From the NCBI GenBank assembly GCA_965223265.1, contig OZ244999.1, positions 6,720,001 to 6,784,000 of the forward strand: DNA of 64,000 bases, given 5' to 3'. Each line of letters starts with the position of its first letter. Position 1 is the first letter of the stretch. Source of the DNA: Planctomycetota bacterium (GTDB lineage: Bacteria > Planctomycetota > UBA8108 > SXIK01). Under the pieces are notes generated by a model. The model searched no databases and had not been told where the DNA came from. It saw only the letters and a program-made list of their open reading frames with translations. A program made the position numbers and the translations under genes. This document shows, in pieces, positions 1 to 64,000 of this stretch.

Positions 1-3000
1 GACCGGACGACGAGCTCATAAGCACGCCGTGTTGCCCATTCCCGAGATCGAGCGTCCCCGTTTTGTCGGTGCCAATGAAGTTGCCGACAACTTGATTCCC
101 GCTGCCGGATCCGAAGAGAGTCACGCCGTTGACGTTGTCCCCGATGACGTTGGCGTCGCTGAAACTCGTCGAACCGACCACATTGCTCGCTCCGCCGCTG
201 ACGAATACACCATTACTTGTGTTACCAAGCGCAAGAGTGCCGCTTACGTCGACTCCAAGATGGCTTGCGACGATGGTGTTGGAGTCTGAGAGAATGAGGA
301 CACCGTTACCGGACGCGCGGTTGATCGTCAGCGCACGAAGTGTACTCCCCGAGCTGGCGGCCTGCAGCTCAAGACCATCACCGGGTCCGGCAGACGAGCC
401 ATCGATCTCGACGATCGGAGCGTCGACATACCCAGGCTGCGAAGACCCGTCGATTACGACCGTGTCGGTGATCGCGGGCAGCGGTGAGGTCGGAGCGATG
501 CTCCACCAGCTTCTCGCGAAGTCAGGGTCGGGGTTGACCAGCGCTGCGTCCGTGGCCGCGGTCGTCGCCGTGACGTTTGCCAGTGACACTTGCCCAGCGA
601 CGCCGTCGTCGACGTAGTAGAAGTGCCCCGCGTCAATCGCCGGAATGTTGAAGAGAATCGACACCGTACCCCCCGTAGCGTTGGCGGCCAGGATCGCCTC
701 AGGCAACGAGATACCGTCGCCTCCATCGCTCGCAATGAGCGACGCGACGGAAGTCGTGACTCCATTGACAGCGTCGCTGGTCGTTGTCACGGTGAGGATC
801 AACGGCGTCGTCGCGAGGTTTTGCGCAAACTCCGACGTGTCGGCGTAGGTGTCGGCGCCTGTCTTGACCGTCGCTGTCGCCGTGACTAACTCGCTAACGG
901 CGACGGTAGCGCTCAGGGTGACGTCGAAAGTCGCGCTGCCGCCTCCATCCGTGGTCACCTCGGTGAAACCGAGTAAGTTCTCTCCTTCGCCGTGACTTGG
1001 GACGGTAGAGGTATCGCCGGTCACGTTGGCGAAGAACTCGATGCGGAAAGTTGTCGCCGCCGTACTCGACAGAGAGCCAGAGATGGTGACCGAGTCCACA
1101 CCGTCGGTTCCCGCGTAATCGATCACCGGGAAGTTCTGGAGGTTGTTCGAGCCAACGTCGATGTCACCCGCGTCGTTGGCAGTCAATCCGTCCGCGGTGC
1201 TCGTGTTGCTAAGATCGATTCCGAGACCGCTATTCGAGTGGATCGTGTTGCCGAGAATGGCATTCCCTGCCCCGTCGAAGACGAACACACCTTCGTCGCC
1301 GTTGCCGACGATGACGTTCCCTTCACCGACCCCTGTTCCGCCAATCAGATTGTTATTCGACGGCGGATTTCCACCAACCGAATCGCCGAAGACGACCACA
1401 CCTTCGTCAGTGTTGCCGATGAGAACTGTCTGTGTCGCGTCGTAGCCGATGATGTTGCCTTGGACGACGTTCCCATCGGAGCCGTCGGTGATCGTGACGC
1501 CGTCGTCGTCGTTCCCGGAGATGAGGTTGTTGAGGACGAAGTTGCCGTCCCCGAAGAAAATGTTGATGCCATCGCCAAGGTTGCCGAGGTCAAACGCCCC
1601 GTTGACGTCGGTGCCGATGTAATTCCCCTGGATCACATTGCCGGTGCCAAGATCGATACCGACACCAGAGAGGGTGTTCGCGGAGATAATGTTTCGATCA
1701 CTGACGTTGGGCCCACCGATCGTGTTGTTGTTGCCACCGTCAATGTTGACGCCGGTCGCCTCGTTGCGGAGCGACGGCACGCCGGTGCCGGCCGCGTCCG
1801 GTCCAATGTAGTTGCCGGCGATGGTGTTGTTATCGCCTGTGATGTAGATACCGTCGTCGCCGAACTGACTGACGATGAGGCCGCGGATCGTGCTGTCGTT
1901 CGTATTCAACACCAGGCCGTCGATGCCAACGGCAGTCGAGCTGCCGTCGAGCTCGACGACAGGCGCACCGGCATAGCTCGGCTCACTGGTGCCGTCGATG
2001 ATGATGGGGTCGGTGATCGCCGGCAGCGCACCGAGCCCGGTCGAATCGACCACGATGGTGTGCGGCCCGCCACCCGCGATGTTGAAGAGGATCGTGTCCG
2101 TGCCAATGGTCGCATTCGCGGCGGTGATCGCCTCGCGGAGAGAGATTTGCCCGTCCACGCCTGGATTCGAGAGCAGCGCTGCCACCGAGGATGTATCCGG
2201 AGCGTCGAGCGTGTCCGCAGTCGTGTCGACGACAAGAGCCGTCACGAGTCGGGCGACGAATGCATCCTCGGCGCCGCCAAGCGGCCCGTGAGTGATCGGG
2301 CCGGCAACGGAATCGAAGACGGTGTTCGTCGTGTGGCCGGAGACTGATGCTCGACCGTCCGTGTCGACTGCGATGCCCGTGGCAACGTCGGTGCCGGTGC
2401 CGCCAAGGAAAGTCAAATAATGCAAACGTTCCAGGTCGGCTGAGAAGATCGCAGCGAAAGCATCCGTCCCACCGTCGAAGTCGCCGTCGTGAGCATGTGG
2501 TGTAGCTGGGAGGTTAGAAGAAGCCGTCGATCCGACGACATGCACTCGCCCAATCGCGTCGACGAAGATTTCACGCGCGTCGTCGTTATCACTGCCTCCC
2601 AAGAACGTCGAGGCGACAAGCGTCGCCGCACCGCTTTGGGTTGTGTCGATCCGCAGGACAAACGCCTCCTCGGCGCTGTCGAACGAAGTGTCGAATCCAT
2701 CGACCGTGGTCGGGAACAGAGGCGACGCGGTCTTTCCTGTAACGTAGACGCTTCCGTCTGCGGCGAGAGCCACCGCGAGCGCCTCGTCAACTCCGACGTC
2801 ACCTAGGAACGTTCCATAGAGGAGCGAGGTACCGGAACTTTCAAGAACGGCCAAGAAACCGTCGGACGTTCCGCCGCCGAACGTCGAGTCGAACGCATTT
2901 GGCGTCGCGAAATCGGTCGAGTCGGTGATGCCGGTGATGTAGATGTCGCCGGCGGTATCCACCGCGACGTCAGTCGCGTTGTCGACCGCGCTGCCACCGA

Positions 3001-5668
3001 GATAGGTCGATATGAGCAGCGACGAGTCGCCTGACTGTGAAGAGTCAAACGTGGCAACCCAGGCGTCGTCCGTCCCATCGAGAACGGTATCGTACGCACT
3101 GCGTGTTGTCAGGTCCGAAGATGTGGTGCCTCCCACTACGTACGTGATGGCGGCGGCATCGACGACGAGGTCTCCCACTGACTCGGAACCCGTTCCACCA
3201 AAGTACGTAGAGTAGTCGAGTGTGTTGCCGCTGGAGTTGATGCGGGCGACGAAAGCGTCGTTTGTGCCGGAAAGACTGCCTTGGAAGGCACCAGAGACCG
3301 GCAGGTCGTTCGAACTTGTCGTCCCGGCGAAGTGAACGTTACCGCTCGCGTCGACGGCAATCCCCTCGACGCTGTCCGCCGCCCCGCCACCAAAGTAGAG
3401 CGAGTAGAGCAGACTTCCGGTCGCGTCCAACTTCATCACGAACCCGTCCTGGCCACCAGCTGGGGTGAGCCCTAGCGTGCCCGCGGTCGGGAAGTCGGTA
3501 GAATCAGTCTGACCGGCAACGTAAACGTTTCCGGACGCATCCACTGCGATATCGTTGGCTCGATCGACGGCCGTGCCGCCGAGAAAGGCGACGTAGTCAA
3601 GGATCGGATCGATGACGAGCGGCACGCTTGGGTCGTAGGCACCCAATGCGAATCCCACGCTACCGTCTTCGAAGTGGCTGTAGCTGCTAGCGACAAGTTG
3701 CCGACCTTCAGCGCTGTCCTGATAACTCACGGGCGCCTTGAAGCGTACCGTTTCGCTAGATCCGGAAAGCGTCAGCACGAGGTCGCCGTTCTCCGCCACC
3801 ACCACATGATCGGCACCGGAGAACCGAAGCCTGATCGCGTCGGTGTCGGCGCCAGGCGCGACCTCAAAGTCGAACTCGAGGCGGCCGTCGCTCCCATAGT
3901 ATCGGACGTCGACTCCGTCGTAGACGTCGGTGTAGGAGACCTCACCGTAGTTGGCAATTCCGGTCAGCCAAGCCTCCGGGTCACGACCGAGAAAATAGCT
4001 CGTCGTGCTCTCGAGGAGGTCTCCGCCTGAGGCGCGGGCCAGTGCGTCACCGCCGACCAGATCCATACGCAGGACGTGATCGGAATCACCCGCGTCGAGC
4101 GCCACGACGGCGCCGGCGTCGGCCAGGAAGATCGAGTAACCGCTTCCTTGCGCGAGAAAGTCTACCGCGGCGTCGCTCTGGCCGACATTCGCTTCGAAGC
4201 GAATCGGAACGTCCGTGAACACCGACGTGGAAGCGGACGTTTGAGGCAGCTCAGCGTCGTCGGCGTCGAGTGTCGCGGTGTCAGTCGGCGAGTGTTCTTG
4301 GGCTAAGCTCTCTTGTTCCGGCTCTTCAGTAGCGTCGAGTTCCAGGTCCGACAACGCGACCTGGTCCGGTGACGCGTCGGTCGTGATCTCAGCGCTGAGA
4401 TCTTCATCCGTCTCCGCTGCGACGCTTTCCGTCGCTTCGGGGACGGAGACGCCGTCAGCGCCAGCCCCTGACTGCTCCGCGGGCGTGGTTTCTGCTATTT
4501 GGTCAGAGGCTCCGTCGTCAACGTCGGTTTCTTGCAAGAGAGCATCCGACTCGTTCCTGGGATACTCGCCGGCATCGTCTTTGCTCACTGCTTGATCTGA
4601 ATCAAAGTTCTTGGCCGGCTCCAGCGGCACCTCAGCGGGATCGGTCTCTGTCGCCGACTCAGACGGTTCAGAGCCCGAAAGAGCCGCTTCGACGAGAACT
4701 GACGCCGAGTCGGCGTCCGTCGTCGGTTGACTCTCTCCAAGTGCAGACGCGTCGACGACCTCGGTGTCGTTCGAGGTCGTGATGATATCTGTGACGTCCT
4801 GTTCCGGCGCTACGGCGGAGACACCGTCGTCGTGCACGGTCGTCCCATCGATCGCATCGTCAGCGAAGTCGCGAACGACGGCGCTAACAAGTCGCTCGAC
4901 GGTGACGCCGTGCTCCGCCGTCTTCTCCGCGGCGACGCGAAGACCCGGCGCCTCGGGATGCGGATGCAGGCGCGGCTTGGACGGTGCATCGAGATGAGAG
5001 TCTCCGCGTGAGTTCGCTTCGGCGATCTGCGTCGCGACGGCCGGCAACATGGTGCCGCGGCTCCAAAGCGCCGCGACCGAGTCGTCACTCGTCCCGTCGA
5101 CCGCTGCATCGGTGGTACGATCCGACGGATCGATGGCATCGATGGTGACATCGATAACGTTGCCGCCAACGACCTCGTCGAGAGTGTCGACGTTGCCGAT
5201 CTCCGCGGAGTTGGCTTGCGCTGCGGAATCACTCGACGCACTCACGTGCTCTTCGGCGTCGGAAGACGGTTCAGAATCGAGAAACACGATGTCGAATCCG
5301 TCTCGATGGTCGGCCGCACCAGATGGGTGAGTCCTATCTGTCTCTCGATCGAGATGTTCCGATCGGTCACTCTCCGGAGTCGGAGTCGACGCATGACGCG
5401 AGTCGACCTCAACTTCCTCGAGCGCATCGGCCAGCTCAAGATGGAATCCTGCCGTGGCGTCGTAAGCACCGACGTCGATCACGACGCCGTCGACGACTGC
5501 GCTCTGACTTGCGGCAACCTCCGAGGCGAGTTCGATGCCCGGAACGCTGTCAAGAACACTGGCCGCACCGCTGCCGACCATCGCCATGGCATCGAGCGCG
5601 ACGCCGGCGGCATCAGCCGAGAGCAAAATCCTCGGTTCAAGTTCTTCCAGCGAGTAACTGTCGCGCAC
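1..5668 (-). CDS. Giant LEPRxLL-domain surface/secreted protein, 3' end beyond window (>1,889 aa): acidic linker, DUF7948-like domain, SBBP beta-propeller repeats, CSLREA-like/beta-helix repeats
   Basis: Manual translation: GTG at 5668 (in-frame TAG at 5681-5683 bounds it) gives VRDSYSLEELEPRILLSAD. The same frame gives VPIRFEANVGQ (~4190), YSTYFGG..GIAVDASG repeats (~2300-3600), ISLREAITAANA (~2130) and GTLDLGNGQHGV at the window edge. The ORF track lists no stop-bounded ORF in this frame, consistent with an unbroken ORF. Confidence 0.9.
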   Translation of the reverse strand, partial: MRDSYSLEELEPRILLSADAAGVALDAMAMVGSGAASVLDSVPGIELASEVAASQSAVVDGVVIDVGAYDATAGFHLELADALEEVEVDSRHASTPTPESDRSEHLDRETDRTHPSGAADHRDGFDIVFLDSEPSSDAEEHVSASSDSAAQANSAEIGNVDTLDEVVGGNVIDVTIDAIDPSDRTTDAAVDGTSDDSVAALWSRGTMLPAVATQIAEANSRGDSHLDAPSKPRLHPHPEAPGLRVAAEKTAEHGVTVERLVSAVVRDFADDAIDGTTVHDDGVSAVAPEQDVTDIITTSNDTEVVDASALGESQPTTDADSASVLVEAALSGSEPSESATETDPAEVPLEPAKNFDSDQAVSKDDAGEYPRNESDALLQETDVDDGASDQIAETTPAEQSGAGADGVSVPEATESVAAETDEDLSAEITTDASPDQVALSDLELDATEEPEQESLAQEHSPTDTATLDADDAELPQTSASTSVFTDVPIRFEANVGQSDAAVDFLAQGSGYSIFLADAGAVVALDAGDSDHVLRMDLVGGDALARASGGDLLESTTSYFLGRDPEAWLTGIANYGEVSYTDVYDGVDVRYYGSDGRLEFDFEVAPGADTDAIRLRFSGADHVVVAENGDLVLTLSGSSETVRFKAPVSYQDSAEGRQLVASSYSHFEDGSVGFALGAYDPSVPLVIDPILDYVAFLGGTAVDRANDIAVDASGNVYVAGQTDSTDFPTAGTLGLTPAGGQDGFVMKLDATGSLLYSLYFGGGAADSVEGIAVDASGNVHFAGTTSSNDLPVSGAFQGSLSGTNDAFVARINSSGNTLDYSTYFGGTGSESVGDLVVDAAAITYVVGGTTSSDLTTRSAYDTVLDGTDDAWVATFDSSQSGDSSLLISTYLGGSAVDNATDVAVDTAGDIYITGITDSTDFATPNAFDSTFGGGTSDGFLAVLESSGTSLLYGTFLGDVGVDEALAVALAADGSVYVTGKTASPLFPTTVDGFDTSFDSAEEAFVLRIDTTQSGAATLVASTFLGGSDNDDAREIFVDAIGRVHVVGSTASSNLPATPHAHDGDFDGGTDAFAAIFSADLERLHYLTFLGGTGTDVATGIAVDTDGRASVSGHTTNTVFDSVAGPITHGPLGGAEDAFVARLVTALVVDTTADTLDAPDTSSVAALLSNPGVDGQISLREAITAANATIGTDTILFNIAGGGPHTIVVDSTGLGALPAITDPIIIDGTSEPSYAGAPVVELDGSSTAVGIDGLVLNTNDSTIRGLIVSQFGDDGIYITGDNNTIAGNYIGPDAAGTGVPSLRNEATGVNIDGGNNNTIGGPNVSDRNIISANTLSGVGIDLGTGNVIQGNYIGTDVNGAFDLGNLGDGINIFFGDGNFVLNNLISGNDDDGVTITDGSDGNVVQGNIIGYDATQTVLIGNTDEGVVVFGDSVGGNPPSNNNLIGGTGVGEGNVIVGNGDEGVFVFDGAGNAILGNTIHSNSGLGIDLSNTSTADGLTANDAGDIDVGSNNLQNFPVIDYAGTDGVDSVTISGSLSSTAATTFRIEFFANVTGDTSTVPSHGEGENLLGFTEVTTDGGGSATFDVTLSATVAVSELVTATATVKTGADTYADTSEFAQNLATTPLILTVTTTSDAVNGVTTSVASLIASDGGDGISLPEAILAANATGGTVSILFNIPAIDAGHFYYVDDGVAGQVSLANVTATTAATDAALVNPDPDFARSWWSIAPTSPLPAITDTVVIDGSSQPGYVDAPIVEIDGSSAGPGDGLELQAASSGSTLRALTINRASGNGVLILSDSNTIVASHLGVDVSGTLALGNTSNGVFVSGGASNVVGSTSFSDANVIGDNVNGVTLFGSGSGNQVVGNFIGTDKTGTLDLGNGQHGVLMSSSSG

Positions 5669-6565
5669 GGTGCAGTCAACCTAGAGAAGGCAAGAGAATC
5701 GATCGATTTGAAGGGAGGCGTTCCCTCATGGTTTCTATCGGACAGCCCAGGGAACGGCACCAGCACAGCAAACCTCATCCTCGTAATCAGCGTTTTCTTC
5801 ACGACTTCCGATGGGCCTGTAACCATCCGCGACCGACCAACGATCGACCAACGACCGTACGGACCGTCCCCTCCGTCCCCACCTCAGTGCACAAGACCTC
5901 GGCATCGACATCGAACGACGCTCGCACAGTGAACCCGTGACTCCGGGAAACGAAACCGCTGGAAGACGCCCTCGACGCGTAGCGAGGTAGCTGCGCTGTG
6001 ACCTCGCGTTGCGATTGGCGAAGCAAAGAGCAACACAATGCATGGACGCGAAGCAGCCGCGCGCGGCTTGCAGTTCGCAGTCAGATTCCAAGAGACGCAT
6101 CACAAGTGAACAGATTTCAGCGATCTGCTACGACCTCGCCCCAGAGCTGAGCGCAGGCTGTCGCGCGAGACTGTCGCACTTGCCACCGATCCAACCGCGG
6201 AAACCGCTCCGTCTGGACCACGCTGACATTCAGCGTGACTCGCCGTCACGCACCCCTTCCATGCTCAGATAGGCACTCGTTGCGAAACTACGTGAGAGTC
6301 GCAAACTAGACAAACACCGCCCGGGACGCGCGCGGAGATCCCGCGGTTCGCGGCGCCGATGCCAAGACCGCGGCAGCATCGCCGCGAGTCGCCGATTGCG
6401 GGGCAAGACGCCACGGCTGAAGTCGTCCCGTTAAAACTAGACGACGTTGTGACTGTTGTCTTGCCGGAGGCGCTGTTCGGCTCAACTGCCCTCTTGCAAC
6501 TTCTCGGGTACCGATCTAATCTCTCCCGAAACGCCCCCACCACCGACGCCTTCCTGGAGTTTGCC

Positions 6566-6970
6566 ATGAGCACCGATTCGTCGAGAGTCTTCCTGGAAAA
6601 ACTCGAAGAGCTCGAGTCTCTGCGCGCTGCCGAGATACCCGCCGACCGCCGCATCTCACCGCGTGTTCCGGTGCGTGGTGAAGCCGAGATGTTGGCTATC
6701 TCGGGAACCAGCGTGACGTCGAACCTTCTGCCGATCCAGATCCGTGACATCTCTTGGGCTGGGCTAGGATTCTTGTGTAGCGAAAAGCTCGTAGCGGATT
6801 CGCACTGGCGCATCTGCTTCATGGATCACGGCGAACAAATGGGGCAAGGCCGACTCATGGTGCGCCACTGTCGCGAAGTCAACGAGGGAATTTGTCTCGC
6901 TGGCGGCCTGTTCGTCATCGAAGCGTCGATTCCCGCACTTTTTGGTGTGCGCACGAGCGAACTTTCGTGA
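6566..6970 (+). CDS. Stand-alone PilZ-domain (c-di-GMP receptor) protein
   Basis: RxxxR (DRRISPR) and DxSxxG (DISWAG) motifs; GGAG upstream of ATG 6566. Confidence 0.8.
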   Translation: MSTDSSRVFLEKLEELESLRAAEIPADRRISPRVPVRGEAEMLAISGTSVTSNLLPIQIRDISWAGLGFLCSEKLVADSHWRICFMDHGEQMGQGRLMVRHCREVNEGICLAGGLFVIEASIPALFGVRTSELS

Positions 6971-7591
6971 TTGGCGTGCTTTGCGCCCGCCGGTTTCGGC
7001 ACCTCGTCTGAAGCGCCAAGACGTCGCCTGCACGGTGCACGACCTCCGACGCCAGCGGCGGCTCGAAGACGGACGAAGGCGCTCTCGTCGTCACTCTTTT
7101 TCAGGCTCTCGGATTCGGGTGGGGTGAGCGAAAAGTGCCGCATGAGCCCCGACGCTCGTCTGCGGCAAAGAACTCGCGTGATCAGACAGAAAGAGTAGCG
7201 TACGAACACGCCTTCTGCAGCCATCGCGGGCGCCCCGCCCTCGCCGTCGGAAGCCTTCGCGCGGAGCTAAGGGCGCCACCGTCGTGACTACGCTTCGCGC
7301 CGACGAGTGCACAATCGCTCGGGGCGACGCCATAGGTTCTCCGCGATCATATCTTCCTTGCTCCGTGCTTATCGGAAGCGTCCAAACGCGGTCCGTTTGT
7401 CGCTCCGTCTTACGTTCGCCACAGCCGCTGAACGCGAATAGACGACTTTCAGCTCGAAGCACCATTTCTCCACAGACTGCATATATATCATCGTCACGGT
7501 CTACCCCGCGGGGAAGGGCCGAAACAGTTGAAGATTCCATCAAAGTTCAGCCGATCTTTGTTGTGTCCAACATCGGTACTCGACCGACGCA

Positions 7592-9574
7592 ATGTCAAAT
7601 TTGGTGACCACATTCACGTCGCCAGAGAGAACGCGCTCTGGGCAACCAAAGATCATGAAGAGTCACTCGTCTACGCAGTCAATTACCGAACCGCTCGAGC
7701 ATACCGAACGGGCGAGGCAACACTCAGCTGACAATGCGGAGAACAAGAGCCCCTCATCTCTTGCTCAACTGTGTGCCGCCTGGATCGAGAATCAATGCCG
7801 CAACACGGGCGCAATTAGCTCAGCGTTCGCAACCCTCTTGAGTGCCGAGTCAGGCGACGCGATCAAACTTTCGTGGCCGCACTCGATCGCCACATCTTCG
7901 GAAGTCGAGCTGACAGCGGCTTCCGTCGAGAAGGAACAGCGCGTTGTTGTTCGCCGAGTTACGCGGAAGACCACAGACACGTCGACGGGGGAGGCGGCCA
8001 AGTCGATCCACATCGGACTGCCGCTCAACCGCGGCTCCGATCGTATCGGCACCGCGGTATTCGTTACGCACGATCAGTCCGACGGTTCGACGCATGCTCT
8101 TGCCAAGAGGCTCTATCAGAGCAGCGATTGGATCGATGAGCTCGCAGGGCCGATAACATCGCGGTCGCCAACCGAGAACTCCGCCTCAACAACCTCTCCC
8201 GATCTCCGCTTCGTGTTCGAGAGGTTTTGCACGCTGCTGGAGCAGGACCACTGGGAGACCGCATTGACTGCGTTCATGACGGAGTTGGCCTCTCACTTCG
8301 ACTGCGATCGCGCCAGCCTCGGGTTCGCGCAGCGCGGGCAGATTCGCCTCGCCGTCGTCTCAAGCACGGTGGAACTCGATCGCAAGACGAATGCAGCCCG
8401 CGCGATCGAGCGCTGCATGGACGAATGCTATCACCAAAGCGCGATCATAAAGTATCCGGCATCCGCGGCTGCGAGTGGGTCAGAATTTCGACTGACACGA
8501 GCTCACGATGAGTTGGCAAGGGAACTCAAGGCCGCTGCCATCTACTCCCTCCCCATTGTCGCTCACGGGGAAGTGATCGGGGTCGCAACCTTCGAGCATC
8601 GCGGCGCGGACGGACTCAGCGACCGAGCCATCTCGCTGTGCGATCTGGTGCTCGGAATGGCAGCTCCCTACCTACGACTGAGGCTTCGTGAACAGCGCCC
8701 GTGGTCAATCCGCGCGGCAGACGCGGCTGCAGACCTCAAGTCACGCTTCGCCTCGAAGGGCCATCGCGGCTGGAAAATCGGCGCTGCCTGCGCAGTGTTA
8801 GGTAGCCTCTTTCTATTCTTTGCCCACGGAGACTTCAGAGTTACGTCCCCTGGAATCCTGGAAGGATCGGTACAACGCTCACTCGTCGCCCCGTTTGACG
8901 GGTTCGTGCGAAGCTCCGAGATCCGGGCCGGTGAGGTCATTGCACAAGGCACAACACTTTGCACTCTGGATGATCGAGACCTCACACTCGAGGAGAGTAA
9001 GTGGCGCAGTGAGAAAGAGCAGATCGACAAACAGTACCAACAAGCCCTAGCCGAGCATGACGCCGTCGGACTCAAGATGCTCGCCGCGCGGAGCCGGCAG
9101 GCCGAGGCGCAGTTGAACTTGATTCGTGATCACATCAGGAAGACCCGTGTGGTTGCACCATTCGATGGAGTTGTCGTCCGCGGCGACTTGAGTCAGTCGA
9201 TCGGGGCGCCGGTGGCGCGTGGTGACGTACTCTATCAGATCGCTCCGCTCGATGGGTATCGAGTCAGCTTGCTGGTGGATGAACGAGATATCGCACACGT
9301 GAGCGAGTCGCAGCACGGCCGACTTGTGCTTCCGGCGTTTCCAGGTGAAAGCCTGCCGTTTGTTGTCACGAACGTCACGCCTGTCTCCACGACCGAGGAA
9401 GGACGAAATCACTTTCGCGTCGAAGCGAAACTGACTGAGAGGCCGAGTATTCGACTTCGTCCTGGTATGGAAGGTGTCGCCAAAATCGAAGTCGGTTCAA
9501 GAAACCTGTTCTACATCTGGACCCGCGGCGCCATTGAATGGCTGCAGCTGTGGTCATGGAAGTGGCTCCCATAG
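7592..9574 (+). CDS. GAF-domain HlyD-family membrane-fusion (periplasmic adaptor) protein
   Basis: GAF-like region (CDRASLG..SLPIVAHGEVIGV), single TM, APFDGFV..GE and APFDGVV..GD lipoyl half-motifs around a coiled coil, C-terminal LRPGMEG. Confidence 0.85.
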   Translation: MSNLVTTFTSPERTRSGQPKIMKSHSSTQSITEPLEHTERARQHSADNAENKSPSSLAQLCAAWIENQCRNTGAISSAFATLLSAESGDAIKLSWPHSIATSSEVELTAASVEKEQRVVVRRVTRKTTDTSTGEAAKSIHIGLPLNRGSDRIGTAVFVTHDQSDGSTHALAKRLYQSSDWIDELAGPITSRSPTENSASTTSPDLRFVFERFCTLLEQDHWETALTAFMTELASHFDCDRASLGFAQRGQIRLAVVSSTVELDRKTNAARAIERCMDECYHQSAIIKYPASAAASGSEFRLTRAHDELARELKAAAIYSLPIVAHGEVIGVATFEHRGADGLSDRAISLCDLVLGMAAPYLRLRLREQRPWSIRAADAAADLKSRFASKGHRGWKIGAACAVLGSLFLFFAHGDFRVTSPGILEGSVQRSLVAPFDGFVRSSEIRAGEVIAQGTTLCTLDDRDLTLEESKWRSEKEQIDKQYQQALAEHDAVGLKMLAARSRQAEAQLNLIRDHIRKTRVVAPFDGVVVRGDLSQSIGAPVARGDVLYQIAPLDGYRVSLLVDERDIAHVSESQHGRLVLPAFPGESLPFVVTNVTPVSTTEEGRNHFRVEAKLTERPSIRLRPGMEGVAKIEVGSRNLFYIWTRGAIEWLQLWSWKWLP

Positions 9575-9585
9575 GGATCGACGCG

Positions 9586-11769
9586 ATGGCGGGAACAAAT
9601 CACACAACCACGACCGACCGCGGCGCTGGAAGCTCCACAGCGAGCCCTTGGTGGGCACGTGTGGCCGATTTGCGTCCGCGGGTGCGGTCTCACGTCCGCC
9701 TCCATCGCCATGAGTATCGAGGTCAGGTCTGGTATGTCCTACAAAACCTGTTCAATTCACGGCACTTTCGACTGCCACCCAACTCCTATCTTCTTCTGGA
9801 GCTGATGAATGGCGTTCGAACAGTTGACGACATCTGGCAGGAAGCGAAGAGTCGCTTAGAAGACGAAGCTCCAAGCCAATCTCAGTGCATCCATCTGCTG
9901 TCGCAGCTTCACGTCGCCGATGCAATGACGTGTGACACGTCGCCCGACATCTCTCAGATGCTCACTCGATTCGAAAAGCGACATCGGCGTAAGTGGCACG
10001 AAGTATTGATGTCACCCCTGTTCTGGAAGCTGCCCTGCTTCGACCCAGAAAAATTTCTAGAAAAGGCCGCACCGTTGGCGAGGCCACTCTTCGCAAAGTG
10101 GGGCTTGCTCGCCTGGATTTCGGTAGTGGGATACGCAGCATCGCTGGTGGTCACCCACTGGCCTGATCTGACGGAGAACATCAGGGATCGAGTCTTTACC
10201 CCACAAAGCCTATTTCTGCTTTGGATTCTCTTCCCGATCTTGAAGACGATCCACGAGTTCGGCCACGCGATCGCCGTCAAGGTGTACGGCGGCGAAGTTC
10301 ACCGCGTCGGACTAATGCTTCTCGTCCTGACGCCGTTGCCATACATCGACGCCTCGGCTGCTTCCACCTTTCGCCGCAAACGAGAACGCGTAATCGTCGG
10401 ACTCGCGGGCATGATGGTCGAGCTTTTCGTTGCATCGATAGCGTTCTTTCTGTGGCTAAACGTCGAAGCCGGTACCGTCAAGACGATCCTCTACAACGTC
10501 ATTCTCCTCGCCGGTGTCACGACGGTCCTTTTCAACATCAACCCACTTCTGCGCTTCGACGGCTACTATGTTCTCTCCGACCTGATCGAAATCCCAAACC
10601 TTCGATCGCGATCGACCCAGTATCTACGCTACTTGATTGAACGCTACGTCTTCGGAGTTCGATTGCCTGCGTTCAATGCGGCCAAGAATGAACGCATGTG
10701 GCTTGTCAGCTACTCCGTTCTCTCGTTTCTCTACCGGATGATGATTCTCACAGGAATCATCATCTTCATCGCCGGGAAGTTCTTCTTCGTCGGCATCCTC
10801 TTGGCACTCTGGGGTTTCTCGTGTTGGATCGCCTGGCCGCTCTGGAAGAGTGGCCGCTACATCTTGACGCATCCCCGTCTCGATGCCGTTCGAGTGCGAG
10901 CTGCAGCGTCGGCGGCGGCAATCTTGCTTGCAGGCATCGTCCTTGTCTGCGCGATTCCTTTCCCCCTTGGTACGTACTGCGAGGGTGTCGTGTGGGTACC
11001 GAACGAGGGCGCCGTTCGTTCGACGGCAGACGGGTTCGTCACTTCGGTGCCGGCCGCTTCCGGGTCGACGGTGACCAAGGGTACGACGCTCATCGTTTGC
11101 GAGGATCCGATCGTCGACACGGGAATCGTGGCTCTTGAGGCAGAGCTTGAGGCACTGCAAGCGGAGTACGACAACGTCTGGAGACACGATCACGCCAAGG
11201 CAAAGATCGTCGATGAGAAGATCTCCCAAATCAAATCTAAGCTCTCCCGACAGATCGAGCGGCGCGCAGACCTCACCGTCGCGGCGCATTGCGACGGCAC
11301 CTTGGTGCTCCCTGTTTCTCAAGATCTCGTAGGGCGTTTCGTGGAGCAGGGAACGCTACTGGGCCACGTGCTCGATCTTGAGCAGGTGAAAGTACGCGTC
11401 GTCGTACCAGAGGGGTCGATCGATCTTGTTCGCGACACAACGAGGGCTGTTGAGCTTCGTCTAGCCGAGCGCGTCGGCGCGACCGTCCCGGCAAAGGTGG
11501 TTCGGGAAGTACCAGCTGTCTCGCAGGAGCTTCCGAGCGTCGCACTCGGAACGAGCGGCGGCGGCAGTATCGCGGTCGACCCTGCAGACGCCAAAGGCCT
11601 CACCGCACTGGATCGGTTCTATCAATTGGAACTCGAATGTGCGACGGCGGGTGGTGTCGTCAACGTCGGTGGCCGGGCGTTCGTACGCTTCGACCACGGC
11701 TGGGAACCGCTCGCGTGGCGCTGGTACCGCAGTGTTCGCCGACTTTTCTTGCGCCGCTTCAGCGTTTAA
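9586..11769 (+). CDS. PqqD/RRE-like + site-2 (M50) metallopeptidase + HlyD-like fusion protein
   Basis: N-terminal LLELMNGVRTVDDIW (PqqD-like), HEFGH and NINPLLRFDG M50 motifs, multiple TMs, C-terminal adaptor hairpin; start uncertain (9556 or 9586). Confidence 0.85.
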   Translation: MAGTNHTTTTDRGAGSSTASPWWARVADLRPRVRSHVRLHRHEYRGQVWYVLQNLFNSRHFRLPPNSYLLLELMNGVRTVDDIWQEAKSRLEDEAPSQSQCIHLLSQLHVADAMTCDTSPDISQMLTRFEKRHRRKWHEVLMSPLFWKLPCFDPEKFLEKAAPLARPLFAKWGLLAWISVVGYAASLVVTHWPDLTENIRDRVFTPQSLFLLWILFPILKTIHEFGHAIAVKVYGGEVHRVGLMLLVLTPLPYIDASAASTFRRKRERVIVGLAGMMVELFVASIAFFLWLNVEAGTVKTILYNVILLAGVTTVLFNINPLLRFDGYYVLSDLIEIPNLRSRSTQYLRYLIERYVFGVRLPAFNAAKNERMWLVSYSVLSFLYRMMILTGIIIFIAGKFFFVGILLALWGFSCWIAWPLWKSGRYILTHPRLDAVRVRAAASAAAILLAGIVLVCAIPFPLGTYCEGVVWVPNEGAVRSTADGFVTSVPAASGSTVTKGTTLIVCEDPIVDTGIVALEAELEALQAEYDNVWRHDHAKAKIVDEKISQIKSKLSRQIERRADLTVAAHCDGTLVLPVSQDLVGRFVEQGTLLGHVLDLEQVKVRVVVPEGSIDLVRDTTRAVELRLAERVGATVPAKVVREVPAVSQELPSVALGTSGGGSIAVDPADAKGLTALDRFYQLELECATAGGVVNVGGRAFVRFDHGWEPLAWRWYRSVRRLFLRRFSV

Positions 11770-11779
11770 GGAACCCCTG

Positions 11780-13501
11780 ATGTTTACCACGCACTTCATA
11801 CCGCGTCCTCTACGAGGCGCCTATGCCGAGCGGTCTCCCGACGAGAGAGTCTTGCGAAGAATTCCGCTCGCACCTCTAGCAACAAAAGCCATCGCCCGCC
11901 TACAGCTTCACAAGGTCAACAGTATCATTCGGCACGTGTTGGAACATGAAGAGACCTTCTACGGCCTCTCCATGGACAAACTTCGATGCGAGATCGCCGC
12001 GACGCGATCCGCCTTACGAAGCGAAGGCATGACCCGTGCCGTCGTTGGCCGCTGTATCGCACTCCACCGCGAGGCATTCACACGCTTGGAGTCACGTCAT
12101 CCTCCGATTTCGCACGCTCTCGCGACACTCGAGTTGCTGCGGGGACGCGCAGTCGAAGTCGATGACCCGTCGGCGCGCCGCTTCGCGGTTCTCGCCGCAA
12201 GCTCGATCGCAGCCCTCGCGGGTGTGCCCGTTCACGTGATTTCCACAACAGACGACGACGCCAAAAGGAATGCAAACGATGCTGAGGAACTCTGCAGCAT
12301 CACTGGGGTGCGAATCGGAACGATCCGTTCCGGTTTGTGTGCTACTGAACGACGCGCAGCGTACGCTCAAGACATCACGTTCGTGGCCGCCGACGAAGTC
12401 GCCCTCGATTCATTGCGAGATCAACAACTTCTCGGCGGTTCGCCGAGCAGGCTTCGCCTGAATCTCGAGAACGTCGCGTCGTCACGACCTCGAGAACGCT
12501 TCCTTCTCCTTCGAGGACTTCACTGCGCCATCATCGACGGTATCGACGATGTCCTCCTGAGTGCGAACGCCAGACCTGTTCAGCTCCACGCGCCGGTCGC
12601 GTCCTCCTCCGAGAGACCCGACAGCTCGGCGAACAGACAGCCGCTTGCGGTGAGCAGCTATCCAGCATTCTTCACGCGATACTTGCAGATTGCGGGCGTC
12701 GGCTCCTCGCTTAGTCAAAGGGTCGACGAGCTCACCGCGAGTTACAATCTCTCTGTAGTCAGTGTAGCTGGCTGCAAAGCTAGAGTGGCGAACGTTACAG
12801 AACGACAAGGTCAGCGCAGGATCTTTCGAAGGGACGGAGACTACTGGCAGGCGCTCGTCGACCGCGTCGGCTCACTCTGCCGTGCCGGCAATAGGCCGAT
12901 CGTCGCCATGGCAACCGTAGAGTCTCTAGACGAGCTCGCCGCCCGCCTGGCGACAACGCACGTCCCCTTCCAGACGCTCCCCATGAGTCGCGAGTCACAA
13001 GGGACACCGTCAAGGAAAGAGTCGGAGCTCACGTCGCGATGCTCAAGTAAGACCGCTGCGGCCATCCTAACGACCGACACGGCGTTGAGCCAAGTGGAGG
13101 TCGCTCGGCTGTCGCAGATCGGAAGCGGTGGAAGCCACCTCATCACCACTTACTGCGGCGGCGCGGCAACGGCACGGCGATTCTTTCACCGACTGCCGCG
13201 AACGGAACAACCCATCGTTCACGAGGAGTACCTGTCGTGCGAGAGCGAACTCGCCCTGGCGAAGCTTCCGTGGTGGTGTCGATTGCTGGAGCGCTCGCCT
13301 CGGCTGCAGCGACAACTCTGGGTAGGGAGGGTTCTTCTTTGGTCGGCGCAAAAACGATCCGAACGTCTTGCCCGCGCCATGCGACGCCGAACGGCGCGCC
13401 AAAGTGACCTTCTCCAAGAGCAAGTGAAACAAACACTCGCGTTCTCCGGAACCTACACAAAACCACAAACGCGACCAGACCCGTCTATCGCGAAACGGTA
13501 G
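11780..13501 (+). CDS. Degenerate SecA_DEAD-like protein (probable pseudo-ATPase)
   Basis: SecA-like segments VHVISTTDDDAKRNA, RRAAYAQDITF..DSLRD, AFFTRY and C-terminal LAFSG; Walker A and DEAD motifs substituted; AAGGA RBS before ATG 11780. Confidence 0.75.
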   Translation: MFTTHFIPRPLRGAYAERSPDERVLRRIPLAPLATKAIARLQLHKVNSIIRHVLEHEETFYGLSMDKLRCEIAATRSALRSEGMTRAVVGRCIALHREAFTRLESRHPPISHALATLELLRGRAVEVDDPSARRFAVLAASSIAALAGVPVHVISTTDDDAKRNANDAEELCSITGVRIGTIRSGLCATERRAAYAQDITFVAADEVALDSLRDQQLLGGSPSRLRLNLENVASSRPRERFLLLRGLHCAIIDGIDDVLLSANARPVQLHAPVASSSERPDSSANRQPLAVSSYPAFFTRYLQIAGVGSSLSQRVDELTASYNLSVVSVAGCKARVANVTERQGQRRIFRRDGDYWQALVDRVGSLCRAGNRPIVAMATVESLDELAARLATTHVPFQTLPMSRESQGTPSRKESELTSRCSSKTAAAILTTDTALSQVEVARLSQIGSGGSHLITTYCGGAATARRFFHRLPRTEQPIVHEEYLSCESELALAKLPWWCRLLERSPRLQRQLWVGRVLLWSAQKRSERLARAMRRRTARQSDLLQEQVKQTLAFSGTYTKPQTRPDPSIAKR

Positions 13502-13526
13502 TCCAACAAAAGATCGGGACAAGACC

Positions 13527-14414
13527 ATGCTGCAACGATTCACCTCCAACCCTCTAGCGCCTCCCCTACTGAAGAGAGTTTCGCGCCGCGTAAAGCTAGC
13601 CCTGCCTCTCGCTCTCGCCGTCGTGCTGACGGGACTGAGAAGCCAGGGTGACGAGCCAGGGCAACGCCTCACAGAGTTCGACGGGGTGACGGAGCCCTCG
13701 CAAGAAGTCCTCGTCGCCGCCGCTGCGGATGGACTGATCGCATCGATCGAAGTCGATCGTGGCAGCACGGTGGCGAAGGGACAGATCGTTGCGACGCTCG
13801 AGTCGAGCGTTCAAGCAACACTTTTAGACGTCGCCGAAGCACGAACAGAGTTGACTGCCGATCTCAGACGACAGGAGGCGAGCCTCGAATTCCACCGACT
13901 GAAGGAGCAGCGGGATGAACGCCTTTTCCAAAAAGGAATCATCTCTGATCAGGTCTTCGCCCAAAGCCATCGCGATCGACGCCTGGCCGAAGCGAACCTG
14001 CTCCAAGCCGAAGAAGATTTGCGTCTCGCCAAGCTCGAGAGAGATCACGCTCAGGCAAGGTTGACCCAGCGAACCATCCGCAGTCCTCTCGACGGCGTCG
14101 TGGTGGAGCGTCTTATGTCACCTGGCGAACTGGTCACTCAAGGTCGCAACGCAGAGATTCTGAAAGTTGCGCAGATCAATCCTCTCCACGTCGAAGTCAT
14201 TCTCCCGGTTGAGATCTTCGGCTCCGTCGAGGTTGGAATGCTGGCTGAGATTCGACTTGATTCTTCTGCCGACACTCACCCGGCGGCTGTCACTGTTGTC
14301 GATCGCGTCGTCGACGCCGCCAGTGGCACGTTCGGAATCAGGCTCGAGCTCGCCAACGAAAACGGTGATATACCGGCCGGAGTCAAATGTCGCGTTCGAC
14401 TGGTGCGGGAATGA
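13527..14414 (+). CDS. Efflux RND-type periplasmic adaptor subunit
   Basis: AAADGLIASIEVDRG, coiled coil, IRSPLDGVV, VDAASGTF, PAGVKC. Confidence 0.85.
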   Translation: MLQRFTSNPLAPPLLKRVSRRVKLALPLALAVVLTGLRSQGDEPGQRLTEFDGVTEPSQEVLVAAAADGLIASIEVDRGSTVAKGQIVATLESSVQATLLDVAEARTELTADLRRQEASLEFHRLKEQRDERLFQKGIISDQVFAQSHRDRRLAEANLLQAEEDLRLAKLERDHAQARLTQRTIRSPLDGVVVERLMSPGELVTQGRNAEILKVAQINPLHVEVILPVEIFGSVEVGMLAEIRLDSSADTHPAAVTVVDRVVDAASGTFGIRLELANENGDIPAGVKCRVRLVRE

Positions 14415-16159
14415 CCATCGTCTCCCCCCGCCTTCCCACCACTGAACCCACGAACCGTTTGGTCTACCTCACGAACGCGCGGAGAACCTGTCTGGATGCG
14501 TCCGTGAGCCGCCTGACGCTGCTGTGGGCAACTCTCTGCCTGGGCCTCGCGACGCAGCATAGCGACGCCGCGCCACGCAGCAGCGCGAAATCGACGGCGA
14601 TTGCGCCGAAAGACATGTCATCGTCTGTCGACGTCGCAACGCGATCGAGCGGCGCACAAGCGGAGAAGGCGATCATAGAGATTTCCGTCGAGGAAGCGAT
14701 TCGCATGGCACTCGCGAATAGCTTTGACGTCAAAATCGCTTCGACCGGCCACAGAATTCGACAGCGCGAAGTGGCGATCGAGAGAGCCGAGTTCGACCCT
14801 TTCTTCTTCGGAGGTACGGACTACTCCAAGAATCGCAAGCCGACAGCCAGCTTTCTTGATGTAGGCAATACCGCACTTCAAGGCGTCACGAATAACCCGT
14901 TCGAGACGTGGAGCTACCACGTTGGCATCGGCGGAAAGTCCTGGCTGGGAACGCTCTACAGTGTGGAGCTGCGCCACTCAGCCCTCGATCAACCACTGGC
15001 CAACCAAACAATCTTCGGCATCAACCCGCAGGAACAGGTCACCGCGACATTTGAGGTCACACAGCCCCTCCTACGTGGAGGTTGGCAGCAGTACAACTCT
15101 GCGCGAATCCGCATCGCCGCAAACGACGAGCAGATCTCGCAGCACGACCTGAAGCACCGCGCTACCGAAATCCTATACTCCGTCGAAGTCACCTATTGGC
15201 GACTTAGCTATGCAATCAAGAACTACGAGTCGAAGCAAAAAGCTCTTCAAGCGACGAACGACTACCTCGCGATCGTACGGACAGCTCACGAGGCTGGCGC
15301 CATGTCTGTCAGCGATTTGCTGTCCGCGAAGAGCCAACTGGCGCTGCGCAAAGTAGAACTCAACGAAAGCCTTGTTCTCGTTCGCGACACACGCGATCGG
15401 CTGCTTCTTTTGGTCAATCGCGGCGGCGGCGAAGAATCGCTCAAGGAAAAGTGGCGCAACGGCGTTCTCGAACCGACCTTTGACGACGTCTGGGTCATCC
15501 CGACGTCGGAACCTGACACGACTCCGATGTCACCGAGCCGAACTCAGTCTCTCGAAATCGCATTCGATCAGCGCGCCGACTACAGACAACTACTTCTCCA
15601 CGACAAAAGCCATCGAGTCGGTGCTCAAGTAGCAAAGAACGAGTCGCTCCCGGATCTCAACGCCCTGTTTCGGTGGCAACAATTCGGCCTTGACGACGAC
15701 TTCGGTGCGTCGTATTCCTCGCTGGGTGACGGGGACTTTTACGGCTGGACGGTTGGGGTGGAGCTTCGATTTCCGCTCTTCAATCGCGGCCCCAAGGAGC
15801 GTTACTGGCAAGCTCTCGACCGGATCTCTGAGACCAATCTCCGACGCAGAAAGCTGGAGAATCAAATCGTCGCACAAGTCGACCAGAGCATTCGCAACCT
15901 CGCGGCGATCCAGGAGAGGCTGGCGGATTTGGCCGAACGGGTCGAGCTTCAAAACGAGCTTCTGCAGCAAGAGCGCGACAAGCTCCAGCTCGGAAACGCG
16001 ACCGTCTACAACATCACGCTGATGGAAAACGATTTGTTAGAAAGCGAGGCTCTCTCGCTTCGAGCAAAGTCAGAATATCAGGCGGCGAAGGCCGACTACG
16101 CACGAGCGATTGGCACACTACTCTCTGATCGCGGCGTTGAAACAATGGGGACCGAGTAA
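14411..16159 (+). CDS. TolC-family outer membrane channel
   Basis: EEAIRMALANS, VTQPLLRG, SLPDLN, ELRFPLFNRG, alternating helical/beta OEP pattern; ATGA overlap with upstream adaptor. Confidence 0.85.
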   Translation: MTIVSPRLPTTEPTNRLVYLTNARRTCLDASVSRLTLLWATLCLGLATQHSDAAPRSSAKSTAIAPKDMSSSVDVATRSSGAQAEKAIIEISVEEAIRMALANSFDVKIASTGHRIRQREVAIERAEFDPFFFGGTDYSKNRKPTASFLDVGNTALQGVTNNPFETWSYHVGIGGKSWLGTLYSVELRHSALDQPLANQTIFGINPQEQVTATFEVTQPLLRGGWQQYNSARIRIAANDEQISQHDLKHRATEILYSVEVTYWRLSYAIKNYESKQKALQATNDYLAIVRTAHEAGAMSVSDLLSAKSQLALRKVELNESLVLVRDTRDRLLLLVNRGGGEESLKEKWRNGVLEPTFDDVWVIPTSEPDTTPMSPSRTQSLEIAFDQRADYRQLLLHDKSHRVGAQVAKNESLPDLNALFRWQQFGLDDDFGASYSSLGDGDFYGWTVGVELRFPLFNRGPKERYWQALDRISETNLRRRKLENQIVAQVDQSIRNLAAIQERLADLAERVELQNELLQQERDKLQLGNATVYNITLMENDLLESEALSLRAKSEYQAAKADYARAIGTLLSDRGVETMGTE

Positions 16160-16242
16160 CCCTCGACTCTGACGAGAATCGTCGGTTAATATGGGTTATC
16201 CGTAGATTGAATACCCCCATCCATCCGTAGGAGGAGCGCGGG

Positions 16243-17535
16243 ATGGCGACGGAAATCCGCATGCCGCAGTTGGGCGAGAGCATTGCCGAGGCGACTCTGG
16301 TCCGATGGTTCAAATCGGCTGGGGAGTTCATCGAACGAGATGAGCCGCTCTTCGAGGTTTCCACCGACAAAGTCGACACGGAGGTGCCTTCGACAACGAG
16401 CGGCTACCTGAGTCGCATCCTCGTCGAGGAGGGAGAGACGGTGGCGGTGAACACCGTCGTCTGCGTCTTGTCCCAGACTCCGGAGGAACCTCAAGGCAAA
16501 GGTGGGCAAGACGAGACGAAGTCTCACGGCCAAAGTGACGTCGCAGTCGGAGCAGTCCCCGCCAGCGCAGCGACGGCGGCGGCTACAACGTCGCCGGGTT
16601 CGAGTCTGACGTCGTCCGCGACGATCGAATCGTTTCCGAAGACGCCGGAATCGGAACTCAAGGAACGCTTACGGGCCAAGTCGTCACCACTCGTGCGCCG
16701 TCTGGCGGCCGAGCACGGCATAGACCTTTCGACCCTCCGCGGCACGGGAATTCACGGGCGCGTGACGAAGAAGGACTTGCTCGCTCACTTGGCAAGGACT
16801 GATACGAAATCATCAACTGGTGATTCGCCGACTTCGGGCGATCGTGTCGAGCCTCTGTCGCCGATGCGTCGGCAGATCGCTGAGCACATGGTTCTGAGTC
16901 GACGCACGTCGGCTCATGTGACAACCGTTTTCGAGGTGGACATGTCTCGCGTCAGAGCGGCGCGCGATAGTCTCCGCCCTCTCATGCAGGAGAGATGGGG
17001 CACTAAACTGAACGATCTGGCAATCATTTTGAAGATCGTCGCCGAAGGCCTGCAAGCCTTTCCGATCTTAAATGCGTCCCTCGAAGAAGGACAGATCCGC
17101 TACCACGGCAACGTCAACATCGGTGTTGCCGTAGCCGTCGAGCATGGCTTGCTGGTCCCAGTTGTGCGTGACGTCGATCGCCAGGCGTTAGCCGAGGTGT
17201 CGCGGACGGTGGAAGACCTCGCCGGGCGGGCGCGCACGAAGAAACTGAAGCCTGACGAGGTGCACGGCGGAACCTTCACGGTCACGAATCCAGGGGCCTT
17301 TGGGGCGATCATCGGAACACCGATCATCCATCAACCGCAGGTCGGGATTCTCTGCGTCGGCAAGATTGAAAAGCGGCCCGTAGTTCTTCCCGAATCGGAC
17401 GCGATCGCCGTGCGCACGATGGCCTATCTGAGCCTCAGCTACGACCATCGACTCATCGATGGTGTCACGGCGGATCAGTTCCTCGCGACGCTCAAAGATC
17501 GAATGGAAACGACGACCCCCGCTGATTGGGCATAG
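16243..17535 (+). CDS. 2-oxoacid dehydrogenase E2, dihydrolipoamide acyltransferase (SucB-like)
   Basis: Lipoyl motif STDKVDTEVPS, E3-binding GTGIHGRVTKKD, catalytic YDHRLIDG; strong GGAGGAG RBS. Confidence 0.92.
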   Translation: MATEIRMPQLGESIAEATLVRWFKSAGEFIERDEPLFEVSTDKVDTEVPSTTSGYLSRILVEEGETVAVNTVVCVLSQTPEEPQGKGGQDETKSHGQSDVAVGAVPASAATAAATTSPGSSLTSSATIESFPKTPESELKERLRAKSSPLVRRLAAEHGIDLSTLRGTGIHGRVTKKDLLAHLARTDTKSSTGDSPTSGDRVEPLSPMRRQIAEHMVLSRRTSAHVTTVFEVDMSRVRAARDSLRPLMQERWGTKLNDLAIILKIVAEGLQAFPILNASLEEGQIRYHGNVNIGVAVAVEHGLLVPVVRDVDRQALAEVSRTVEDLAGRARTKKLKPDEVHGGTFTVTNPGAFGAIIGTPIIHQPQVGILCVGKIEKRPVVLPESDAIAVRTMAYLSLSYDHRLIDGVTADQFLATLKDRMETTTPADWA

Positions 17536-17577
17536 TGCATACTGGGCGTCTTCAGCGAAACAGTTTTTGCCGACAAC

Positions 17578-18735
17578 ATGACTGAATCCAACCACCGCAA
17601 GCCTCGTGTCATCATCGGCGACAGCCACTCGGTCACCGACCTCTACTACGCGACTCAGTTCGAGGTGACAGGGCCGGTGGTCTACGTCGAACTCAATGGA
17701 CAAAAGCTCCTCTTGGTGAACGACCTGGAATACGGCCGAGCCAAGAGCGAAGCACGCGTCGATGAAGTCGTCTCGACAACACCCTATGAAAACGCCCTGC
17801 ACGCAGAGTCAAAAGCACCAACTCTCGTCAATCTTCTCCACGTCTTCTTGAAAGAAAAGGTTGGAGGAGGCGGGAATGGCGCTTCGCCGGTGCAGATCAC
17901 TGTCCCCACAGGATTTCCAATTGGTTACGCTGACAGTCTCCGCGACCTCGGCTACAAACTTGAGGTTCAGACCGATCCGTTCATCCCGGAACGCTCAGTC
18001 AAAACGGCCACGGAGATTGAGCTCATCGAATCGGCCCAGGCGCACGCTGAATCTGCGATGTCGCTGGCAGTCGACATCATCGGCGCGGCGGAAATCCGTG
18101 GTAACGCGCTATGGCGAGACGACGAACCGCTGACCGCTGAACACGTCCGGCGCGAGATGCAAAAACTCCTGCTCGACCGTGACTGCGAAGCCTCTGGAAT
18201 CATCGTCGCCGGTGGTGACCAAGGTGCCGATCCGCACCAACGCGGGTTCGGGCCACTGCCCGCGAACGACACGATCATCATCGACGTCTTTCCACATTCG
18301 ATGACGAATTTTTACTGGGGTGACATGACTCGTACGGTCGTGAGAGGGAGAGCGTCGGCCGAGGCGCATGGTATCTACGAAGCAGTCCTCGGTGCCCAGG
18401 AACTCGCGATCTCGCTCGTCAAGCATGGCGCGAGTGGCGTCGACATCCACTCCGCCGTTGTCGAGCACTTCGAACGGAGCGGTCACAAGACCGGTGAAGA
18501 GAACGGCAAGAAAGTCGGCTTCATTCACGGCACGGGCCACGGTGTCGGACTCGACATTCATGAGCTGCCCCGCGTTGGTCGGCTCGGCTCGCAGCTCGCA
18601 GCCGGGCAAGTCGTGACAATTGAACCCGGCCTCTATTACCCCGGTGTCGGCTCGGTGCGTTTAGAAGACATCGTGATCGTCACCGAGAACGGCTGTCGCA
18701 ATCTCAATCGCTTCCCGAAGGTTCTTGAGATCTAG
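17578..18735 (+). CDS. Xaa-Pro aminopeptidase family (M24) protein
   Basis: GDMTRT, HGTGHGVGLDIHE, TIEPGLY, RLED metal-binding motifs. Confidence 0.92.
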   Translation: MTESNHRKPRVIIGDSHSVTDLYYATQFEVTGPVVYVELNGQKLLLVNDLEYGRAKSEARVDEVVSTTPYENALHAESKAPTLVNLLHVFLKEKVGGGGNGASPVQITVPTGFPIGYADSLRDLGYKLEVQTDPFIPERSVKTATEIELIESAQAHAESAMSLAVDIIGAAEIRGNALWRDDEPLTAEHVRREMQKLLLDRDCEASGIIVAGGDQGADPHQRGFGPLPANDTIIIDVFPHSMTNFYWGDMTRTVVRGRASAEAHGIYEAVLGAQELAISLVKHGASGVDIHSAVVEHFERSGHKTGEENGKKVGFIHGTGHGVGLDIHELPRVGRLGSQLAAGQVVTIEPGLYYPGVGSVRLEDIVIVTENGCRNLNRFPKVLEI

Positions 18736-18987
18736 CTGGGAGTTTGGCCACTCAGCACCGAAGTGGCAAGCACTTCGTTTGCGTGAGCGCGGGCGTGCGG
18801 CCGGCACAAGTTTTCGCTAGAACGGCTCGGAAACCCTTGTCCTACGGCTCGATCTCGGTTGTGGAACCCGGTGCCCTTGCTACTTGACCGCCCTCGCACA
18901 CGCAGACGCGCACCGACGTGAAGCGCTTCTCTTTCGCGAGCCAATCGATCTGAGGTCCGGCGAAGCGCAGCGCGCGACATCACTCGA

Positions 18988-19893
18988 TCAGGAGAGCATC
19001 TTGAGCATCGCCGCAATGCGGTGCGCACGTCGCGTGTCGCTCTGATCCCAGTAGACCTTGAACAAATTGTTCAACGTTCGAATCAGGATCGCGTCGTCTG
19101 TGGCCGAGTCGAAATGCTCGTCCCGGAAACCAACGCCAGCAACGTTCAGGAGCCGAACGCAATCATGTACGGTGAGAAGTCTGCCGCGGTTGAATGCATC
19201 GATGAATAGTTCGCCGCTGTCGCCTTGGTACTTGAGGAGGAAATGCTGCGGCATACACACGCCATGCACTTGGAGCGACAGCCGTCGGCAAACGAGGAGC
19301 ACAACCGTCGCCAGGCTGATCGGGATGCCGCGTTTCTCATCGATGACTCGGTTGACGTAGCTGTTCTCGGGACGGTAGTAGTCCTTCAGCGGCCGCCCTG
19401 AATAGCCAAGTTCATCGAAGAAAAGCTTACGCAACTTGTTCATGGCATCATCGAGGCTACCCCCAGACAAGCGCAAGCGAAGCGTGGCGGCGTAGTCGTC
19501 GAGAATGTCCGCATAGCGCTCGACGTCGCAGTAAGGATCCTCCGTCCGGGCTAAGAGAAACACACCGGTCTCTAGGTCACGGTCCTTTTGACGGCAATAC
19601 TGTACCCACTCTCGGAACACCTCACGGCGACGCCACTCCAGTACGAACCTCTGAGCCTGCACCTTGACGCGTTCGTCTGTCGATTCCCGTGCGGCGTGGC
19701 GAATACTTGGCAGCGCGGGACCGCCGATCCGCTCTAATTCCTCCCATGCCACCGTCAAGATCTTGCGATCCTCGTCCCCGAGCAAGGAGACGAGCGCCTC
19801 GATGCGCGAGAGCGGCACTCGCTGTCCGCGGTTTGCCCCTGATGAAGGCAACGGCGTGCCCCCTCGTTCACTCGCTGATCTGTTTTCGGACAT
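18988..19893 (-). CDS. SirB1/transglutaminase-like (Transglut_core2) protein with N-terminal HEAT-like segment
   Basis: YYRPENSYVNRVIDEKRGIPISL, GVCMPQHFLL, FIDAFNRG. Confidence 0.85.
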   Translation of the reverse strand: MSENRSASERGGTPLPSSGANRGQRVPLSRIEALVSLLGDEDRKILTVAWEELERIGGPALPSIRHAARESTDERVKVQAQRFVLEWRRREVFREWVQYCRQKDRDLETGVFLLARTEDPYCDVERYADILDDYAATLRLRLSGGSLDDAMNKLRKLFFDELGYSGRPLKDYYRPENSYVNRVIDEKRGIPISLATVVLLVCRRLSLQVHGVCMPQHFLLKYQGDSGELFIDAFNRGRLLTVHDCVRLLNVAGVGFRDEHFDSATDDAILIRTLNNLFKVYWDQSDTRRAHRIAAMLKMLS

Positions 19894-20088
19894 CACATTC
19901 TGACGAAAGTTCGACCCAAAGCGCGGCTCGTCGCCCGCCGACGACTTTCGCAATGCGGAGCATATGTAGGCGATATGAGGAGCATCGAGTGTATCTCCCC
20001 TCTCATCCAGTGTTCCAAGCGCGCAGCCCGGCGCTCGACGACCAGCCTGAGACCAGTTTTCGGCTCGAAGCACTTATTCAACAGGCTG

Positions 20089-20757
20089 CTAGCTGAGAAT
20101 ACCCCATGCGTCTGGCGCCGCGTCACAGAATTCTGCAGTCGTGTCGATGATTTCCCTCAACACCGCTTCCATACGTTCGTTCGAAACTTCGGCAGGAAAC
20201 CACGCCACGACGAGAGCGCGCACAGTTCCCTCGTCGACCTTGGTGCGCTGGGCGTCTCGTCCAGGATTACCGAAAAGACTCTCGCCATCGACGAGGACCA
20301 ATCGACCTTCGACCTTGTAGACCTTGCCACCAATGGCAACGTAAGATTCGTCGGGACGGCCAACTCGCATCAGCACAGGCGGCGACACCTTGTCCCAATC
20401 GTAGACCCCGAATGGGCACTGCAGTGACAAGCTCGCCAAATTGATGGCATCGACCAATTGATTCACTTTCGGGAAAGGGCGTTTCTGAACCACCCGTCTG
20501 AGTAGACGCTCCGATGCTGGTCGATCTTTCGTCGGGTCGATGCCAAGAGCGTGGTACAGCTTACGATTGAGCTGCACCCCTTCAAGCGACGAGATGACTC
20601 GTCCTTCGATCGAATGCGCAATCTCGGAGCACATCGAATCGATCCTGGATCGCAAATCAGGAGACGTTGGACCGTTCGTCAGGCCTTTCAGGAAGACCGC
20701 TCCAACGCGGCAAATCCCTTCCAAAGATTCCGAACGCTGTAGCTCGCTGAGTTTCAT
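20089..20757 (-). CDS. Stand-alone B3/4 domain protein (PheT editing-domain homologue)
   Basis: GIDPTKDRPASERLLRR, VNQLVDAINLASL, PFGVYD. Confidence 0.85.
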   Translation of the reverse strand: MKLSELQRSESLEGICRVGAVFLKGLTNGPTSPDLRSRIDSMCSEIAHSIEGRVISSLEGVQLNRKLYHALGIDPTKDRPASERLLRRVVQKRPFPKVNQLVDAINLASLSLQCPFGVYDWDKVSPPVLMRVGRPDESYVAIGGKVYKVEGRLVLVDGESLFGNPGRDAQRTKVDEGTVRALVVAWFPAEVSNERMEAVLREIIDTTAEFCDAAPDAWGILS

Positions 20758-20908
20758 TCCGCTCTCTTGACTCGAGCCTGCCGGCCGCTGGGGCCTGAAT
20801 TCCGATCGCCTCGGGGGCGTTTCTCAGAGATTTCGCCGACTGCTCGTCGCAGATCCAATCGCCAACGTGACGCGCCGTGAGCTCCACCGCGGAGCCCGAA
20901 AGTGCACT

Positions 20909-20955
20909 CTCGACGATTCAGCTCGACGATTCAGCTCGACGATTCAGCCCGACGA
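20909..20955 (+). repeat. 13-bp tandem repeat (CTCGACGATTCAG)x3 plus partial copy, intergenic
   Basis: Read directly from sequence. Confidence 0.85.
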
Positions 20956-21349
20956 CACAGTTGAAAACTAGTGAGAAACGTCTTCCCGCTTTCAAAAGCC
21001 AGCAAAGGCCGCAACTCGACCTTTCAGACTATTCTACGATCTCCTCGCTTGCTGTCGCCGCCCCGCCTCAAGACGAAGACATAAAGAATTCCCGCAAAAC
21101 ATCTTACGCACCCAAGCTGACGCCGCCGAGAAGGCAAGACAAACGCGGTGTAAGGGTCGAAAGTGGCCCGGCGACCACGTCCGCGCCGGCCAACGCTTCG
21201 CTTGGCGAGCGAACGCGCGGCGAGCCCGTCAGTGGCAGTGCCTCGAGACGCCGCGGCACCCGCGCCTCGCCGACGGGACTCGACGTCGATCACGCGCACT
21301 CTTCGTCGAAGCTAGGCCGTGCCTTGCCGTCGCTCCTCTGTGCGTTCGG

Positions 21350-21979
21350 TCAACCACGCGTTCGCCGATACTCGTCGAGAAGGTCGGAGTAGTCTTGCGG
21401 ACGATCCATGTCGCGCGCCACCGCGGCATTCGGTGTTTCGACCTCGAGGCGCTTGGCGGCGCGGATCACGTCACGTGCCGTTTGGCCCGGAACCAGTGCC
21501 AGGAACGGCTCGCGGAGCGAGCCTCGGCACAGAACGGGATGCCCACGCCGCTCGCCGTAGCGCGGGATGAACACCTCACAGCCGTCGGTGTCGGACCGCA
21601 CGGCGCTCACAAGGAGCTCATAGTCTTGAGCGAGGACAAGAGGACAATCGACGGGATGAATAGCGAAGACAAAACAGCCGCCCTCCGGCAGTGCGCGGAG
21701 ACCGAGCTGCAGCGAGCGTAACTGGTCGCTGTCGGGATCTGGGTTGACGACCCATTCGACGCGCGGCACTGCTTTTACGTGAGCCTCGATGACTCTATCG
21801 CGCTCAACACCCACGACAACGATGCTGCGGCAGACTCCAGCTGCCGCACCAGCCTCAAGCACAAGGTCCAGCGCTGTCCTACCATCGAACTGTAGGAGCG
21901 GCTTCGACGTCCCCATGCGACTCGATTTGCCAGCCGCCAGAACGATTTGAAAAACCTCAAGCTCTGCAGATCGCATCAC
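21350..21979 (-). CDS. Nucleotidyltransferase family protein (MocA/MobA-like)
   Basis: LAAGKSSRMG..KPLL, SLQLGL, RGHPVL, DMDRPQDY. Confidence 0.88.
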   Translation of the reverse strand: MMRSAELEVFQIVLAAGKSSRMGTSKPLLQFDGRTALDLVLEAGAAAGVCRSIVVVGVERDRVIEAHVKAVPRVEWVVNPDPDSDQLRSLQLGLRALPEGGCFVFAIHPVDCPLVLAQDYELLVSAVRSDTDGCEVFIPRYGERRGHPVLCRGSLREPFLALVPGQTARDVIRAAKRLEVETPNAAVARDMDRPQDYSDLLDEYRRTRG

Positions 21980-22521
21980 AGCTCCTCAGGACCCGACGCT
22001 GATGTCGCACTCGCATCAAGGCCGTCCACGCGAGTGAGAATCTCGCCCAGATCAGCAGCATGAATTTGCAGCGGTGCGACATAGGAAAACACGACGTAGC
22101 CGCAGCGATCGAGGAGAAAACTACTCGGTCGAGCGATGTTCCATACCGGCAAGGACAGACGCTGCCAAACTCCGTAGGCGCGGCTGACGCGGCGGTCGGA
22201 ATCGACGACGACGGGAAACGATACCGGTTTCTCCGTGAGATAATGGGCCAAACTCTCGGTGCGTTCACAGACAACGGCGACAAGGCTGCAAGACGCTTTC
22301 TCGAACCGCTCATGATAGTCGGTGAGCAGCTGCAATCGCGCCCGCGTGTTCGGGTCCCACGAACCGCGAAGGAAATCGATGAGAACCGGGCCTCGCATGA
22401 GCCGGCTCGTTAGGCTCACCTCGATTCCAAACGGCGTTGACAGCGCAAATCCGGGCGCCGTGTCGCCGACAGCGAGTGGCGACTTGCGCCACGGAATCTG
22501 ATCGTTTGTTCCTCGACTCAT
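21976..22521 (-). CDS. Peroxiredoxin-like (AhpC/TSA redoxin fold) protein lacking active-site Cys
   Basis: VGDTAPGFAL, FLRGSWDPNT, FPVVVDSDRRVSRAYGV, RPSSFLLD. Confidence 0.8.
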   Translation of the reverse strand: MSRGTNDQIPWRKSPLAVGDTAPGFALSTPFGIEVSLTSRLMRGPVLIDFLRGSWDPNTRARLQLLTDYHERFEKASCSLVAVVCERTESLAHYLTEKPVSFPVVVDSDRRVSRAYGVWQRLSLPVWNIARPSSFLLDRCGYVVFSYVAPLQIHAADLGEILTRVDGLDASATSASGPEEL

Positions 22522-25121
22522 CGCCCAAGAAACCTCGCAATTTCAGAGACGACGGCGGCGAGGTCGCCCCGTAACACCCGAGCCTCAGGCAACGACTCAA
22601 GAAACAGGCGACCATACGACTTCGACACGATGCGCTGATCGAGAATGACGACCACGCCTCGATCCGAGGTCGACCGAATCAGTCGTCCGAACCCCTGCTT
22701 GAGTTTCAGCACGGCTTGCGGCAGAGAAAAACTCCTGAACGGATGGATGCCGCGGCGTTCGAGGTCCTCAACCCGCGCTTCCTGAATCGGCTCGGTCGGG
22801 ACGCGAAATGGTAGACGTGTGATCACGACGCACTCGAGCGCGCGGCCTTTGACATCAACGCCTTCCCAGAAGCTGTCTGTTCCAAAGAGTACGCCGCGCT
22901 CTTCGGCGACGAAACGCCGCACAAGCTGACCTCGCGGGGACTCTCCTTGCGCCATCGGATCGAGTCCAAGCTCGCGGAGCGGCCCCGCCAGGGCGTCATA
23001 AGTCTTTCTCAGCAATCGATACGACGTGAACAGGATGAACGCTCGACCGCCGCTCGCCTTGACGACCGCGTACACTGCTTCGACCAAAGCTCCCTCATAC
23101 GAACCAGAACTCGGCGGCGGCAAATCCGTCGGCGTCGCGGTAATGGCTTGGCTTTGATAGTCGAACGGAGAAGCAAACGAGCGAAAGACGAAGCGCTCTC
23201 TTTCGATGGCGTCCAGCCCAAGGCGCTCGGCAAAGTACTGGATCCTCCCGGCTACCGAAAGTGTTGCCGAGGTCAGCACCACCGTTTCGACGCGGTTGAA
23301 GAGATTTCGGCGCAGCTCGCCCGCAACTCGAATGGGCGCAGCTCCGAATCGGAGGCTCGGAATCGCGTCGCCGCGGCGCTGGCGAAGCGTCAGCCATCGT
23401 GCCAAGTTGCGATCCGTCAGCGTACAAAACGTTCCCATCTGCTCCACCAGCGCCTGCAGCCGGCTCCCAAACGAAGTCAACTCCAAGAGCAGCGAGGCGC
23501 TCTTCGACTCGGGCAACCTCGATCCTGAGAGGGCCTGGACGGCGCGCTGGTTCGTCCGCAGCACGACCCCGAGCTCCTTTTGCACGGCGGCGAGCCGTGT
23601 CTGAACGCCGCGCCAGAGCTGGCGCTCCTTTCCCTCACGGTAGCGAAGCTTGGTCTCCCCCGCGAAGGTCTCTAAACCTTCACGCCCTCCGTCGTCGGCG
23701 CCCTCTTCGTTCGCCGCGGGCGGCGGGGCGCTCGCCTCGACCACGTCGAGCGCACTCAACGTGAGCTCATCAAACTCCGCGTCGATCCGCTGCAAGGCGC
23801 TGGGCACAGCGACCGGCAGCCCGGATTTCAGGGACACCGCCGTGGTCTCGTCGACGGCCTCAACCTCACGGATCACGCGCCAAATGGCCCCTTGATTCGC
23901 CTCGGACTGTGAGCACATGCGGCTGAGCCGACGCCGCACACCCAACGGCGAGAACTCCAGTCCCAAGTGTTCACTCGCGACCTCCTCGAGATGCTGCGCC
24001 TCGTCGAAAATGACGCGTTGGTACGCCGGCAAAACGCCGTCAGCGCCAAAATCATCGGCGACTCGACGAACGGCCAGGTCAGCGAAAAAGAGATGATGGT
24101 TGACGACAAGGATCGCCGCGCTCGAGGCGTGTCGACGCGCCGAGTAGAAGAAACAGTTGCCATAGTGGCGGCAGTTCGACCGCAGCGACTTGTCCGACTC
24201 CGACATGACCTGCTCCCACGCATCGGGGTGCGGCGACCAGTTGAGGTCCGCCAAACTGCCGTCGGCCGTTCGTGCACTCCAATCGATCAGGCTGCGAAAC
24301 TGCGCGTCCCACTTCTCCGCACTCTCTCCTGTCGACTGCACCAAGTCGGCGTCGAGGCTGGCTGCAAGTTCTTCGATCTTACGCCGACAGGCGTATTGTC
24401 CACGGCCTTTGACGAGCGCGAACGCGAACTGGTACGGCAGAGCACGTCGCAGGAAGGGGAGGTCTTTCGTGACCAACTGCTCCTGCAGCTGAATCGTTCC
24501 AGTCGAGATCACCACGCGCTGGCGATTTCTCACCGCCCAAAGGATTGCCGGCACCAGGTAGGCAAAGCTCTTCCCAACGCCGGTTCCGGCCTCGAGCGCG
24601 GCGACTTCGTCCCGATTCAGCGCCGCGGCAACGGCACGCGCCATGTCGACCTGCCCACTTCTGGACTCGTAGTCGTCGAAAGCGCTGCCGAGCGCGCCGG
24701 AGGCGGCGAATAGCTCCTGCACTTCTTCCAGGTCGATAGGAACCGCCTCTGCCGCCACGAAACGTGGCGCCGTGACGAGATAGTGGCGGCTCGCGTCGCT
24801 CGAGATGATCGCAAAGCCGACGCCGTGGCAGCGCAGCGACGCAGCGACCTGCAGATCCGGATCCGATGGCTCGAGATTGCCGCTCGGATGATTGTGGAGA
24901 GCAAGATCCCAGCCGCCCACGTCTTCGATCACGGCCGGCACCGCAGTTTCGTGACCACGCGCCATGACCTCGGCGGCGTGGACCGTCGCGATCCGCTGGT
25001 CACCGTCGACCCGCCAGCGCACTTTGGCTAGGAAAAACACCTCGCGTCCCGACGCGGCCTCAATGAGCTCGGCGACGCGCCGCTTCAGGCCCGGCTCGAA
25101 ACGAAGCTCGACGTCCGTCAC
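22518..25121 (-). CDS. DinG/YoaA-family helicase with N-terminal JAB/MPN domain
   Basis: HNHPSG..PSDPD JAB motif; EAGTGVGKS, DEAQH, LTSATL, FWEGVD, QGFGRLIR; start uncertain (25121 or 25187). Confidence 0.9.
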   Translation of the reverse strand: MTDVELRFEPGLKRRVAELIEAASGREVFFLAKVRWRVDGDQRIATVHAAEVMARGHETAVPAVIEDVGGWDLALHNHPSGNLEPSDPDLQVAASLRCHGVGFAIISSDASRHYLVTAPRFVAAEAVPIDLEEVQELFAASGALGSAFDDYESRSGQVDMARAVAAALNRDEVAALEAGTGVGKSFAYLVPAILWAVRNRQRVVISTGTIQLQEQLVTKDLPFLRRALPYQFAFALVKGRGQYACRRKIEELAASLDADLVQSTGESAEKWDAQFRSLIDWSARTADGSLADLNWSPHPDAWEQVMSESDKSLRSNCRHYGNCFFYSARRHASSAAILVVNHHLFFADLAVRRVADDFGADGVLPAYQRVIFDEAQHLEEVASEHLGLEFSPLGVRRRLSRMCSQSEANQGAIWRVIREVEAVDETTAVSLKSGLPVAVPSALQRIDAEFDELTLSALDVVEASAPPPAANEEGADDGGREGLETFAGETKLRYREGKERQLWRGVQTRLAAVQKELGVVLRTNQRAVQALSGSRLPESKSASLLLELTSFGSRLQALVEQMGTFCTLTDRNLARWLTLRQRRGDAIPSLRFGAAPIRVAGELRRNLFNRVETVVLTSATLSVAGRIQYFAERLGLDAIERERFVFRSFASPFDYQSQAITATPTDLPPPSSGSYEGALVEAVYAVVKASGGRAFILFTSYRLLRKTYDALAGPLRELGLDPMAQGESPRGQLVRRFVAEERGVLFGTDSFWEGVDVKGRALECVVITRLPFRVPTEPIQEARVEDLERRGIHPFRSFSLPQAVLKLKQGFGRLIRSTSDRGVVVILDQRIVSKSYGRLFLESLPEARVLRGDLAAVVSEIARFLGR

Positions 25122-25568
25122 GCTGCTCAAAGTTGACTCCGTAAAAGACGTCACTTTTCGACGCCGACAGCGGGCCTCCGGAGACACAGTGCAAAACCGT
25201 CTTTACACCTTCGCACCGCATCTGCAATGCCAGACGCCTCCACTAACCTCTTGAAATTATACGAAGTTACAAAAAGCGGCCCATCTCTTTTTCGTGGAAC
25301 GGAGTTTGCTCTTTAATGCTCCCAGCTCCCCTGGAATGAGGTGCATTTCGGGAGTCGGAGAAGGCTGTTTCAAGCAATTGTCGTTGATTGGTTTATCCAG
25401 TGGACAAGGAAGGAGCTTGGACGCGTGCCTCGGTCTCCAGGGGAGCGGATTCTTCCCGCTTTGATGCGCCCCGCGTCGACGAAAAGCGCGCGGCGACTGG
25501 AACCGCCAGTCCAGTGATCGAGCGCATAGCGCCGCTTTCAGTCTTCGATCCAACGCTCGGCAGTCTCG

Positions 25569-26441
25569 TTAGCGCTTCACGCCGACCGCGTCGAAAATGC
25601 GCTCCATGTGCAGCGCTCGATTGAGCACGTAGAAATGGATGCCGGGCACGCCGCGGTCGATGAGATCACGCACCTGGATCGAAGCCCACTCGACACCGAT
25701 CTGGCGCACACGCGCAGCATCGTCGCCCGCCGCGATCAGCTGCTGCTCAAGCGGTGCAGGAATCCGCGCACCACACAGTTGCGCGATGCGTTGAATCTGA
25801 CCGAACGACTGAATCGGCAGCAGCCCGGCCACGATCGGCACGTCAATTCCCAGCGCCTGAGCCTTGTCAACGAAGTTGAAGTAGTCGCTGTTGTCGTAGA
25901 AGAGCTGCGTGATGACGATATCCGCACCACAGTCGACTTTAGCCTTGAGAAAGCGTAGATCGCTGTCGAAGTCCGGCGCTTCAATGTGCTTCTCAGGGTA
26001 GCCGGCAACCGCCACTCCAAAGTCGCCGCGCTCATGAATGTGGGTGACGAGCTGGCTCGCGTGCTGATAGCCGCCCTCAACCGCGACGAACTTCTCCTCG
26101 CCTTGAGGTGGATCACCGCGAAGCGCGACAATGTTTTCGATGCCGCCCTGGCGCAAGCGATCGAGGATGCCGTCGATCTCTTCCCGCGTCGATCCGACAC
26201 AGGTGAGATGAGAGGCGGTTTCGATCCCGAAGTCCGACTTGATTCCGGCGGCGATGTCGAGAGTCTTCTCCTGCGTCGACCCGAAGGCGCCGTAAGTCAC
26301 TGTCATATAGTCCGGTGCCAGCGCGATCAATCGCGGCAAGACGTCGCGAAGCTGAGCCTCTGCCTTCTCGCTCTTGGGAGGGAAGACTTCAAAGGAGACA
26401 ACCGGCCGTGTGGCGCCGTCGAAGAACTCTGCGAACCGCAT
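25569..26441 (-). CDS. metF: 5,10-methylenetetrahydrofolate reductase
   Basis: SFEVFPPK, VTYGA, HLTC, ALRGD, AGYPEKH, ITQLFYD, HFYVLN. Confidence 0.95.
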   Translation of the reverse strand: MRFAEFFDGATRPVVSFEVFPPKSEKAEAQLRDVLPRLIALAPDYMTVTYGAFGSTQEKTLDIAAGIKSDFGIETASHLTCVGSTREEIDGILDRLRQGGIENIVALRGDPPQGEEKFVAVEGGYQHASQLVTHIHERGDFGVAVAGYPEKHIEAPDFDSDLRFLKAKVDCGADIVITQLFYDNSDYFNFVDKAQALGIDVPIVAGLLPIQSFGQIQRIAQLCGARIPAPLEQQLIAAGDDAARVRQIGVEWASIQVRDLIDRGVPGIHFYVLNRALHMERIFDAVGVKR

Positions 26442-26604
26442 CGAAAGCATCTCTTCAGGAAAAGGGGGCGATCTGACCGACCCGCCAGACCTGCCGGCGG
26501 GCCATGCCCATACACAGAATTCGGGGCACAAGATGGTTATCGGTGGAAACTCCGCCGTTCGCCACCCCAAAACCGCCCGTGTCGAAGACTCTCGTGTGCG
26601 CGCC

Positions 26605-27009
26605 TTACCGTCGCACGAGACGCAGTCGCGTCTTGGCGACGCGGATGCGCTCGTAGTGCGCGGCCAATGTTTCTGCGTCGCGACTCTCGGGTCGGTCGGC
26701 GCGCGCTGCCTCTAGATTCGCCTCAGCAGCTGCGACGTCCGCTTCGGCGAGGTCCTCGACGTCAGCGGCCAACACCGTGACGCGGTTCTTCGCTACCTCG
26801 ACGAAACCACCGCCGCGCACAAAGTAACGCTGTTTGCTACCGTCCTCACGTTCGATGCGGAGCTCGCCGAAGCTCAGCGCTCCCACCAGCGCCGCATGTC
26901 CCGGTAAGATTCCCATCTCACCGTCGAGCGCCGGGACAACGACGGACCGCGCCCCACCCTCGAAGACCATTTCTTCCGGACTGGTGACGACGCACTCTAG
27001 AGTAGCCAT
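26605..27009 (-). CDS. atpC: ATP synthase F1 epsilon
   Basis: VTSPE, GEMGILPGHA, GGFVEV; operon position. Confidence 0.95.
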   Translation of the reverse strand: MATLECVVTSPEEMVFEGGARSVVVPALDGEMGILPGHAALVGALSFGELRIEREDGSKQRYFVRGGGFVEVAKNRVTVLAADVEDLAEADVAAAEANLEAARADRPESRDAETLAAHYERIRVAKTRLRLVRR

Positions 27010-27064
27010 GGATTCATCTCACGCTGTCGTTCGTTACTTGTCGTCGCGGCACTGAGCAGCCTGT

Positions 27065-28561
<1,497 letters not shown>

Positions 28562-28623
28562 TTAACGGTTGATTTCAGTTTCGATCGACGGCTCATCGCC
28601 AACGACCCACAGCGCAACTCCTG

Positions 28624-29493
28624 CTAATCGAGAGCATCCGCGCCTGTGACGATCTCCATGATTTGCTGGGTGATACTGGCTTGGCGCTCGCGATTGTACT
28701 GCCGCGTGTAGAGACCAATCATCTCGTCGGCGTTGTCGCTGGCGAGTTTCATCGCCATCCGGCGCGCGAGCTGCTCGCTGACGGCGGCTTCGAGAAAGAG
28801 ACGGTAAACCATCTGTTTGACGGAAAGTGGCAGAAGCGTCTCGAGAATCTCCGCTCTGCCAGGCTCGAAGAGCACGTCCACGTTGCGCGGGGACGATTCA
28901 CCCGCGTCGCTCGTCGCCTCGATCGGCAGCACCTGCACGGCCTCGGGTGACTGCTGAGCCGCCGAATAGTAACGCGTTGAGGCGACGACAACGCGGTCGA
29001 CTTCGCGGGCGACAAAGCGCTCGAGAAACAGCTGCGACAATTCCTCGGTCTCTTTGAATGTCGGCTTGTCCTCAAAGTGGGTGTACTGTGCGACGGACGA
29101 CAACTTGAGATAACGGAAGCGCCCGATGCCCTTGCGACCGACGAGATAGACGTCGGTCTCACGTCCTGCCTCACGCTCCTGGCGGAGCCAACGTTCGGCG
29201 AGCGACATCACGTTCGAGTTGTACCCACCACAAAGACCGCGGTTGGCAGTGATGATGAGGAATGCGGTTCGAGTCACATTCTCGCGCGACTCGAGGAGCG
29301 GATGTTCAACGGTACCGGAGGCGCGAAGGTTGCTGAGGATCTCCGCCAGCTTGTTCGAGTAGGGCAGTGTCGCCTCGATGCGGCTCTGCGCCCGCTTCGA
29401 TTTCGCCGTGGCCACCATTTCCATGGTGCGGGTGATCTTCTGCGTGTTGGAGATACTGCGTATCTTTTTCCTGAGATCCCTGGCACTCGCCAT
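28624..29493 (-). CDS. atpG: ATP synthase F1 gamma
   Basis: KITRTMEMVA, RGLCGGYN, RQASITQQI. Confidence 0.97.
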   Translation of the reverse strand: MASARDLRKKIRSISNTQKITRTMEMVATAKSKRAQSRIEATLPYSNKLAEILSNLRASGTVEHPLLESRENVTRTAFLIITANRGLCGGYNSNVMSLAERWLRQEREAGRETDVYLVGRKGIGRFRYLKLSSVAQYTHFEDKPTFKETEELSQLFLERFVAREVDRVVVASTRYYSAAQQSPEAVQVLPIEATSDAGESSPRNVDVLFEPGRAEILETLLPLSVKQMVYRLFLEAAVSEQLARRMAMKLASDNADEMIGLYTRQYNRERQASITQQIMEIVTGADALD

Positions 29494-29547
29494 CGATGGG
29501 TTCCGCGTTCAGTTTGGGGGGGTCGAAAAGAGAAAACGTAGAGAGCC

Positions 29548-31080
29548 TTAGGCCGCTGAATCCGCCGTCAGAGTCTTGGCGAAATCGCCGACGAACTCGT
29601 CGAGAACCTTCTTGAGGAGCGCTTCAGTCTCGTCGGAGAGATCTTTGTCTTTGTTGATCGCCTCGGGGAGTTCGCTGTAGGCTGAGTGGACGAACTTCAG
29701 GAGCTCGCTCTCGAAGCGACTCACTTCGCTGACCGGGATCTTGTCGAGATAGCCCTTGGTCCCGGCCCAGATCGAAATCACCTGGTCGATGACGTCCATC
29801 GGCACGTACTGATCCTGCTTGAGCAGCTCGACCATGCGGAAACCGCGATCGAGCTGGGCCTGCGTCGCCTTGTCGAGCTCTGTCCCGAGCTGGGCAAAGG
29901 CCTCGAGCTCGCGGAACTGCGCCAGGTCGAGCCGCAGTGATCCTGCGACCTTTTTCATCGCCTTGATCTGAGCGTTGCCACCGACGCGTGACACCGAGAT
30001 GCCAACGTCGACGGCCGGCCGCACGCCGGCGAAGAAGAGATCCGGCTGCAGATAGATCTGGCCGTCGGTGATCGAAATCACATTGGTGGGAATGTACGCC
30101 GACACTTCACCTTCCTGCGTCTCGATGACTGGCAGCGCGGTGAGCGACCCGGCGCCGAGGTCGTCCGAGAGCTTGGCAGCGCGTTCGAGGAGTCGTGAGT
30201 GCAAGTAAAACACGTCTCCCGGATACGCTTCGCGACCCGGGGGGCGACGCAAGAGAAGCGACATCTGTCGATACGCCGCGGCCTGCTTGGTCAAATCGTC
30301 GTAGACGCAAAGGGAATGTCCGCCCTTGTAGGTAAAGTACTCAGCCATGGCGACGCCCGAGTACGGCGCGATGTACTGCATCGGTGCTGGCGAGGACGCC
30401 GGCGCGCTCACCACGATGGTGTAGTCCATGGCGCCCATCTCGTGCAGTCGTTCCACGACGCCCGCAACCGTCGACGCCTTTTGACCAATGGCAACGTAGA
30501 CGCAAATGACGCCTTGACCCTTCTGATTGATGATCGCATCGACACCGATCGCGGTTTTCCCGGTGCCGCGGTCGCCGATGATGAGCTCGCGCTGCCCGCG
30601 CCCGATCGGGATCATGCTATCGATCGCCTTGAGGCCCGTCTGCAGCGGCTCAGACACCGGCTGACGGTCGGCGATGCCGGGGGCGTTCGACTCCACGGGT
30701 CTCTCTTCCGTCGCGTTGATCGGCCCCTTGCCGTCGATCGGGTTGCCGAGCGGATCGACGACGCGACCGACCAATGCATCACCGACTGGCACACGAACGA
30801 CGCCTCCGGTGCGCTTGACGGTGTCGCCTTCGCGTAGATCTTCGTACTCGCCCAAGATCACCGCGCCGATGCTGGACTCCTCCAAGTTGAAGGCAAGGCC
30901 CATCGAGCCGTTCGAGAACTCGAGCATCTCACCGGCGCAGGCTTTCGACAGGCCATAGATCCGCGCGATACCGTCACCGACTTCGACGATCGTGCCTTCT
31001 TCTTCGAGTTGAAAGTCGGACTCGAAACGATCGAGCTCCTTCTTCAGGACGGAAGTAATTTCGCTCGGATTAATTTTCAT
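29548..31080 (-). CDS. atpA: ATP synthase F1 alpha
   Basis: [32 protein letters not shown]. Confidence 0.98.
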
Positions 31081-31639
31081 GGACCAACTCGCTTCCTAAC
31101 TTGAGAGATGACATGCGCTGGCCGATCTCGTCCACCGCAGTGCGCAGACTGCTGTCGGCTACCATTCCGGAGAAGCGCACCACCATGCCGCCCAGGATTT
31201 CTGCGTCGACTTCGCTCTCGAGCTCGACCCGTTTGTCGAGCCGCTTCTCGAGGGTCGTCTGGAGCTGCTCGCGCACGTCCGCTTCGAGCGGGACCGCCGT
31301 CGTCACGTTGACGTGCACCAGTCCGATCTTCTCGTCATAGAGAACTCTGAACTCTTCAAAGATCTCGTCAAGACTCGAAGCGCGGCCGTTGCGAACGACA
31401 AGCAACACGAACTTGTAAAGCGTGTCGCTTGTCTTTCCCTTCAAGGTCTTCGAGAGGACCTCAAGCTTCTCGTCCGTTTCAACGCGCGGGCTCTCGAGAA
31501 AAAGTCGCAGTCGCGGTTCCACTTCGAGAAAGTGAGCGAAGAAGTCCGCCTCTTCACGCACCGCCTCCAGGTCGCCTTTTTCTTCAGCGGCCTCGAGGAG
31601 AGTTCGAGCGTAGGTTACGACGAAGGTCTCAGTCTTCAT
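31070..31639 (-). CDS. atpH: ATP synthase F1 delta
   Basis: [20 protein letters not shown]; operon position. Confidence 0.95.
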
Positions 31640-31741
31640 GCGCTCTCTGGAGAATGGTCGTTTGAAAAACGGTGCTCAGTCTGAACAGCAACAAGCATTG
31701 CGGCAGGTCATCCAGACGCAGAACGGCAGCCAAAAGGCCGC

Positions 31742-32557
31742 TCAGCCGACTGGAAAACTCTTGATACGATCCTCGATCAATTGCTTCTGGTCTTCGACGG
31801 TGAGGTTCTTGCGGATTAACTCGTTCGCGATGTCAACCGCCAGTTGTGATGACAGATCCTTGAGCTCGGCGACCGCCTGGTTCTTGGTGTGCTCGATCTC
31901 ACGGCGCGAGCGCGCTGTGATCTCCTCAGCGTCGCGCCGTGCACCTTCGACGATGGAGTTCTTCAGCTTCTGAGCGTCGGAGCGTCCCTCTTCGATGATC
32001 GCCGCTGCCTCGGAGCGAGCCTTCTCGATGTCCGATTGGTGCTGCGCCATCATTGCCTCGGCATCCGCCTTCGCCTTCTCCGCGGCATCGAGCGAGTTGC
32101 GGATTTCCTCCGCTCGCTTGTCCATGGCGATGAGGATCGGCGGAATCAGCTTTTTGCTCAGGATCCAGAGCACGACCAAGAACGTTCCGATCGCCCAAAG
32201 GGTCGAGGCGGGCACGAACGGTCCATGCCCGCCGTGTCCGTTAGAACCCGCGTGGGCGTCATCGTTCGAATGTACCTGTTCGTCCTCGCTGTGCGGATGT
32301 TCGTGGTCACCGTCGCCATGCGGATGTTCGTGGTCACCGTCGCCGTGCGAATGATTGTCGCCATCGCCATGCGAATGGTCGTGATCGTCGCCATGCGAAT
32401 GATCATGATCATGGACATCGTGATCCGACTGCTGCGCCCACGCCCCGATGGCGTCAGACGACAGCCAAAACACACCCGTCCCAAGCACATAGACAATCGC
32501 CAGGGCGACGACGGACGACAATCGAATGCTGCAGCTCTTCATGCTGTACTTCTCCAC
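31742..32557 (-). CDS. atpF: ATP synthase F0 subunit b with His/Asp-rich N-terminal extension
   Basis: TM LWAIGTFLVVLWIL followed by coiled coil DKRAEEIRNSL; start 32557 or 32542. Confidence 0.93.
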   Translation of the reverse strand: MEKYSMKSCSIRLSSVVALAIVYVLGTGVFWLSSDAIGAWAQQSDHDVHDHDHSHGDDHDHSHGDGDNHSHGDGDHEHPHGDGDHEHPHSEDEQVHSNDDAHAGSNGHGGHGPFVPASTLWAIGTFLVVLWILSKKLIPPILIAMDKRAEEIRNSLDAAEKAKADAEAMMAQHQSDIEKARSEAAAIIEEGRSDAQKLKNSIVEGARRDAEEITARSRREIEHTKNQAVAELKDLSSQLAVDIANELIRKNLTVEDQKQLIEDRIKSFPVG

Positions 32558-32585
32558 GGTCGAACCTTCGGGAAGTCCTCTCCGC

Positions 32586-32873
<288 letters not shown>

Positions 32874-33071
32874 TCAAAGACTCCTAAGCTTGATGGAGAC
32901 GTGTGCTTCGTGCGGGCAGCGCTGGGGAGCAACAATTGCGATCGCGCTGGCCGCCTTGAAGCACTCTGAACTCTCTCTCTTTTTTTCGAACTCTTTCCGA
33001 AATCTGTGGAACCTGTCAGCCCGTTCACACCACACATGATGTGCAGAGCTCCGCACAGGCCGTTTTACGAT

Positions 33072-33905
33072 CTAATGTTCTGGGTGCACCGCCCCGGCGA
33101 GAAAAACCGTGGTCAAAAAGGTGAAGACAAACGCCTGAATGACGGCAACGAGCAACTCGAGAAACGTCAGGGCCACGACCGCCAACGCAGAAACCAGAGC
33201 GATCGCACCACCGCCGATCAGAAAGTCCTTCGTCATCACCAGGGTGAAGCTAAGAATGATCGCCAGCATGGTGTGGCCTGCGAGCATGTTGGCAAAAAGA
33301 CGAATCGCGAGTGCGCACGGCCGCACAATATGGGCGACCAGTTCGACCGGCACGATGACCAACATGACAGGTGCAGGCACGTGCGGAAACAAACTCTTGA
33401 AGTACGTCCAGAGCCCGCCCTGCTCGCGGATACCTTGAAAGTGATAAAACCCTAGAGCACAAAGCGCGAGCCCCGCGGTGATGTAGATGTTCCCTGTCGC
33501 AGTGTTACTACCGTGGCCAATGAGGTCAAAAAACGGGATCATCCCGAGCAGGTTGCAGAACAGAATGTAGGTGAAGAAGGTCGTCAACACGGGAACGAAC
33601 TTGTCGCCATGCTCGCCCATGAACGGCCGCGTCATCTGGTTCCGAATGAGAAGGATGAGACTCTCTACGAAGTTGCCGTAGCGCGACGGAACGCGCTGTT
33701 GGCCGGCACTGCGCGCATAGAGCCAGAAGAAAAGGATCGTCAACACGCCGGCGAGAATGAACATCATCGTCTGCTTGGTGACGCCGTACTGATAGAGGTG
33801 TCCGAGATTCGTCAGGCCGTCGAGGATCGGGCGATCGACGACGTGCCCCATCGGGTCGGCGGCGGCAAAGAAGATAGGTAGGCCCGTACTGAACGTTGAA
33901 TCCAT
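33072..33905 (-). CDS. atpB: ATP synthase F0 subunit a
   Basis: NLLGMIP, LAIRLFANMLAGH, IQAFVFTFL. Confidence 0.96.
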   Translation of the reverse strand: MDSTFSTGLPIFFAAADPMGHVVDRPILDGLTNLGHLYQYGVTKQTMMFILAGVLTILFFWLYARSAGQQRVPSRYGNFVESLILLIRNQMTRPFMGEHGDKFVPVLTTFFTYILFCNLLGMIPFFDLIGHGSNTATGNIYITAGLALCALGFYHFQGIREQGGLWTYFKSLFPHVPAPVMLVIVPVELVAHIVRPCALAIRLFANMLAGHTMLAIILSFTLVMTKDFLIGGGAIALVSALAVVALTFLELLVAVIQAFVFTFLTTVFLAGAVHPEH

Positions 33906-34378
33906 TAGACCTCCCCCTCCGCTTGCGACCCTGCCCTGCGTTGGGCTGTCGTCTGCGCCGTCGACGATGTTGCCGTCGACTTGACTGAAACCGACGGTGC
34001 TGACGTTGACGCCACCGTCGTCTGCATCGAAAGCGAACGGCTCACATCGGCGACGTCGTAAGCCCGGAAAACCAGGTAAAGCGTCAGCGAAGTGAGCGTC
34101 GACGCCGTCAGATACTGCTTCGCCAGCGCCGCGACGACCACCATGCCCAGGATGAGGAGAACGAAGCTTGAGAGCACGCTCAGCAGCACGAGCTTAACCG
34201 TCTCCGACGGGCGCTGCTGCGCCCTGCGCGTGAGCGAAGAACTGACGCCGCACACCAAAAGTGCGATGCCAATTCCCGCTGCGACGCCGATCAAGCCATC
34301 GCCCCCCATGCGCCCGAATGCTATGGCGGCGCAGATCAGGCTGACGCCGAGCAGCGACATGGTTTTCACCGAGAACAC
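33905..34378 (-). CDS. ATP synthase protein I-like 4-TM membrane protein
   Basis: Four hydrophobic segments; abuts atpB. Confidence 0.65.
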   Translation of the reverse strand: MFSVKTMSLLGVSLICAAIAFGRMGGDGLIGVAAGIGIALLVCGVSSSLTRRAQQRPSETVKLVLLSVLSSFVLLILGMVVVAALAKQYLTASTLTSLTLYLVFRAYDVADVSRSLSMQTTVASTSAPSVSVKSTATSSTAQTTAQRRAGSQAEGEV

Positions 34379-34516
34379 AGCGTTTCTCTTTTTCTCTTAG
34401 ATTCTCTAGACCCGTCTCTGATCCAACACTTCCTGAGCTCTCGAACCTTGCGGTCCTCGCGTCTCAGGGAAGTCTGTTTGAACCCGCATCAGTGCCCCGT
34501 GTGTTCGGACTCTTCG

Positions 34517-34852
34517 TCAACCGTTTGTTTCGCCGGAATTCTCTGCTGCGTCCTTTTTTGTCTCGTTCGTGCCGGCTTCGTGCGCCGGTCCGTCGCGCTG
34601 GGGTCGCTTCGCGAAACGCTTCGACGACCTCGTCGGCGGAAACAAATCCCTGTACACCGCGTAGGTGCCGCCGGCGAAGCCGACCGCAAGCCCAACAAGC
34701 ATGAAGAGCGGCAAGGTACCTAACTTGCGATCGAGCCAGTAGCCAAGGCCAGTGAAGATGCAAAAAGAGACGAGCAATTGCAACCCCAGGTGAGAGTACC
34801 TGAGGTACTTCAGCAGGTCCCGCGACGACTTGTTTCCCTTTTTCGAAGGCAT
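34517..34852 (-). CDS. AtpZ/AtpI-family protein (first gene of atp operon)
   Basis: GLGYWLDRKLGTLPLFMLVGL motif. Confidence 0.85.
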   Translation of the reverse strand: MPSKKGNKSSRDLLKYLRYSHLGLQLLVSFCIFTGLGYWLDRKLGTLPLFMLVGLAVGFAGGTYAVYRDLFPPTRSSKRFAKRPQRDGPAHEAGTNETKKDAAENSGETNG

Positions 34853-35220
34853 AGCTCGACCGCGTCAGATCGTTTTCCTCGCTCCTTGTCGCAGCCCTGC
34901 ACCAGCCCGATCACATCGGCAGCGCTTGGCATCGACGCAGCTCGAGGAAAACCGTGTGAGGCAACCTTCCTGCACCGGCGTCGCATGCAGTCTGAGAGGA
35001 GTCAAACCGATCGCGTCGACACGGCGCTGAGTGCGCTTCATGCGGACGGAATTTCCTTCGCATCGGGGTCCCGTCGTCGGGGCTTCCCTCGAAGAAAGCC
35101 GAGAATCTACAAGACGCTTCAGACCAAGTCAACAAGCTTCTCGACGCCGATTTCAGAGGGTCGAACACGGCCCTCGAAGTCCCGCTCAGCGGCCTCGTCG
35201 AGAGTGTCGAGCGCTCGCCA

Positions 35221-35802
35221 TCAGCGGCGTCGAAAGCCAGTGAAAAGCCCCAGACTCGAGAGCCCAGCGGTAGGCAGACTACCAGCGACGAAGGACTTGA
35301 ACTCAGACATTTCGTCGCCGAGGCGCCCGGTCCACTCATTGAACTGAGTTTCCATGACTTCCCACCGAACGTCGACCCAGCCGAAGTAGGACATCAGCAG
35401 AAGGATCCCGAGATTGAACCCGATGACGATGGCTGTGAGGCGAAAAAACGTCCGCAACGCCAGGCCAATGCTGAACCCCGCGAAGAAACCAAAGCCGCCG
35501 CGGAGCATTGCCGGAGACCAATCCGACGCCGGCCGCTCGTCCACTCGCGCTGTGTCGCTCGGCGGGCGCGTCCCCGATCCGGGCCCGACGAGATTGCCGC
35601 TCATCTGCGAAGGCCCGCCGGTGCCGCCGGGGCGCACGGGGTCGTCCCCACTCATGGAACTGACACCCTTGAGAAGAAAACCTCCCACCACGAGACACCC
35701 CGCGATCGTTAGAAGGACTTTTTTCCAACGCGGCAATGAGGTCACGAGCCGCGCGCGCCCCGCCCCGCCGCTCCCCTCGATGCCTGGTGTGCCGTTTTCC
35801 AT
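35221..35802 (-). CDS. FUN14-family membrane protein
   Basis: GFFAGFSIGLALR..GWVDVRW..FTGFRR pattern. Confidence 0.75.
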   Translation of the reverse strand: MENGTPGIEGSGGAGRARLVTSLPRWKKVLLTIAGCLVVGGFLLKGVSSMSGDDPVRPGGTGGPSQMSGNLVGPGSGTRPPSDTARVDERPASDWSPAMLRGGFGFFAGFSIGLALRTFFRLTAIVIGFNLGILLLMSYFGWVDVRWEVMETQFNEWTGRLGDEMSEFKSFVAGSLPTAGLSSLGLFTGFRRR

Positions 35803-35921
35803 GGCGTTATCTTATCGTGTCGTCAAAACACGAACAAGGACCACGGTTCCGGGTGCGCAGCGTGCGTTCCCCCGTAAGCGTGGACGTCGACCGGGAAGAT
35901 TCATAGTAGCAACATCGCACC

Positions 35922-36350
35922 ATGTCCGCAGCACCAGCCTCAAAGTCCGCCTCGCAGCCCCCGATGGGCCGGGCCATCCTCCTCGTCGACCACGGCAGCG
36001 TCAGAGCCGCGGCAAACGCGCTCCTCAGCGAGGTCGCGAATCTCGTTCGCGCCCGCACGCCAGAATCGCATGTGGTGGTTGCTCACATGGAACTCGCGGA
36101 GCCGACCATCGATCAGGCCTTCGATGCCTGCGTGGCTGCAGGCGCGCGCGAGATCATCGTCCATCCGTACATGCTTGCGCCCGGACGACACGCGACCGCG
36201 GACATTCCGCGCCAAGTGCAGGCGGCGGCGGCAAGGCATCCCGGCATCCGTTATGCCGTCACCGCGCCGTTGGGCCTCCATCCTCTCCTCGCCGACGTTG
36301 TCCTGGCGCGCGTCGAGGCGGCGGCGGCAGAGTTGACGCCCGGCGAGTGA
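35922..36350 (+). CDS. Sirohydrochlorin chelatase, CbiX/SirB short form
   Basis: LLVDHGS, AHMELAEP, HPYMLAPGRH, PLGLHP. Confidence 0.9.
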   Translation: MSAAPASKSASQPPMGRAILLVDHGSVRAAANALLSEVANLVRARTPESHVVVAHMELAEPTIDQAFDACVAAGAREIIVHPYMLAPGRHATADIPRQVQAAAARHPGIRYAVTAPLGLHPLLADVVLARVEAAAAELTPGE

Positions 36351-36745
36351 ATGGCTCGCGCTTGCAAGCGGTAAGGAGCGGGCACGATCGCCTGCGCACG
36401 TCAACGCGACAAAGTTTGGTGACACAGATTGTCACTCACTGACCGGCACACCCAGCAGTTTCACGACTTGCGAAGATCCGCGGCCCAGGGCACGACGGTT
36501 GCGACGCTCCCTTTGAACGACGTTTCCCCCCCGGTCGCGCCCGAGAGACACCGGCCTCTCGGGCGTTTTTTGATCGCAGGACACACGGACCCCACTGGCC
36601 ATTTGGTGCCAGCGTGGCCGCAGAGTTCACTGGGGTCTCCGGGGAGACGCTCTCCCAGGCACCTACGAAAAGTCCCGCGAGGCATAGTGAACAGGCGCAC
36701 CCCGGCATGCCGCGCGAGAGAAGAAACGGACGCCGAAACTCACTG

Positions 36746-37612
36746 TTAGCGCCCGCTTGCCGGCGGCCACTTGCCCTGCAGCAAGTAGTAGAGTCGCCAT
36801 CTCAGTTGATCCCAGGCGCGGATCATGCGATTCGCTGCCACAGACCGTTTCACTTTGCGGTAAACGAGGAACTTCTGATACTTCTCAACGAACTGAAATC
36901 CCATGCCGCGAATGGTACTGCGGATCGGATACTTGCTGCGGAGGAGATGAAAGGGGCGTTCAGAATCTTGTTTCGACGCGATGAGATCAAAGACAAGGTG
37001 GCCGCCCAGGCGCAGCGCGCCGTTGAGAGTTTGCAGCGTGGCGACCGGGTCGTGGACATGCTCGAGGACGTCGACTGCCGAAACGAGATCGTACCTTCCC
37101 GACTCGACATTGTCGCGCTTCAGATCGATCGTCCGCACCTCGAGCTGACGCCGCTTGAAGCGCCACCGGGCGAAGTCAAGGAGCACGTCAGAGACGTCGG
37201 CAACTGTCACCTCAAGCCCGAGCTGCGAGAGAAGAATCGCGTTCGTACCGATGCCGGCCCCGAAGTCGAGGTACGAACGCGCCTGGCCGCGGCGCGCGAG
37301 GGCGACCATGTGGGCATTCCACGCCGGTGCCTCGCCTTGCTGCAGTGCGTGCCACCAAAGAAGCTCGTAGAGATAGGCATCGCACTCGTTGTAAAAATCG
37401 GTCAGCTGCGCCTCCGACGCGCGCTCCTTTGCGAACCACAGCGCGCGTTGGTCGTCCACGGCCTTGAGACATCGAACGTGAACTTCTTCAGGACTGAGCC
37501 CTGTGTACTCGGCGAGCTCCTTTAGGCAGCTTTCGACCGCGTCGCTCTCACCCGGCAGCAGCATGGCCTCGAGCCAAAGACGACGATACTCAGCCGGCAA
37601 GGTCTTGGACAC
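36746..37612 (-). CDS. Class I SAM-dependent methyltransferase
   Basis: YLDFGAGIG, DVLEHVHDP, LRLGG. Confidence 0.88.
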   Translation of the reverse strand: MSKTLPAEYRRLWLEAMLLPGESDAVESCLKELAEYTGLSPEEVHVRCLKAVDDQRALWFAKERASEAQLTDFYNECDAYLYELLWWHALQQGEAPAWNAHMVALARRGQARSYLDFGAGIGTNAILLSQLGLEVTVADVSDVLLDFARWRFKRRQLEVRTIDLKRDNVESGRYDLVSAVDVLEHVHDPVATLQTLNGALRLGGHLVFDLIASKQDSERPFHLLRSKYPIRSTIRGMGFQFVEKYQKFLVYRKVKRSVAANRMIRAWDQLRWRLYYLLQGKWPPASGR

Positions 37613-37709
37613 TCAGCTCTCCCTCCTTTTCCACACCCTGAAGGTGCTCACCTTCGCAACGCTGCACTCGGCGCGTGAGACGACACGGCGAGGATACAGT
37701 GCACCGCCG

Positions 37710-39368
37710 TCAGTAGCCGAGCGCGCACCCATCCTTTCGATTGTCGGAAGCGCCAACGTATGCACCGCTTTCCGGGTCGACCAGAATTCCTTGATAGCCC
37801 CCGAACCCACCGCCGCGCCGCACGCGGTGTCCCATCGCTTCCAGTTCGGCGCGGACGGCAGCGGGGACCCCGCTTTCGACGAGCAACGTCCCTCCCGCTT
37901 CGCGCACGCGCGCCGCCTCTCCCGCCTCCTGTGGGTTCATGCCAAAATCGATCATGTTGATGAGAACCTGAGTGTGCCCCTGCGGCTGCATGTCGCCGCC
38001 CATGACCCCGAAACAGAACCAGGGTTGTCCCCCCTTCATGACCAGCGCGGGAATGATGGTGTGAAGGGGCCGCTTGGAGCCTTCGACACGGTTGAGATGC
38101 TCCGGGTCGAGTGAAAAGAGGGCGCCACGATTCTGAAGACAGATGCCCGTTCCGGGCACCACCAGACCAGCGCCGAAGCCATGGAAAATGCTATTGATGA
38201 AGCTGACGAGATTACCCTCTTCATCGGCCGCGGCGAGGTAGACGGTGTCGGAGCCGGCGTGCAGCGTCGAAACGGGGAACGAACCAGCCCGTGCGGGATC
38301 GATCCGTTCGCGCATGCGCGCGGCGTAGGGTTTCGAGATCAACGTTGAGATCGGCAGCGGGCGAATGGAGGGATCGGTGACGAACGTGGCGCGGTCGGCG
38401 AAAGCGAGCTTCTTCGCCTCGGTGATGAGGTGGATCGTCTGCGCGCTGTTGTGCCCTAAGGCTCTCAGGTCAAAGCCTTCAAGGATATTCAACATTTCGA
38501 GCGCGACGATGCCCTGCCCGTTCGGGGGCAGCTCGTAGACGTCGTAACCGCGGTAGTTCGTGCTCACCGGTTCGACCCAGTCTGACGTGTGAGCCGAGAA
38601 ATCAGCGGCGGTCAGCAGGCTTCCCCGCGATTGTAGGTACGCCGCCATCTTCTGCGCCAGTTCGCCTTCGTAGAACCCTTTGACGCCAGAGGTCGACAGA
38701 TGCCGGAAAGTCCGTGCCAGATCGGGTTGACGAAACACCTCGCCGACCCGCGGGGTACGGTAAGATTCGCCTGTCCGCAAGAGGTAGGTTGAGGCGAACT
38801 CTCGATTCTGTTGATGCCGCAGACCACCTCGCCACTGCTCTGCGATGATCTCGCTGACGGGAAAGCCAGCTTCGGCGTAGTGAATCGCGTCCTGCAGCAG
38901 CTCAGCAAACGGCAAGCGGCCGTATCGCTCGTGCAGGGCAACCCAGGCGTGAAAGGCACCGGGGACGGTGACCGAATCGGCCCCATACGTCGGGAGGCGC
39001 TCGTAGCCCTTCGCACGAAAATGCTCGACCGTCGCCGCACTCGCGCTTCTGCCGCTGCCGTTGAGGCCGACGAGTTTCTTCTCCTTGGCTGACCAGGCGA
39101 GAACGAACGCGTCGCCACCGATGCCGGTTGACATCGGCTCGACGACGTTGAGAACGGCCGCGGTCGCAATCGCGGCATCGAATGCATTGCCGCCTCGCCG
39201 CAGCACGGCGATTCCCGCCTCCGCCGCAAGTACTTGGCTCGTGCACACCATGCCGCGGCGCGCCAGCACCATGGAGCGAGTCGACTGCGTGTCGACAGGA
39301 CGGTCAAACCCTTGCGCAAAACTCATGGCGGTCGAACCAAGAATGAGGCAGACGATCAGGAGTTTCAT
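37710..39368 (-). CDS. ggt: Gamma-glutamyltransferase (secreted)
   Basis: Signal peptide MKLLIVCL; GGNAFDAAIA, DTVYL autocleavage Thr, FGVMGGDMQPQG, SDNRKDG. Confidence 0.93.
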   Translation of the reverse strand: MKLLIVCLILGSTAMSFAQGFDRPVDTQSTRSMVLARRGMVCTSQVLAAEAGIAVLRRGGNAFDAAIATAAVLNVVEPMSTGIGGDAFVLAWSAKEKKLVGLNGSGRSASAATVEHFRAKGYERLPTYGADSVTVPGAFHAWVALHERYGRLPFAELLQDAIHYAEAGFPVSEIIAEQWRGGLRHQQNREFASTYLLRTGESYRTPRVGEVFRQPDLARTFRHLSTSGVKGFYEGELAQKMAAYLQSRGSLLTAADFSAHTSDWVEPVSTNYRGYDVYELPPNGQGIVALEMLNILEGFDLRALGHNSAQTIHLITEAKKLAFADRATFVTDPSIRPLPISTLISKPYAARMRERIDPARAGSFPVSTLHAGSDTVYLAAADEEGNLVSFINSIFHGFGAGLVVPGTGICLQNRGALFSLDPEHLNRVEGSKRPLHTIIPALVMKGGQPWFCFGVMGGDMQPQGHTQVLINMIDFGMNPQEAGEAARVREAGGTLLVESGVPAAVRAELEAMGHRVRRGGGFGGYQGILVDPESGAYVGASDNRKDGCALGY

Positions 39369-39576
39369 GTTTGTTCCTTTGCCGCGCGGTCGCTGCCTGG
39401 CTCCGCGCACGCCGAGCAGTCTACCAAAGAGCAAACCAAAGAGGACGCGTGTCTTTGATCGACGCTGCGACAATCCGCTCGCCAGAGTGGGGGTGACAGC
39501 CGGCGCGAACCCCCCAGCTTTGGCGAAAGGTTCGCTAATACCTCCATAAAAAAAATCGAACTTTTCGCTCGCATCA

Positions 39577-39625
39577 CGAACAAATGTTCGCTATAGTCTT
39601 CCCAGGATTCACGAACACCTGTTCG
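39577..39625 (+). promoter_or_regulatory. Two LexA operators CGAAC-N4-GTTCG (39577-39590, 39612-39625) flanking a -10-like TATAGT (39592-39597)
   Basis: CGAACAAATGTTCG and CGAACACCTGTTCG upstream of lexA; match the Gram-positive Cheo box. Confidence 0.8.
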
Positions 39626-39875
39626 TCGCCCATAGCAAAAGGAGTGATGGCGAAATAAAGCCAAGAAAGCGGCCTCAACGTACGGGTTTCAACAGCGCGT
39701 CGCGCACAGCCTTCACTCGCGGCCTCGCAGTGAACAACGGTTTGGAGTGAGAACCGGACCCCACCGGTGGTGCTCCGGGGAAACGGTTTCGCGACGGAAC
39801 ACCTTCGCGACGGAGCACCGTCGCAGCAGATTCTCCCTTGCCGACCAAGCACTGAATCGATGATCGGAGTTCTTA

Positions 39876-40685
39876 ATGGCCCCTGAGCAGACACTCTCTT
39901 CAAAGCAGCGGACGATTCTCGACGCGATTCTCTTCTTAATCCGCAGGGGAGAGCTGCCGACGGTGCGCGAAGTCGGCGCACTCGTCGGACTGCGATCCCC
40001 CGCGACCGTCCTCAAACACCTGAGGGGTCTTGAGAAGGCAGGATTCATTTCGCTCAGTGGTAAGAGCCGCGGGATCCGTATCGCGGATCAGGAGCTTCTG
40101 GCGCAGGCGCTCACAGACGACCCACAGGGCGAAGTGCTCCAGTCGCATCTTCCGAACGCCTTACGACTGCACGCAGCGCCAGGACCGCGGCTGGTGACGT
40201 CCGGCGAGGAATCGAGCATTCCTCTGGTCGGCGCAATCGCCGCGGGCCAGCCGTTCGAGAGCTACGCCGAGGGATTCTCAAACTCCGAGTTGGCCGAAGC
40301 GTACGGCGAAAGCGGCGGCACAGCACCCAGCGGCACACCCGGCCTCGGTATCGATCCACAAGTCTTCTGCCAAAGCGGCGAAGTGATTGCACTGCGTATT
40401 GAGGGTGAGTCCATGGTGAACGCGGGCATCCTCGACGGAGACTACGCCATCATCCGACGGCAAAGTAGTGTCGAGGAGGGAGAGATCGCCGCAGTGATCA
40501 TCGACGGCGAGGGGACGCTCAAGCGCTGGACGACGCGGCGTACGTCGCGCGGCGACCGGCAGATTTCTTTGCAACCGGAGAATGATCATTTCGAGCCCAT
40601 CGAGCTGGACGCGCAAGACGGGCACAATGTTCTCGTCATCGGAAAATACGTCGGACTCGTGCGCGGCGATATTCAGCTCATGTGA
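39876..40685 (+). CDS. lexA: SOS repressor LexA
   Basis: wHTH PTVREVG..SPATVLKHL, cleavage site AAG, catalytic GESM and TLKR. Confidence 0.93.
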   Translation: MAPEQTLSSKQRTILDAILFLIRRGELPTVREVGALVGLRSPATVLKHLRGLEKAGFISLSGKSRGIRIADQELLAQALTDDPQGEVLQSHLPNALRLHAAPGPRLVTSGEESSIPLVGAIAAGQPFESYAEGFSNSELAEAYGESGGTAPSGTPGLGIDPQVFCQSGEVIALRIEGESMVNAGILDGDYAIIRRQSSVEEGEIAAVIIDGEGTLKRWTTRRTSRGDRQISLQPENDHFEPIELDAQDGHNVLVIGKYVGLVRGDIQLM

Positions 40686-40768
40686 GATGCGAGGAGGAAG
40701 GGAGTCGGCGCCGCTGGCGCAAAGAAGGGCGTCAGCCGGATGGCTGACTTGCAGAGGACGTTCATTCG

Positions 40769-41020
40769 ATGCAGGAGGAATTCATTGACGCGGCACTCAA
40801 CAAGGTTGTGGTCGAGTTCAGCGCTGGGAGGATGCGCCCCATCTTTCTCGAATGGTCAGGGAGACGCTGGCCAGTGCGGCGTGTGAACTCGATCTGGCGA
40901 CACACGTCGCCGCCGCGGCGCACAAATTTCTCGTTAACCATGGAGAGCGGCGATGTCTTCCGTGTCAGCTACGAAGAGGCGCGTGCGTCATGGAGGCTTG
41001 AGGCGGTGATGTCGTCGTAA
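40769..41020 (+). CDS. Small DUF6504-like protein downstream of lexA
   Basis: P..F.WSGRRWPVRRV..W..WRLE pattern. Confidence 0.6.
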   Translation: MQEEFIDAALNKVVVEFSAGRMRPIFLEWSGRRWPVRRVNSIWRHTSPPRRTNFSLTMESGDVFRVSYEEARASWRLEAVMSS

Positions 41021-41279
41021 CTCACGGTCTTGCGACGAGCGAGGATCAGCGGGGATGGAACGGAAGAGGTGTTTCGCCCTTGCCTTGAATCGCGCCGCAA
41101 GAAAAACCAGCAAAAAAGAACCCAAAGAACCTATCACTGCAACGGACACATGACCGCGAAACGTACGAAGCGCCGCAGGACGAAACATCACACAAGGGAC
41201 CTCATGCGACCTCACGCAAGAAACGCACCGCCGCTCCACGTCGATCCAAGCGCTTCGGAGTAACAAAAAGACACTTCTC

Positions 41280-41411
41280 TTCACTCGGCTTGACTCCTCG
41301 CCCCACAGGAGTCAAGTTCGAACAGACCACCGCGGAGAACCCAGCAGTCTTACGGCTGCCGTCCACCCACTCCGCGGTGGTCTTTCTCATCAGTCGACTC
41401 AGTCGAGTGAA
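41280..41411 (+). ncRNA. Unassigned structured RNA candidate (three-way junction, ~130 nt)
   Basis: Closing stem 41280-41290/41401-41411, perfect 10-bp stem 41289-41298/41307-41316, perfect 14-bp stem 41324-41337/41370-41383 with an inner hairpin; G-U pairs favour the + strand. Confidence 0.4.
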
Positions 41412-41452
41412 CCACGTACCGGCAACCGAAAAGCGTGTTTCGGTCGCTGCGG

Positions 41453-42709
41453 TTACTCCTCGAAAAACTCGGCGTGAATCGACTCGACGGCGTCCTTGAC
41501 TCGCTCCTGCGGAATGACGCACGTGAGCTTGAGGTTTGACGTGCTGATCAGATCGATGTTGATCTTTCTCTCCCCCAGCGCCGAGAACATACGCGCCGCA
41601 ATGCCGACCTCCCGGTGCACGCCCTCGCCGACGACCGATACCGTCGCCACCTTGTCGTCGACGCGAGCCTCGCGAGCACCAACGAGCTTGACAAGATCGT
41701 CGAGTTGCGGTTCCAAGCGCGCCATGTCATCTGCGGAGACAACAAAAGAGATATCGTTCTCTCCACCTCGGTGTTCGGACTGCACGATCAGGCTGATGTT
41801 GACGTCCCACTCTCCAATGCGAGAGAAGACTCGGCCCGAGACCCCCGGCTCGTCTGGAACACCAACGAGGGAGATTTTGACGACGTCCTCCTTGTGCGCG
41901 ATTCCGCGTAACGTGACATCTTCCATCAGTTGCAGCTCCTTCGCCTTCTCAGCTGAGCAGACCACCGTGCCGGGCGTCGCGGCGAAACTGGTGGCGACGA
42001 GTAGAGGGATTCCGAAACGCCTGGCGATTTCCACCGATCTCGAATGGAGCACCTTCGCGCCGAGGATTGCCAGCTCCAACATCTCGTCGTAGGAACACCA
42101 CGCAAGCTTGCGTGCCCCAGGTACGATGCGCGGATCCGCCGTGTAGACACCGTCGACGTCTGTCAGGATCTCGCAGTGATCGGCAGACAAGCCGACGGCG
42201 ATGGCAACGGCGCTCGTGTCCGACCCACCCCGCCCGAGAGTCGTCACTTGCAAATCGTCAGTGACGCCCTGAAAACCGGCAACCACCACGATGCGACCTG
42301 CCGCGAGTTCGGCAAGAATGCGCTCCCCTTGAACGCTGCGCACGCGAGCTTGAGTGTGCATGCTGTCTGTCTTCATACCGGCTTGCTGGCCGGTGAAGGC
42401 GACTGCAGGAACACCTGACTCCGTGATGGCCATGGCTAGCAGAGCGGCGCTCATGATCTCGCCGGAATGCAGAAGCATGTCCATCTCGCGACGCTCGGGG
42501 CGACTCGACACCTCGGCCGCAAGCGCGACGAGTGAATCCGTGGTTTTTCCCATCGCGGAGACGACGACGACAAGCGAGTTTCCCTCGGCATGGCGCTGCT
42601 GAACTCGCCGCGCCACGTTCTTGATGTGGTCCGCCGTAGCTACAGAGCTGCCACCATACTTCTGCACGACGATCGGCCGCTTTGTCACGTCGCCTTTCTT
42701 GGCCGACAC
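41453..42709 (-). CDS. lysC: Aspartate kinase (alpha2beta2 type)
   Basis: [33 protein letters not shown], two ACT domains. Confidence 0.95.
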
Positions 42710-42781
42710 GACTTCCTCCTCTTTAGTGAGATCGCCGCACGGCACCAAATCCCAGTTGCCGTGTCGTCGATCAAGGACACT

Positions 42782-43690
42782 TCAATACGTCATGCCAAGG
42801 TAATCCGGAGCGATGATCTGGTAGCGAGCATCGATTTCCCATTTCTCGAATTCTGCGACGCCAAGCTCGCCGAGTCGATTGCAATCCTCGGCCGCGAACG
42901 CTGCGAGTGCTGGTCCAGCACCACTGACGAATGCACCGAGACAAGCGCGCTGCTGGTTTAACGTCGTTAGAACTGAGCCCATCGCGGGCAGCAGATGGAA
43001 TCGGCGCCGCTGGTGAATCTTGTCACCGACACCGTAGATCAGAAAGTCCCTTCGATTCAGAAACAGCCCGGACAGCAAGAGTCCGAGACGCTGCAGGTTG
43101 AACACCGCTTCTGAGCGCGGCACGGAGAGTGGCAAGACTTCACGGGCTTTGCGCGTCGAAATCTCGCGGTCGGGTATGATCGCAGTGAGCTGAATCCCTT
43201 GTGGAACTCGAAGGCTCGTGGCGAGCACCTGTTCGTCGACGACCGCGCTAACGGTGAGGCCGCCCAGGATGCAAGCCGAGACATTGTCTGGATGACCCTC
43301 GACCTTAGTCGCCGCTTCGAGCACAGGTGCCTTCTCGGGAGGATTGCCGTGGGCGATCCACATGCCGATGGCAATTCCCGACGCAATCGCCGCCGCGCTC
43401 GACCCGAACCCTCGCGTTAGGGGAATCTCGTTGTGAATGTTGAGGTGCAGGCCTGATGGGATATCGTCGCCGGCATGCTCAGCAATCATGCGGTAGATCA
43501 AGTTCGAACGATCACGCGGAATCTCGTCCGCGCCAAGCCCCGTGACGTCGATCTGAAGCGAGTCCCCTTCTTCCCAAGCTTCGACTTCGAGGTACATCTG
43601 TAGAGCCAGCCCGAGGACATCGAACCCAGCCCCCAGGTTGGCCGTCGAGCCCGGTACGCGCACACGCATCCTACCGCCAGTCGCGCTCAT
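42782..43690 (-). CDS. thrB: Homoserine kinase
   Basis: [35 protein letters not shown]. Confidence 0.95.
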
Positions 43691-44796
43691 CGATCGATGT
43701 GGCTCCGCATCGCCTCCAAGGTTGGCTCGATCACCACCGGCAGGGTCGACGACTTGATGGCGCGCTCGGGATCTTTCAATCCGTGCCCGGTCAGTGTACA
43801 GACCACGAGATCACCCTGGTCGCTCGGCCCGCTGCCAGAGGATACCATCTTGATCAGCCCGGCGACGGACGCCGCTGATGCCGGTTCGGCGAAGACGCCT
43901 TCTAAACTGGCGAGCAGTTTATAGGCGGCGACGATCTCATCGTCGGTAACGGAGTCGATCAATCCGTTCGATTCGTCGCGCGCACTGATTGCGCCGTCCC
44001 AGCTCGCTGGTGAGCCGATTCGGATCGCTGTGGCCAACGTTTCCGGATGTTCGACCGGCGCACCGTGCACAAGCGGCGCAGCGCCAGCAGCTTGAAAACC
44101 CCACATTCGCGGCAGCCGGGTCGCGAGGCCGTAGTTCTCTTTGGCTTCCCGGTAGCCGCGCCACGTCGCGGTGATGTTCCCAGCGTTGCCCACCGGAATC
44201 AGATGATGCGTCGGTGCGTCGCCAAGCGCTTCGACGATTTCCCAGGCAGACGTCTTCTGACCCTCGATGCGGTAAGGGTTGACGGAGTTGACGAGAGTCA
44301 ACGAAAGCTGTTCCGCCGCAACCCTCACCAGCTGCAGCGCCTCATCGAAGTTGCCTTTGACAGCGATGACCCGCGCCCCAGCCATCACAGCCTGTGCCAG
44401 CTTCCCCATCGCTATATTGCCGTCGGGAATGACGACGTAGCACGGGACGCCCGCACGGGCAGCGTAGGCCGCCGCCGAGGCTGATGTATTCCCCGTCGAG
44501 GCGCAAATGACTCCCCTGGTCCCTTCCTCGACCGCCTTCGACATGGCCATCGTCATACCGCGATCTTTGAACGAGCCCGTCGGGTTGGCGCCATCGTATT
44601 TGAGAAAGACCTGTGGCACGGAGGCGCCTACGTTAGCCACCGAACGCAGGTGTTCCTCGAGGTGCTCGGCACGCAAAAGAGGCGTGTCCCCTTCTTGCAG
44701 CGAAACGATCGGTGTCGATGCGCTCACCGAAAGGTAGTCACCGTATCGTTCGATGAGGCCACGTTTGCGACCCGCACTGACGCCGTGTTGTGTCAT
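43687..44796 (-). CDS. thrC: Threonine synthase
   Basis: [34 protein letters not shown]. Confidence 0.95.
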
Positions 44797-45050
44797 CCTT
44801 CCTCTTGATGCAATCAGGACCGCCATGCGTTCGCGGCGGCAACTATTTCTTAGCAGTTCGTTGGAAAGTCATTCGGCCAAGAGCCGGGCCTCTTCACGCC
44901 AGTTTGACCGTGTCGATACTCGTCGTCACCAATCTCATCGAGAGGCCCCGCAAGATTACCTGCGTTTACCTGCGCCGATCTGGAGCCACGATCTGGAAAG
45001 GGCCCCGGGTATCGGCTCGGAGCACGTTTTCGGACAGGCTGTCAGCTCCT

Positions 45051-46340
<1,290 letters not shown>

Positions 46341-46747
46341 GATTCTGTCAGCGAGATGTAAAGCTGCGCTTCCTCAGACATCAACCGGTGAAAAGGGTCG
46401 GATAATCCACCACATTCTCACGCCGCAACTCTCCGCCAAGGAAGGCGCGGCGCCTTGCTGGCGCGGCCGATGCGTTGGTGCCGAACGACATTCGTAACTC
46501 TATATTCAACGAAATTTTACACAGCCCTTCCCGCCTTCGGCAGGCTCCAGGGCGGTGGCTCCGAAACGACTGCCGAAAATGTTATCGCCCCGTCACACGT
46601 CCATTGCTCGCAAGATTTTCCGTGATTTTAGTTGCGGCCGATTTGGCCTTGGTTAAGATCTCAGCTGGGCCGGCGAATCATCTCACCCAACTCCAACCCT
46701 ACCCTTTCGACCCAAACAACCTTTGCGCCGGCCCGCTTTTTCCCCCC

Positions 46748-47644
46748 TTAAGTCTCTTCCGTCGTTCGTCCCCCATCGGCCGAGTGTCTCACTTCTGAAC
46801 ACCGCCCCGCTGCCGTGTTCGGCCTTCTTTCGCGTCGACCGCAGTGGTCTCGCCGTGTCGCCGTAACTTTTCCGTCCAGCCACGCCGGCCAGAACGTTTG
46901 CGGCGACACTGGGAATCCTGGCACCGTCGCGCCCGCACGATGCTCGAGCTCGCCTCCCAGCTCATCTGTATCTCGTGAAGTGGTTGAGCCCGTGGCCGCC
47001 TGAATCCAAAGCGTCCTCAAACCCAAACGTCGTGCGGCCAGGATATCGCGTTCCAGGGAATCCCCAACGACGAGAATCTTCTCCGGCACGCAGGCGTAGC
47101 GCTGGATCGCGGCTTCAAACATCCGTGGATGCGGCTTCTCAACGCCAATGTCGTACGAGATGAAGAGTTCGTCGAAAAAGTCGAGAAGCTCAAGCTCACG
47201 CAGCGTCTGCGGCAAACGCTGATCCCAGTTGGAAAGAATTGCCATCTGTACCCCGGTGCGGCGTAGAAACTCTAAACTGGCACGCGCGCCTGGCACCACC
47301 TCCCACGCCGAGGCGCAGCGAAAGCGATCGTAGAGCGCGGCGAAGAGCTGCGGAAAAACCTCCTCTGGGACCGTGTCGCCAAAAGTCTCCGCCACAATCG
47401 TCCGCCACTCGTGACGCAGTATTGCGTCGCTCGAGCGGTGGCCGCGGGCACGACTACGCTGGAGGCTCGTCGCCCAGGCATTAGCGAAGGCGCGGTTCAA
47501 GCTCGCCGGCTCTACGTCCACGCCATACTCGAGGGCGACTTCCGCGTAAACGTCTCCGACCGATGAACGCACACGCAGCAGTGTTCCACCGGCATCGAAT
47601 AGGATCGCTTCAATCGAGGCGGGCGCGGCAGAGATGGATGTCAC
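46748..47644 (-). CDS. HAD-IA family hydrolase
   Basis: FDAGGTL, LSNWD, EKPHPRMF, VGDSLERD. Confidence 0.88.
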   Translation of the reverse strand: MTSISAAPASIEAILFDAGGTLLRVRSSVGDVYAEVALEYGVDVEPASLNRAFANAWATSLQRSRARGHRSSDAILRHEWRTIVAETFGDTVPEEVFPQLFAALYDRFRCASAWEVVPGARASLEFLRRTGVQMAILSNWDQRLPQTLRELELLDFFDELFISYDIGVEKPHPRMFEAAIQRYACVPEKILVVGDSLERDILAARRLGLRTLWIQAATGSTTSRDTDELGGELEHRAGATVPGFPVSPQTFWPAWLDGKVTATRRDHCGRRERRPNTAAGRCSEVRHSADGGRTTEET

Positions 47645-47696
47645 CGGTTTCGTCTTCGTTGTCGCTCGGAGAGGTGTCCGGTTGCTGCAAAGGGAA

Positions 47697-48749
47697 TCAG
47701 GCTGAGTCTGCCGTCGCCGCTTGCCGTACTCGGGAACGATCGTGAACGCGTGGCTTTTCGGGAGTGCTCCGCCAGCGAGGATAAATCCAAATCCACTGCG
47801 TCGGATAGCGGCGAATGTTGTCTTCGAGGATTGTCGTCCAGTGCTGCGTACCGCGGAGCAGGTCAGCTTCCTCGTCATCAGTACGGGGGGCTTCAAAGGT
47901 ATCCGCGAAGATACAGCGGAAGCCGTTCACCGATGCGGCAGACCCTTCGCGTACGAGGGAACAAAAGGCCATGGGCACATTCAGGCGACGCGCCAGCTCA
48001 ACGGGAAAGGTTACGGTGTATGCGGGCTTGCCGAAGAACTCAACAAAAACGCCACTGTTCGTCCGCAAGTCCTGGTCCGGCAGAAGGCCTAGGGTGTGTC
48101 CTTGGCGGAGGGCACGAATGAGTCGACGCGGTGACTCGTCGTTGTAGATCACCTCGACGCCATCCTCGGTGCGCAGGCGGTGCAGAAACTCTTGGTACTT
48201 GCCGAAGTAAGCCCGCTTCGCCACCGGCACGAGCAGCCCCGGTGCGAACCGGCTGAAAAGCAGCGACAGGACCTCCCAGTTGCCGAAATGAGCGGTCAGC
48301 CCAATGACCCCCCTTCCGGTGGCGCGATAGCTATCACGAACGTTTTCAATGACTTCAATCGCTTCAGGGTACTGGGCGCGAAGCCGCTCGTTCGACCAAC
48401 GCCGGAGGATGACCCATTCGATCGCGGTGGCGATCGTGTTGCGGAAGACTTGCCGCACTTGACGGCGGATCTCGGCCTCGCTGAACTCGTTCCCGTAAAC
48501 GCGATAGAGGCTATCATAGGCGTGCCTGCGTGCACCGCGCATACAGAAATAAGCACCAAAGGCGCAGAGGCGGCCAATGAAGAGCCCCAGTCTCAGCGGC
48601 AAGCGGGAGACGATCGCGTGAGCTGTCCGCAAAAAGGCGTAACCCACGTACCGCGACGCGTTTTTGCGCCAACGGCTCCGTCGACGCCGCGGCAGGCGCT
48701 GAGAGGATGGCGTTACAGCTACCGGTGTTGGTTCAACGGCGGTTTTCAT
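47697..48749 (-). CDS. Lipid A/lysophospholipid acyltransferase (LpxL/HtrB family)
   Basis: AHFGNWE, LLPDQ, FVEFFG, YPTQWIWIYPRW. Confidence 0.9.
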   Translation of the reverse strand: MKTAVEPTPVAVTPSSQRLPRRRRSRWRKNASRYVGYAFLRTAHAIVSRLPLRLGLFIGRLCAFGAYFCMRGARRHAYDSLYRVYGNEFSEAEIRRQVRQVFRNTIATAIEWVILRRWSNERLRAQYPEAIEVIENVRDSYRATGRGVIGLTAHFGNWEVLSLLFSRFAPGLLVPVAKRAYFGKYQEFLHRLRTEDGVEVIYNDESPRRLIRALRQGHTLGLLPDQDLRTNSGVFVEFFGKPAYTVTFPVELARRLNVPMAFCSLVREGSAASVNGFRCIFADTFEAPRTDDEEADLLRGTQHWTTILEDNIRRYPTQWIWIYPRWRSTPEKPRVHDRSRVRQAATADSA

Positions 48750-49032
48750 GGAAGCGAAGATTCTATACCCTTGGGTGGTCTGTTGCCAGAACACTTTACC
48801 GGAGGATACCGCGTTTTTCGGTCGTTTCCAGGGGCTCGCGGCACCCGCCTTGGTTCGTTTATCGGCGATGGCTCGCCGCACCTTCAGTCCGACCGTCGGG
48901 CGGGCCGGTAAAACGGCCGCGCGGTGCCAAGAGCCCATCGCGCGGCGGAGATCGCCTGGCTCGCAGAAGGCGTGGCGCACCGATCGCCGCGTCGACTACA
49001 GTCGTGAGTCGTGGAATCTAGGCTGGTGGTGA

Positions 49033-49089
49033 ATCCCCGTAGCTCAGTCGGAAGAGCAGCGTGCCCCCCTAAGGGGGGCAAAGGGGGGT
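49033..49089 (+). pseudogene. tRNA-Arg-derived duplicate or tRNA-like element lacking a T arm
   Basis: 25 nt (49034-49058) identical to the 5' part of the downstream tRNA, followed by hairpin TGCCCCCC-TAA-GGGGGGCA. Confidence 0.6.
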
Positions 49090-49169
49090 GAATCATCGCA
49101 GAACCGATGCTCTGACGCGTTGCGCTGCGGTCGCCCCCTCGATTACAGTCCTAGAAACAGTCCATGTGG

Positions 49170-49245
49170 GTCCCCGTAGCTCAGTCGGAAGAGCATCGGT
49201 TTCCTAAACCGGAGGTCGCAGGTTCGAGCCCTGCCGGGGATACCA
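49170..49245 (+). tRNA. tRNA-Arg(CCT)
   Basis: Cloverleaf GTCCCCG/CGGGGAT, D arm GCTC/GAGC, anticodon loop TT-CCT-AA, GGTTCGAGCC T arm, encoded CCA. Confidence 0.96.
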
Positions 49246-49328
49246 CTTTCGTCCAGCCAGCGCGCAGCGCAGACCACCGATTGTTGGTGACGCCGAAGCG
49301 CGAGATTCGCCTCGCGGAGACGACCAGC

Positions 49329-51368
49329 GTGCCTAACGCATGTTTCGTTTTTTTCATCGCCGTTTGTTGGACTTTTGCGCCAGTGTCCGCGCGGGAAGTA
49401 CGCATTCCCCTCTCACTCAACCATGACACGGACGCTCTCTGCAGCGGACACATAGCCGCGCAGGACAACCTGTTCGTGTTCACGGTCAGCGAACGCGCGA
49501 ACGGTCTCAAAGATCTCAACGGCGATGGTGACAGCCTCGATTGCGTGCTCCATCTTCACGACACTGCGACGCAGAAAACCACGAACCTGAAGCTGACCGC
49601 AAACTTTGTGCAGGTAGTCGACGATTTCGTATTCTTCACGGTGGGCGAAAGATCCCAGGGAGGACGTGACCTCAACGGCGACGGCGATGCCCGAGACGCG
49701 GTGGCTCACCTCTATCGTTTCTCTACAGGTGAGTGCGTCAACACCGGGCTCTCAGGAAGCGTCGCCCACCCCGAGTTCCAGCAGCGACAGTTTGACGGGA
49801 ACTACGCCGTGATCAGCGTCTACGAAAGCGACCAGAAGAACCAAGATCTCAACGGCGATGGCGATGCGCACGATCGAGTGGTCCACCTGTACGACGTTGA
49901 GACGCGTAAATCGATCAACACCGGATTGAGCACCGGAAACTGGGTACTCCTTGCGGACCCCGTCCTCGTGATCGAAGTTTCAGAACGGGACCACCAGATC
50001 GACCTCAACGACGACGACGATCAGCGCGACTTCGTGTATCACGTCTTCGATATCGCCACGAAAACGGTCAACAACCTGAAACTTGCCTCCGACATTGCCG
50101 GGACGCCGATGCAAGCTCGGCGTTACGATCGATTTATCTTTCTTGGAGTGCCCGAGAGGGATCAGAACGGGACCGATCTGACCGGAGATGGCGATGCGTC
50201 TGATCTTGCCCTGTTCGTGTACGAGACAACGACGGGTGACGTAAGAAACCTCTCTCTCTCGATGTGCCTCGGTGAGCCCGACTTTCTGTCACAGGAGATC
50301 GACCGGTCCGTATTCCTGGCGGTAAGCGAGAGCTTCAACTCCACTGACTTCAATGGGGACGGAGACCAAAACGACAGGGTCCTCCATCGCTTCGACTTGC
50401 GAACCGGCGAAATGGCGAACGTAAGAATCTCGGCCGAGAAAGTGAGGACCTATGACCAAGGTCTCGTCCTCGCCCGACACGAGGACGACCAAGACGACTG
50501 GAACAATGATGGAGATCGTAACGATACGGTTCTGCATACTTTCACTCCAGGCGCACCGTCATCGAGGAGTCTTGGGGTCGCAGCGTTCGCATTCTCGGTT
50601 CACGCCACGACGGCTCTCGGTCACGTTTCGGAGGCGTCGCAAGGCTCGATGGACCGAAACGAGGACGGCGATGTTGACGATTCCTTTATGTTTCGGCTCG
50701 ACCTTGACACGGGCGAGGCGGAAGACCTCGGGTTTGAGACTGGGTTGACCCGCGTGCGGCCGCGAGATCGAAGATTAGGGCGCACGGTCAGCCACGCCGT
50801 GATTCAAAGAGCGGAGTTTGCCGTTGGCCATGACGACAACGGCGACGGAGACACCGACGACTTCGTGTATTGGTTGATCGACGCCCAGAATGCGGAGCGC
50901 CGCAACCTGGAGTTCGGCACTGTCGGGAGCTCAACGCGGGCCGGAAACGGCCAGTTGGCCGACGCCGTCCTCTCCGAAGACTGGGTAGCTCTCAAGGTTT
51001 CGGAGCGTGGAAACGGAGGAACAGATTTCAACGGCGACGGCGATTCGCTCGATTTCGTGCTCGATGTCGTCCCCCTGACCGACGTCGGCGAATCAACCTT
51101 TCGTAGGGGCGATTCGAACGCCGATGGCCGCACAAACATCTCCGATGCCGTGTTCACCATTCGACACGTCGCGTCGGGCGAAGCCAGGCCGACCTGTCAG
51201 AAGTCCGCCGACGCGAACGACGATGGTGCGGTAGACCTGACCGATCCTATATTCCTTCTAATGCACCTGTTCGAGTCTGCGCCTCCGCCCCCGAAACCGG
51301 CGAGTGCGTGCGGCCGCGATCCGACGTTCGACCCGCTCGGTTGCGAAGAGTTCCTCGGTTGCCCATAA
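49329..51368 (+). CDS. Secreted protein with ten DxNGDGDxxD repeats and a C-terminal dockerin-like domain
   Basis: Signal peptide after GTG 49329 (the track start overlaps the tRNA); repeats about every 55-65 aa; FRRGDSNADG..DANDDG..DPT.D.LGC tail. Confidence 0.85.
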   Translation: MPNACFVFFIAVCWTFAPVSAREVRIPLSLNHDTDALCSGHIAAQDNLFVFTVSERANGLKDLNGDGDSLDCVLHLHDTATQKTTNLKLTANFVQVVDDFVFFTVGERSQGGRDLNGDGDARDAVAHLYRFSTGECVNTGLSGSVAHPEFQQRQFDGNYAVISVYESDQKNQDLNGDGDAHDRVVHLYDVETRKSINTGLSTGNWVLLADPVLVIEVSERDHQIDLNDDDDQRDFVYHVFDIATKTVNNLKLASDIAGTPMQARRYDRFIFLGVPERDQNGTDLTGDGDASDLALFVYETTTGDVRNLSLSMCLGEPDFLSQEIDRSVFLAVSESFNSTDFNGDGDQNDRVLHRFDLRTGEMANVRISAEKVRTYDQGLVLARHEDDQDDWNNDGDRNDTVLHTFTPGAPSSRSLGVAAFAFSVHATTALGHVSEASQGSMDRNEDGDVDDSFMFRLDLDTGEAEDLGFETGLTRVRPRDRRLGRTVSHAVIQRAEFAVGHDDNGDGDTDDFVYWLIDAQNAERRNLEFGTVGSSTRAGNGQLADAVLSEDWVALKVSERGNGGTDFNGDGDSLDFVLDVVPLTDVGESTFRRGDSNADGRTNISDAVFTIRHVASGEARPTCQKSADANDDGAVDLTDPIFLLMHLFESAPPPPKPASACGRDPTFDPLGCEEFLGCP

Positions 51369-51636
51369 CAGCAGCAGGCGGGCACGAGCGAAAAACACGC
51401 GCGCTCTGGAGAGCTGGTCTTGCCGGCGAGACGACGCGCCTTGATCGTTCTGGCCTGGTTCCGATTGCGTACAATACCGGAAAGCTGCACCATGCACGCG
51501 ACCGCTGCATCTGCCTGCCTCCAGACCCACGTTTGAACTTGACTCCCACCCGCCCTCCGTTTTCACTGCGAGAGTGGACGGGTCGGACCGCGGCCCTATA
51601 GACTGAAATTCCCATCGCAACTTGAGGAACGCGCCC

Positions 51637-52929
51637 GTGCTGCCTGCGACTTTCTCCGCCAAACTGACGCTTCTCGCTATTCTCCTCACCCCCACCCTGG
51701 CGCCATTCGCCGCTGCCGGCAATTGGCCGAATTGGCGTGGCCCCGACAACACGGGCGTCAGCCCAGAGGCTGCACCGGTGAAGTGGAGCCGTACGAAGAA
51801 CGTCGCCTGGAGCGTGCCCCTGCCAGGACCTGCCGGCGCCACTCCTGTGGTCTGGGGCGACCGTGTCTTTTTGACTGCGGCGGAAGGTGACGACCTTGTC
51901 GCTCTTTGCATCTCGACGAAAGGCCAGCAACTCTGGAAGCACGTCATCGGCAAAGGGAACAAAGTCGTTCGCGGTGACGAGGGCAACTACGCGTCGCCGT
52001 CACCGTCGACCGACGGCAAGCACGTCTGGTTCTTCATGGCCAACGGCCCACTCGCTTGCTACGACTTCGCTGGCAACGAGAAATGGAAAGTCGATCTTGC
52101 CGAACGTTACGGCAAGTTCGAAATCCAGTTCGGGCTTTCAAGCACGCCGATCGTCGACGGTGAGCGCATCTATGTGCAGCTCATTCACGGCGTATGGAAC
52201 AGCACCCCGAGTCAAGGGCTCATCGTCGCGCTCGAGAAGTCGAGTGGCAAAGAGGTCTGGAAGCACGTCCGCACCACCGACGCGATCGACGAATGCAAGC
52301 AATCATACGCCTCGCCGTTCCTCTACCGGGACGCACACCGTGCTTTCTTGGTTTCGCACGGGGCCGACTTTGCGATCGCGCACGACCTCGACAGCGGCGC
52401 TGAGGTGTGGCGCTGCGGCGGCCTCAACTCAAAGGAAAAGTATCACAACACCCTTCGTTTCGTCGCCTCTCCTGTTGGCGCCGAGGGACTGATCGTGATA
52501 CCAACGGCCAAACAACAAAAAGTCGTCGCAGTCAGAGTGGACGCACGCGGCGATGTGACGAATTCAAACAGCGCGATCGCATGGGTCATGCCGCGCCAGA
52601 CTCCGGATGTACCGTCCCCTCTCATCCACGGCGGCATCGTCTACCTTTGCCGTGAGAACGGTGTGCTGATCGCCCTCGATGCGAAAACTGGCGAGCGGCT
52701 CTATCAAGAGCGGACCGTCAGCGACCGCCACCGTGCCTCGCCCGTCTACGCCGGCGGGAACATCTATCTGACGGCGCGCAACGGCACCGTCACGGTTGTG
52801 AAGGCAGGCCGAGAGTTCAAGATCGTGGCGCAAAATGAGCTCGGCGAGGCCACCACGGCGTCGCCTGCCATCGCAGACGGAACGCTCTACATCCGCACCT
52901 TCGATCGCCTCTACGCGATCCGCGAGTAG
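51637..52929 (+). CDS. PQQ-binding-like beta-propeller protein (planctomycete BamB-like family)
   Basis: NWPNWRGP, ASPSPSTDG, VPSPL, ASPAIADG.LYIRT. Confidence 0.9.
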   Translation: MLPATFSAKLTLLAILLTPTLAPFAAAGNWPNWRGPDNTGVSPEAAPVKWSRTKNVAWSVPLPGPAGATPVVWGDRVFLTAAEGDDLVALCISTKGQQLWKHVIGKGNKVVRGDEGNYASPSPSTDGKHVWFFMANGPLACYDFAGNEKWKVDLAERYGKFEIQFGLSSTPIVDGERIYVQLIHGVWNSTPSQGLIVALEKSSGKEVWKHVRTTDAIDECKQSYASPFLYRDAHRAFLVSHGADFAIAHDLDSGAEVWRCGGLNSKEKYHNTLRFVASPVGAEGLIVIPTAKQQKVVAVRVDARGDVTNSNSAIAWVMPRQTPDVPSPLIHGGIVYLCRENGVLIALDAKTGERLYQERTVSDRHRASPVYAGGNIYLTARNGTVTVVKAGREFKIVAQNELGEATTASPAIADGTLYIRTFDRLYAIRE

Positions 52930-53044
52930 CCCGCTTCCCGAGGGCCTAGGCGAAACGACGACAGTTGCTGAGCGAGCCGCCGGCCTGCGCCGCACTCACG
53001 GCGCCGCATCGTCAAGTGACTTGAATCCACTCCATCTCTGCGAG

Positions 53045-53440
53045 TCACTTCATCGAGTCGACGAGATGAAGGTCGGCCAAAATGTCTTTGAGTCGCACCA
53101 TGCCCACAAGCTTCCCGTTCTCGATGACCGGGGCGCGTGACACCTTGCAGTTTGCGAGCAAGCGGGCTGTGTGCTTGACGCTCAGGTCGGGCAACACCAC
53201 GATCAACGGCTTCGTCATGACCTCGTACACCTTGACTTGATGGATGTCACGCCCTTTGGCGACGGTCTTGTAGACGACATCGCGCATCGTCACAATACCG
53301 TAGGTGTCACTCTCACTCTGCGGCTCGACGATCAAACTCGAGGCGCTGTACTCGTTCATCATGTGAACGGCATCACAGATACTCGCGTCGCGCGCAATCG
53401 TGTGAACTGTTCGGGACATGATGTCACGCGCTATCGGCAT
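53045..53440 (-). CDS. CBS-domain pair protein
   Basis: ARDIMS, YGIVTMRD, EVMTKP, LVGMV. Confidence 0.9.
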   Translation of the reverse strand: MPIARDIMSRTVHTIARDASICDAVHMMNEYSASSLIVEPQSESDTYGIVTMRDVVYKTVAKGRDIHQVKVYEVMTKPLIVVLPDLSVKHTARLLANCKVSRAPVIENGKLVGMVRLKDILADLHLVDSMK

Positions 53441-53559
53441 AGCGTTCCCCTGAATTGTCTTGCGTCAATGGCGATGGCGAACGTCACAAGCATTGTGTTT
53501 ATCAGTGCTTGTTGATCGCACACAGGCTCTGAATCAGCCAATCCTAACGCAACTCTTTG

Positions 53560-53587
53560 TTGACACAAAGGCCAAGATTCAGATAAT
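53560..53587 (+). promoter_or_regulatory. Candidate sigma70 promoter for the PFOR operon
   Basis: TTGACA-16 nt-GATAAT in an AT-richer intergenic patch. Confidence 0.5.
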
Positions 53588-53877
53588 GATGCAGGGACTT
53601 TCCTGGAGCAGAGTTCGACCCTTGCGGGCCAAGGAGCGACCCATGGATGGCAACCCGTGGATGACCGCTTAGCTCCGGGGAATCGACGCGGCTCCAGAGG
53701 CTCTCGCCTCGGTCCGTCCCGTGCCAGGCGCGCCACCCCGTTAACGGCTGCCGGCAACCTCGAAGCCGAGGTGGCGGCGAGAGGTGAGACGAGAAGCCGG
53801 CGAAGACACGTGAAAGGCCCCAGCGACAACCACAGGCCGGGCTGCTGAATTCGAACGCTCAGCGAGGAACGAACTCT

Positions 53878-55944
53878 ATGATCGTGCAAAACGTGACTGC
53901 GGAACCGAAGGCAAAAGCGCCTGTGATCCGTTATCCCGGCATCCCCGGGACGGCCGATGGGACGAACATCATCGTCTATATCGAGACCCGAGCCACACAG
54001 GGTTCTGCGGCCTACCCCATCACATCCTCGACGCAGATGGGCACGGGCTACCAAGCAGCTGTAGCTAACGGATTTCGCAACGTCTGGGATCAGCCCCTGC
54101 AATGGATGGAGATGGAGTCGGAGCACTCCTCGGCGACGGGCTGTGAGGGCTTCGCGCTCGCCGGTGGCCGAGTGACCAACTTCACTTCCGGCCAGGGACT
54201 GATCCTCATGAAGGAAGTCCTCTACACGATCTCCGGCAAGCGACTTCCAGCAGTGTTTCACATCGCTGCCCGCGCCTTGACGTCGCATTCACTCAACGTC
54301 CATGCAGGCCACGACGACGTCATGGGCGTGGTCGACTGCGGCTGGGGCATGCTGTTCGCCAAAAACGTCCAGGACGCCGGAGACCTTTGCCTCATCACCC
54401 GGCGCGTTGCAGAGGACACGCTGACTCCGTTCATGAACATCCAGGACGGATTCCTGACGACGCACACCATCGAAAACGTGTTGTTCCCAGAGGATGACTT
54501 AATCCGAGAATTCCTCGGCCGCCCCGAAGACCGCATTCAAAAGGTTTTCGACCCGGCCAATCCGCTCATGAGCGGCGTCGTGCAAAACCAGGACAGCTAC
54601 ATGACGGGAAAGATCGCGCAGCGATTCTTTTATGACCGTGTGCGCGAGCGGATGCAGGTGGCGTTCGACGAATTCGAACGCCTGACGGGGCGGCGCTACG
54701 ATCTCATCCAGACCCATGCGCTGGACGATGCCGAGTACGCGATCGTGTCGATGGGGTCAACCTCGGAAACTGCCATGGCGACGGTCGACCACCTGCGCTC
54801 GCTCGGCTACCGCGTCGGTGTCGTCGATGTCACGGCGTTCCGTCCATTCCCCGGGCCCGAGCTCGTCCGCGCGCTGAGTCACCTACGGGCGTTTGCAGTG
54901 ATTGAACGTCTCGACATTCCGCTCGCGGTTGACAACCCGCTCACTGCGGAGATCGAGACGGCCTTCGCGAAGGCGATCATGCGGACCGAGGGTTATCCCG
55001 AAATCGATCGTGTTCCTCGCTGTTACTCAGGCTGCGCCGGACTTGGTTCGCGTGACGTGACACCTGGTCAAATGGTCGCATGCGTCAAGAACATGGCGGA
55101 CGGTACTGCCGACTCGAACGGCTGGAAGGGAAAGCGATTCTTCGTTCTCGGCATCGACTACAAGGACGCGCTCGATGTCGAAGACGAGCCGGACGTGCGA
55201 CCTCCGGGATCCTTCTCGATCCGCGGTCACTCCGTTGGTGGCTATGGTTCGGTGACGACGAACAAAGTCATTGCAAAGTGCCTCGGCGACATCTTCGGAT
55301 TCTCGGTTCAAGCGTCGCCGAAGTATGGCTCCGAAAAGAAGGGGCTTCCTACCAACACCTATTTGACGATCACGAGCAGCGGCAAAATCCAGACGCACGC
55401 AGAGCTGCAGCAGGTTGAGTTCGTACCTCTTTTGGATCCGAACACCTGGGCGATGGGCAACCCACTGGTCGGTTTGCAGGCAGGTGGCGCGGTGTTTCAG
55501 CACACCGACTGCGAAGAGCCGGGCGGTTTCTGGCAGACGATCCCTGACTGGGCGAAGTACTTCATGCTTGAAAACAACATTCGCCTCTACGGCGTTGACA
55601 CGGTGCGCATCGCCCGCGAGTGTTGTCGCGCTGACGACTCGCTCGTTCAGCGTTTCCAGGGCATCGTGCTGCTCGGCGTCTTTCTCAAGGTCACACCTTT
55701 CAATACCGATGCCGGACTTGAGGACGAGGAGCTGTTCGAACGCGTTGAGACGCCACTGCGCTATTACTTCGGCAAGCGTGGAGACCAGGTGATCGCGGAC
55801 AACTTAAACGCAGTCCGTAAAGGTTACGCCGAGGTCTTCGAAGTGTCTCGTTCCGTGATGGAAAAGACTCCCGCTGACGTCATCGCAGCCGGCAAAGAAG
55901 AGTGGGATGCCAAGGGCAAGGACACGAACGCGTTTTTCATCTAA
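53878..55944 (+). CDS. 2-oxoacid (pyruvate):ferredoxin oxidoreductase, N-terminal half (alpha+gamma domains)
   Basis: YPITSST, ESEHS, TSGQGLILM, QDGFLTTH, GSEKKG. Confidence 0.92.
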   Translation: MIVQNVTAEPKAKAPVIRYPGIPGTADGTNIIVYIETRATQGSAAYPITSSTQMGTGYQAAVANGFRNVWDQPLQWMEMESEHSSATGCEGFALAGGRVTNFTSGQGLILMKEVLYTISGKRLPAVFHIAARALTSHSLNVHAGHDDVMGVVDCGWGMLFAKNVQDAGDLCLITRRVAEDTLTPFMNIQDGFLTTHTIENVLFPEDDLIREFLGRPEDRIQKVFDPANPLMSGVVQNQDSYMTGKIAQRFFYDRVRERMQVAFDEFERLTGRRYDLIQTHALDDAEYAIVSMGSTSETAMATVDHLRSLGYRVGVVDVTAFRPFPGPELVRALSHLRAFAVIERLDIPLAVDNPLTAEIETAFAKAIMRTEGYPEIDRVPRCYSGCAGLGSRDVTPGQMVACVKNMADGTADSNGWKGKRFFVLGIDYKDALDVEDEPDVRPPGSFSIRGHSVGGYGSVTTNKVIAKCLGDIFGFSVQASPKYGSEKKGLPTNTYLTITSSGKIQTHAELQQVEFVPLLDPNTWAMGNPLVGLQAGGAVFQHTDCEEPGGFWQTIPDWAKYFMLENNIRLYGVDTVRIARECCRADDSLVQRFQGIVLLGVFLKVTPFNTDAGLEDEELFERVETPLRYYFGKRGDQVIADNLNAVRKGYAEVFEVSRSVMEKTPADVIAAGKEEWDAKGKDTNAFFI

Positions 55945-56025
55945 CGGGCCAACCAACTTCGATACGACGATTCCTCGAATATAATAGTGGAGATACGCGC
56001 GAGCGACGCGTGGTGAGTAAACCGC

Positions 56026-57726
56026 ATGAGAAAGAATTTGAGTGACACGAGCCCGTTCGAAGGGCGTGCGAACGGCGACCGCAACGTCAGCGACACCGCA
56101 GTCGACGAGAAAGCGTTCACGATCGACGACTGGTTCAACATGAACCGCGCGAATGAAGTCGTGGAGGCCTACAACCAAGGCGGTGGCTCGGCTCTTGAAG
56201 CGGATCCGTTCGTCGCACGCTCGATCATCCCGGCGGGAACCGGAAAGGCTCGTGACTTCAGCTACATCGCGCCAGAGCTCCCGGAGCTGAACGCTGAGGC
56301 ATGCGTCGGCTGCATGGACTGCGTGACCAATTGCCCGGACACCGCAATCCTTGGCAAGGCGGTTCCCAAGGAGGTGCTCGAAGAGCAGCTAGCGCAGATT
56401 GAAGACGAGGATCATCGCGAATTCGTCCGCGAGCAGTTCGTCGAGACGACCAAGTACTACACGTCGTTTGAAAAAAAGCGCGCCAAGAAGCCCGAGCTTC
56501 CCGAAGGCGCGACGTTCGGGATCTTTATCGATCCGACGAAGTGCAAGGGCTGCGCCGAGTGCGTCGAGGTGTGCGGCGACCACGAAGCTCTCCGCATGAT
56601 TAAGAAAACCCCCGACAACCTGCCGCGCTTCCTAGCGGCGTTCGAAGCCTACAACGCGCTGCCAAACACTCGTCCAGAGCACCGGATCGTCAAGGACAAG
56701 CGCGATCTCATGCTCAACGACGACAACTTGATCTACGTTGGTGGAGCCGGAAGCTGCATGGGCTGCGGCGAGGCGTCAGTGTTGCGCCAGTTCATGGCGG
56801 CGACGGCGGAGGTCCACGGCTGTAACTGGGGAATCGTCGCCGCGACCGGGTGTAACACGGTCTACGGTTCGACGTACCCGTACAATCCGTTCATGGTGCC
56901 GTGGACGAATCCACTGTTCGAGAACGCGCCGGCTGATGCCATGGGCATCCGTGCCTACTGGGACGCGATTGGTCATCCCGAATGGCCACTTTGGGTGGTC
57001 GGCGGTGACGGCGCCATGCTCGACATTGGCTTTCAGTCACTTTCCCGCCTTCTCACCTCGGGCATGAACATCAAAGTCTTGGTGCTGGACACCCAGGTCT
57101 ACTCCAACACCGGTGGCCAAACTTCGACAGCCACTTACATTGGTCAGGAAGCCAAGATGAGCTTCCACGGCAAAGAGGTGCACGGCAAGGTCGAAGGGCG
57201 CAAGGAGCTCGGCGTGATCTGCATGATGCATCCTCGCACTTACGTGGCGCAGACCGTAGGCCCCATGGCAAAGCACTTTTACAACGCGATCGAACGCGCC
57301 AACGAGTTCGTCGGTCCCGCGGTGATCAACGTTTTCACCACTTGCCAGCCGGAGCACGGTGTCGCTGATGATATGGCCGCGGCACAGGCACGCCTGGCCG
57401 TGGAGTCACGTGCTTTCCCGGTCTTCGAATACGACCCGGACAAAGGCGATTCGCTCAAGAAGTGCTTGTCGCTTGCCGGCAACCCGAGCGCAACGCGCGA
57501 TTGGCACACTCGGATCGGTAAGGACGGCACCAAAAGGCCCGTGACGTTCCTGGAGTGGGCGAAAACCGAGGGGCGTTTCCGGAAACACTTCGACAAGGAA
57601 GGCAATCCGGTCACCGACCTCATCGAGCGTGCGCAAGAAGAACGGTTGCGCAATTGGTGGCTACTGCAGGAACTCGCCGGAGTCGAAAATGTCGACCGCA
57701 AAGCCGCGGAAGAGCAAAAAGCCTGA
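56026..57726 (+). CDS. 2-oxoacid (pyruvate):ferredoxin oxidoreductase, C-terminal half (2x[4Fe-4S] + TPP-binding beta domain)
   Basis: CVGCMDCVTNCP, CKGCAECVEVC, SCMGCGE, GGDGAMLDIG, YSNTGGQ. Confidence 0.92.
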   Translation: MRKNLSDTSPFEGRANGDRNVSDTAVDEKAFTIDDWFNMNRANEVVEAYNQGGGSALEADPFVARSIIPAGTGKARDFSYIAPELPELNAEACVGCMDCVTNCPDTAILGKAVPKEVLEEQLAQIEDEDHREFVREQFVETTKYYTSFEKKRAKKPELPEGATFGIFIDPTKCKGCAECVEVCGDHEALRMIKKTPDNLPRFLAAFEAYNALPNTRPEHRIVKDKRDLMLNDDNLIYVGGAGSCMGCGEASVLRQFMAATAEVHGCNWGIVAATGCNTVYGSTYPYNPFMVPWTNPLFENAPADAMGIRAYWDAIGHPEWPLWVVGGDGAMLDIGFQSLSRLLTSGMNIKVLVLDTQVYSNTGGQTSTATYIGQEAKMSFHGKEVHGKVEGRKELGVICMMHPRTYVAQTVGPMAKHFYNAIERANEFVGPAVINVFTTCQPEHGVADDMAAAQARLAVESRAFPVFEYDPDKGDSLKKCLSLAGNPSATRDWHTRIGKDGTKRPVTFLEWAKTEGRFRKHFDKEGNPVTDLIERAQEERLRNWWLLQELAGVENVDRKAAEEQKA

Positions 57727-58516
57727 CTTCGGCGCGGTTCAGCACCTGACGCGGGAGAAGCTGGCCGAGCCGCGGCCTTTGACGCCACAAGTGCTCGGCC
57801 ACCTCCTCAGTCAACATGAGGTCGCTAGTGACCAGGTCACTTCTTGGCTGCGTGAGAACTTGCCGCAGCTCGAGCCATACGAACTCGACTTGTTGCTCTC
57901 GCCGCTGTTCACGCCCGGTCTCGAGCAGCGTCTTTGCTTCGAGGAAGTGCTTGGCGATAGCAGTCTCAGTGAGGCGGAGGTCGACGAGTTACTTGAGACG
58001 ACCCAGCAGAGCGACGTGAAGATCACGCTACTGCACGAAAGTGAGCAGATCGAGTCACCACTTCCGGAGGTTGTCCTGGAGCGATTCGTCCGCATGCTGC
58101 ACCTCGAATCTGAAGTGCCGCGTCCGGCGCTGGATCGCTTCGGAACAATGACTGCAGAAGCGCGCTGCCACTTGCGCGATGAAGTATGGAAGAAACGCCG
58201 CAACACCGAGCTTCTGCCGTCGCTGCTGACGGCGGTTGAGCGCATCGGCAGCGACTTCCCCGGCTACGTGCATTTCCTCACTGACTTCGTGCGCACGCAT
58301 CGCCCATCGCGCTTGGAGGAATGCGTCACGTTTCTCGATAATCTTGCAGAAGCCTACGAGGACGACCTGCGCAAGCACAACTCCGGCACGCGCTCTTTTT
58401 TCAGCGAGGAGCTGCAAGCTTCTCACGCAGGTCGCTGGCGCGTCGATGAGACGGTCGTCGATACGCACAAGCGCATGATCACGATGGCCCGGACGGTGCG
58501 GGAGATGCTGGTCTGA
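57689..58516 (+). CDS. Hypothetical protein overlapping the end of the PFOR beta gene
   Basis: 275-aa ORF with protein-like composition; LLSPLFTP motif; no family recognised. Confidence 0.7.
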   Translation: MSTAKPRKSKKPDFGAVQHLTREKLAEPRPLTPQVLGHLLSQHEVASDQVTSWLRENLPQLEPYELDLLLSPLFTPGLEQRLCFEEVLGDSSLSEAEVDELLETTQQSDVKITLLHESEQIESPLPEVVLERFVRMLHLESEVPRPALDRFGTMTAEARCHLRDEVWKKRRNTELLPSLLTAVERIGSDFPGYVHFLTDFVRTHRPSRLEECVTFLDNLAEAYEDDLRKHNSGTRSFFSEELQASHAGRWRVDETVVDTHKRMITMARTVREMLV

Positions 58517-58649
58517 AAGACCGCCACACCGCCTGAGAGACGAACCGCAGTTCGTCGCTCACTCGCCCTGCCGCGGAGCAATTCAGCATGGACGGGGGAG
58601 CATAGCGCGGGCCTGGCCTCTGCAGTGGCGCGGCGAAGCGAGGATGCGG

Positions 58650-59079
58650 GTTTGCGTTTGCGTGGGCGTGGGCGCCTCTTAAAGTGGCAGGCACTCTCCG
58701 AGTGCCGTGGCCGCAGAGAAGACGGACGGCACTCGGAGAGTGCCTGCTACTATTGGGCGCCCGGTGGCGGAAAACTTGCCCGGATTCGAGGGCTCTTTGA
58801 GTTTTCCTTTGCCGCACCGGTTTGCGTTTGCGTTTGCGTTTGCGTTTGCGTTTGCGTTTGCGTGGGCGTGGGCGTGGGCGCCTCTTAAAGTGGCAGGCAC
58901 TCTCCGAGTGCCGTGGCCGCAGAGAAGACGGACGGCACTCGGAGAGTGCCTGCTACTATTGGGCGCCCGGTGGCGGAAAACTTGCCCGGATTCGAGGGCT
59001 CTTTGAGTTTTCCTTTGCCGCACCGATTTGCGTTTGCGTTTGCGTTTGCGTGGGAAGGGGAGGGGGAGGCGGAGTGGGA
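58650..59079. repeat. Tandem duplication (offset 206 bp) of a REP-like palindrome unit separated by (GTTTGC)n/(GTGGGC)n microsatellites
   Basis: 58673-58819 identical to 58879-59025; 25-bp inverted arms 58684-58708/58726-58750 (and +206); (GTTTGC)7 at 58820-58861. Confidence 0.92.
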
Positions 59080-59235
59080 GGTCACCGTACGGCGGCGGTC
59101 TTGTCGAGCGTACGCGGTGCTCGCGGGTGTGAAGTCGAGCACACAATGCACCTCCAACCTTCCGCTGTCGTAAGTCCTTTCGGTGTAAGCCGACGTAATC
59201 TGACGAATCTTTGATACAACCCGGTCGATTTACCT

Positions 59236-61326
59236 TCATAGGTCGTCGAAGAGCGTCATCTGGTTCTTCGCGCAGCCCTCCTTAGGCGGGAATCGACCCG
59301 TCGCCTTGAGCGTCGCCACGAGGCTCCGGACTCCTGGGGAGTCCAGCTCGTGGCGAGAGACGCGCCAGGGGGCGAACTCGGCGACTTGGTTTTTCCTGAT
59401 CAATCCTCGTTCGACAAGCGTACGTAATGCTATCGAGGAAACTCCTAGGTACTTGCTGGCGCCGTTCATCGACAACGCATCATCGGAGGACTGCGCTGAA
59501 TTGATACCGTTGTGTTTGCGAAATTCGGTCACCTTGTCTTTGGTCCACCGTGTGGTCGTGAGCCTTCGTCTGTTAAGCACTAAGGCAATCTCGCTGTCAC
59601 TATGCGCCGCGGCGCTGAGCCGCTTGATCAGCTCGAGCACCGAAACTTCCCTTGATGCCTTCGGAGAGGGGAATCGCAACAGCTCGGAGGTAGAGTGTAC
59701 GCCGCCCTTCCAGTGAATCGTCAATTCCAGGCGGCGACTTTGCCGATTGGATCCAACGAGCTCGCCGCTCTCCTTGATCATGATCTCGTGAATCGCTGCT
59801 CGCAGCAGAGTCTTCTTCAGCCTGACATCAATCGTCGATCGCCAGACCAACTGGAAGTTCCGTGCGAGAGTCTCGAGACGTTTTCGCTCTGCGACAGTCA
59901 ACGTCAATCTCGACGACTGCTGCTTGTGGAGTGTCTCCTTTGCCTCGGCAAGCCGCTGAAGCTTGTCGTTGAGACGTTTCTCGAGGTTGTCCGCAACAAG
60001 GCGATTCCTCGGATCGCACGCGTCGAACTGTTCGAATGCATGACTGGCGGCGTACTGCGCAGCCTCGACCTGCTGCTTCGCGTAGTTCAACTCGTCGGCT
60101 CGGCTCTTCTCGATCTGCTCGAACGCCCTGGTCGCAGCCTCGATCCCCGAGGAGTCAAGCGCTCGACACAACTGCTGCGCGACGATCGGGTCAACGCGAC
60201 ATGCCCCAACAGAGAGACAAATGCGTGAGTTCCCCTTTCGTGTGCCGTCGCAGTAATAGAAGGCCTTCTCGTATCGGTACCGGACCTTCAGCTGATCGCC
60301 ACAGTGACCACAACGCAACATCCCCGCCAGGAGAGCCTGGCCTTCCCGCGCGGCTCCTCGGTTGCCGTCGAGCCCTCTTCGCGGTCGATTCTGCGATAGC
60401 TTCTTCAAGTTCGCTTCGTACTCTGACCAATCGATGTAGGCTGGGTGATGGTCACGGATCATCACCCGAGCTTCACCAGGATCTTGCCGACGTTCACGCT
60501 GTTTGACCAGCCTCCCATCGGCGATCTTGCTTGTCGTCCTTGAACGACCCCAAGCGTAGACTCCAGCATAGGTCGGATTGACCAGGAGGTTGTGTAGCGA
60601 CTTGGCCGACGGCACCGCCCACCTGACCGTCTTGTTGCCCAAGCCCCGACTCGGAAACTCGATCCCCGCGTCTCGGTAATGCAATGCGAGCTGTCGGGCA
60701 CTACTGGAGCCACGGAAGTCCTGAAAGACACGGCGGATCGCGGTACGGATTCTCTCGTCGGGATCGAAGACAATCTCAGTGTCGTCGTAGACGTAGCCGA
60801 TCGGTAACTGAATCCACAGCTCACCTCGCTTCGCTTTCGCCTGCTGACCTAGGCGCAACCGCAAGCGAATCGTCGCAAGCTCGGCTTCTGAGATCGAGCC
60901 ACGGATGCCGATCAACAGTCTGTCGTTAGAGAGCGACAGATCGTAGACCTGCTCGGTGTCCGCGATCAGCGTATTGAAGTGCTGACAAAGCTCCATCAGT
61001 CGCGCCCAGTCCACCGAATTCCTCGACAGTCGGGAAATCTCGAGACAGAAGATAATCCCGACTTCCCCGGCAATGACCCAGCTCTTCAGTTTCTCGAAGC
61101 CGGGGCGATCGACGAATCCAGAAGCCGACTCGCCGAGATCGTCCTCGATGAGAATCGGCTCGCGCCAGCCAAGATCGACCGCCTTGTGCCTCAGTTCGCG
61201 TTGCAGGCGCGTGCTCTCTTCGTTGTTCTTCACCTGTGTTGGCGACGATTGACGAATGTATACTACTGCCGCGCGCCTGAGGTGCTCGGTAGTGACGCCA
61301 CCTGGATGATTGCTATCGATCCTCAT
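59236..61326 (-). CDS. Large serine recombinase (resolvase, recombinase, Zn-ribbon, C-terminal HTH)
   Basis: YIRQSS catalytic Ser, RPGF, SRLSRN, PIGY, CGHCG..YYC..C. Confidence 0.93.
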   Translation of the reverse strand: MRIDSNHPGGVTTEHLRRAAVVYIRQSSPTQVKNNEESTRLQRELRHKAVDLGWREPILIEDDLGESASGFVDRPGFEKLKSWVIAGEVGIIFCLEISRLSRNSVDWARLMELCQHFNTLIADTEQVYDLSLSNDRLLIGIRGSISEAELATIRLRLRLGQQAKAKRGELWIQLPIGYVYDDTEIVFDPDERIRTAIRRVFQDFRGSSSARQLALHYRDAGIEFPSRGLGNKTVRWAVPSAKSLHNLLVNPTYAGVYAWGRSRTTSKIADGRLVKQRERRQDPGEARVMIRDHHPAYIDWSEYEANLKKLSQNRPRRGLDGNRGAAREGQALLAGMLRCGHCGDQLKVRYRYEKAFYYCDGTRKGNSRICLSVGACRVDPIVAQQLCRALDSSGIEAATRAFEQIEKSRADELNYAKQQVEAAQYAASHAFEQFDACDPRNRLVADNLEKRLNDKLQRLAEAKETLHKQQSSRLTLTVAERKRLETLARNFQLVWRSTIDVRLKKTLLRAAIHEIMIKESGELVGSNRQSRRLELTIHWKGGVHSTSELLRFPSPKASREVSVLELIKRLSAAAHSDSEIALVLNRRRLTTTRWTKDKVTEFRKHNGINSAQSSDDALSMNGASKYLGVSSIALRTLVERGLIRKNQVAEFAPWRVSRHELDSPGVRSLVATLKATGRFPPKEGCAKNQMTLFDDL

Positions 61327-61480
61327 CGTTCTCGCCCTCCACACCGTGGTTCTCGATGATCGCCTGCAGGAGAATCGCCACTGCCCGAGCGATTTCCTCC
61401 CGCTCCTTCGCGCTCAGCACTGCGAGCACGCTTTGATCTTCCGGCGGCAAGAACGGTAGAGTAAGCTGCGTCCACACCAT
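61313..61480 (-). CDS. Small accessory protein of the recombinase element
   Basis: GAGGAGG RBS before ATG 61480; MVWTQLTLPFL..EIARAVAILLQ; overlaps recombinase start. Confidence 0.6.
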   Translation of the reverse strand: MVWTQLTLPFLPPEDQSVLAVLSAKEREEIARAVAILLQAIIENHGVEGENDEDR

Positions 61481-61772
61481 CGTCCTCCTCCTTGGTTCGA
61501 GTTGGTTCTGAGTCAAGGATGGACGATGGTGCTTCTTGGAGTCGAGACTCTACGATCGCCGCAATGACGAGGAGCTCCTCCACGTCGATGTGGGGCGATC
61601 TACACAGCTCCACCCACATAGCGCTCTCCTCGGTCATCCAGCACGGCACCAAGAGCTGGCGCTTCTCGATTTGAACCAAGTAGCAGGGCGGTTCTCTCGA
61701 GGTCCGCCGAACGACCGGCAGAGAGCGTCCCGCAAGGGGGTGGTAGGGATAGAAGACCGTTACGGTCGTCAA
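61323..61772 (-). CDS. DUF5372/Y4bD-like protein of the recombinase element
   Basis: VTVFYPYHPLAG..LVPCWMT motifs; no convincing RBS or start. Confidence 0.6.
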   Translation of the reverse strand: MTTVTVFYPYHPLAGRSLPVVRRTSREPPCYLVQIEKRQLLVPCWMTEESAMWVELCRSPHIDVEELLVIAAIVESRLQEAPSSILDSEPTRTKEEDDGVDAAYSTVLAAGRSKRARSAEREGAGGNRSGSGDSPAGDHREPRCGGRER

Positions 61773-61923
61773 ACCAACATCAGTGTGGGCTACCCGTGGT
61801 CAGGGGTGCCTTCGCTGCGCTCGGCGCTGCGCGCCCTTGACACCCACTCCGCTCCGCGTTGGGGGGTGGAGTACCGCCGCCCGGACGCGGCGGGCTCTTG
61901 ACTCACCGTTTCGGAGGCTTCTC

Positions 61924-62247
61924 ATGCGCTTCATCGCTCTCGATGTCAGTCTCAGTTTGATTCGCGACTTGCGGGCTCCATTGCTGCGGCTTCGGAGGCT
62001 TGATCCAGATCTCCATCGGCAGATTCGGCGGGCTGCTTCTTCCGTCGCGCTCAATCTCTCGGAGGGTGCCGAGCGCGCTGGAAAGGATCGGCTGCACCTC
62101 TATCGCGTTGCCCGCGGCAGTGCCCGGGAGGTCGAGACTGCCCTGCAGCTCTCGGTGGCCTGGGGCGATCTCAAGACCGAAGACGTCTCAGTGCCTCTCC
62201 AGACCCTCGATCGACTCCTAGCTCTTCTCAGCGGACTCACGCGCTGA
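61924..62247 (+). CDS. Four-helix-bundle protein (23S rRNA IVP/Avd-like family)
   Basis: QIRRAASSVALNLSEG..ARGSAREVET; GGAGG RBS at 61913-61917. Confidence 0.9.
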   Translation: MRFIALDVSLSLIRDLRAPLLRLRRLDPDLHRQIRRAASSVALNLSEGAERAGKDRLHLYRVARGSAREVETALQLSVAWGDLKTEDVSVPLQTLDRLLALLSGLTR

Positions 62248-62249
62248 GC

Positions 62250-62301
62250 GAGGCGCCCGAGCGCCCGCTGCTTTCGTAGCGGGCGCTGCTCACGGCGCCT
62301 G
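62250..62301 (+). terminator. Long GC-rich hairpin directly after the four-helix-bundle gene
   Basis: AGGCGCC..GCGCCCGCTGC-TTTC-GTAGCGGGCGC..GGCGCCT; no U tract. Confidence 0.45.
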
Positions 62302-62306
62302 CGACT

Positions 62307-62530
62307 TCTGTATCTGGCCCTGTCTCCGTCATCCGAGTCCGTCTCTGGCTCTGCATCTGTATCTGTATCTGTATCTGTCTCCGTCTCTGACTCTGTCATC
62401 TGCTTCTGTATCTCTATCCGCCATCCGTCTCTGATTCTGACTCTGACCCCAACGTTGCAAAAGAGACGCGCCTTAAGACCGTGCGCGATTGCGATTGAGT
62501 GAGAGTTTGCGTGTGGGTGTGCGTGGGCGA
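62307..62530. repeat. Degenerate hexamer microsatellites (TCTGTA/TCTGAC/TCCGTC, then GTTTGC/GTGGGC-like)
   Basis: Period-6 tracts read directly, e.g. (TCTGTA)3 near 62356-62373. Confidence 0.8.
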
Positions 62531-62843
62531 GGGGGAACACGGCACACCGTCAACCTCACCAAACGTGAGGTCCGCCGCGACGTCCTTCAACTGCCGATCG
62601 AACCTCAGGGAAAGGGTTTCTGAGCCCTTCCTGCGAAAACTTATGCAACTGTCGGGTCCGTCTCTGATTCTGCCTCCGCCTCTCCCCCGCCTCAAAACCC
62701 GCCGCGCCAAATCGCACGGTAGCCCGCCATGCATAGTGGCGGACGCTTCGCTTGAAGTGACGTCGTATCGCTTCCGCGTCTGGTCGCCCCGTCAATCAAG
62801 CAACGAGACGTTCCCGCGAGTGCCCCCAAACAAATCGAGCCTC

Positions 62844-64000
62844 TCACGAGCAGGCTATCGACCCGCCCTCGCAGCCGAGCTCGTCTGCGGTGGGATCCAC
62901 GCCGGGCATCAGGGGGCCGGGCGTCGGCGGCTCCGGCTGTGCCGGCACGAAGAGATACTCAAGCAGGAAGACGATGTCGCTGGCATCAAGACGGCCGTCG
63001 TCGTTGGCGTCGCAAGCGTCCTCGCACGGCGCCAAGAACTTCTGCTCACCCTCGAGGAAGATGAAACCAGCTGCCGCGGCCGCGTCTGAGATATCGATCG
63101 CCATCCCAGTCATGCCGGAGAAATTGCAATCGCCGCGGACGAATTCCTGGCGCTGCGTCACGCAGACATCGCAGTCGAATAGCTCCACTGGTCGTGCCTC
63201 AAAGTCGACGGAAATCAGGTTCTTGACGGCGACGCCATCGTTTGCTTCCTCACCATCGGTGAAACGAAGCGGCAGGCACTCACCGCAAAAAGCGTCTTCG
63301 CCGACGCGGAAGTCGACGGAGAAGAGCTTCGCGAATCCGGCAGCCGCCGGCAGCGTGCGGCCGTCAAACGGCGGGTTCGAATCGATCAAGATTCCCATGG
63401 TCAGGCCACAGCCATCGCCGTCGGTGCTTGAATTGTCGTTGTCGATCACGAGATTGACGAACTCCGCTTCGGACGATTCAAGCGCCGTTCCCGTCGTGTT
63501 GAGGGATTCAGGGATCGCGCTCAGGGCGCAGTCGTAGCGCACGGACATTGAGAGCCCCTGAACAGGGTCGGCCGACCGGTAATAGAAGTTCACAGTCGTC
63601 GTCCCGCCCAGTTCGGCTTCGAGCGGGCTCGGCGAGCCGGCGGCGTCAAGTTCTCCGCCGCACGCGAACGCAGCCTCACCACCACCGGTTGGCGAGCAAA
63701 CGAAAGCACCATGACGCAGCGTCAAGCCGCCATTCTCTTGCCAAACGAACTCGCCGAAGACGAGGAGCGTATTGAACACGCTTACGGCGGGATCGCCGAT
63801 CTGAATCTGCTCGTCGACAAGCGTGATCGCATGTTCTTGAGGGCCGGCGGCATCGGTGGCAAGGCAGCGGATCTGCGCTTCACCGACTTCGAAGTTGTCC
63901 CCTGCTGGGATCTTTTCGCAGTCAGCGCTGTCCGCATCCATGCTGACGCCGAAGATCATCGATCCATCCGACACCTGGGTGACGACGAGATCTGCGCTTT
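62844..64000 (-). CDS. Secreted protein, C-terminal part, with cohesin-like folds and a dockerin-like tail (5' end beyond window)
   Basis: Frame open to window end; FVRGDCN..DANDDGRLDASD..DPTADELGC. Confidence 0.85.
   Translation of the reverse strand, partial: SADLVVTQVSDGSMIFGVSMDADSADCEKIPAGDNFEVGEAQIRCLATDAAGPQEHAITLVDEQIQIGDPAVSVFNTLLVFGEFVWQENGGLTLRHGAFVCSPTGGGEAAFACGGELDAAGSPSPLEAELGGTTTVNFYYRSADPVQGLSMSVRYDCALSAIPESLNTTGTALESSEAEFVNLVIDNDNSSTDGDGCGLTMGILIDSNPPFDGRTLPAAAGFAKLFSVDFRVGEDAFCGECLPLRFTDGEEANDGVAVKNLISVDFEARPVELFDCDVCVTQRQEFVRGDCNFSGMTGMAIDISDAAAAAGFIFLEGEQKFLAPCEDACDANDDGRLDASDIVFLLEYLFVPAQPEPPTPGPLMPGVDPTADELGCEGGSIACS

Follow-up and report, generated by a model that had tools for sequence, protein, structure and literature searches.

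A LEPR-XLL giant adhesin gene beside a divergent operon for a probable leader-guided export and processing machine, with a SecA-like subunit lacking ATPase motifs, in a planctomycete

The window, a 64 000 nt stretch of a planctomycete chromosome, carries near its left end a gene set that probably forms a leader-guided machine for the export and processing of a giant LEPR-tagged protein, with a motor subunit that in this genome appears to be non-catalytic. Five genes (7592–16159, plus strand), with gaps or overlaps of 10–37 nt between neighbours, are transcribed divergently from the giant LEPR-XLL gene, and the 1.9 kb spacer between them contains a small PilZ-like ORF. All six genes lie where the earlier note had placed them, and the tight, co-oriented arrangement that it described holds, as does its observation of three adaptors and one TolC protein with no ABC, RND or MFS gene in the cluster (by Pfam, three operon products have HlyD domains and one is an OEP protein). 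Its broader interpretation, a dedicated export machine with the M50 protein as inner-membrane component and LEPRxLL as an N-terminal targeting signal, is supported in part.

Positions 1–5668 (minus strand) hold the 5′ part, or first 1889 codons, of the giant gene, identified by NF012209 and its Pfam domains. The earlier note gave its product as longer than 1889 aa; the full extent is 8707 codons, the gene continuing 20.5 kb past the window start to a stop at genome position 6699545, 20 455 bases before it, and the 26-kb reading frame is still open. The LEPR-XLL leader motif (…SLEELEPRILLSAD…; 5588–5653, minus strand; NF012209) occupies about residues 6–27, and residues 7–27 match NF012209 LEPR-8K with 25.1 and 30.6 bits (cut-off 17), so that this 8707-aa protein has the 24-residue N-terminal motif above the curated cut-off. 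Across 30 aligned leaders E11 and R13 do not vary, and E8, L10, P12, L15, L16, S17, A18 and D19 are conserved in at least 90 %. The protein is acidic (10.5 % Asp, 0.5 % Lys), has no cysteine, and contains DUF7948, SBBP, Beta_helix/NosD, Cadherin_4 (18 copies), Big_9, Ig_SibA and Laminin_G_3 domains, with one GGxGxD match in 8707 residues. The reported lack of a hydrophobic Sec signal is borne out by a simple hydropathy scan, which found no hydrophobic stretch in the first 5000 residues; the C-terminus has, by hydropathy, a hydrophobic segment (8640–8658) and a charged tail. The giant is thus a cysteine-free, acidic cadherin/beta-helix adhesin and probably the cargo of the adjoining gene set.

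Co-occurrence and synteny, the checks that the earlier note had proposed, link LEPR proteins strongly to the five-gene set. The 9.18-Mb genome has a single LEPR match over the cut-off, the giant itself, and 4 kb from it a single M50-HlyD gene. Of 79 M50-HlyD-carrying genomes from many phyla, 61 have LEPR matches above the cut-off, and none of 14 control genomes does; the 18 cluster-bearing genomes without a match are mostly incomplete MAGs. For 58 of 123 LEPR ORFs an M50-HlyD hit is present on the contig, and 47 of these, from 36 genomes, lie within 12 kb of it, while M50-HlyD paralogues each have their own LEPR neighbour in G027 (three pairs), G021 (three) and G050 (two). In a sample of 401 genomes of the phylum, with only 20 (LEPR) or 2 (M50) candidates scored per genome and related genomes being non-independent, 48 had both, 55 only M50-HlyD, 3 only LEPR and 295 neither; the M50-HlyD gene is therefore present in 48/51 LEPR-positive and 55/350 LEPR-negative genomes (Fisher odds ratio 86), and collapsing to the 30 families listed gives 6, 3, 1 and 20 (p = 9e-4). 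LEPR is absent from 55 of the 103 M50-positive phylum genomes, including 9 of 41 with a high-scoring M50-HlyD, so there must be other cargos or variants of the leader. Nor are the two always adjacent: G279, of the same family as the window's genome, has its 11 600-aa LEPR gene 5.46 Mb away from the cluster, and in five single-contig genomes of the phylum (G080, G234, G268, G349 and G409) the LEPR genes, read by eye, are at least 300 kb away. Our literature search found no published link between the gene set and LEPR giants.

For the RRE-M50-HlyD protein (9538–11769, plus strand; assigned by profile matches, AF2 model and VIA-align), comparison with aligned homologues suggests a true start near 9586. 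A cytoplasmic PqqD-like domain (about residues 38–134) is followed by a seven-helix M50-like metalloprotease, with HEFGH at 239 and NINPLLRFDG at 333, and a periplasmic HlyD adaptor (474–733). The AF2 model (pLDDT 80.9) yields all three folds in VIA-align comparisons: residues 38–134 resemble RRE–leader structures (5v1u_A, TbiB1–leader, Z 9.3; 6jx3_B, Z 9.1; 8t19_A, Z 8.9), the M50 part resembles RseP (9j83_A; Z 9.3, a middling value for a helical domain, rmsd 4.2 over 164 aligned residues), and the HlyD part matches membrane fusion proteins with Z 13–14. The RRE named in the earlier note thus stands by fold, with a winged helix, a three-stranded sheet and a predicted added leader strand, and in homologues, many of which match PF05402; in the window the Pfam PqqD match is weak (E 0.05). 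Likewise PF02163 (Peptidase_M50) scores 17.9 bits against a gathering score of 27.2 in the window and labels many homologues, and the M50 motifs and S2P core fold are both present. The closest NCBIfam profiles are daptide_HExxH (NF041824; 165.7 bits, below the equivalog cut-off of 300; E 1.6e-48; model positions 1–354 of 379) and YydH/LiaK (NF058609; E 6.7e-11, well under cut-off). HExxH and NPxxxxDG are invariant in 58/58 M50-HlyD homologues, and the window copy keeps 85 invariant columns. With all S2P catalytic residues retained, the protein is more likely, judged from sequence, to be a leader peptidase or receptor than just the inner-membrane component of the earlier note.

Modelling of the leader with M50-HlyD gave ipSAE values of 0.64, 0.62 and 0.64 (best of three controls, 0.00), with at least 70 % of contacts in common between runs and a leader pLDDT of 49–51. 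The pass mark for ipSAE is reached by 116/157 solved complexes and 2/215 mismatched pairs, counts that are valid only roughly here since the complex was built on our own alignments. In the models leader residues 3–20 and 22–23 contact RRE residues 67–83 and 110–127, a predicted leader strand pairing with residues 75–79, and the leader also contacts M50 residues 232–243, 260–276 and 328–357, including H239, E240, H243, N333 and D341. The LEPR leader is therefore predicted to lie both along the RRE strand and within the catalytic cleft of M50, and the earlier proposal of a targeting signal finds support in the narrower sense of an element recognized by the M50 protein. We note that the strand mode looks like that of solved RRE–leader complexes and may have been reproduced by the model from these.

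The SecA-like (SecA_DEAD) protein (11780–13501, plus strand; 573 aa; PF07517, 100.2 bits) is the unusual member of the set. The earlier note rightly called it SecA-derived and missed that Walker A, DEAD, motif III (GMTGTA), motif V/VI (GRGTDI) and the arginine finger have all been replaced and that the preprotein-binding domain (PPXD) is wholly deleted. With 83.3 bits to TIGR00963 (cut-off 800) it falls outside the SecA/SecA2 translocases; the true SecA of the genome is encoded at 691–3360 on the minus strand of L128. The AF2 model (pLDDT 71.8, NBD1 >90) keeps NBD1, NBD2 and one long helix, and its best PDB match is SecA (3jv2_A; E 2.6e-22, TMq 0.65). The open frame is 28 % identical to P0011, to which family members are 48–61 % identical, and this deep divergence implies that the motif loss is old. 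Between the window and G279 the SecA-like proteins score 153 bits, as against 551 between G279 and G102, while for the same pairs M50-HlyD scores 661 and 640; the SecA-like gene has thus diverged at an accelerated pace and the other cluster genes at a normal rate. All four motifs searched as regular expressions are present in 64 of 84 homologous ORF hits, the remainder being mostly cut by locus ends, and the same loss is seen in G253 and G049, which keep the other cluster genes. Loss of these motifs leaves the locus with no obvious energy source for moving 8707 residues, and it could be functionally impaired; but the open frame, SecA fold and conserved neighbours suggest a non-catalytic scaffold here. 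New at this locus is the disappearance of all five ATPase motifs and PPXD from a SecA-like subunit whose fold and neighbours are kept.

GAF-HlyD (7592–9574, plus strand; Pfam GAF 1.3e-6, HlyD_3 7.3e-20) has a cytoplasmic GAF domain, a single membrane helix (393–411, hydropathy scan) and a periplasmic HlyD-type adaptor, and is 46 % identical to its G279 orthologue. The small periplasmic HlyD/RND_mfp adaptor (13527–14414, plus strand; TIGR01730, 126.3 bits, cut-off 94.9; HlyD_D23 1e-16) has, by eye, an N-terminal signal or anchor, and the TolC-family outer-membrane factor (14387–16159, plus strand; Pfam OEP 4.5e-37 in two stretches; TIGR01844 56.9 bits, below the cut-off of 225) a signal peptide, also judged by eye. 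The PilZ-like ORF (6359–6970, plus strand) has no Pfam match, and 28 of 30 ESM Atlas feature hits are to PilZ clusters (best score 0.95); with RRxxxR and DxSxxG motifs seen by eye, it is probably a c-di-GMP receptor. An internal ATG may be its real start. Together with a PAS-GGDEF gene at the locus, the PilZ-like ORF and the GAF domain suggest that c-di-GMP or cyclic nucleotides regulate the system.

A conserved partner ABC or RND pump, which the earlier note had said would count against its reading, was sought in homologous loci and none was found: 108 flanking ORFs at 26 loci include no ABC exporter, RND or MFS protein and only an Opp-type importer, which also accounts for both ORFs with ABC motifs among 385 across 30 loci. 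In the window's genome no ABC protein exceeds the cut-off for the HlyB type (TIGR01846, best 373.1 against 725.55 bits) or the PrtD type (TIGR01842, best 230.6 against 510.15 bits); the best scorers are all distant from the locus, as are the generic ABC exporters, of which there are at least six. Giant adhesins and RTX proteins are exported by type I systems such as HlyB-HlyD-TolC and LapB-LapC-LapE, the latter with c-di-GMP control through LapD/LapG, and the type I signal is C-terminal, uncleaved and usually accompanied by RTX repeats. The window locus shares with these an HlyD-type adaptor and TolC duct, a giant adhesin that is acidic, lacks cysteine and has no Sec signal and, as in the Lap system, adjoining c-di-GMP genes. 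It differs in having no HlyB- or PrtD-type ABC transporter at the locus or in the genome, three adaptors in place of one, an N-terminal and probably cleaved signal, and a cargo with a single GGxGxD match.

Bacteriocins are exported by peptidase-containing ABC transporters whose C39 domain acts on double-glycine leaders. Both would follow the logic of a protease, fused to the export apparatus, that recognizes an N-terminal leader on the cytoplasmic side and cleaves it off, whereas the window protease is M50-like, intramembrane, RRE-guided and fused to an adaptor, and its presumed cargo is thousands of residues long. RiPP proteases of the RRE-HExxH type (NF041824, NF058609) share the arrangement of a PqqD-like RRE at the N-terminus with an HExxH membrane protease after it, and differ in lacking the C-terminal HlyD fusion, the operon with TolC and SecA-like genes, and the giant substrate. 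The closest precedent, also cited in the earlier note, is the conserved 'secondary SecA_DEAD' locus that Kamneva, Poudel and Ward (2015; PMC4452313) identified in silico; in the part of the paper available, they report GAF-HlyD, Peptidase_M50-HlyD, SecA_DEAD and an HlyD/biotin-lipoyl adaptor in the same order, OEP in some loci and no ABC transporter, in the same phyla. The window has one copy of this widespread set, with all five genes in one operon, and their order is the same in most of 30 homologous loci. That part of the paper proposes that SecA_DEAD supplies the ATPase and the M50 protein the membrane part, and does not name a cargo, the LEPR motif or the RRE (PMC4452313). The present analysis tests the link to a cargo and interprets the M50 site as a putative leader peptidase, and the SecA_DEAD copy, without ATPase motifs or PPXD, does not qualify as the ATPase envisaged.

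The invariant M50 catalytic residues, and a model that puts LEPR in the cleft, would also suit a role in processing only, in which RRE-M50 is dedicated to cleaving the leaders of LEPR proteins or to their quality control, much like a sorting-signal peptidase, translocation falls to housekeeping Sec or a distant ABC exporter, and adaptors and TolC only guide or hold the protein. The generic ABC exporters far from the locus are compatible with this, as is the fact that the window's genome, G253 and G049 have lost the SecA-like ATPase motifs and kept the other genes; moreover at least one published LEPR giant has, in the part of the source available, C-terminal RTX/serralysin domains that would suit classical T1SS export (PMC10868602). 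We think it unlikely, however, given that three adaptors and TolC are tied to the protease in a single operon, that 0/26 loci have a conserved pump nearby, that intact SecA-like motifs prevail in most loci (64/84 ORF hits), and that the giant has no Sec-type signal and the genome no HlyB- or PrtD-type ABC protein over cut-off.

Loss of all five ATPase motifs and PPXD could instead mark a decaying remnant, in which the motor is dead, export has stopped and the remaining genes have yet to gather lesions; DUF3467 and SapC, recurrent accessories at other loci, were not found in the window's genome. This seems quite improbable, since the SecA-like divergence is deep and the loss old (28 % against 48–61 % identity to P0011), while over the same time the cargo frame, M50-HlyD, GAF-HlyD, HlyD and TolC have stayed intact at a normal rate; the SecA-like gene still has an uninterrupted frame, its predicted structure is that of a SecA (NBD1 pLDDT >90), and two other genomes that keep the cluster show the same loss. 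The profile matches of the M50 part to daptide_HExxH and YydH/LiaK, and radical SAM genes near 4/26 loci, raise the further idea of maturation and export of a small RiPP-type peptide, the giant's adjacency being incidental. Both matches are far under their cut-offs, the window holds no precursor-like small gene or modifying enzyme, LEPR co-occurrence and adjacency are too strong for chance placement, and the leader predicted to dock is the giant's own, so that we give this idea very little credence.

The favoured reading, leader-guided export and processing of the giant, builds on gene content, motif states, co-occurrence, synteny, predicted folds and a predicted interface, from which binding, cleavage, translocation, energy source and regulation are inferred. 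The cytoplasmic RRE of M50-HlyD would bind the N-terminal leader (…L-E-x-LEPRxLLSAD) as an extra beta-strand and bring the LEPR motif to the HExxH/NPxxxxDG site within the membrane, where the leader is probably removed or processed. The three HlyD-type adaptors (GAF-HlyD, M50-HlyD and small HlyD) would span the periplasm as far as the TolC channel, and the giant would pass through this unfolded to the surface, under possible regulation by cyclic nucleotides or c-di-GMP via the GAF domain, PilZ-like ORF and PAS-GGDEF gene. The likely motor in most genomes is a shortened SecA that retains PPXD and the ATPase motifs; in the window's lineage the SecA-like protein may serve as a non-catalytic scaffold, with energy from housekeeping SecA, proton-motive force or extracellular folding. 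Motif-less SecA-like proteins in three genomes of apparently separate lineages would mean that translocation of more than 8000 residues needs no dedicated cytoplasmic ATPase in the machine. We suggest, only tentatively and with considerable doubt, that RRE-M50-HlyD, GAF-HlyD, HlyD and TolC form a distinct secretion pathway for LEPR-tagged proteins in which a RiPP-type domain reads the leader, an intramembrane protease of the conduit cuts it and the machine needs no such ATPase; if true, this pathway would serve some of the largest proteins known.

The five genes of the cluster all lie on the + strand, successive genes being separated or overlapping by 10-37 nt, in a genome of 9.18 Mb that is a single contig. 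They encode a GAF-HlyD protein (7592-9574; GAF, 1.3e-6; HlyD_3, 7.3e-20), an M50-HlyD protein whose HlyD domains accompany a weak Peptidase_M50 match (9538-11769), a SecA_DEAD protein (11780-13501; PF07517, 100.2 bits), a HlyD/RND_mfp adaptor of 295 aa (13527-14414; TIGR01730, 126.3 bits against a cut-off of 94.9) and an OEP/TolC protein (14387-16159; OEP, 4.5e-37). Divergent from them, and starting at position 5668, is a giant gene that runs past the edge of the window and has 8,707 codons in the genome; residues 7-27 of its product match NCBIfam NF012209 (LEPR-8K) at 25.1 and 30.6 bits, with a cut-off of 17. Gene calls and Pfam and NCBIfam matches thus confirm the earlier note's description of a co-oriented five-gene operon beside a divergent LEPRxLL giant. 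Between positions 5400 and 16600 there were no promoter-like sites (2.3 ± 1.5 in shuffled sequences) and 12 terminator-like sites (10.1 ± 3.0 in shuffles). The genes 3′ of the cluster (16243-20073), encoding an E2 2-oxoacid dehydrogenase acyltransferase, an M24 peptidase and a transglutaminase-like/HEAT protein, look unrelated to it.

Cysteine is absent from the giant protein, Asp makes up 10.5 % of it and Lys 0.5 %; it is built of DUF7948, SBBP, beta-helix/NosD, Big_9, SibA-like Ig and Laminin_G_3 domains together with 18 Cadherin_4 stretches. A hydropathy scan found no hydrophobic segment N-terminal of residue 5147. At its C-terminus (residues 8640-8707, in stretch L106) a hydrophobic segment precedes a highly charged Lys/Arg/Glu tail, resembling a C-terminal membrane anchor; the idea that such an anchor is conserved in LEPR giants was dropped, as only one of 16 neighbouring giants or C-terminal parts (in L050) is similar. 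We note a DDE transposase gene (L107:4757-6025, - strand) about 9.5 kb past the 3′ end of the giant gene.

Conservation of the M50-HlyD protein is high: of the 8,000 candidates scored, 6,737 have E ≤ 1e-10; the best 120 homologues are 713-727 aa long and 48-53 % identical, and many carry precomputed PF05402 (PqqD) and PF02163 labels. The hydropathy scan places about seven helices within residues 188-473, followed by a periplasmic adaptor, and the residues of the motifs HEFGH (at 239) and NINPLLRFDG (at 333) are invariant in 58/58 aligned homologues. An AF2 model (pLDDT 80.9) was matched by VIA-align wide search to three types of solved structure. Residues 38-134 resemble RRE-leader complexes (5v1u_A, Z 9.3, rmsd 3.2, 82 aligned; 6jx3_B, Z 9.1; 8t19_A, Z 8.9), residues 223-417 resemble RseP (9j83_A, rmsd 4.2, 164 aligned) at a Z of 9.3 that is middling for a helical domain, and residues 474-733 resemble membrane-fusion proteins (Z 13-14). 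The RRE and S2P parts were found by this wide search only, Foldseek with the whole model giving only membrane-fusion protein matches and a PDB sequence search matching only that same part. For the N-terminal two-thirds the best NCBIfam match is to a daptide RRE/HExxH protease (1.6e-48), at 165.7 bits and so below the equivalog cut-off of 300. The GAF-HlyD protein is predicted to have a cytoplasmic N-terminus, a single membrane helix (residues 393-411) and a periplasmic adaptor.

The earlier note had proposed that this gene set exports LEPRxLL giants, and their co-occurrence and synteny across genomes bear this association out. The window's own genome of 9.18 Mb has a single LEPR match over cut-off and a single M50-HlyD gene, separated by 4 kb. 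When a cross-phylum scan was made with the M50-HlyD alignment, using one genome per species, at least 541 stretches were confirmed, from which the best 80 loci, in 79 genomes, were kept. NF012209 scores over cut-off in 61/79 of these genomes (29/40 plus 32/39) and in 0/14 control genomes; the 18/79 without a match are mostly fragmented metagenome-assembled genomes, and frame lengths of 7,000-15,301 aa are common among the matches. The LEPR ORFs in the 79 genomes number 123, and 58 are on the same contig as an M50-HlyD match; the distance to that match is at most 12 kb for 47 of these, from 36 genomes, and at most 5 kb for 41, from 32 genomes. The 47 comprise 23 that are upstream and co-directional, 21 downstream and co-directional, two divergent as in the window, and one convergent; the upstream co-directional genes typically end 1.6-3 kb 5′ of the M50-HlyD gene, the space of GAF-HlyD. 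Two unpublished genomes (G003 and G031) are included in these tallies, and one adjacent pair comes from G031. A first synteny test, a regular-expression search for LEPR within ±10 kb, was positive at 10/80 loci and understated the adjacency, because the N-termini of genes 25-45 kb long fall outside such flanks. M50-HlyD paralogues each stand beside their own LEPR gene in three genomes, with three pairs in G027 (contig C1), three in G021 (C4 and C9) and two in G050 (C5 and C7), which suggests cognate pairs of machine and cargo.

The same association is seen within the phylum. Among 401 genomes drawn evenly, 51 are LEPR-positive, 103 are M50-HlyD-positive (E ≤ 1e-30) and 48 are both; 55 have M50-HlyD only, three LEPR only and 295 neither (odds ratio 86). 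The three exceptions with LEPR only (G270, G280 and G429) have weak LEPR scores, and 32/41 genomes with a high-scoring M50-HlyD (≥430 bits) have LEPR. Collapsed to the 30 listed families the corresponding counts are 6, 3, 1 and 20 (p = 9e-4), p-values here being indicative only, because related genomes are non-independent and few candidates (20 for LEPR, 2 for M50) were scored per genome. Adjacency is not universal: in G279, from the family of the window's genome, an LEPR gene of 11,600 aa is 5.46 Mb from the cluster, and in five single-contig genomes of the phylum, read by eye, no LEPR gene is nearer to it than 300 kb. Four genomes (G180, G129, G368 and G080) have a single cluster and 9-17 scattered LEPR matches, with the maximum of 17 in G180, in proteins of ordinary size (about 300-1,900 aa). 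This pattern of distant and multiple matches agrees with a common sorting tag for one machine, not confined to giants.

When 30 LEPR N-termini were aligned, a basic stretch was seen to be followed by Φ-E-x-L-E-P-R-Φ-L-L-S-A-D, in which E11 and R13 are invariant and eight further positions are at least 90 % conserved. A complex was modelled from M50-HlyD residues 30-470 (58-row alignment) and the N-terminal 60 residues of the giant (30-row alignment), with ipSAE values of 0.64, 0.62 and 0.64 against 0.00 for the best of three controls, at least 70 % of contacts in common between runs, and pLDDT of 49-51 for the leader partner and 72-74 for the M50-HlyD chain. The pass mark used is reached by 116/157 solved complexes and 2/215 mismatched pairs, counts that are only a rough calibration because our own alignments were used. 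In the model, residues 7-10 of the leader are paired with residues 75-79 of an RRE strand, and the LEPR residues themselves (10-13) lie against M50 residues 272-273, 344 and 354-357, with H239, E240, H243, N333 and D341 included in the interface. The prediction supports binding of the LEPR leader by M50-HlyD. Its RRE-strand mode is like that of solved RRE-leader complexes, from which the predictor may have reproduced it; such reproduction is less likely for the placement in the M50 site, since to our knowledge no solved complex has a leader in an M50 active site.

Homologous loci were searched for a partner pump, whose conservation the earlier note had named as refuting its hypothesis, and none is conserved in the 26 loci checked. 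The cargo hypothesis of the earlier note thus withstands both refuting outcomes that were examined, a lack of co-occurrence and a conserved pump. Motifs of both Walker A and ABC-signature type were present in 2/385 ORFs of 30 full-length homologous loci, both in one locus; Pfam assigns these two to an Opp/Dpp-type importer. No ABC exporter, RND or MFS protein was found by Pfam among 108 flanking ORFs of the 26 loci, a set from which 27 ORFs and four loci were left out for size or faulty ORF calls, and in the window's own genome no ABC protein of HlyB or PrtD type exceeds the curated cut-offs. The recurrent flanking genes encode DUF3467 (L011, L051 and L083), SapC (L058, L072 and L073) and OEP (three loci) proteins, and radical SAM/B12 genes adjoin the cluster at four of the 26 loci (L015, L026, L043 and L058); DUF3467 and SapC are absent from the whole of the window's genome.

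Proteins homologous to the SecA-like one are about 660 aa long, contain PF07517, PF21090 and PF01043 (the preprotein-binding domain, PPXD), keep the motifs EMxTGEGKT, VDEADS, GMTGTA, TNMAGRGTDI and RQLxGRxGRQGDPG, and are about 45 % identical to the housekeeping SecA of the window's genome. The window protein (573 aa) reads EVDDPSARR, IDGIDD, GVGSSL, AAAILTTDTA and RRFFHRLPRTEQP at the five motif places and lacks the PPXD of about 100 residues. Its predicted AF2-type fold is that of SecA, with a pLDDT of 71.8 (>90 over NBD1) and a best PDB match to 3jv2_A (E 2.6e-22, TMq 0.65). Its relative in G279 keeps all motifs; between the window and G279 the M50-HlyD proteins score 661 bits and the SecA-like proteins 153 bits, and between G279 and G102 the values are 640 and 551 bits. 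Judged from these sequences, the motif loss is specific to the SecA-like gene in the window's lineage. The only other match in the window's genome, 46 % identical to the SecA-like family member P0011 and with a zinc-finger tail, is the housekeeping SecA, so that a second intact SecA-like motor was rejected.

Across the fetched loci, all four regular-expression motifs are present in 64/84 SecA-like ORF hits, a few genes being counted twice in overlapping loci and most of the others being cut by locus ends. None of these motifs is present in three genes only: that of the window, that of G253 from the same phylum (L098:14130-16106, +) and that of G049, a Burkholderiales metagenome-assembled genome (L054:12141-14072, +). 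The latter two are full-length genes within a cluster with all five ATPase motifs destroyed, in genomes where LEPR proteins are present and M50-HlyD is intact. From the occurrence of such genes in three genomes, the catalytic site of the motor has apparently been lost more than once. In pairwise comparison the window protein shares 23 % identity with the copy in G253 and, over 171 aa, 39 % with that in G049, values that speak neither for nor against a common origin. Such losses could mean that the window locus is decaying, a reading that we consider unlikely: the SecA-like protein has diverged deeply, and the 26-kb cargo frame and the other parts of the system are intact, which suggests to us continued selection on the system. 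The SecA-like protein of the window would then be a non-catalytic scaffold. Conservation of the LEPR motif despite the absent PPXD points to the RRE-M50 module as the receptor and not to the SecA-like protein. The mechanism is best stated as putative leader-guided processing and export via the adaptors and TolC, in which the SecA-like subunit here would be non-catalytic.

Several genes at the locus hint at regulation. The GAF domain of GAF-HlyD is cytoplasmic, and a small ORF at 6359-6970 (+) is PilZ-like: 28/30 Atlas hits are to PilZ clusters, mostly planctomycete (best score 0.95), and RRxxxR and DxSxxG motifs can be recognized by eye, with nothing in Pfam even at E 10 and an empty BLASTP comparison with the PilZ protein of L066. 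Directly 3′ of the giant gene, co-directional with it and outside the window, is a gene for a PAS-GGDEF diguanylate cyclase of 505 aa (L107:13940-15457, -). Elsewhere the cluster is flanked by GGDEF/EAL genes at three loci (L023, L027 and L077) and by a PilZ gene at one, L066. The likeness of this set to c-di-GMP control of giant adhesins is offered as a lead only.

The neighbourhood itself, with GAF-HlyD, Peptidase_M50-HlyD, a secondary SecA_DEAD, a HlyD/biotin-lipoyl adaptor and sometimes OEP, was described by Kamneva, Poudel and Ward (2015; PMC4452313), who pointed out that no ABC transporter is present, suggested that SecA_DEAD is the ATPase and that the M50 protein forms the membrane part, and regarded the biological role as wholly unknown. 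[quoted passage not shown] The gene set is already published, with no experimental study so far, and a literature search (SecA_DEAD, type I secretion, HlyD, M50, giants, TolC, adhesin) found no paper joining the LEPR tag to it.

Many of the largest proteins of bacteria are LEPR-XLL proteins. A single study was found that takes up how they are exported, the preprint on the C. chlorochromatii giants; one other paper mentions the tag only as an annotation name. If the present reading is true, a pump-less TolC-linked machine, whose membrane protease uses a RiPP-type domain to read an N-terminal leader, would represent a novel design of tripartite secretion system, and giant-adhesin export would be directly testable in cultured carriers such as Marinobacterium, Mesorhizobium, Pseudomonas or Methylobacterium. 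Cultured carriers met with in this analysis are Marinobacterium mangrovicola DSM 27697, Mesorhizobium sp. LjNodule214, Pseudomonas sp. MMS21, Puniceibacterium sediminis DSM 29052 and Histidinibacterium lentulum, and Kamneva and co-workers name Methylobacterium extorquens AM1. The window's lineage offers a natural experiment, in which the machine and a 26-kb cargo gene appear to have been kept long after loss of the SecA-like ATPase motifs, and it bears on the power source of the system.

Follow-up and report, generated by a model that had tools for sequence, protein, structure and literature searches.

The 64,000-nucleotide stretch of planctomycetotal DNA analysed here (positions 6,720,001 to 6,784,000 of contig OZ244999.1, assembly GCA_965223265.1), referred to as the window, harbours an operon of five genes in the order GAF-HlyD, M50-HlyD, short SecA, HlyD and then a TolC-like gene, and all five reading frames are open (Table 1). 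The assembly is closed and consists of a single contig. HlyD_3 and HlyD_D23 domains occur in three of the operon proteins. Head-to-head with the operon and divergent from it lies an uninterrupted open reading frame (ORF) of 26 kb, whose product, a giant LEPR-XLL protein of 8,707 residues, is a candidate cargo of the operon. In the fetched flanks (+/-8 kb) of related loci a LEPR-XLL giant ORF was present in 7 of 85 cases compared to 0 of 85 reversed controls; the association between the cassette and these giants is real yet partial within this range. The upstream ORFs at 6265–6822, 6826–7224, 7091–7543, 7284–7607 and 6359–6970 match no Pfam family, and the 203-aa upstream ORF has no counterpart in the related loci.

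The operon is reminiscent of type I secretion systems in that it combines genes for periplasmic adaptors and a TolC-like channel and adjoins the gene of a giant, acidic and cysteine-free candidate cargo. In contrast to those systems it includes three adaptors, one of them fused to an M50-like protease and one to GAF, and no ABC transporter, with neither an ABC domain nor a Walker A detected in the five operon proteins; the candidate cargo carries LEPR-XLL at its N-terminus and no known C-terminal secretion signal. The preliminary description had held that the locus is left without an obvious NTP motor, and a pattern search of the five operon proteins bears this out, as no P-loop occurs in the SecA-like protein (hereafter P0001) or in any of the other four.

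A conserved locus of this kind and its ‘secondary SecA_DEAD domain proteins’ were described in 2015 (Kamneva, Poudel and Ward, PLoS One, PMC4452313). As set out in the main text of that paper, the gene for a SecA_DEAD protein without wing/scaffold neighbours those for GAF-HlyD, Peptidase_M50-HlyD and HlyD, in some cases also one for OEP but none for an ABC transporter, in Planctomycetes, Verrucomicrobia, Proteobacteria and other phyla; on the basis of comparative genomics the short SecA is proposed to be the functional ATPase of the cassette. The terms Walker, catalytic, inactive, pseudogene and ATP-binding are absent from this main text, which therefore does not discuss degenerate members. 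In the literature searched we found nothing on degenerate family members and no experimental follow-up on the cassette since 2015.

Table 1 Genes of the operon and its neighbour, and motif positions within P0001 (window coordinates)
Feature	Position	Strand	Basis
GAF-HlyD adaptor, 660 aa, one predicted membrane helix aa 393-411	7592..9574	+	domain search
M50-like intramembrane metalloprotease-HlyD fusion, 743 aa, HEFGH site intact	9538..11769	+	domain search
P0001, short SecA-like putative pseudo-ATPase, 573 aa, ATG to stop	11780..13501	+	Pfam, alignments, AF2 model, Foldseek
Third HlyD-type adaptor, 295 aa	13527..14414	+	domain search
TolC-like outer-membrane factor, 590 aa, OEP 4.5e-37	14387..16159	+	domain search
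First 1,889 codons of 8,707-aa LEPR-XLL giant ORF, candidate cargo	2..5668	-	ORF and domain
GAYAER, N-terminal family motif (GxYPER in relatives), aa 13-18, kept	11816..11833	+	alignment
Walker A relic, EVDDPSARR for EMxTGEGKT, aa 126-134	12155..12181	+	alignment
Walker B/DEAD box relic, IIDGIDD for VDEADS, aa 251-257, catalytic Glu to Gly	12530..12550	+	alignment
In-frame PPXD deletion scar, aa 272-289	12593..12646	+	alignment; loop aa 278-282 low-confidence in model
Motif III relic, AGVGSS for AGMTGT, aa 305-310	12692..12709	+	alignment
Motif V relic, TTDTALSQVEV for TNMAGRGTDI, aa 431-441	13070..13102	+	alignment
Motif VI relic, RFFHRLPRTE for QLxGRxGRQG, aa 467-476	13178..13207	+	alignment
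LAFSG, C-terminal family motif, aa 553-557, kept	13436..13450	+	alignment

The P0001 gene is free of stops within its reading frame, compared to 9–19 stops in the five alternative frames. Its longest form begins at GTG 11639, the upstream gene ending at 11769, and an AGGA lies 9–12 nt 5' of the tabulated ATG, in agreement with the ribosome-binding site claimed beforehand. A match to SecA_DEAD (PF07517; aa 40–275, 100.6 bits versus a cut-off of 24.6, E 1.3e-28) in this uninterrupted frame upholds the earlier call of an intact SecA-homologous ORF. No Pfam match at E<=0.01 was obtained for the preprotein-binding domain (PPXD; PF01043), NBD2 or the wing/scaffold (PF07516), and the scores against the canonical SecA models fall far below their cut-offs (83.9 bits versus 800 for NCBIfam TIGR00963 and 79.9 versus 814 for NF009538). 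The best homologues of P0001 are proteins of ~660 aa that possess SecA_DEAD and lack wing/scaffold, and by its sequence P0001 is a divergent member of this ‘secondary SecA_DEAD’ or short SecA family. The family itself is already devoid of the wing/scaffold domain and has its own terminal motifs, GxYPER and LAFSG, as defined from our alignments. A housekeeping SecA in decay can be dismissed; P0001 belongs to the short SecA family and occupies the conserved operon of that family. The comparison with SecA in the preliminary description thus stands with regard to homology, whereas its choice of the housekeeping protein as reference does not; the proper reference is the ~660-aa family.

P0001 was aligned with solved SecA structures and with 13 members of the family together with the SecA of this genome, and scored by alignment column it retains none of the five ATPase motifs (0/5). 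The PPXD region comprises 24 residues compared to 131–136 in intact members, a loss of ~111 residues in frame. The alignment stops after the first scaffold helix and the C-terminal tail is absent. Of the DExD box D253 and D256 remain, and of motif VI the arginines R471 and R474; the pattern [AG]xxxxGK[ST] occurs nowhere in the protein. A canonical ATP site is excluded: the P-loop is missing, glycine stands in place of the catalytic glutamate, and motifs III, V and VI have disappeared. The machine alignments reproduced in every case the by-eye replacements of all five motifs, along with the exchange of the PPXD for a linker of ~20 aa and the survival of GAYAER, LAFSG and the frame. Relative to the family of Kamneva and colleagues, P0001 shares the domain, the termini and the operon slot (between M50-HlyD and HlyD, 3' of GAF-HlyD) but not the typical ATPase motifs and PPXD, on which the proposed motor role is based.

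The structure prediction suggested beforehand yielded a SecA-like AF2 model (pLDDT 81.7, pTM 0.85), which leans on the alignment of intact relatives; it consists of two RecA domains followed by a long helix, its top Foldseek matches are all SecA, and the pLDDT drops below 50 across aa 405–447 around the motif V relic. The homology of NBD1 extends to PDB 1nkt_A (E 7.1e-15). P0001 thus has the NBD1 homology and two-RecA fold of the housekeeping SecA and of SecA2 from Actinobacteria and Firmicutes but lacks their PPXD, helical wing, two-helix finger, C-terminal tail and ATP site, and unlike accessory SecA2 it is not encoded together with SecY2 or accessory Sec genes. A complex prediction of P0001 with residues 1–425 of M50-HlyD scored 0.28 and 0.19 against a mark of 0.32.

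The gene order is common to five relatives, and in all five (5/5) the short SecA has intact motifs and PPXD; together with this genome they form one clade of six in the M50-HlyD tree (SH-aLRT 96), within which this genome groups with G001 and G021 (96). The three neighbour genes are 41–53% identical to those of the relatives, the same range as found among the relatives; for the SecA-like protein the identity is 28–34%, compared to 51–75% among the relatives themselves. Likewise, the terminal branches of this genome measure 0.65–0.67 for the neighbour genes and 1.94 for the SecA-like gene, the latter ~4x longer than those of G001 (0.50) and G021 (0.51). The rate acceleration is confined to the SecA-like gene, the three neighbours evolving at normal rates, and the loss of the motifs and the PPXD is specific to this lineage. 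Searches of 5.8 billion clusters, 1.84 billion representatives, 40 relatives and 400 genomes from the phylum uncovered no orthologue of P0001 that exceeds 37% identity; when metagenomes were scanned with the PPXD-less clade (A4), three loci emerged at 44–45% identity, with PPXD-bearing lengths. In LG+G4 trees of the SecA-like proteins P0001 falls amongst other degenerate sequences, subject to a long-branch warning, and an AU test of its grouping with the syntenic relatives was borderline (p 0.048). This placement is probably due to long-branch attraction, because the M50-HlyD tree groups the genome firmly with its relatives and P0001 has its highest identity to one of the genomes compared (G007); replacement of the gene by a foreign degenerate copy is a less likely alternative.

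Queried with M50-HlyD, the cassette was recovered at 80 loci from about ten phyla, with the same gene order in 54 of the 80, namely those with a complete downstream frame. All five motifs and the PPXD are present in 52 of these 54 loci, versus 0/5 and no PPXD in P0001. Loss of at least three motifs recurs in the family: 28 of 233 sequences have two or fewer of the five, and 11 of 233 are without PPXD. Degenerate copies occupy the same operon slot at loci L059 and L080, whose M50-HlyD genes reside in other branches of the tree. In a Thiohalophilus pair L080 has the degenerate copy, while its sister locus L066 carries no SecA-like gene between M50-HlyD and HlyD, and L032 likewise has none in that slot; a degenerate copy can therefore be lost outright. 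A second cassette was present in two of the three other genomes examined, so that redundancy may apply to degenerate copies outside this genome. Weak matches to SecA_DEAD in G042 and G043 (L110 and L111) turned out to be RecG-like helicases and were rejected.

P-loop and RecA-type pseudoenzymes keep their fold, lose their catalytic residues and are retained within a multi-subunit machine. P0001, with a predicted fold kept and catalysis apparently lost, resembles them, and we lean towards the view that it is a pseudo-ATPase maintained as a folded structural subunit of an ABC-less, type-I-secretion-like cassette. The ‘pseudo-ATPase scaffold’ of the preliminary description is borne out by the alignments in its loss of ATPase motifs and PPXD; its scaffold part we can only infer. 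In this lineage the short SecA-like subunit would have lost ATP binding and hydrolysis along with the polypeptide clamp and stayed folded and non-catalytic. Through its two RecA-like cores, the extension with GAYAER at the N-terminus and the C-terminal helix that closes with LAFSG, it would dock on the M50-HlyD/GAF-HlyD complex of the inner membrane from the cytoplasmic side and serve there as a structural, gating or assembly subunit. The energy for export might then, speculatively, come from the housekeeping SecA, the proton-motive force or the folding of the cargo outside the cell. The broader proposition, that the essential job of the short SecA-like subunit is this structural one, with ATPase and clamp dispensable and the giant handled without a dedicated NTPase by any of the same three energy sources, strikes us as rather doubtful.

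Alternatively, P0001 might be functionless, its frame open only because stops or frameshifts in a tightly packed operon would, by lost translational coupling or Rho-dependent polarity, lower the expression of the HlyD and TolC-like genes that follow, and the gene would shrink by in-frame deletions until gone. Such a relic fits the tight gaps of 10 nt before and 25 nt after the gene, the overlap of the SecA-like genes with the M50-HlyD stop in L059 and L080, the in-frame removal of the PPXD and the lengthened P0001 branch, and the operons of L066 and L032 would represent a possible endpoint. We nonetheless regard it as unlikely. Of 127 columns that are hydrophobic in the family, 97 (0.76) have remained so in P0001, whereas a neutral null that avoids stops, starting like our other null from the gene of one relative and not from the true ancestor, retains 0.66 +/- 0.044 and reaches the observed value in just 4 of 200 runs. 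Retention furthermore tracks the column pattern of the other degenerate members, which selection on the open frame alone does not predict: P0001 keeps 26 of 37 columns that are kept by >=70% of the 27 other degenerates, compared to 10 of 41 in the middle class and 3 of the 22 that the degenerates have lost (Fisher 3.3e-5). With only the 12 degenerates outside its own tree cluster the figures are 29/44, 7/39 and 3/17 (29/44 versus 10/56 for kept and remaining columns). Both termini survive as well, F555 and G557 of LAFSG being amongst the columns kept by >=70% of the other degenerates.

A decaying pseudogene, in which function was lost fairly recently, the frame has stayed open by chance and the cassette as a whole may be disappearing, we judge improbable. 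It would fit the loss of every catalytic motif and of the PPXD and the survival of only 33 of 92 near-invariant columns of the family (36%); NBD2, too, is badly eroded (30 of 90 conserved columns kept). But in a neutral, substitution-only simulation at matched divergence, again begun from a single relative's gene, the frame stayed open in 0 of 400 runs, with a mean of 9 stops, and the ~13 indel events relative to the family are all in frame. The hydrophobic-retention and degenerate-column tests also argue for constraint, the neighbouring genes have normal branch lengths and an intact protease site, and the adjoining giant ORF is unbroken. Clustering of the retained sites is only modest, the runs count observed being attained in 276 of 10,000 shuffles. 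Several of these indirect tests speak for a protein that is maintained and against decay, and P0001 appears to conserve its frame along with a particular set of non-catalytic residues; the patches FDYLRD, LRGL and FFRRY together with LAFSG belong to this set and are candidate partner contacts.

A third alternative, of similarly low probability, retains a true SecA motor in trans: the 889-aa housekeeping SecA would provide ATPase and clamp, and P0001 would be its adaptor to the M50-HlyD complex. The search for an intact secondary SecA elsewhere in the genome, as proposed beforehand, uncovered no second short SecA and only this housekeeping protein, the sole other SecA_DEAD gene and the only intact one, with all motifs present; the modelled P0001 moreover keeps SecA-like NBD surfaces. 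The relatives, however, carry both an intact short SecA and a housekeeping SecA, so that the short form is not simply redundant with the latter. Remaining NTPase activity of P0001 at a non-canonical site would have the four residues left of the DExD box and motif VI in its favour but is highly improbable, since the glycines, Lys and Thr of the P-loop are replaced, as are the catalytic Glu and motifs III and V, the Walker A pattern is missing and the former motif positions vary among the degenerate members.

According to the proposed logic of the cassette, the short SecA stands in for the ABC transporter as the motor. P0001, the putative structural subunit, presents a natural case of separation of function: the motor appears dead, the clamp is deleted and there is no spare short SecA, while adaptors, protease, channel and the 26-kb candidate cargo gene are intact. 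Degenerate members and members without PPXD turn up repeatedly in this family. Should the cassette still work here, the motor model would need revision; should it not, the locus would show the path by which such machines decay.

Judged from its sequence, P0001, the short SecA-like protein of the cassette, is incapable of canonical ATP use and lacks the polypeptide clamp (the preprotein-binding domain, PPXD); this loss of motor and clamp is confined to its lineage, and the reading frame and a defined set of non-catalytic residues have been conserved. The best homologues are not housekeeping SecAs but proteins of about 660 residues, at most 37% identical, that combine SecA_DEAD, PPXD and the second RecA-like core (NBD2) without a wing/scaffold domain; no search (clusters, representatives, relatives, phylum genomes) found a closer homologue, and no NCBIfam model specific for the family was found. 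The surrounding genes encode a GAF-HlyD adaptor, an M50-like membrane metalloprotease-HlyD fusion, a third HlyD adaptor and a TolC-like protein. Upstream of the GAF-HlyD gene lies a 203-residue ORF with two hydrophobic segments, assigned to no Pfam or NCBIfam family and unmatched among 85 related loci; the genes directly 3' of the cassette are ordinary, with no evident link to it. Family and operon are already known from a comparative paper of 2015 (PMC4452313), whose main text proposes the short SecA as the ATPase of the cassette instead of an ABC transporter and membrane passage via the M50 protein, stresses the lack of any experimental test, and does not contain the terms Walker, catalytic, inactive, pseudogene or ATP-binding. 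A single later paper citing it was found, and the literature searched holds no account of a complete genome whose only copy is dead-motor and clamp-less and adjoins an intact giant gene.

The longest form of the P0001 gene starts with GTG at 11639; because the preceding gene runs to 11769 and the ATG at 11780 has an AGGA 9–12 nt 5' of it, the 573-residue form is the likely product, and the ribosome-binding site and open frame of the preliminary description are borne out. The five motif replacements proposed there were reproduced residue for residue when P0001 was aligned with solved SecA structures and, separately, with 13 relatives and the SecA of its own genome. The clamp is indeed replaced by a short linker, of 24 residues against 131–136 in intact members, and the GxYPER-type N-terminal and LAFSG C-terminal motifs common to the family are both retained, as had been claimed. 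SecA_DEAD is the sole Pfam domain (100.6 bits, E 1.3e-28, residues 40–275), with no match to PPXD, NBD2 or wing/scaffold families at E ≤ 0.01, and the NCBIfam secA models score 44–84 bits (cut-offs 725–1,493). An AlphaFold2 model built from 44 aligned sequences (pLDDT 81.7, pTM 0.85) predicts two alpha/beta domains together with a long helix at the C-terminus, with low confidence at the PPXD scar and residues 405–447; the top Foldseek ranks are SecA structures only (E 7e-25 and weaker, TM 0.59–0.72 on the query).

Features of the short SecA-like gene and its surroundings (window positions unless stated)
Feature	Position	Strand	Description
P0001 ORF	11780-13501	+	stop-free translation, 573 residues
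Walker A of P0001			EVDDPSARR for EMxTGEGKT (alignment)
DEAD box of P0001			IIDGIDD for VDEADS (alignment)
Motif III of P0001			GVGSS for GMTGT (alignment)
Motif V of P0001			TTDTALSQVEV for TNMAGRGTDI (alignment)
Motif VI of P0001			RFFHRLPRTE for QLxGRxGRQG (alignment)
LEPR-XLL giant ORF	2-5668 (genome C1:6699545-6725668)	-	8,707 codons, divergent from and head-to-head with the operon
203-aa ORF	6359-6970	+	upstream of GAF-HlyD
Genes 3' of cassette	16243-20073		2-oxoacid dehydrogenase E2 (sucB-like), M24 Xaa-Pro peptidase, transglutaminase-like protein (minus strand)

Five relatives (G001, G007, G012, G016 and G021) share the gene order GAF-HlyD, M50-HlyD, short SecA, HlyD (for G007 the stretch fetched covers the first three genes), and the short SecA is complete in motifs and PPXD in every one of them. 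Identity over ungapped columns between the three neighbouring genes and those of the relatives is 41–53%, which is the range among the relatives themselves, whereas P0001 is only 28–34% identical to SecA-like proteins that share 51–75% with one another. Six-taxon trees give this genome a terminal branch of 0.65–0.67 changes per site in the neighbouring genes and of 1.94 in the SecA-like protein, for which G001 and G021 have 0.50 and 0.51. A tree of 41 M50-HlyD rows unites the six syntenic genomes in one clade (support 96) and places this genome with G001 and G021 (SH-aLRT 96) on a branch of ordinary length. In the SecA-like trees P0001 sits amid other degenerate sequences (at most two of five ATPase motifs), with long-branch warnings, and an AU test against its syntenic placement is borderline (p 0.048); because the M50-HlyD tree puts the genome with its relatives, this position is probably long-branch attraction. 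Alternatively, a foreign degenerate copy may have taken the slot. The family protein P0224 and P0001 both read V-x-D-P-x-x-R-R at the former P-loop (alignment A3), a resemblance that may be inherited or coincidental and matters for the question whether P0001 is part of an older degenerate clade.

Whether lost in place or replaced, the motor has no obvious substitute at the locus, as the preliminary description had it: the P-loop pattern is absent from all five operon proteins. A SecA acting in trans might power the cassette, and the genome (one contig, 9.18 Mb, a single cassette) holds just two SecA_DEAD genes, P0001 and an 889-residue housekeeping SecA with all motifs; the intact secondary SecA that had been envisaged is missing, there being neither a second short SecA nor a second cassette in the 9.18 Mb. 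It is very unlikely that P0001 is a non-canonical NTPase; its lost set comprises the P-loop, the catalytic Glu and motifs III, V and VI.

Conservation of P0001 as a protein competes with two further explanations, the first being that the frame stays open solely to avoid polar effects. Against a null with stops forbidden and evolution otherwise neutral, begun from one relative's gene rather than an ancestor and run to P0001's share of kept conserved columns, hydrophobic residues persist at 97 of 127 family-hydrophobic columns (0.76 versus 0.66 ± 0.044; reached by 4/200 runs) and make up 0.62 of changed columns versus 0.48 (5/200 runs); polar columns show no excess retention over this null. Of the 119 columns with 90% conservation or more across 176 intact members, P0001 aligns at 100 and keeps 26/37 of those kept by at least 70% of 27 other degenerates, 10/41 intermediate ones and 3/22 of those the others lost (Fisher 3.3e-5); when only the 12 degenerates from outside its tree cluster define the categories, it keeps 29/44, 7/39 and 3/17. 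The kept non-catalytic set is G148/H152, R191/Y195, D210/L212/D214, G246/L247, D253/D256, P266, F298/Y301, G306, Q524, R535 and F555/G557. Counting against a maintained protein are the survival of only 33/92 near-invariant family columns, the heavy erosion of NBD2 and the modest clustering of retained sites (276/10,000 shuffles reach that observed). Recent decay of the gene is unlikely: neutral runs from the G007 orthologue (again one relative's gene, not the ancestor), by substitution only and stopped at identity 0.54, the drop matching P0001's excess divergence, were never stop-free (0/400; mean 9 stops), the other five frames hold 9–19 stops, all of about 13 indel events relative to family-majority columns are in frame, and codon-position GC (0.64/0.52/0.65) is gene-like, if flatter than in the neighbours. 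The earlier observation is confirmed and its interpretation supported in part: the ATP motifs are gone and the retention tests favour constraint, while the scaffold role remains putative.

The degenerate form recurs in the family. We classified by alignment column 233 sequences (search matches of 500–720 residues, the five relatives and 54 complete locus genes, leaving out seven loci whose frames are broken or run on); all five motifs are present in 177, at most two in 28 (P0001 among them), and the PPXD is absent from 11. Degenerate members may be over-represented here, the sample having been ranked by its similarity to a degenerate query. Clamp loss and ATP-site loss are separable, since two PPXD-less members, P0176 (566 residues) and P0235 (558 residues), keep 5/5 and 4/5 motifs. 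An unbiased sample of 80 loci found via M50-HlyD gave a complete downstream frame in 54, namely 52 with five motifs and PPXD and two, L059 and L080, with neither motifs (0/5) nor PPXD. Three more were cut by a contig end, two had the gene on the other strand, and seven (L021, L025, L026, L035, L045, L048 and L096, mostly bins of one assembly series) were excluded for broken or run-on frames, which may reflect faults of assembly or sequencing instead of true pseudogenes. No SecA-like match was found in 14, ten of which have at most 16 nt of DNA after M50-HlyD; about 400 nt follow it in L056 and L088, and the M50-HlyD match of L098 is itself partial. Two loci clearly lack a SecA-like gene in the slot after M50-HlyD: an HlyD gene follows directly in one (L066:3269-6207), and a LEPR-XLL-type giant ORF begins 160 nt later in the other (L032:3464-8683). 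Since the M50-HlyD tree puts L059 and L080 on branches other than that of this genome, the degenerate form arose at least three separate times, its shared retention pattern being convergent. The sister of L059 is L040, whose SecA-like protein is intact; that of L080 is L066, which has lost the gene kept in degenerate form by L080. Degenerate copies elsewhere may be redundant, because the genomes of L059 (G041; L056/L109, cut by a contig end) and L066 (G043; L106, with an intact SecA-like protein) carry a second cassette.

The rest of the cassette around P0001 is intact. The preserved HEFGH site of the M50 protein argues that this processing and export partner is still in use, and the uninterrupted 26-kb frame of the giant gene argues the same for the candidate cargo. 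The giant ORF is free of stops and of cysteine, rich in G, A, T, D and V, matches NCBIfam LEPR-XLL in its N-terminus (28.2 bits, cut-off 17) and carries DUF7948, SBBP repeats and beta-helix regions (Pfam) in its first 1,889 residues; at its C-terminus a charged tail comes after a hydrophobic segment. Within the fetched flanks the link between cassette and LEPR giants is only partial: a LEPR-like motif with at least 400 open codons after it occurs in 7/85 related loci and 0/85 reversed controls. We infer that P0001 persists as a folded non-catalytic subunit, which would dock at the inner-membrane complex through its kept NBD1 (first RecA-like core) surface and family-specific termini; energy for export might come, speculatively, from the housekeeping SecA, the proton-motive force or the folding, outside the cell, of the acidic and cysteine-free cargo.
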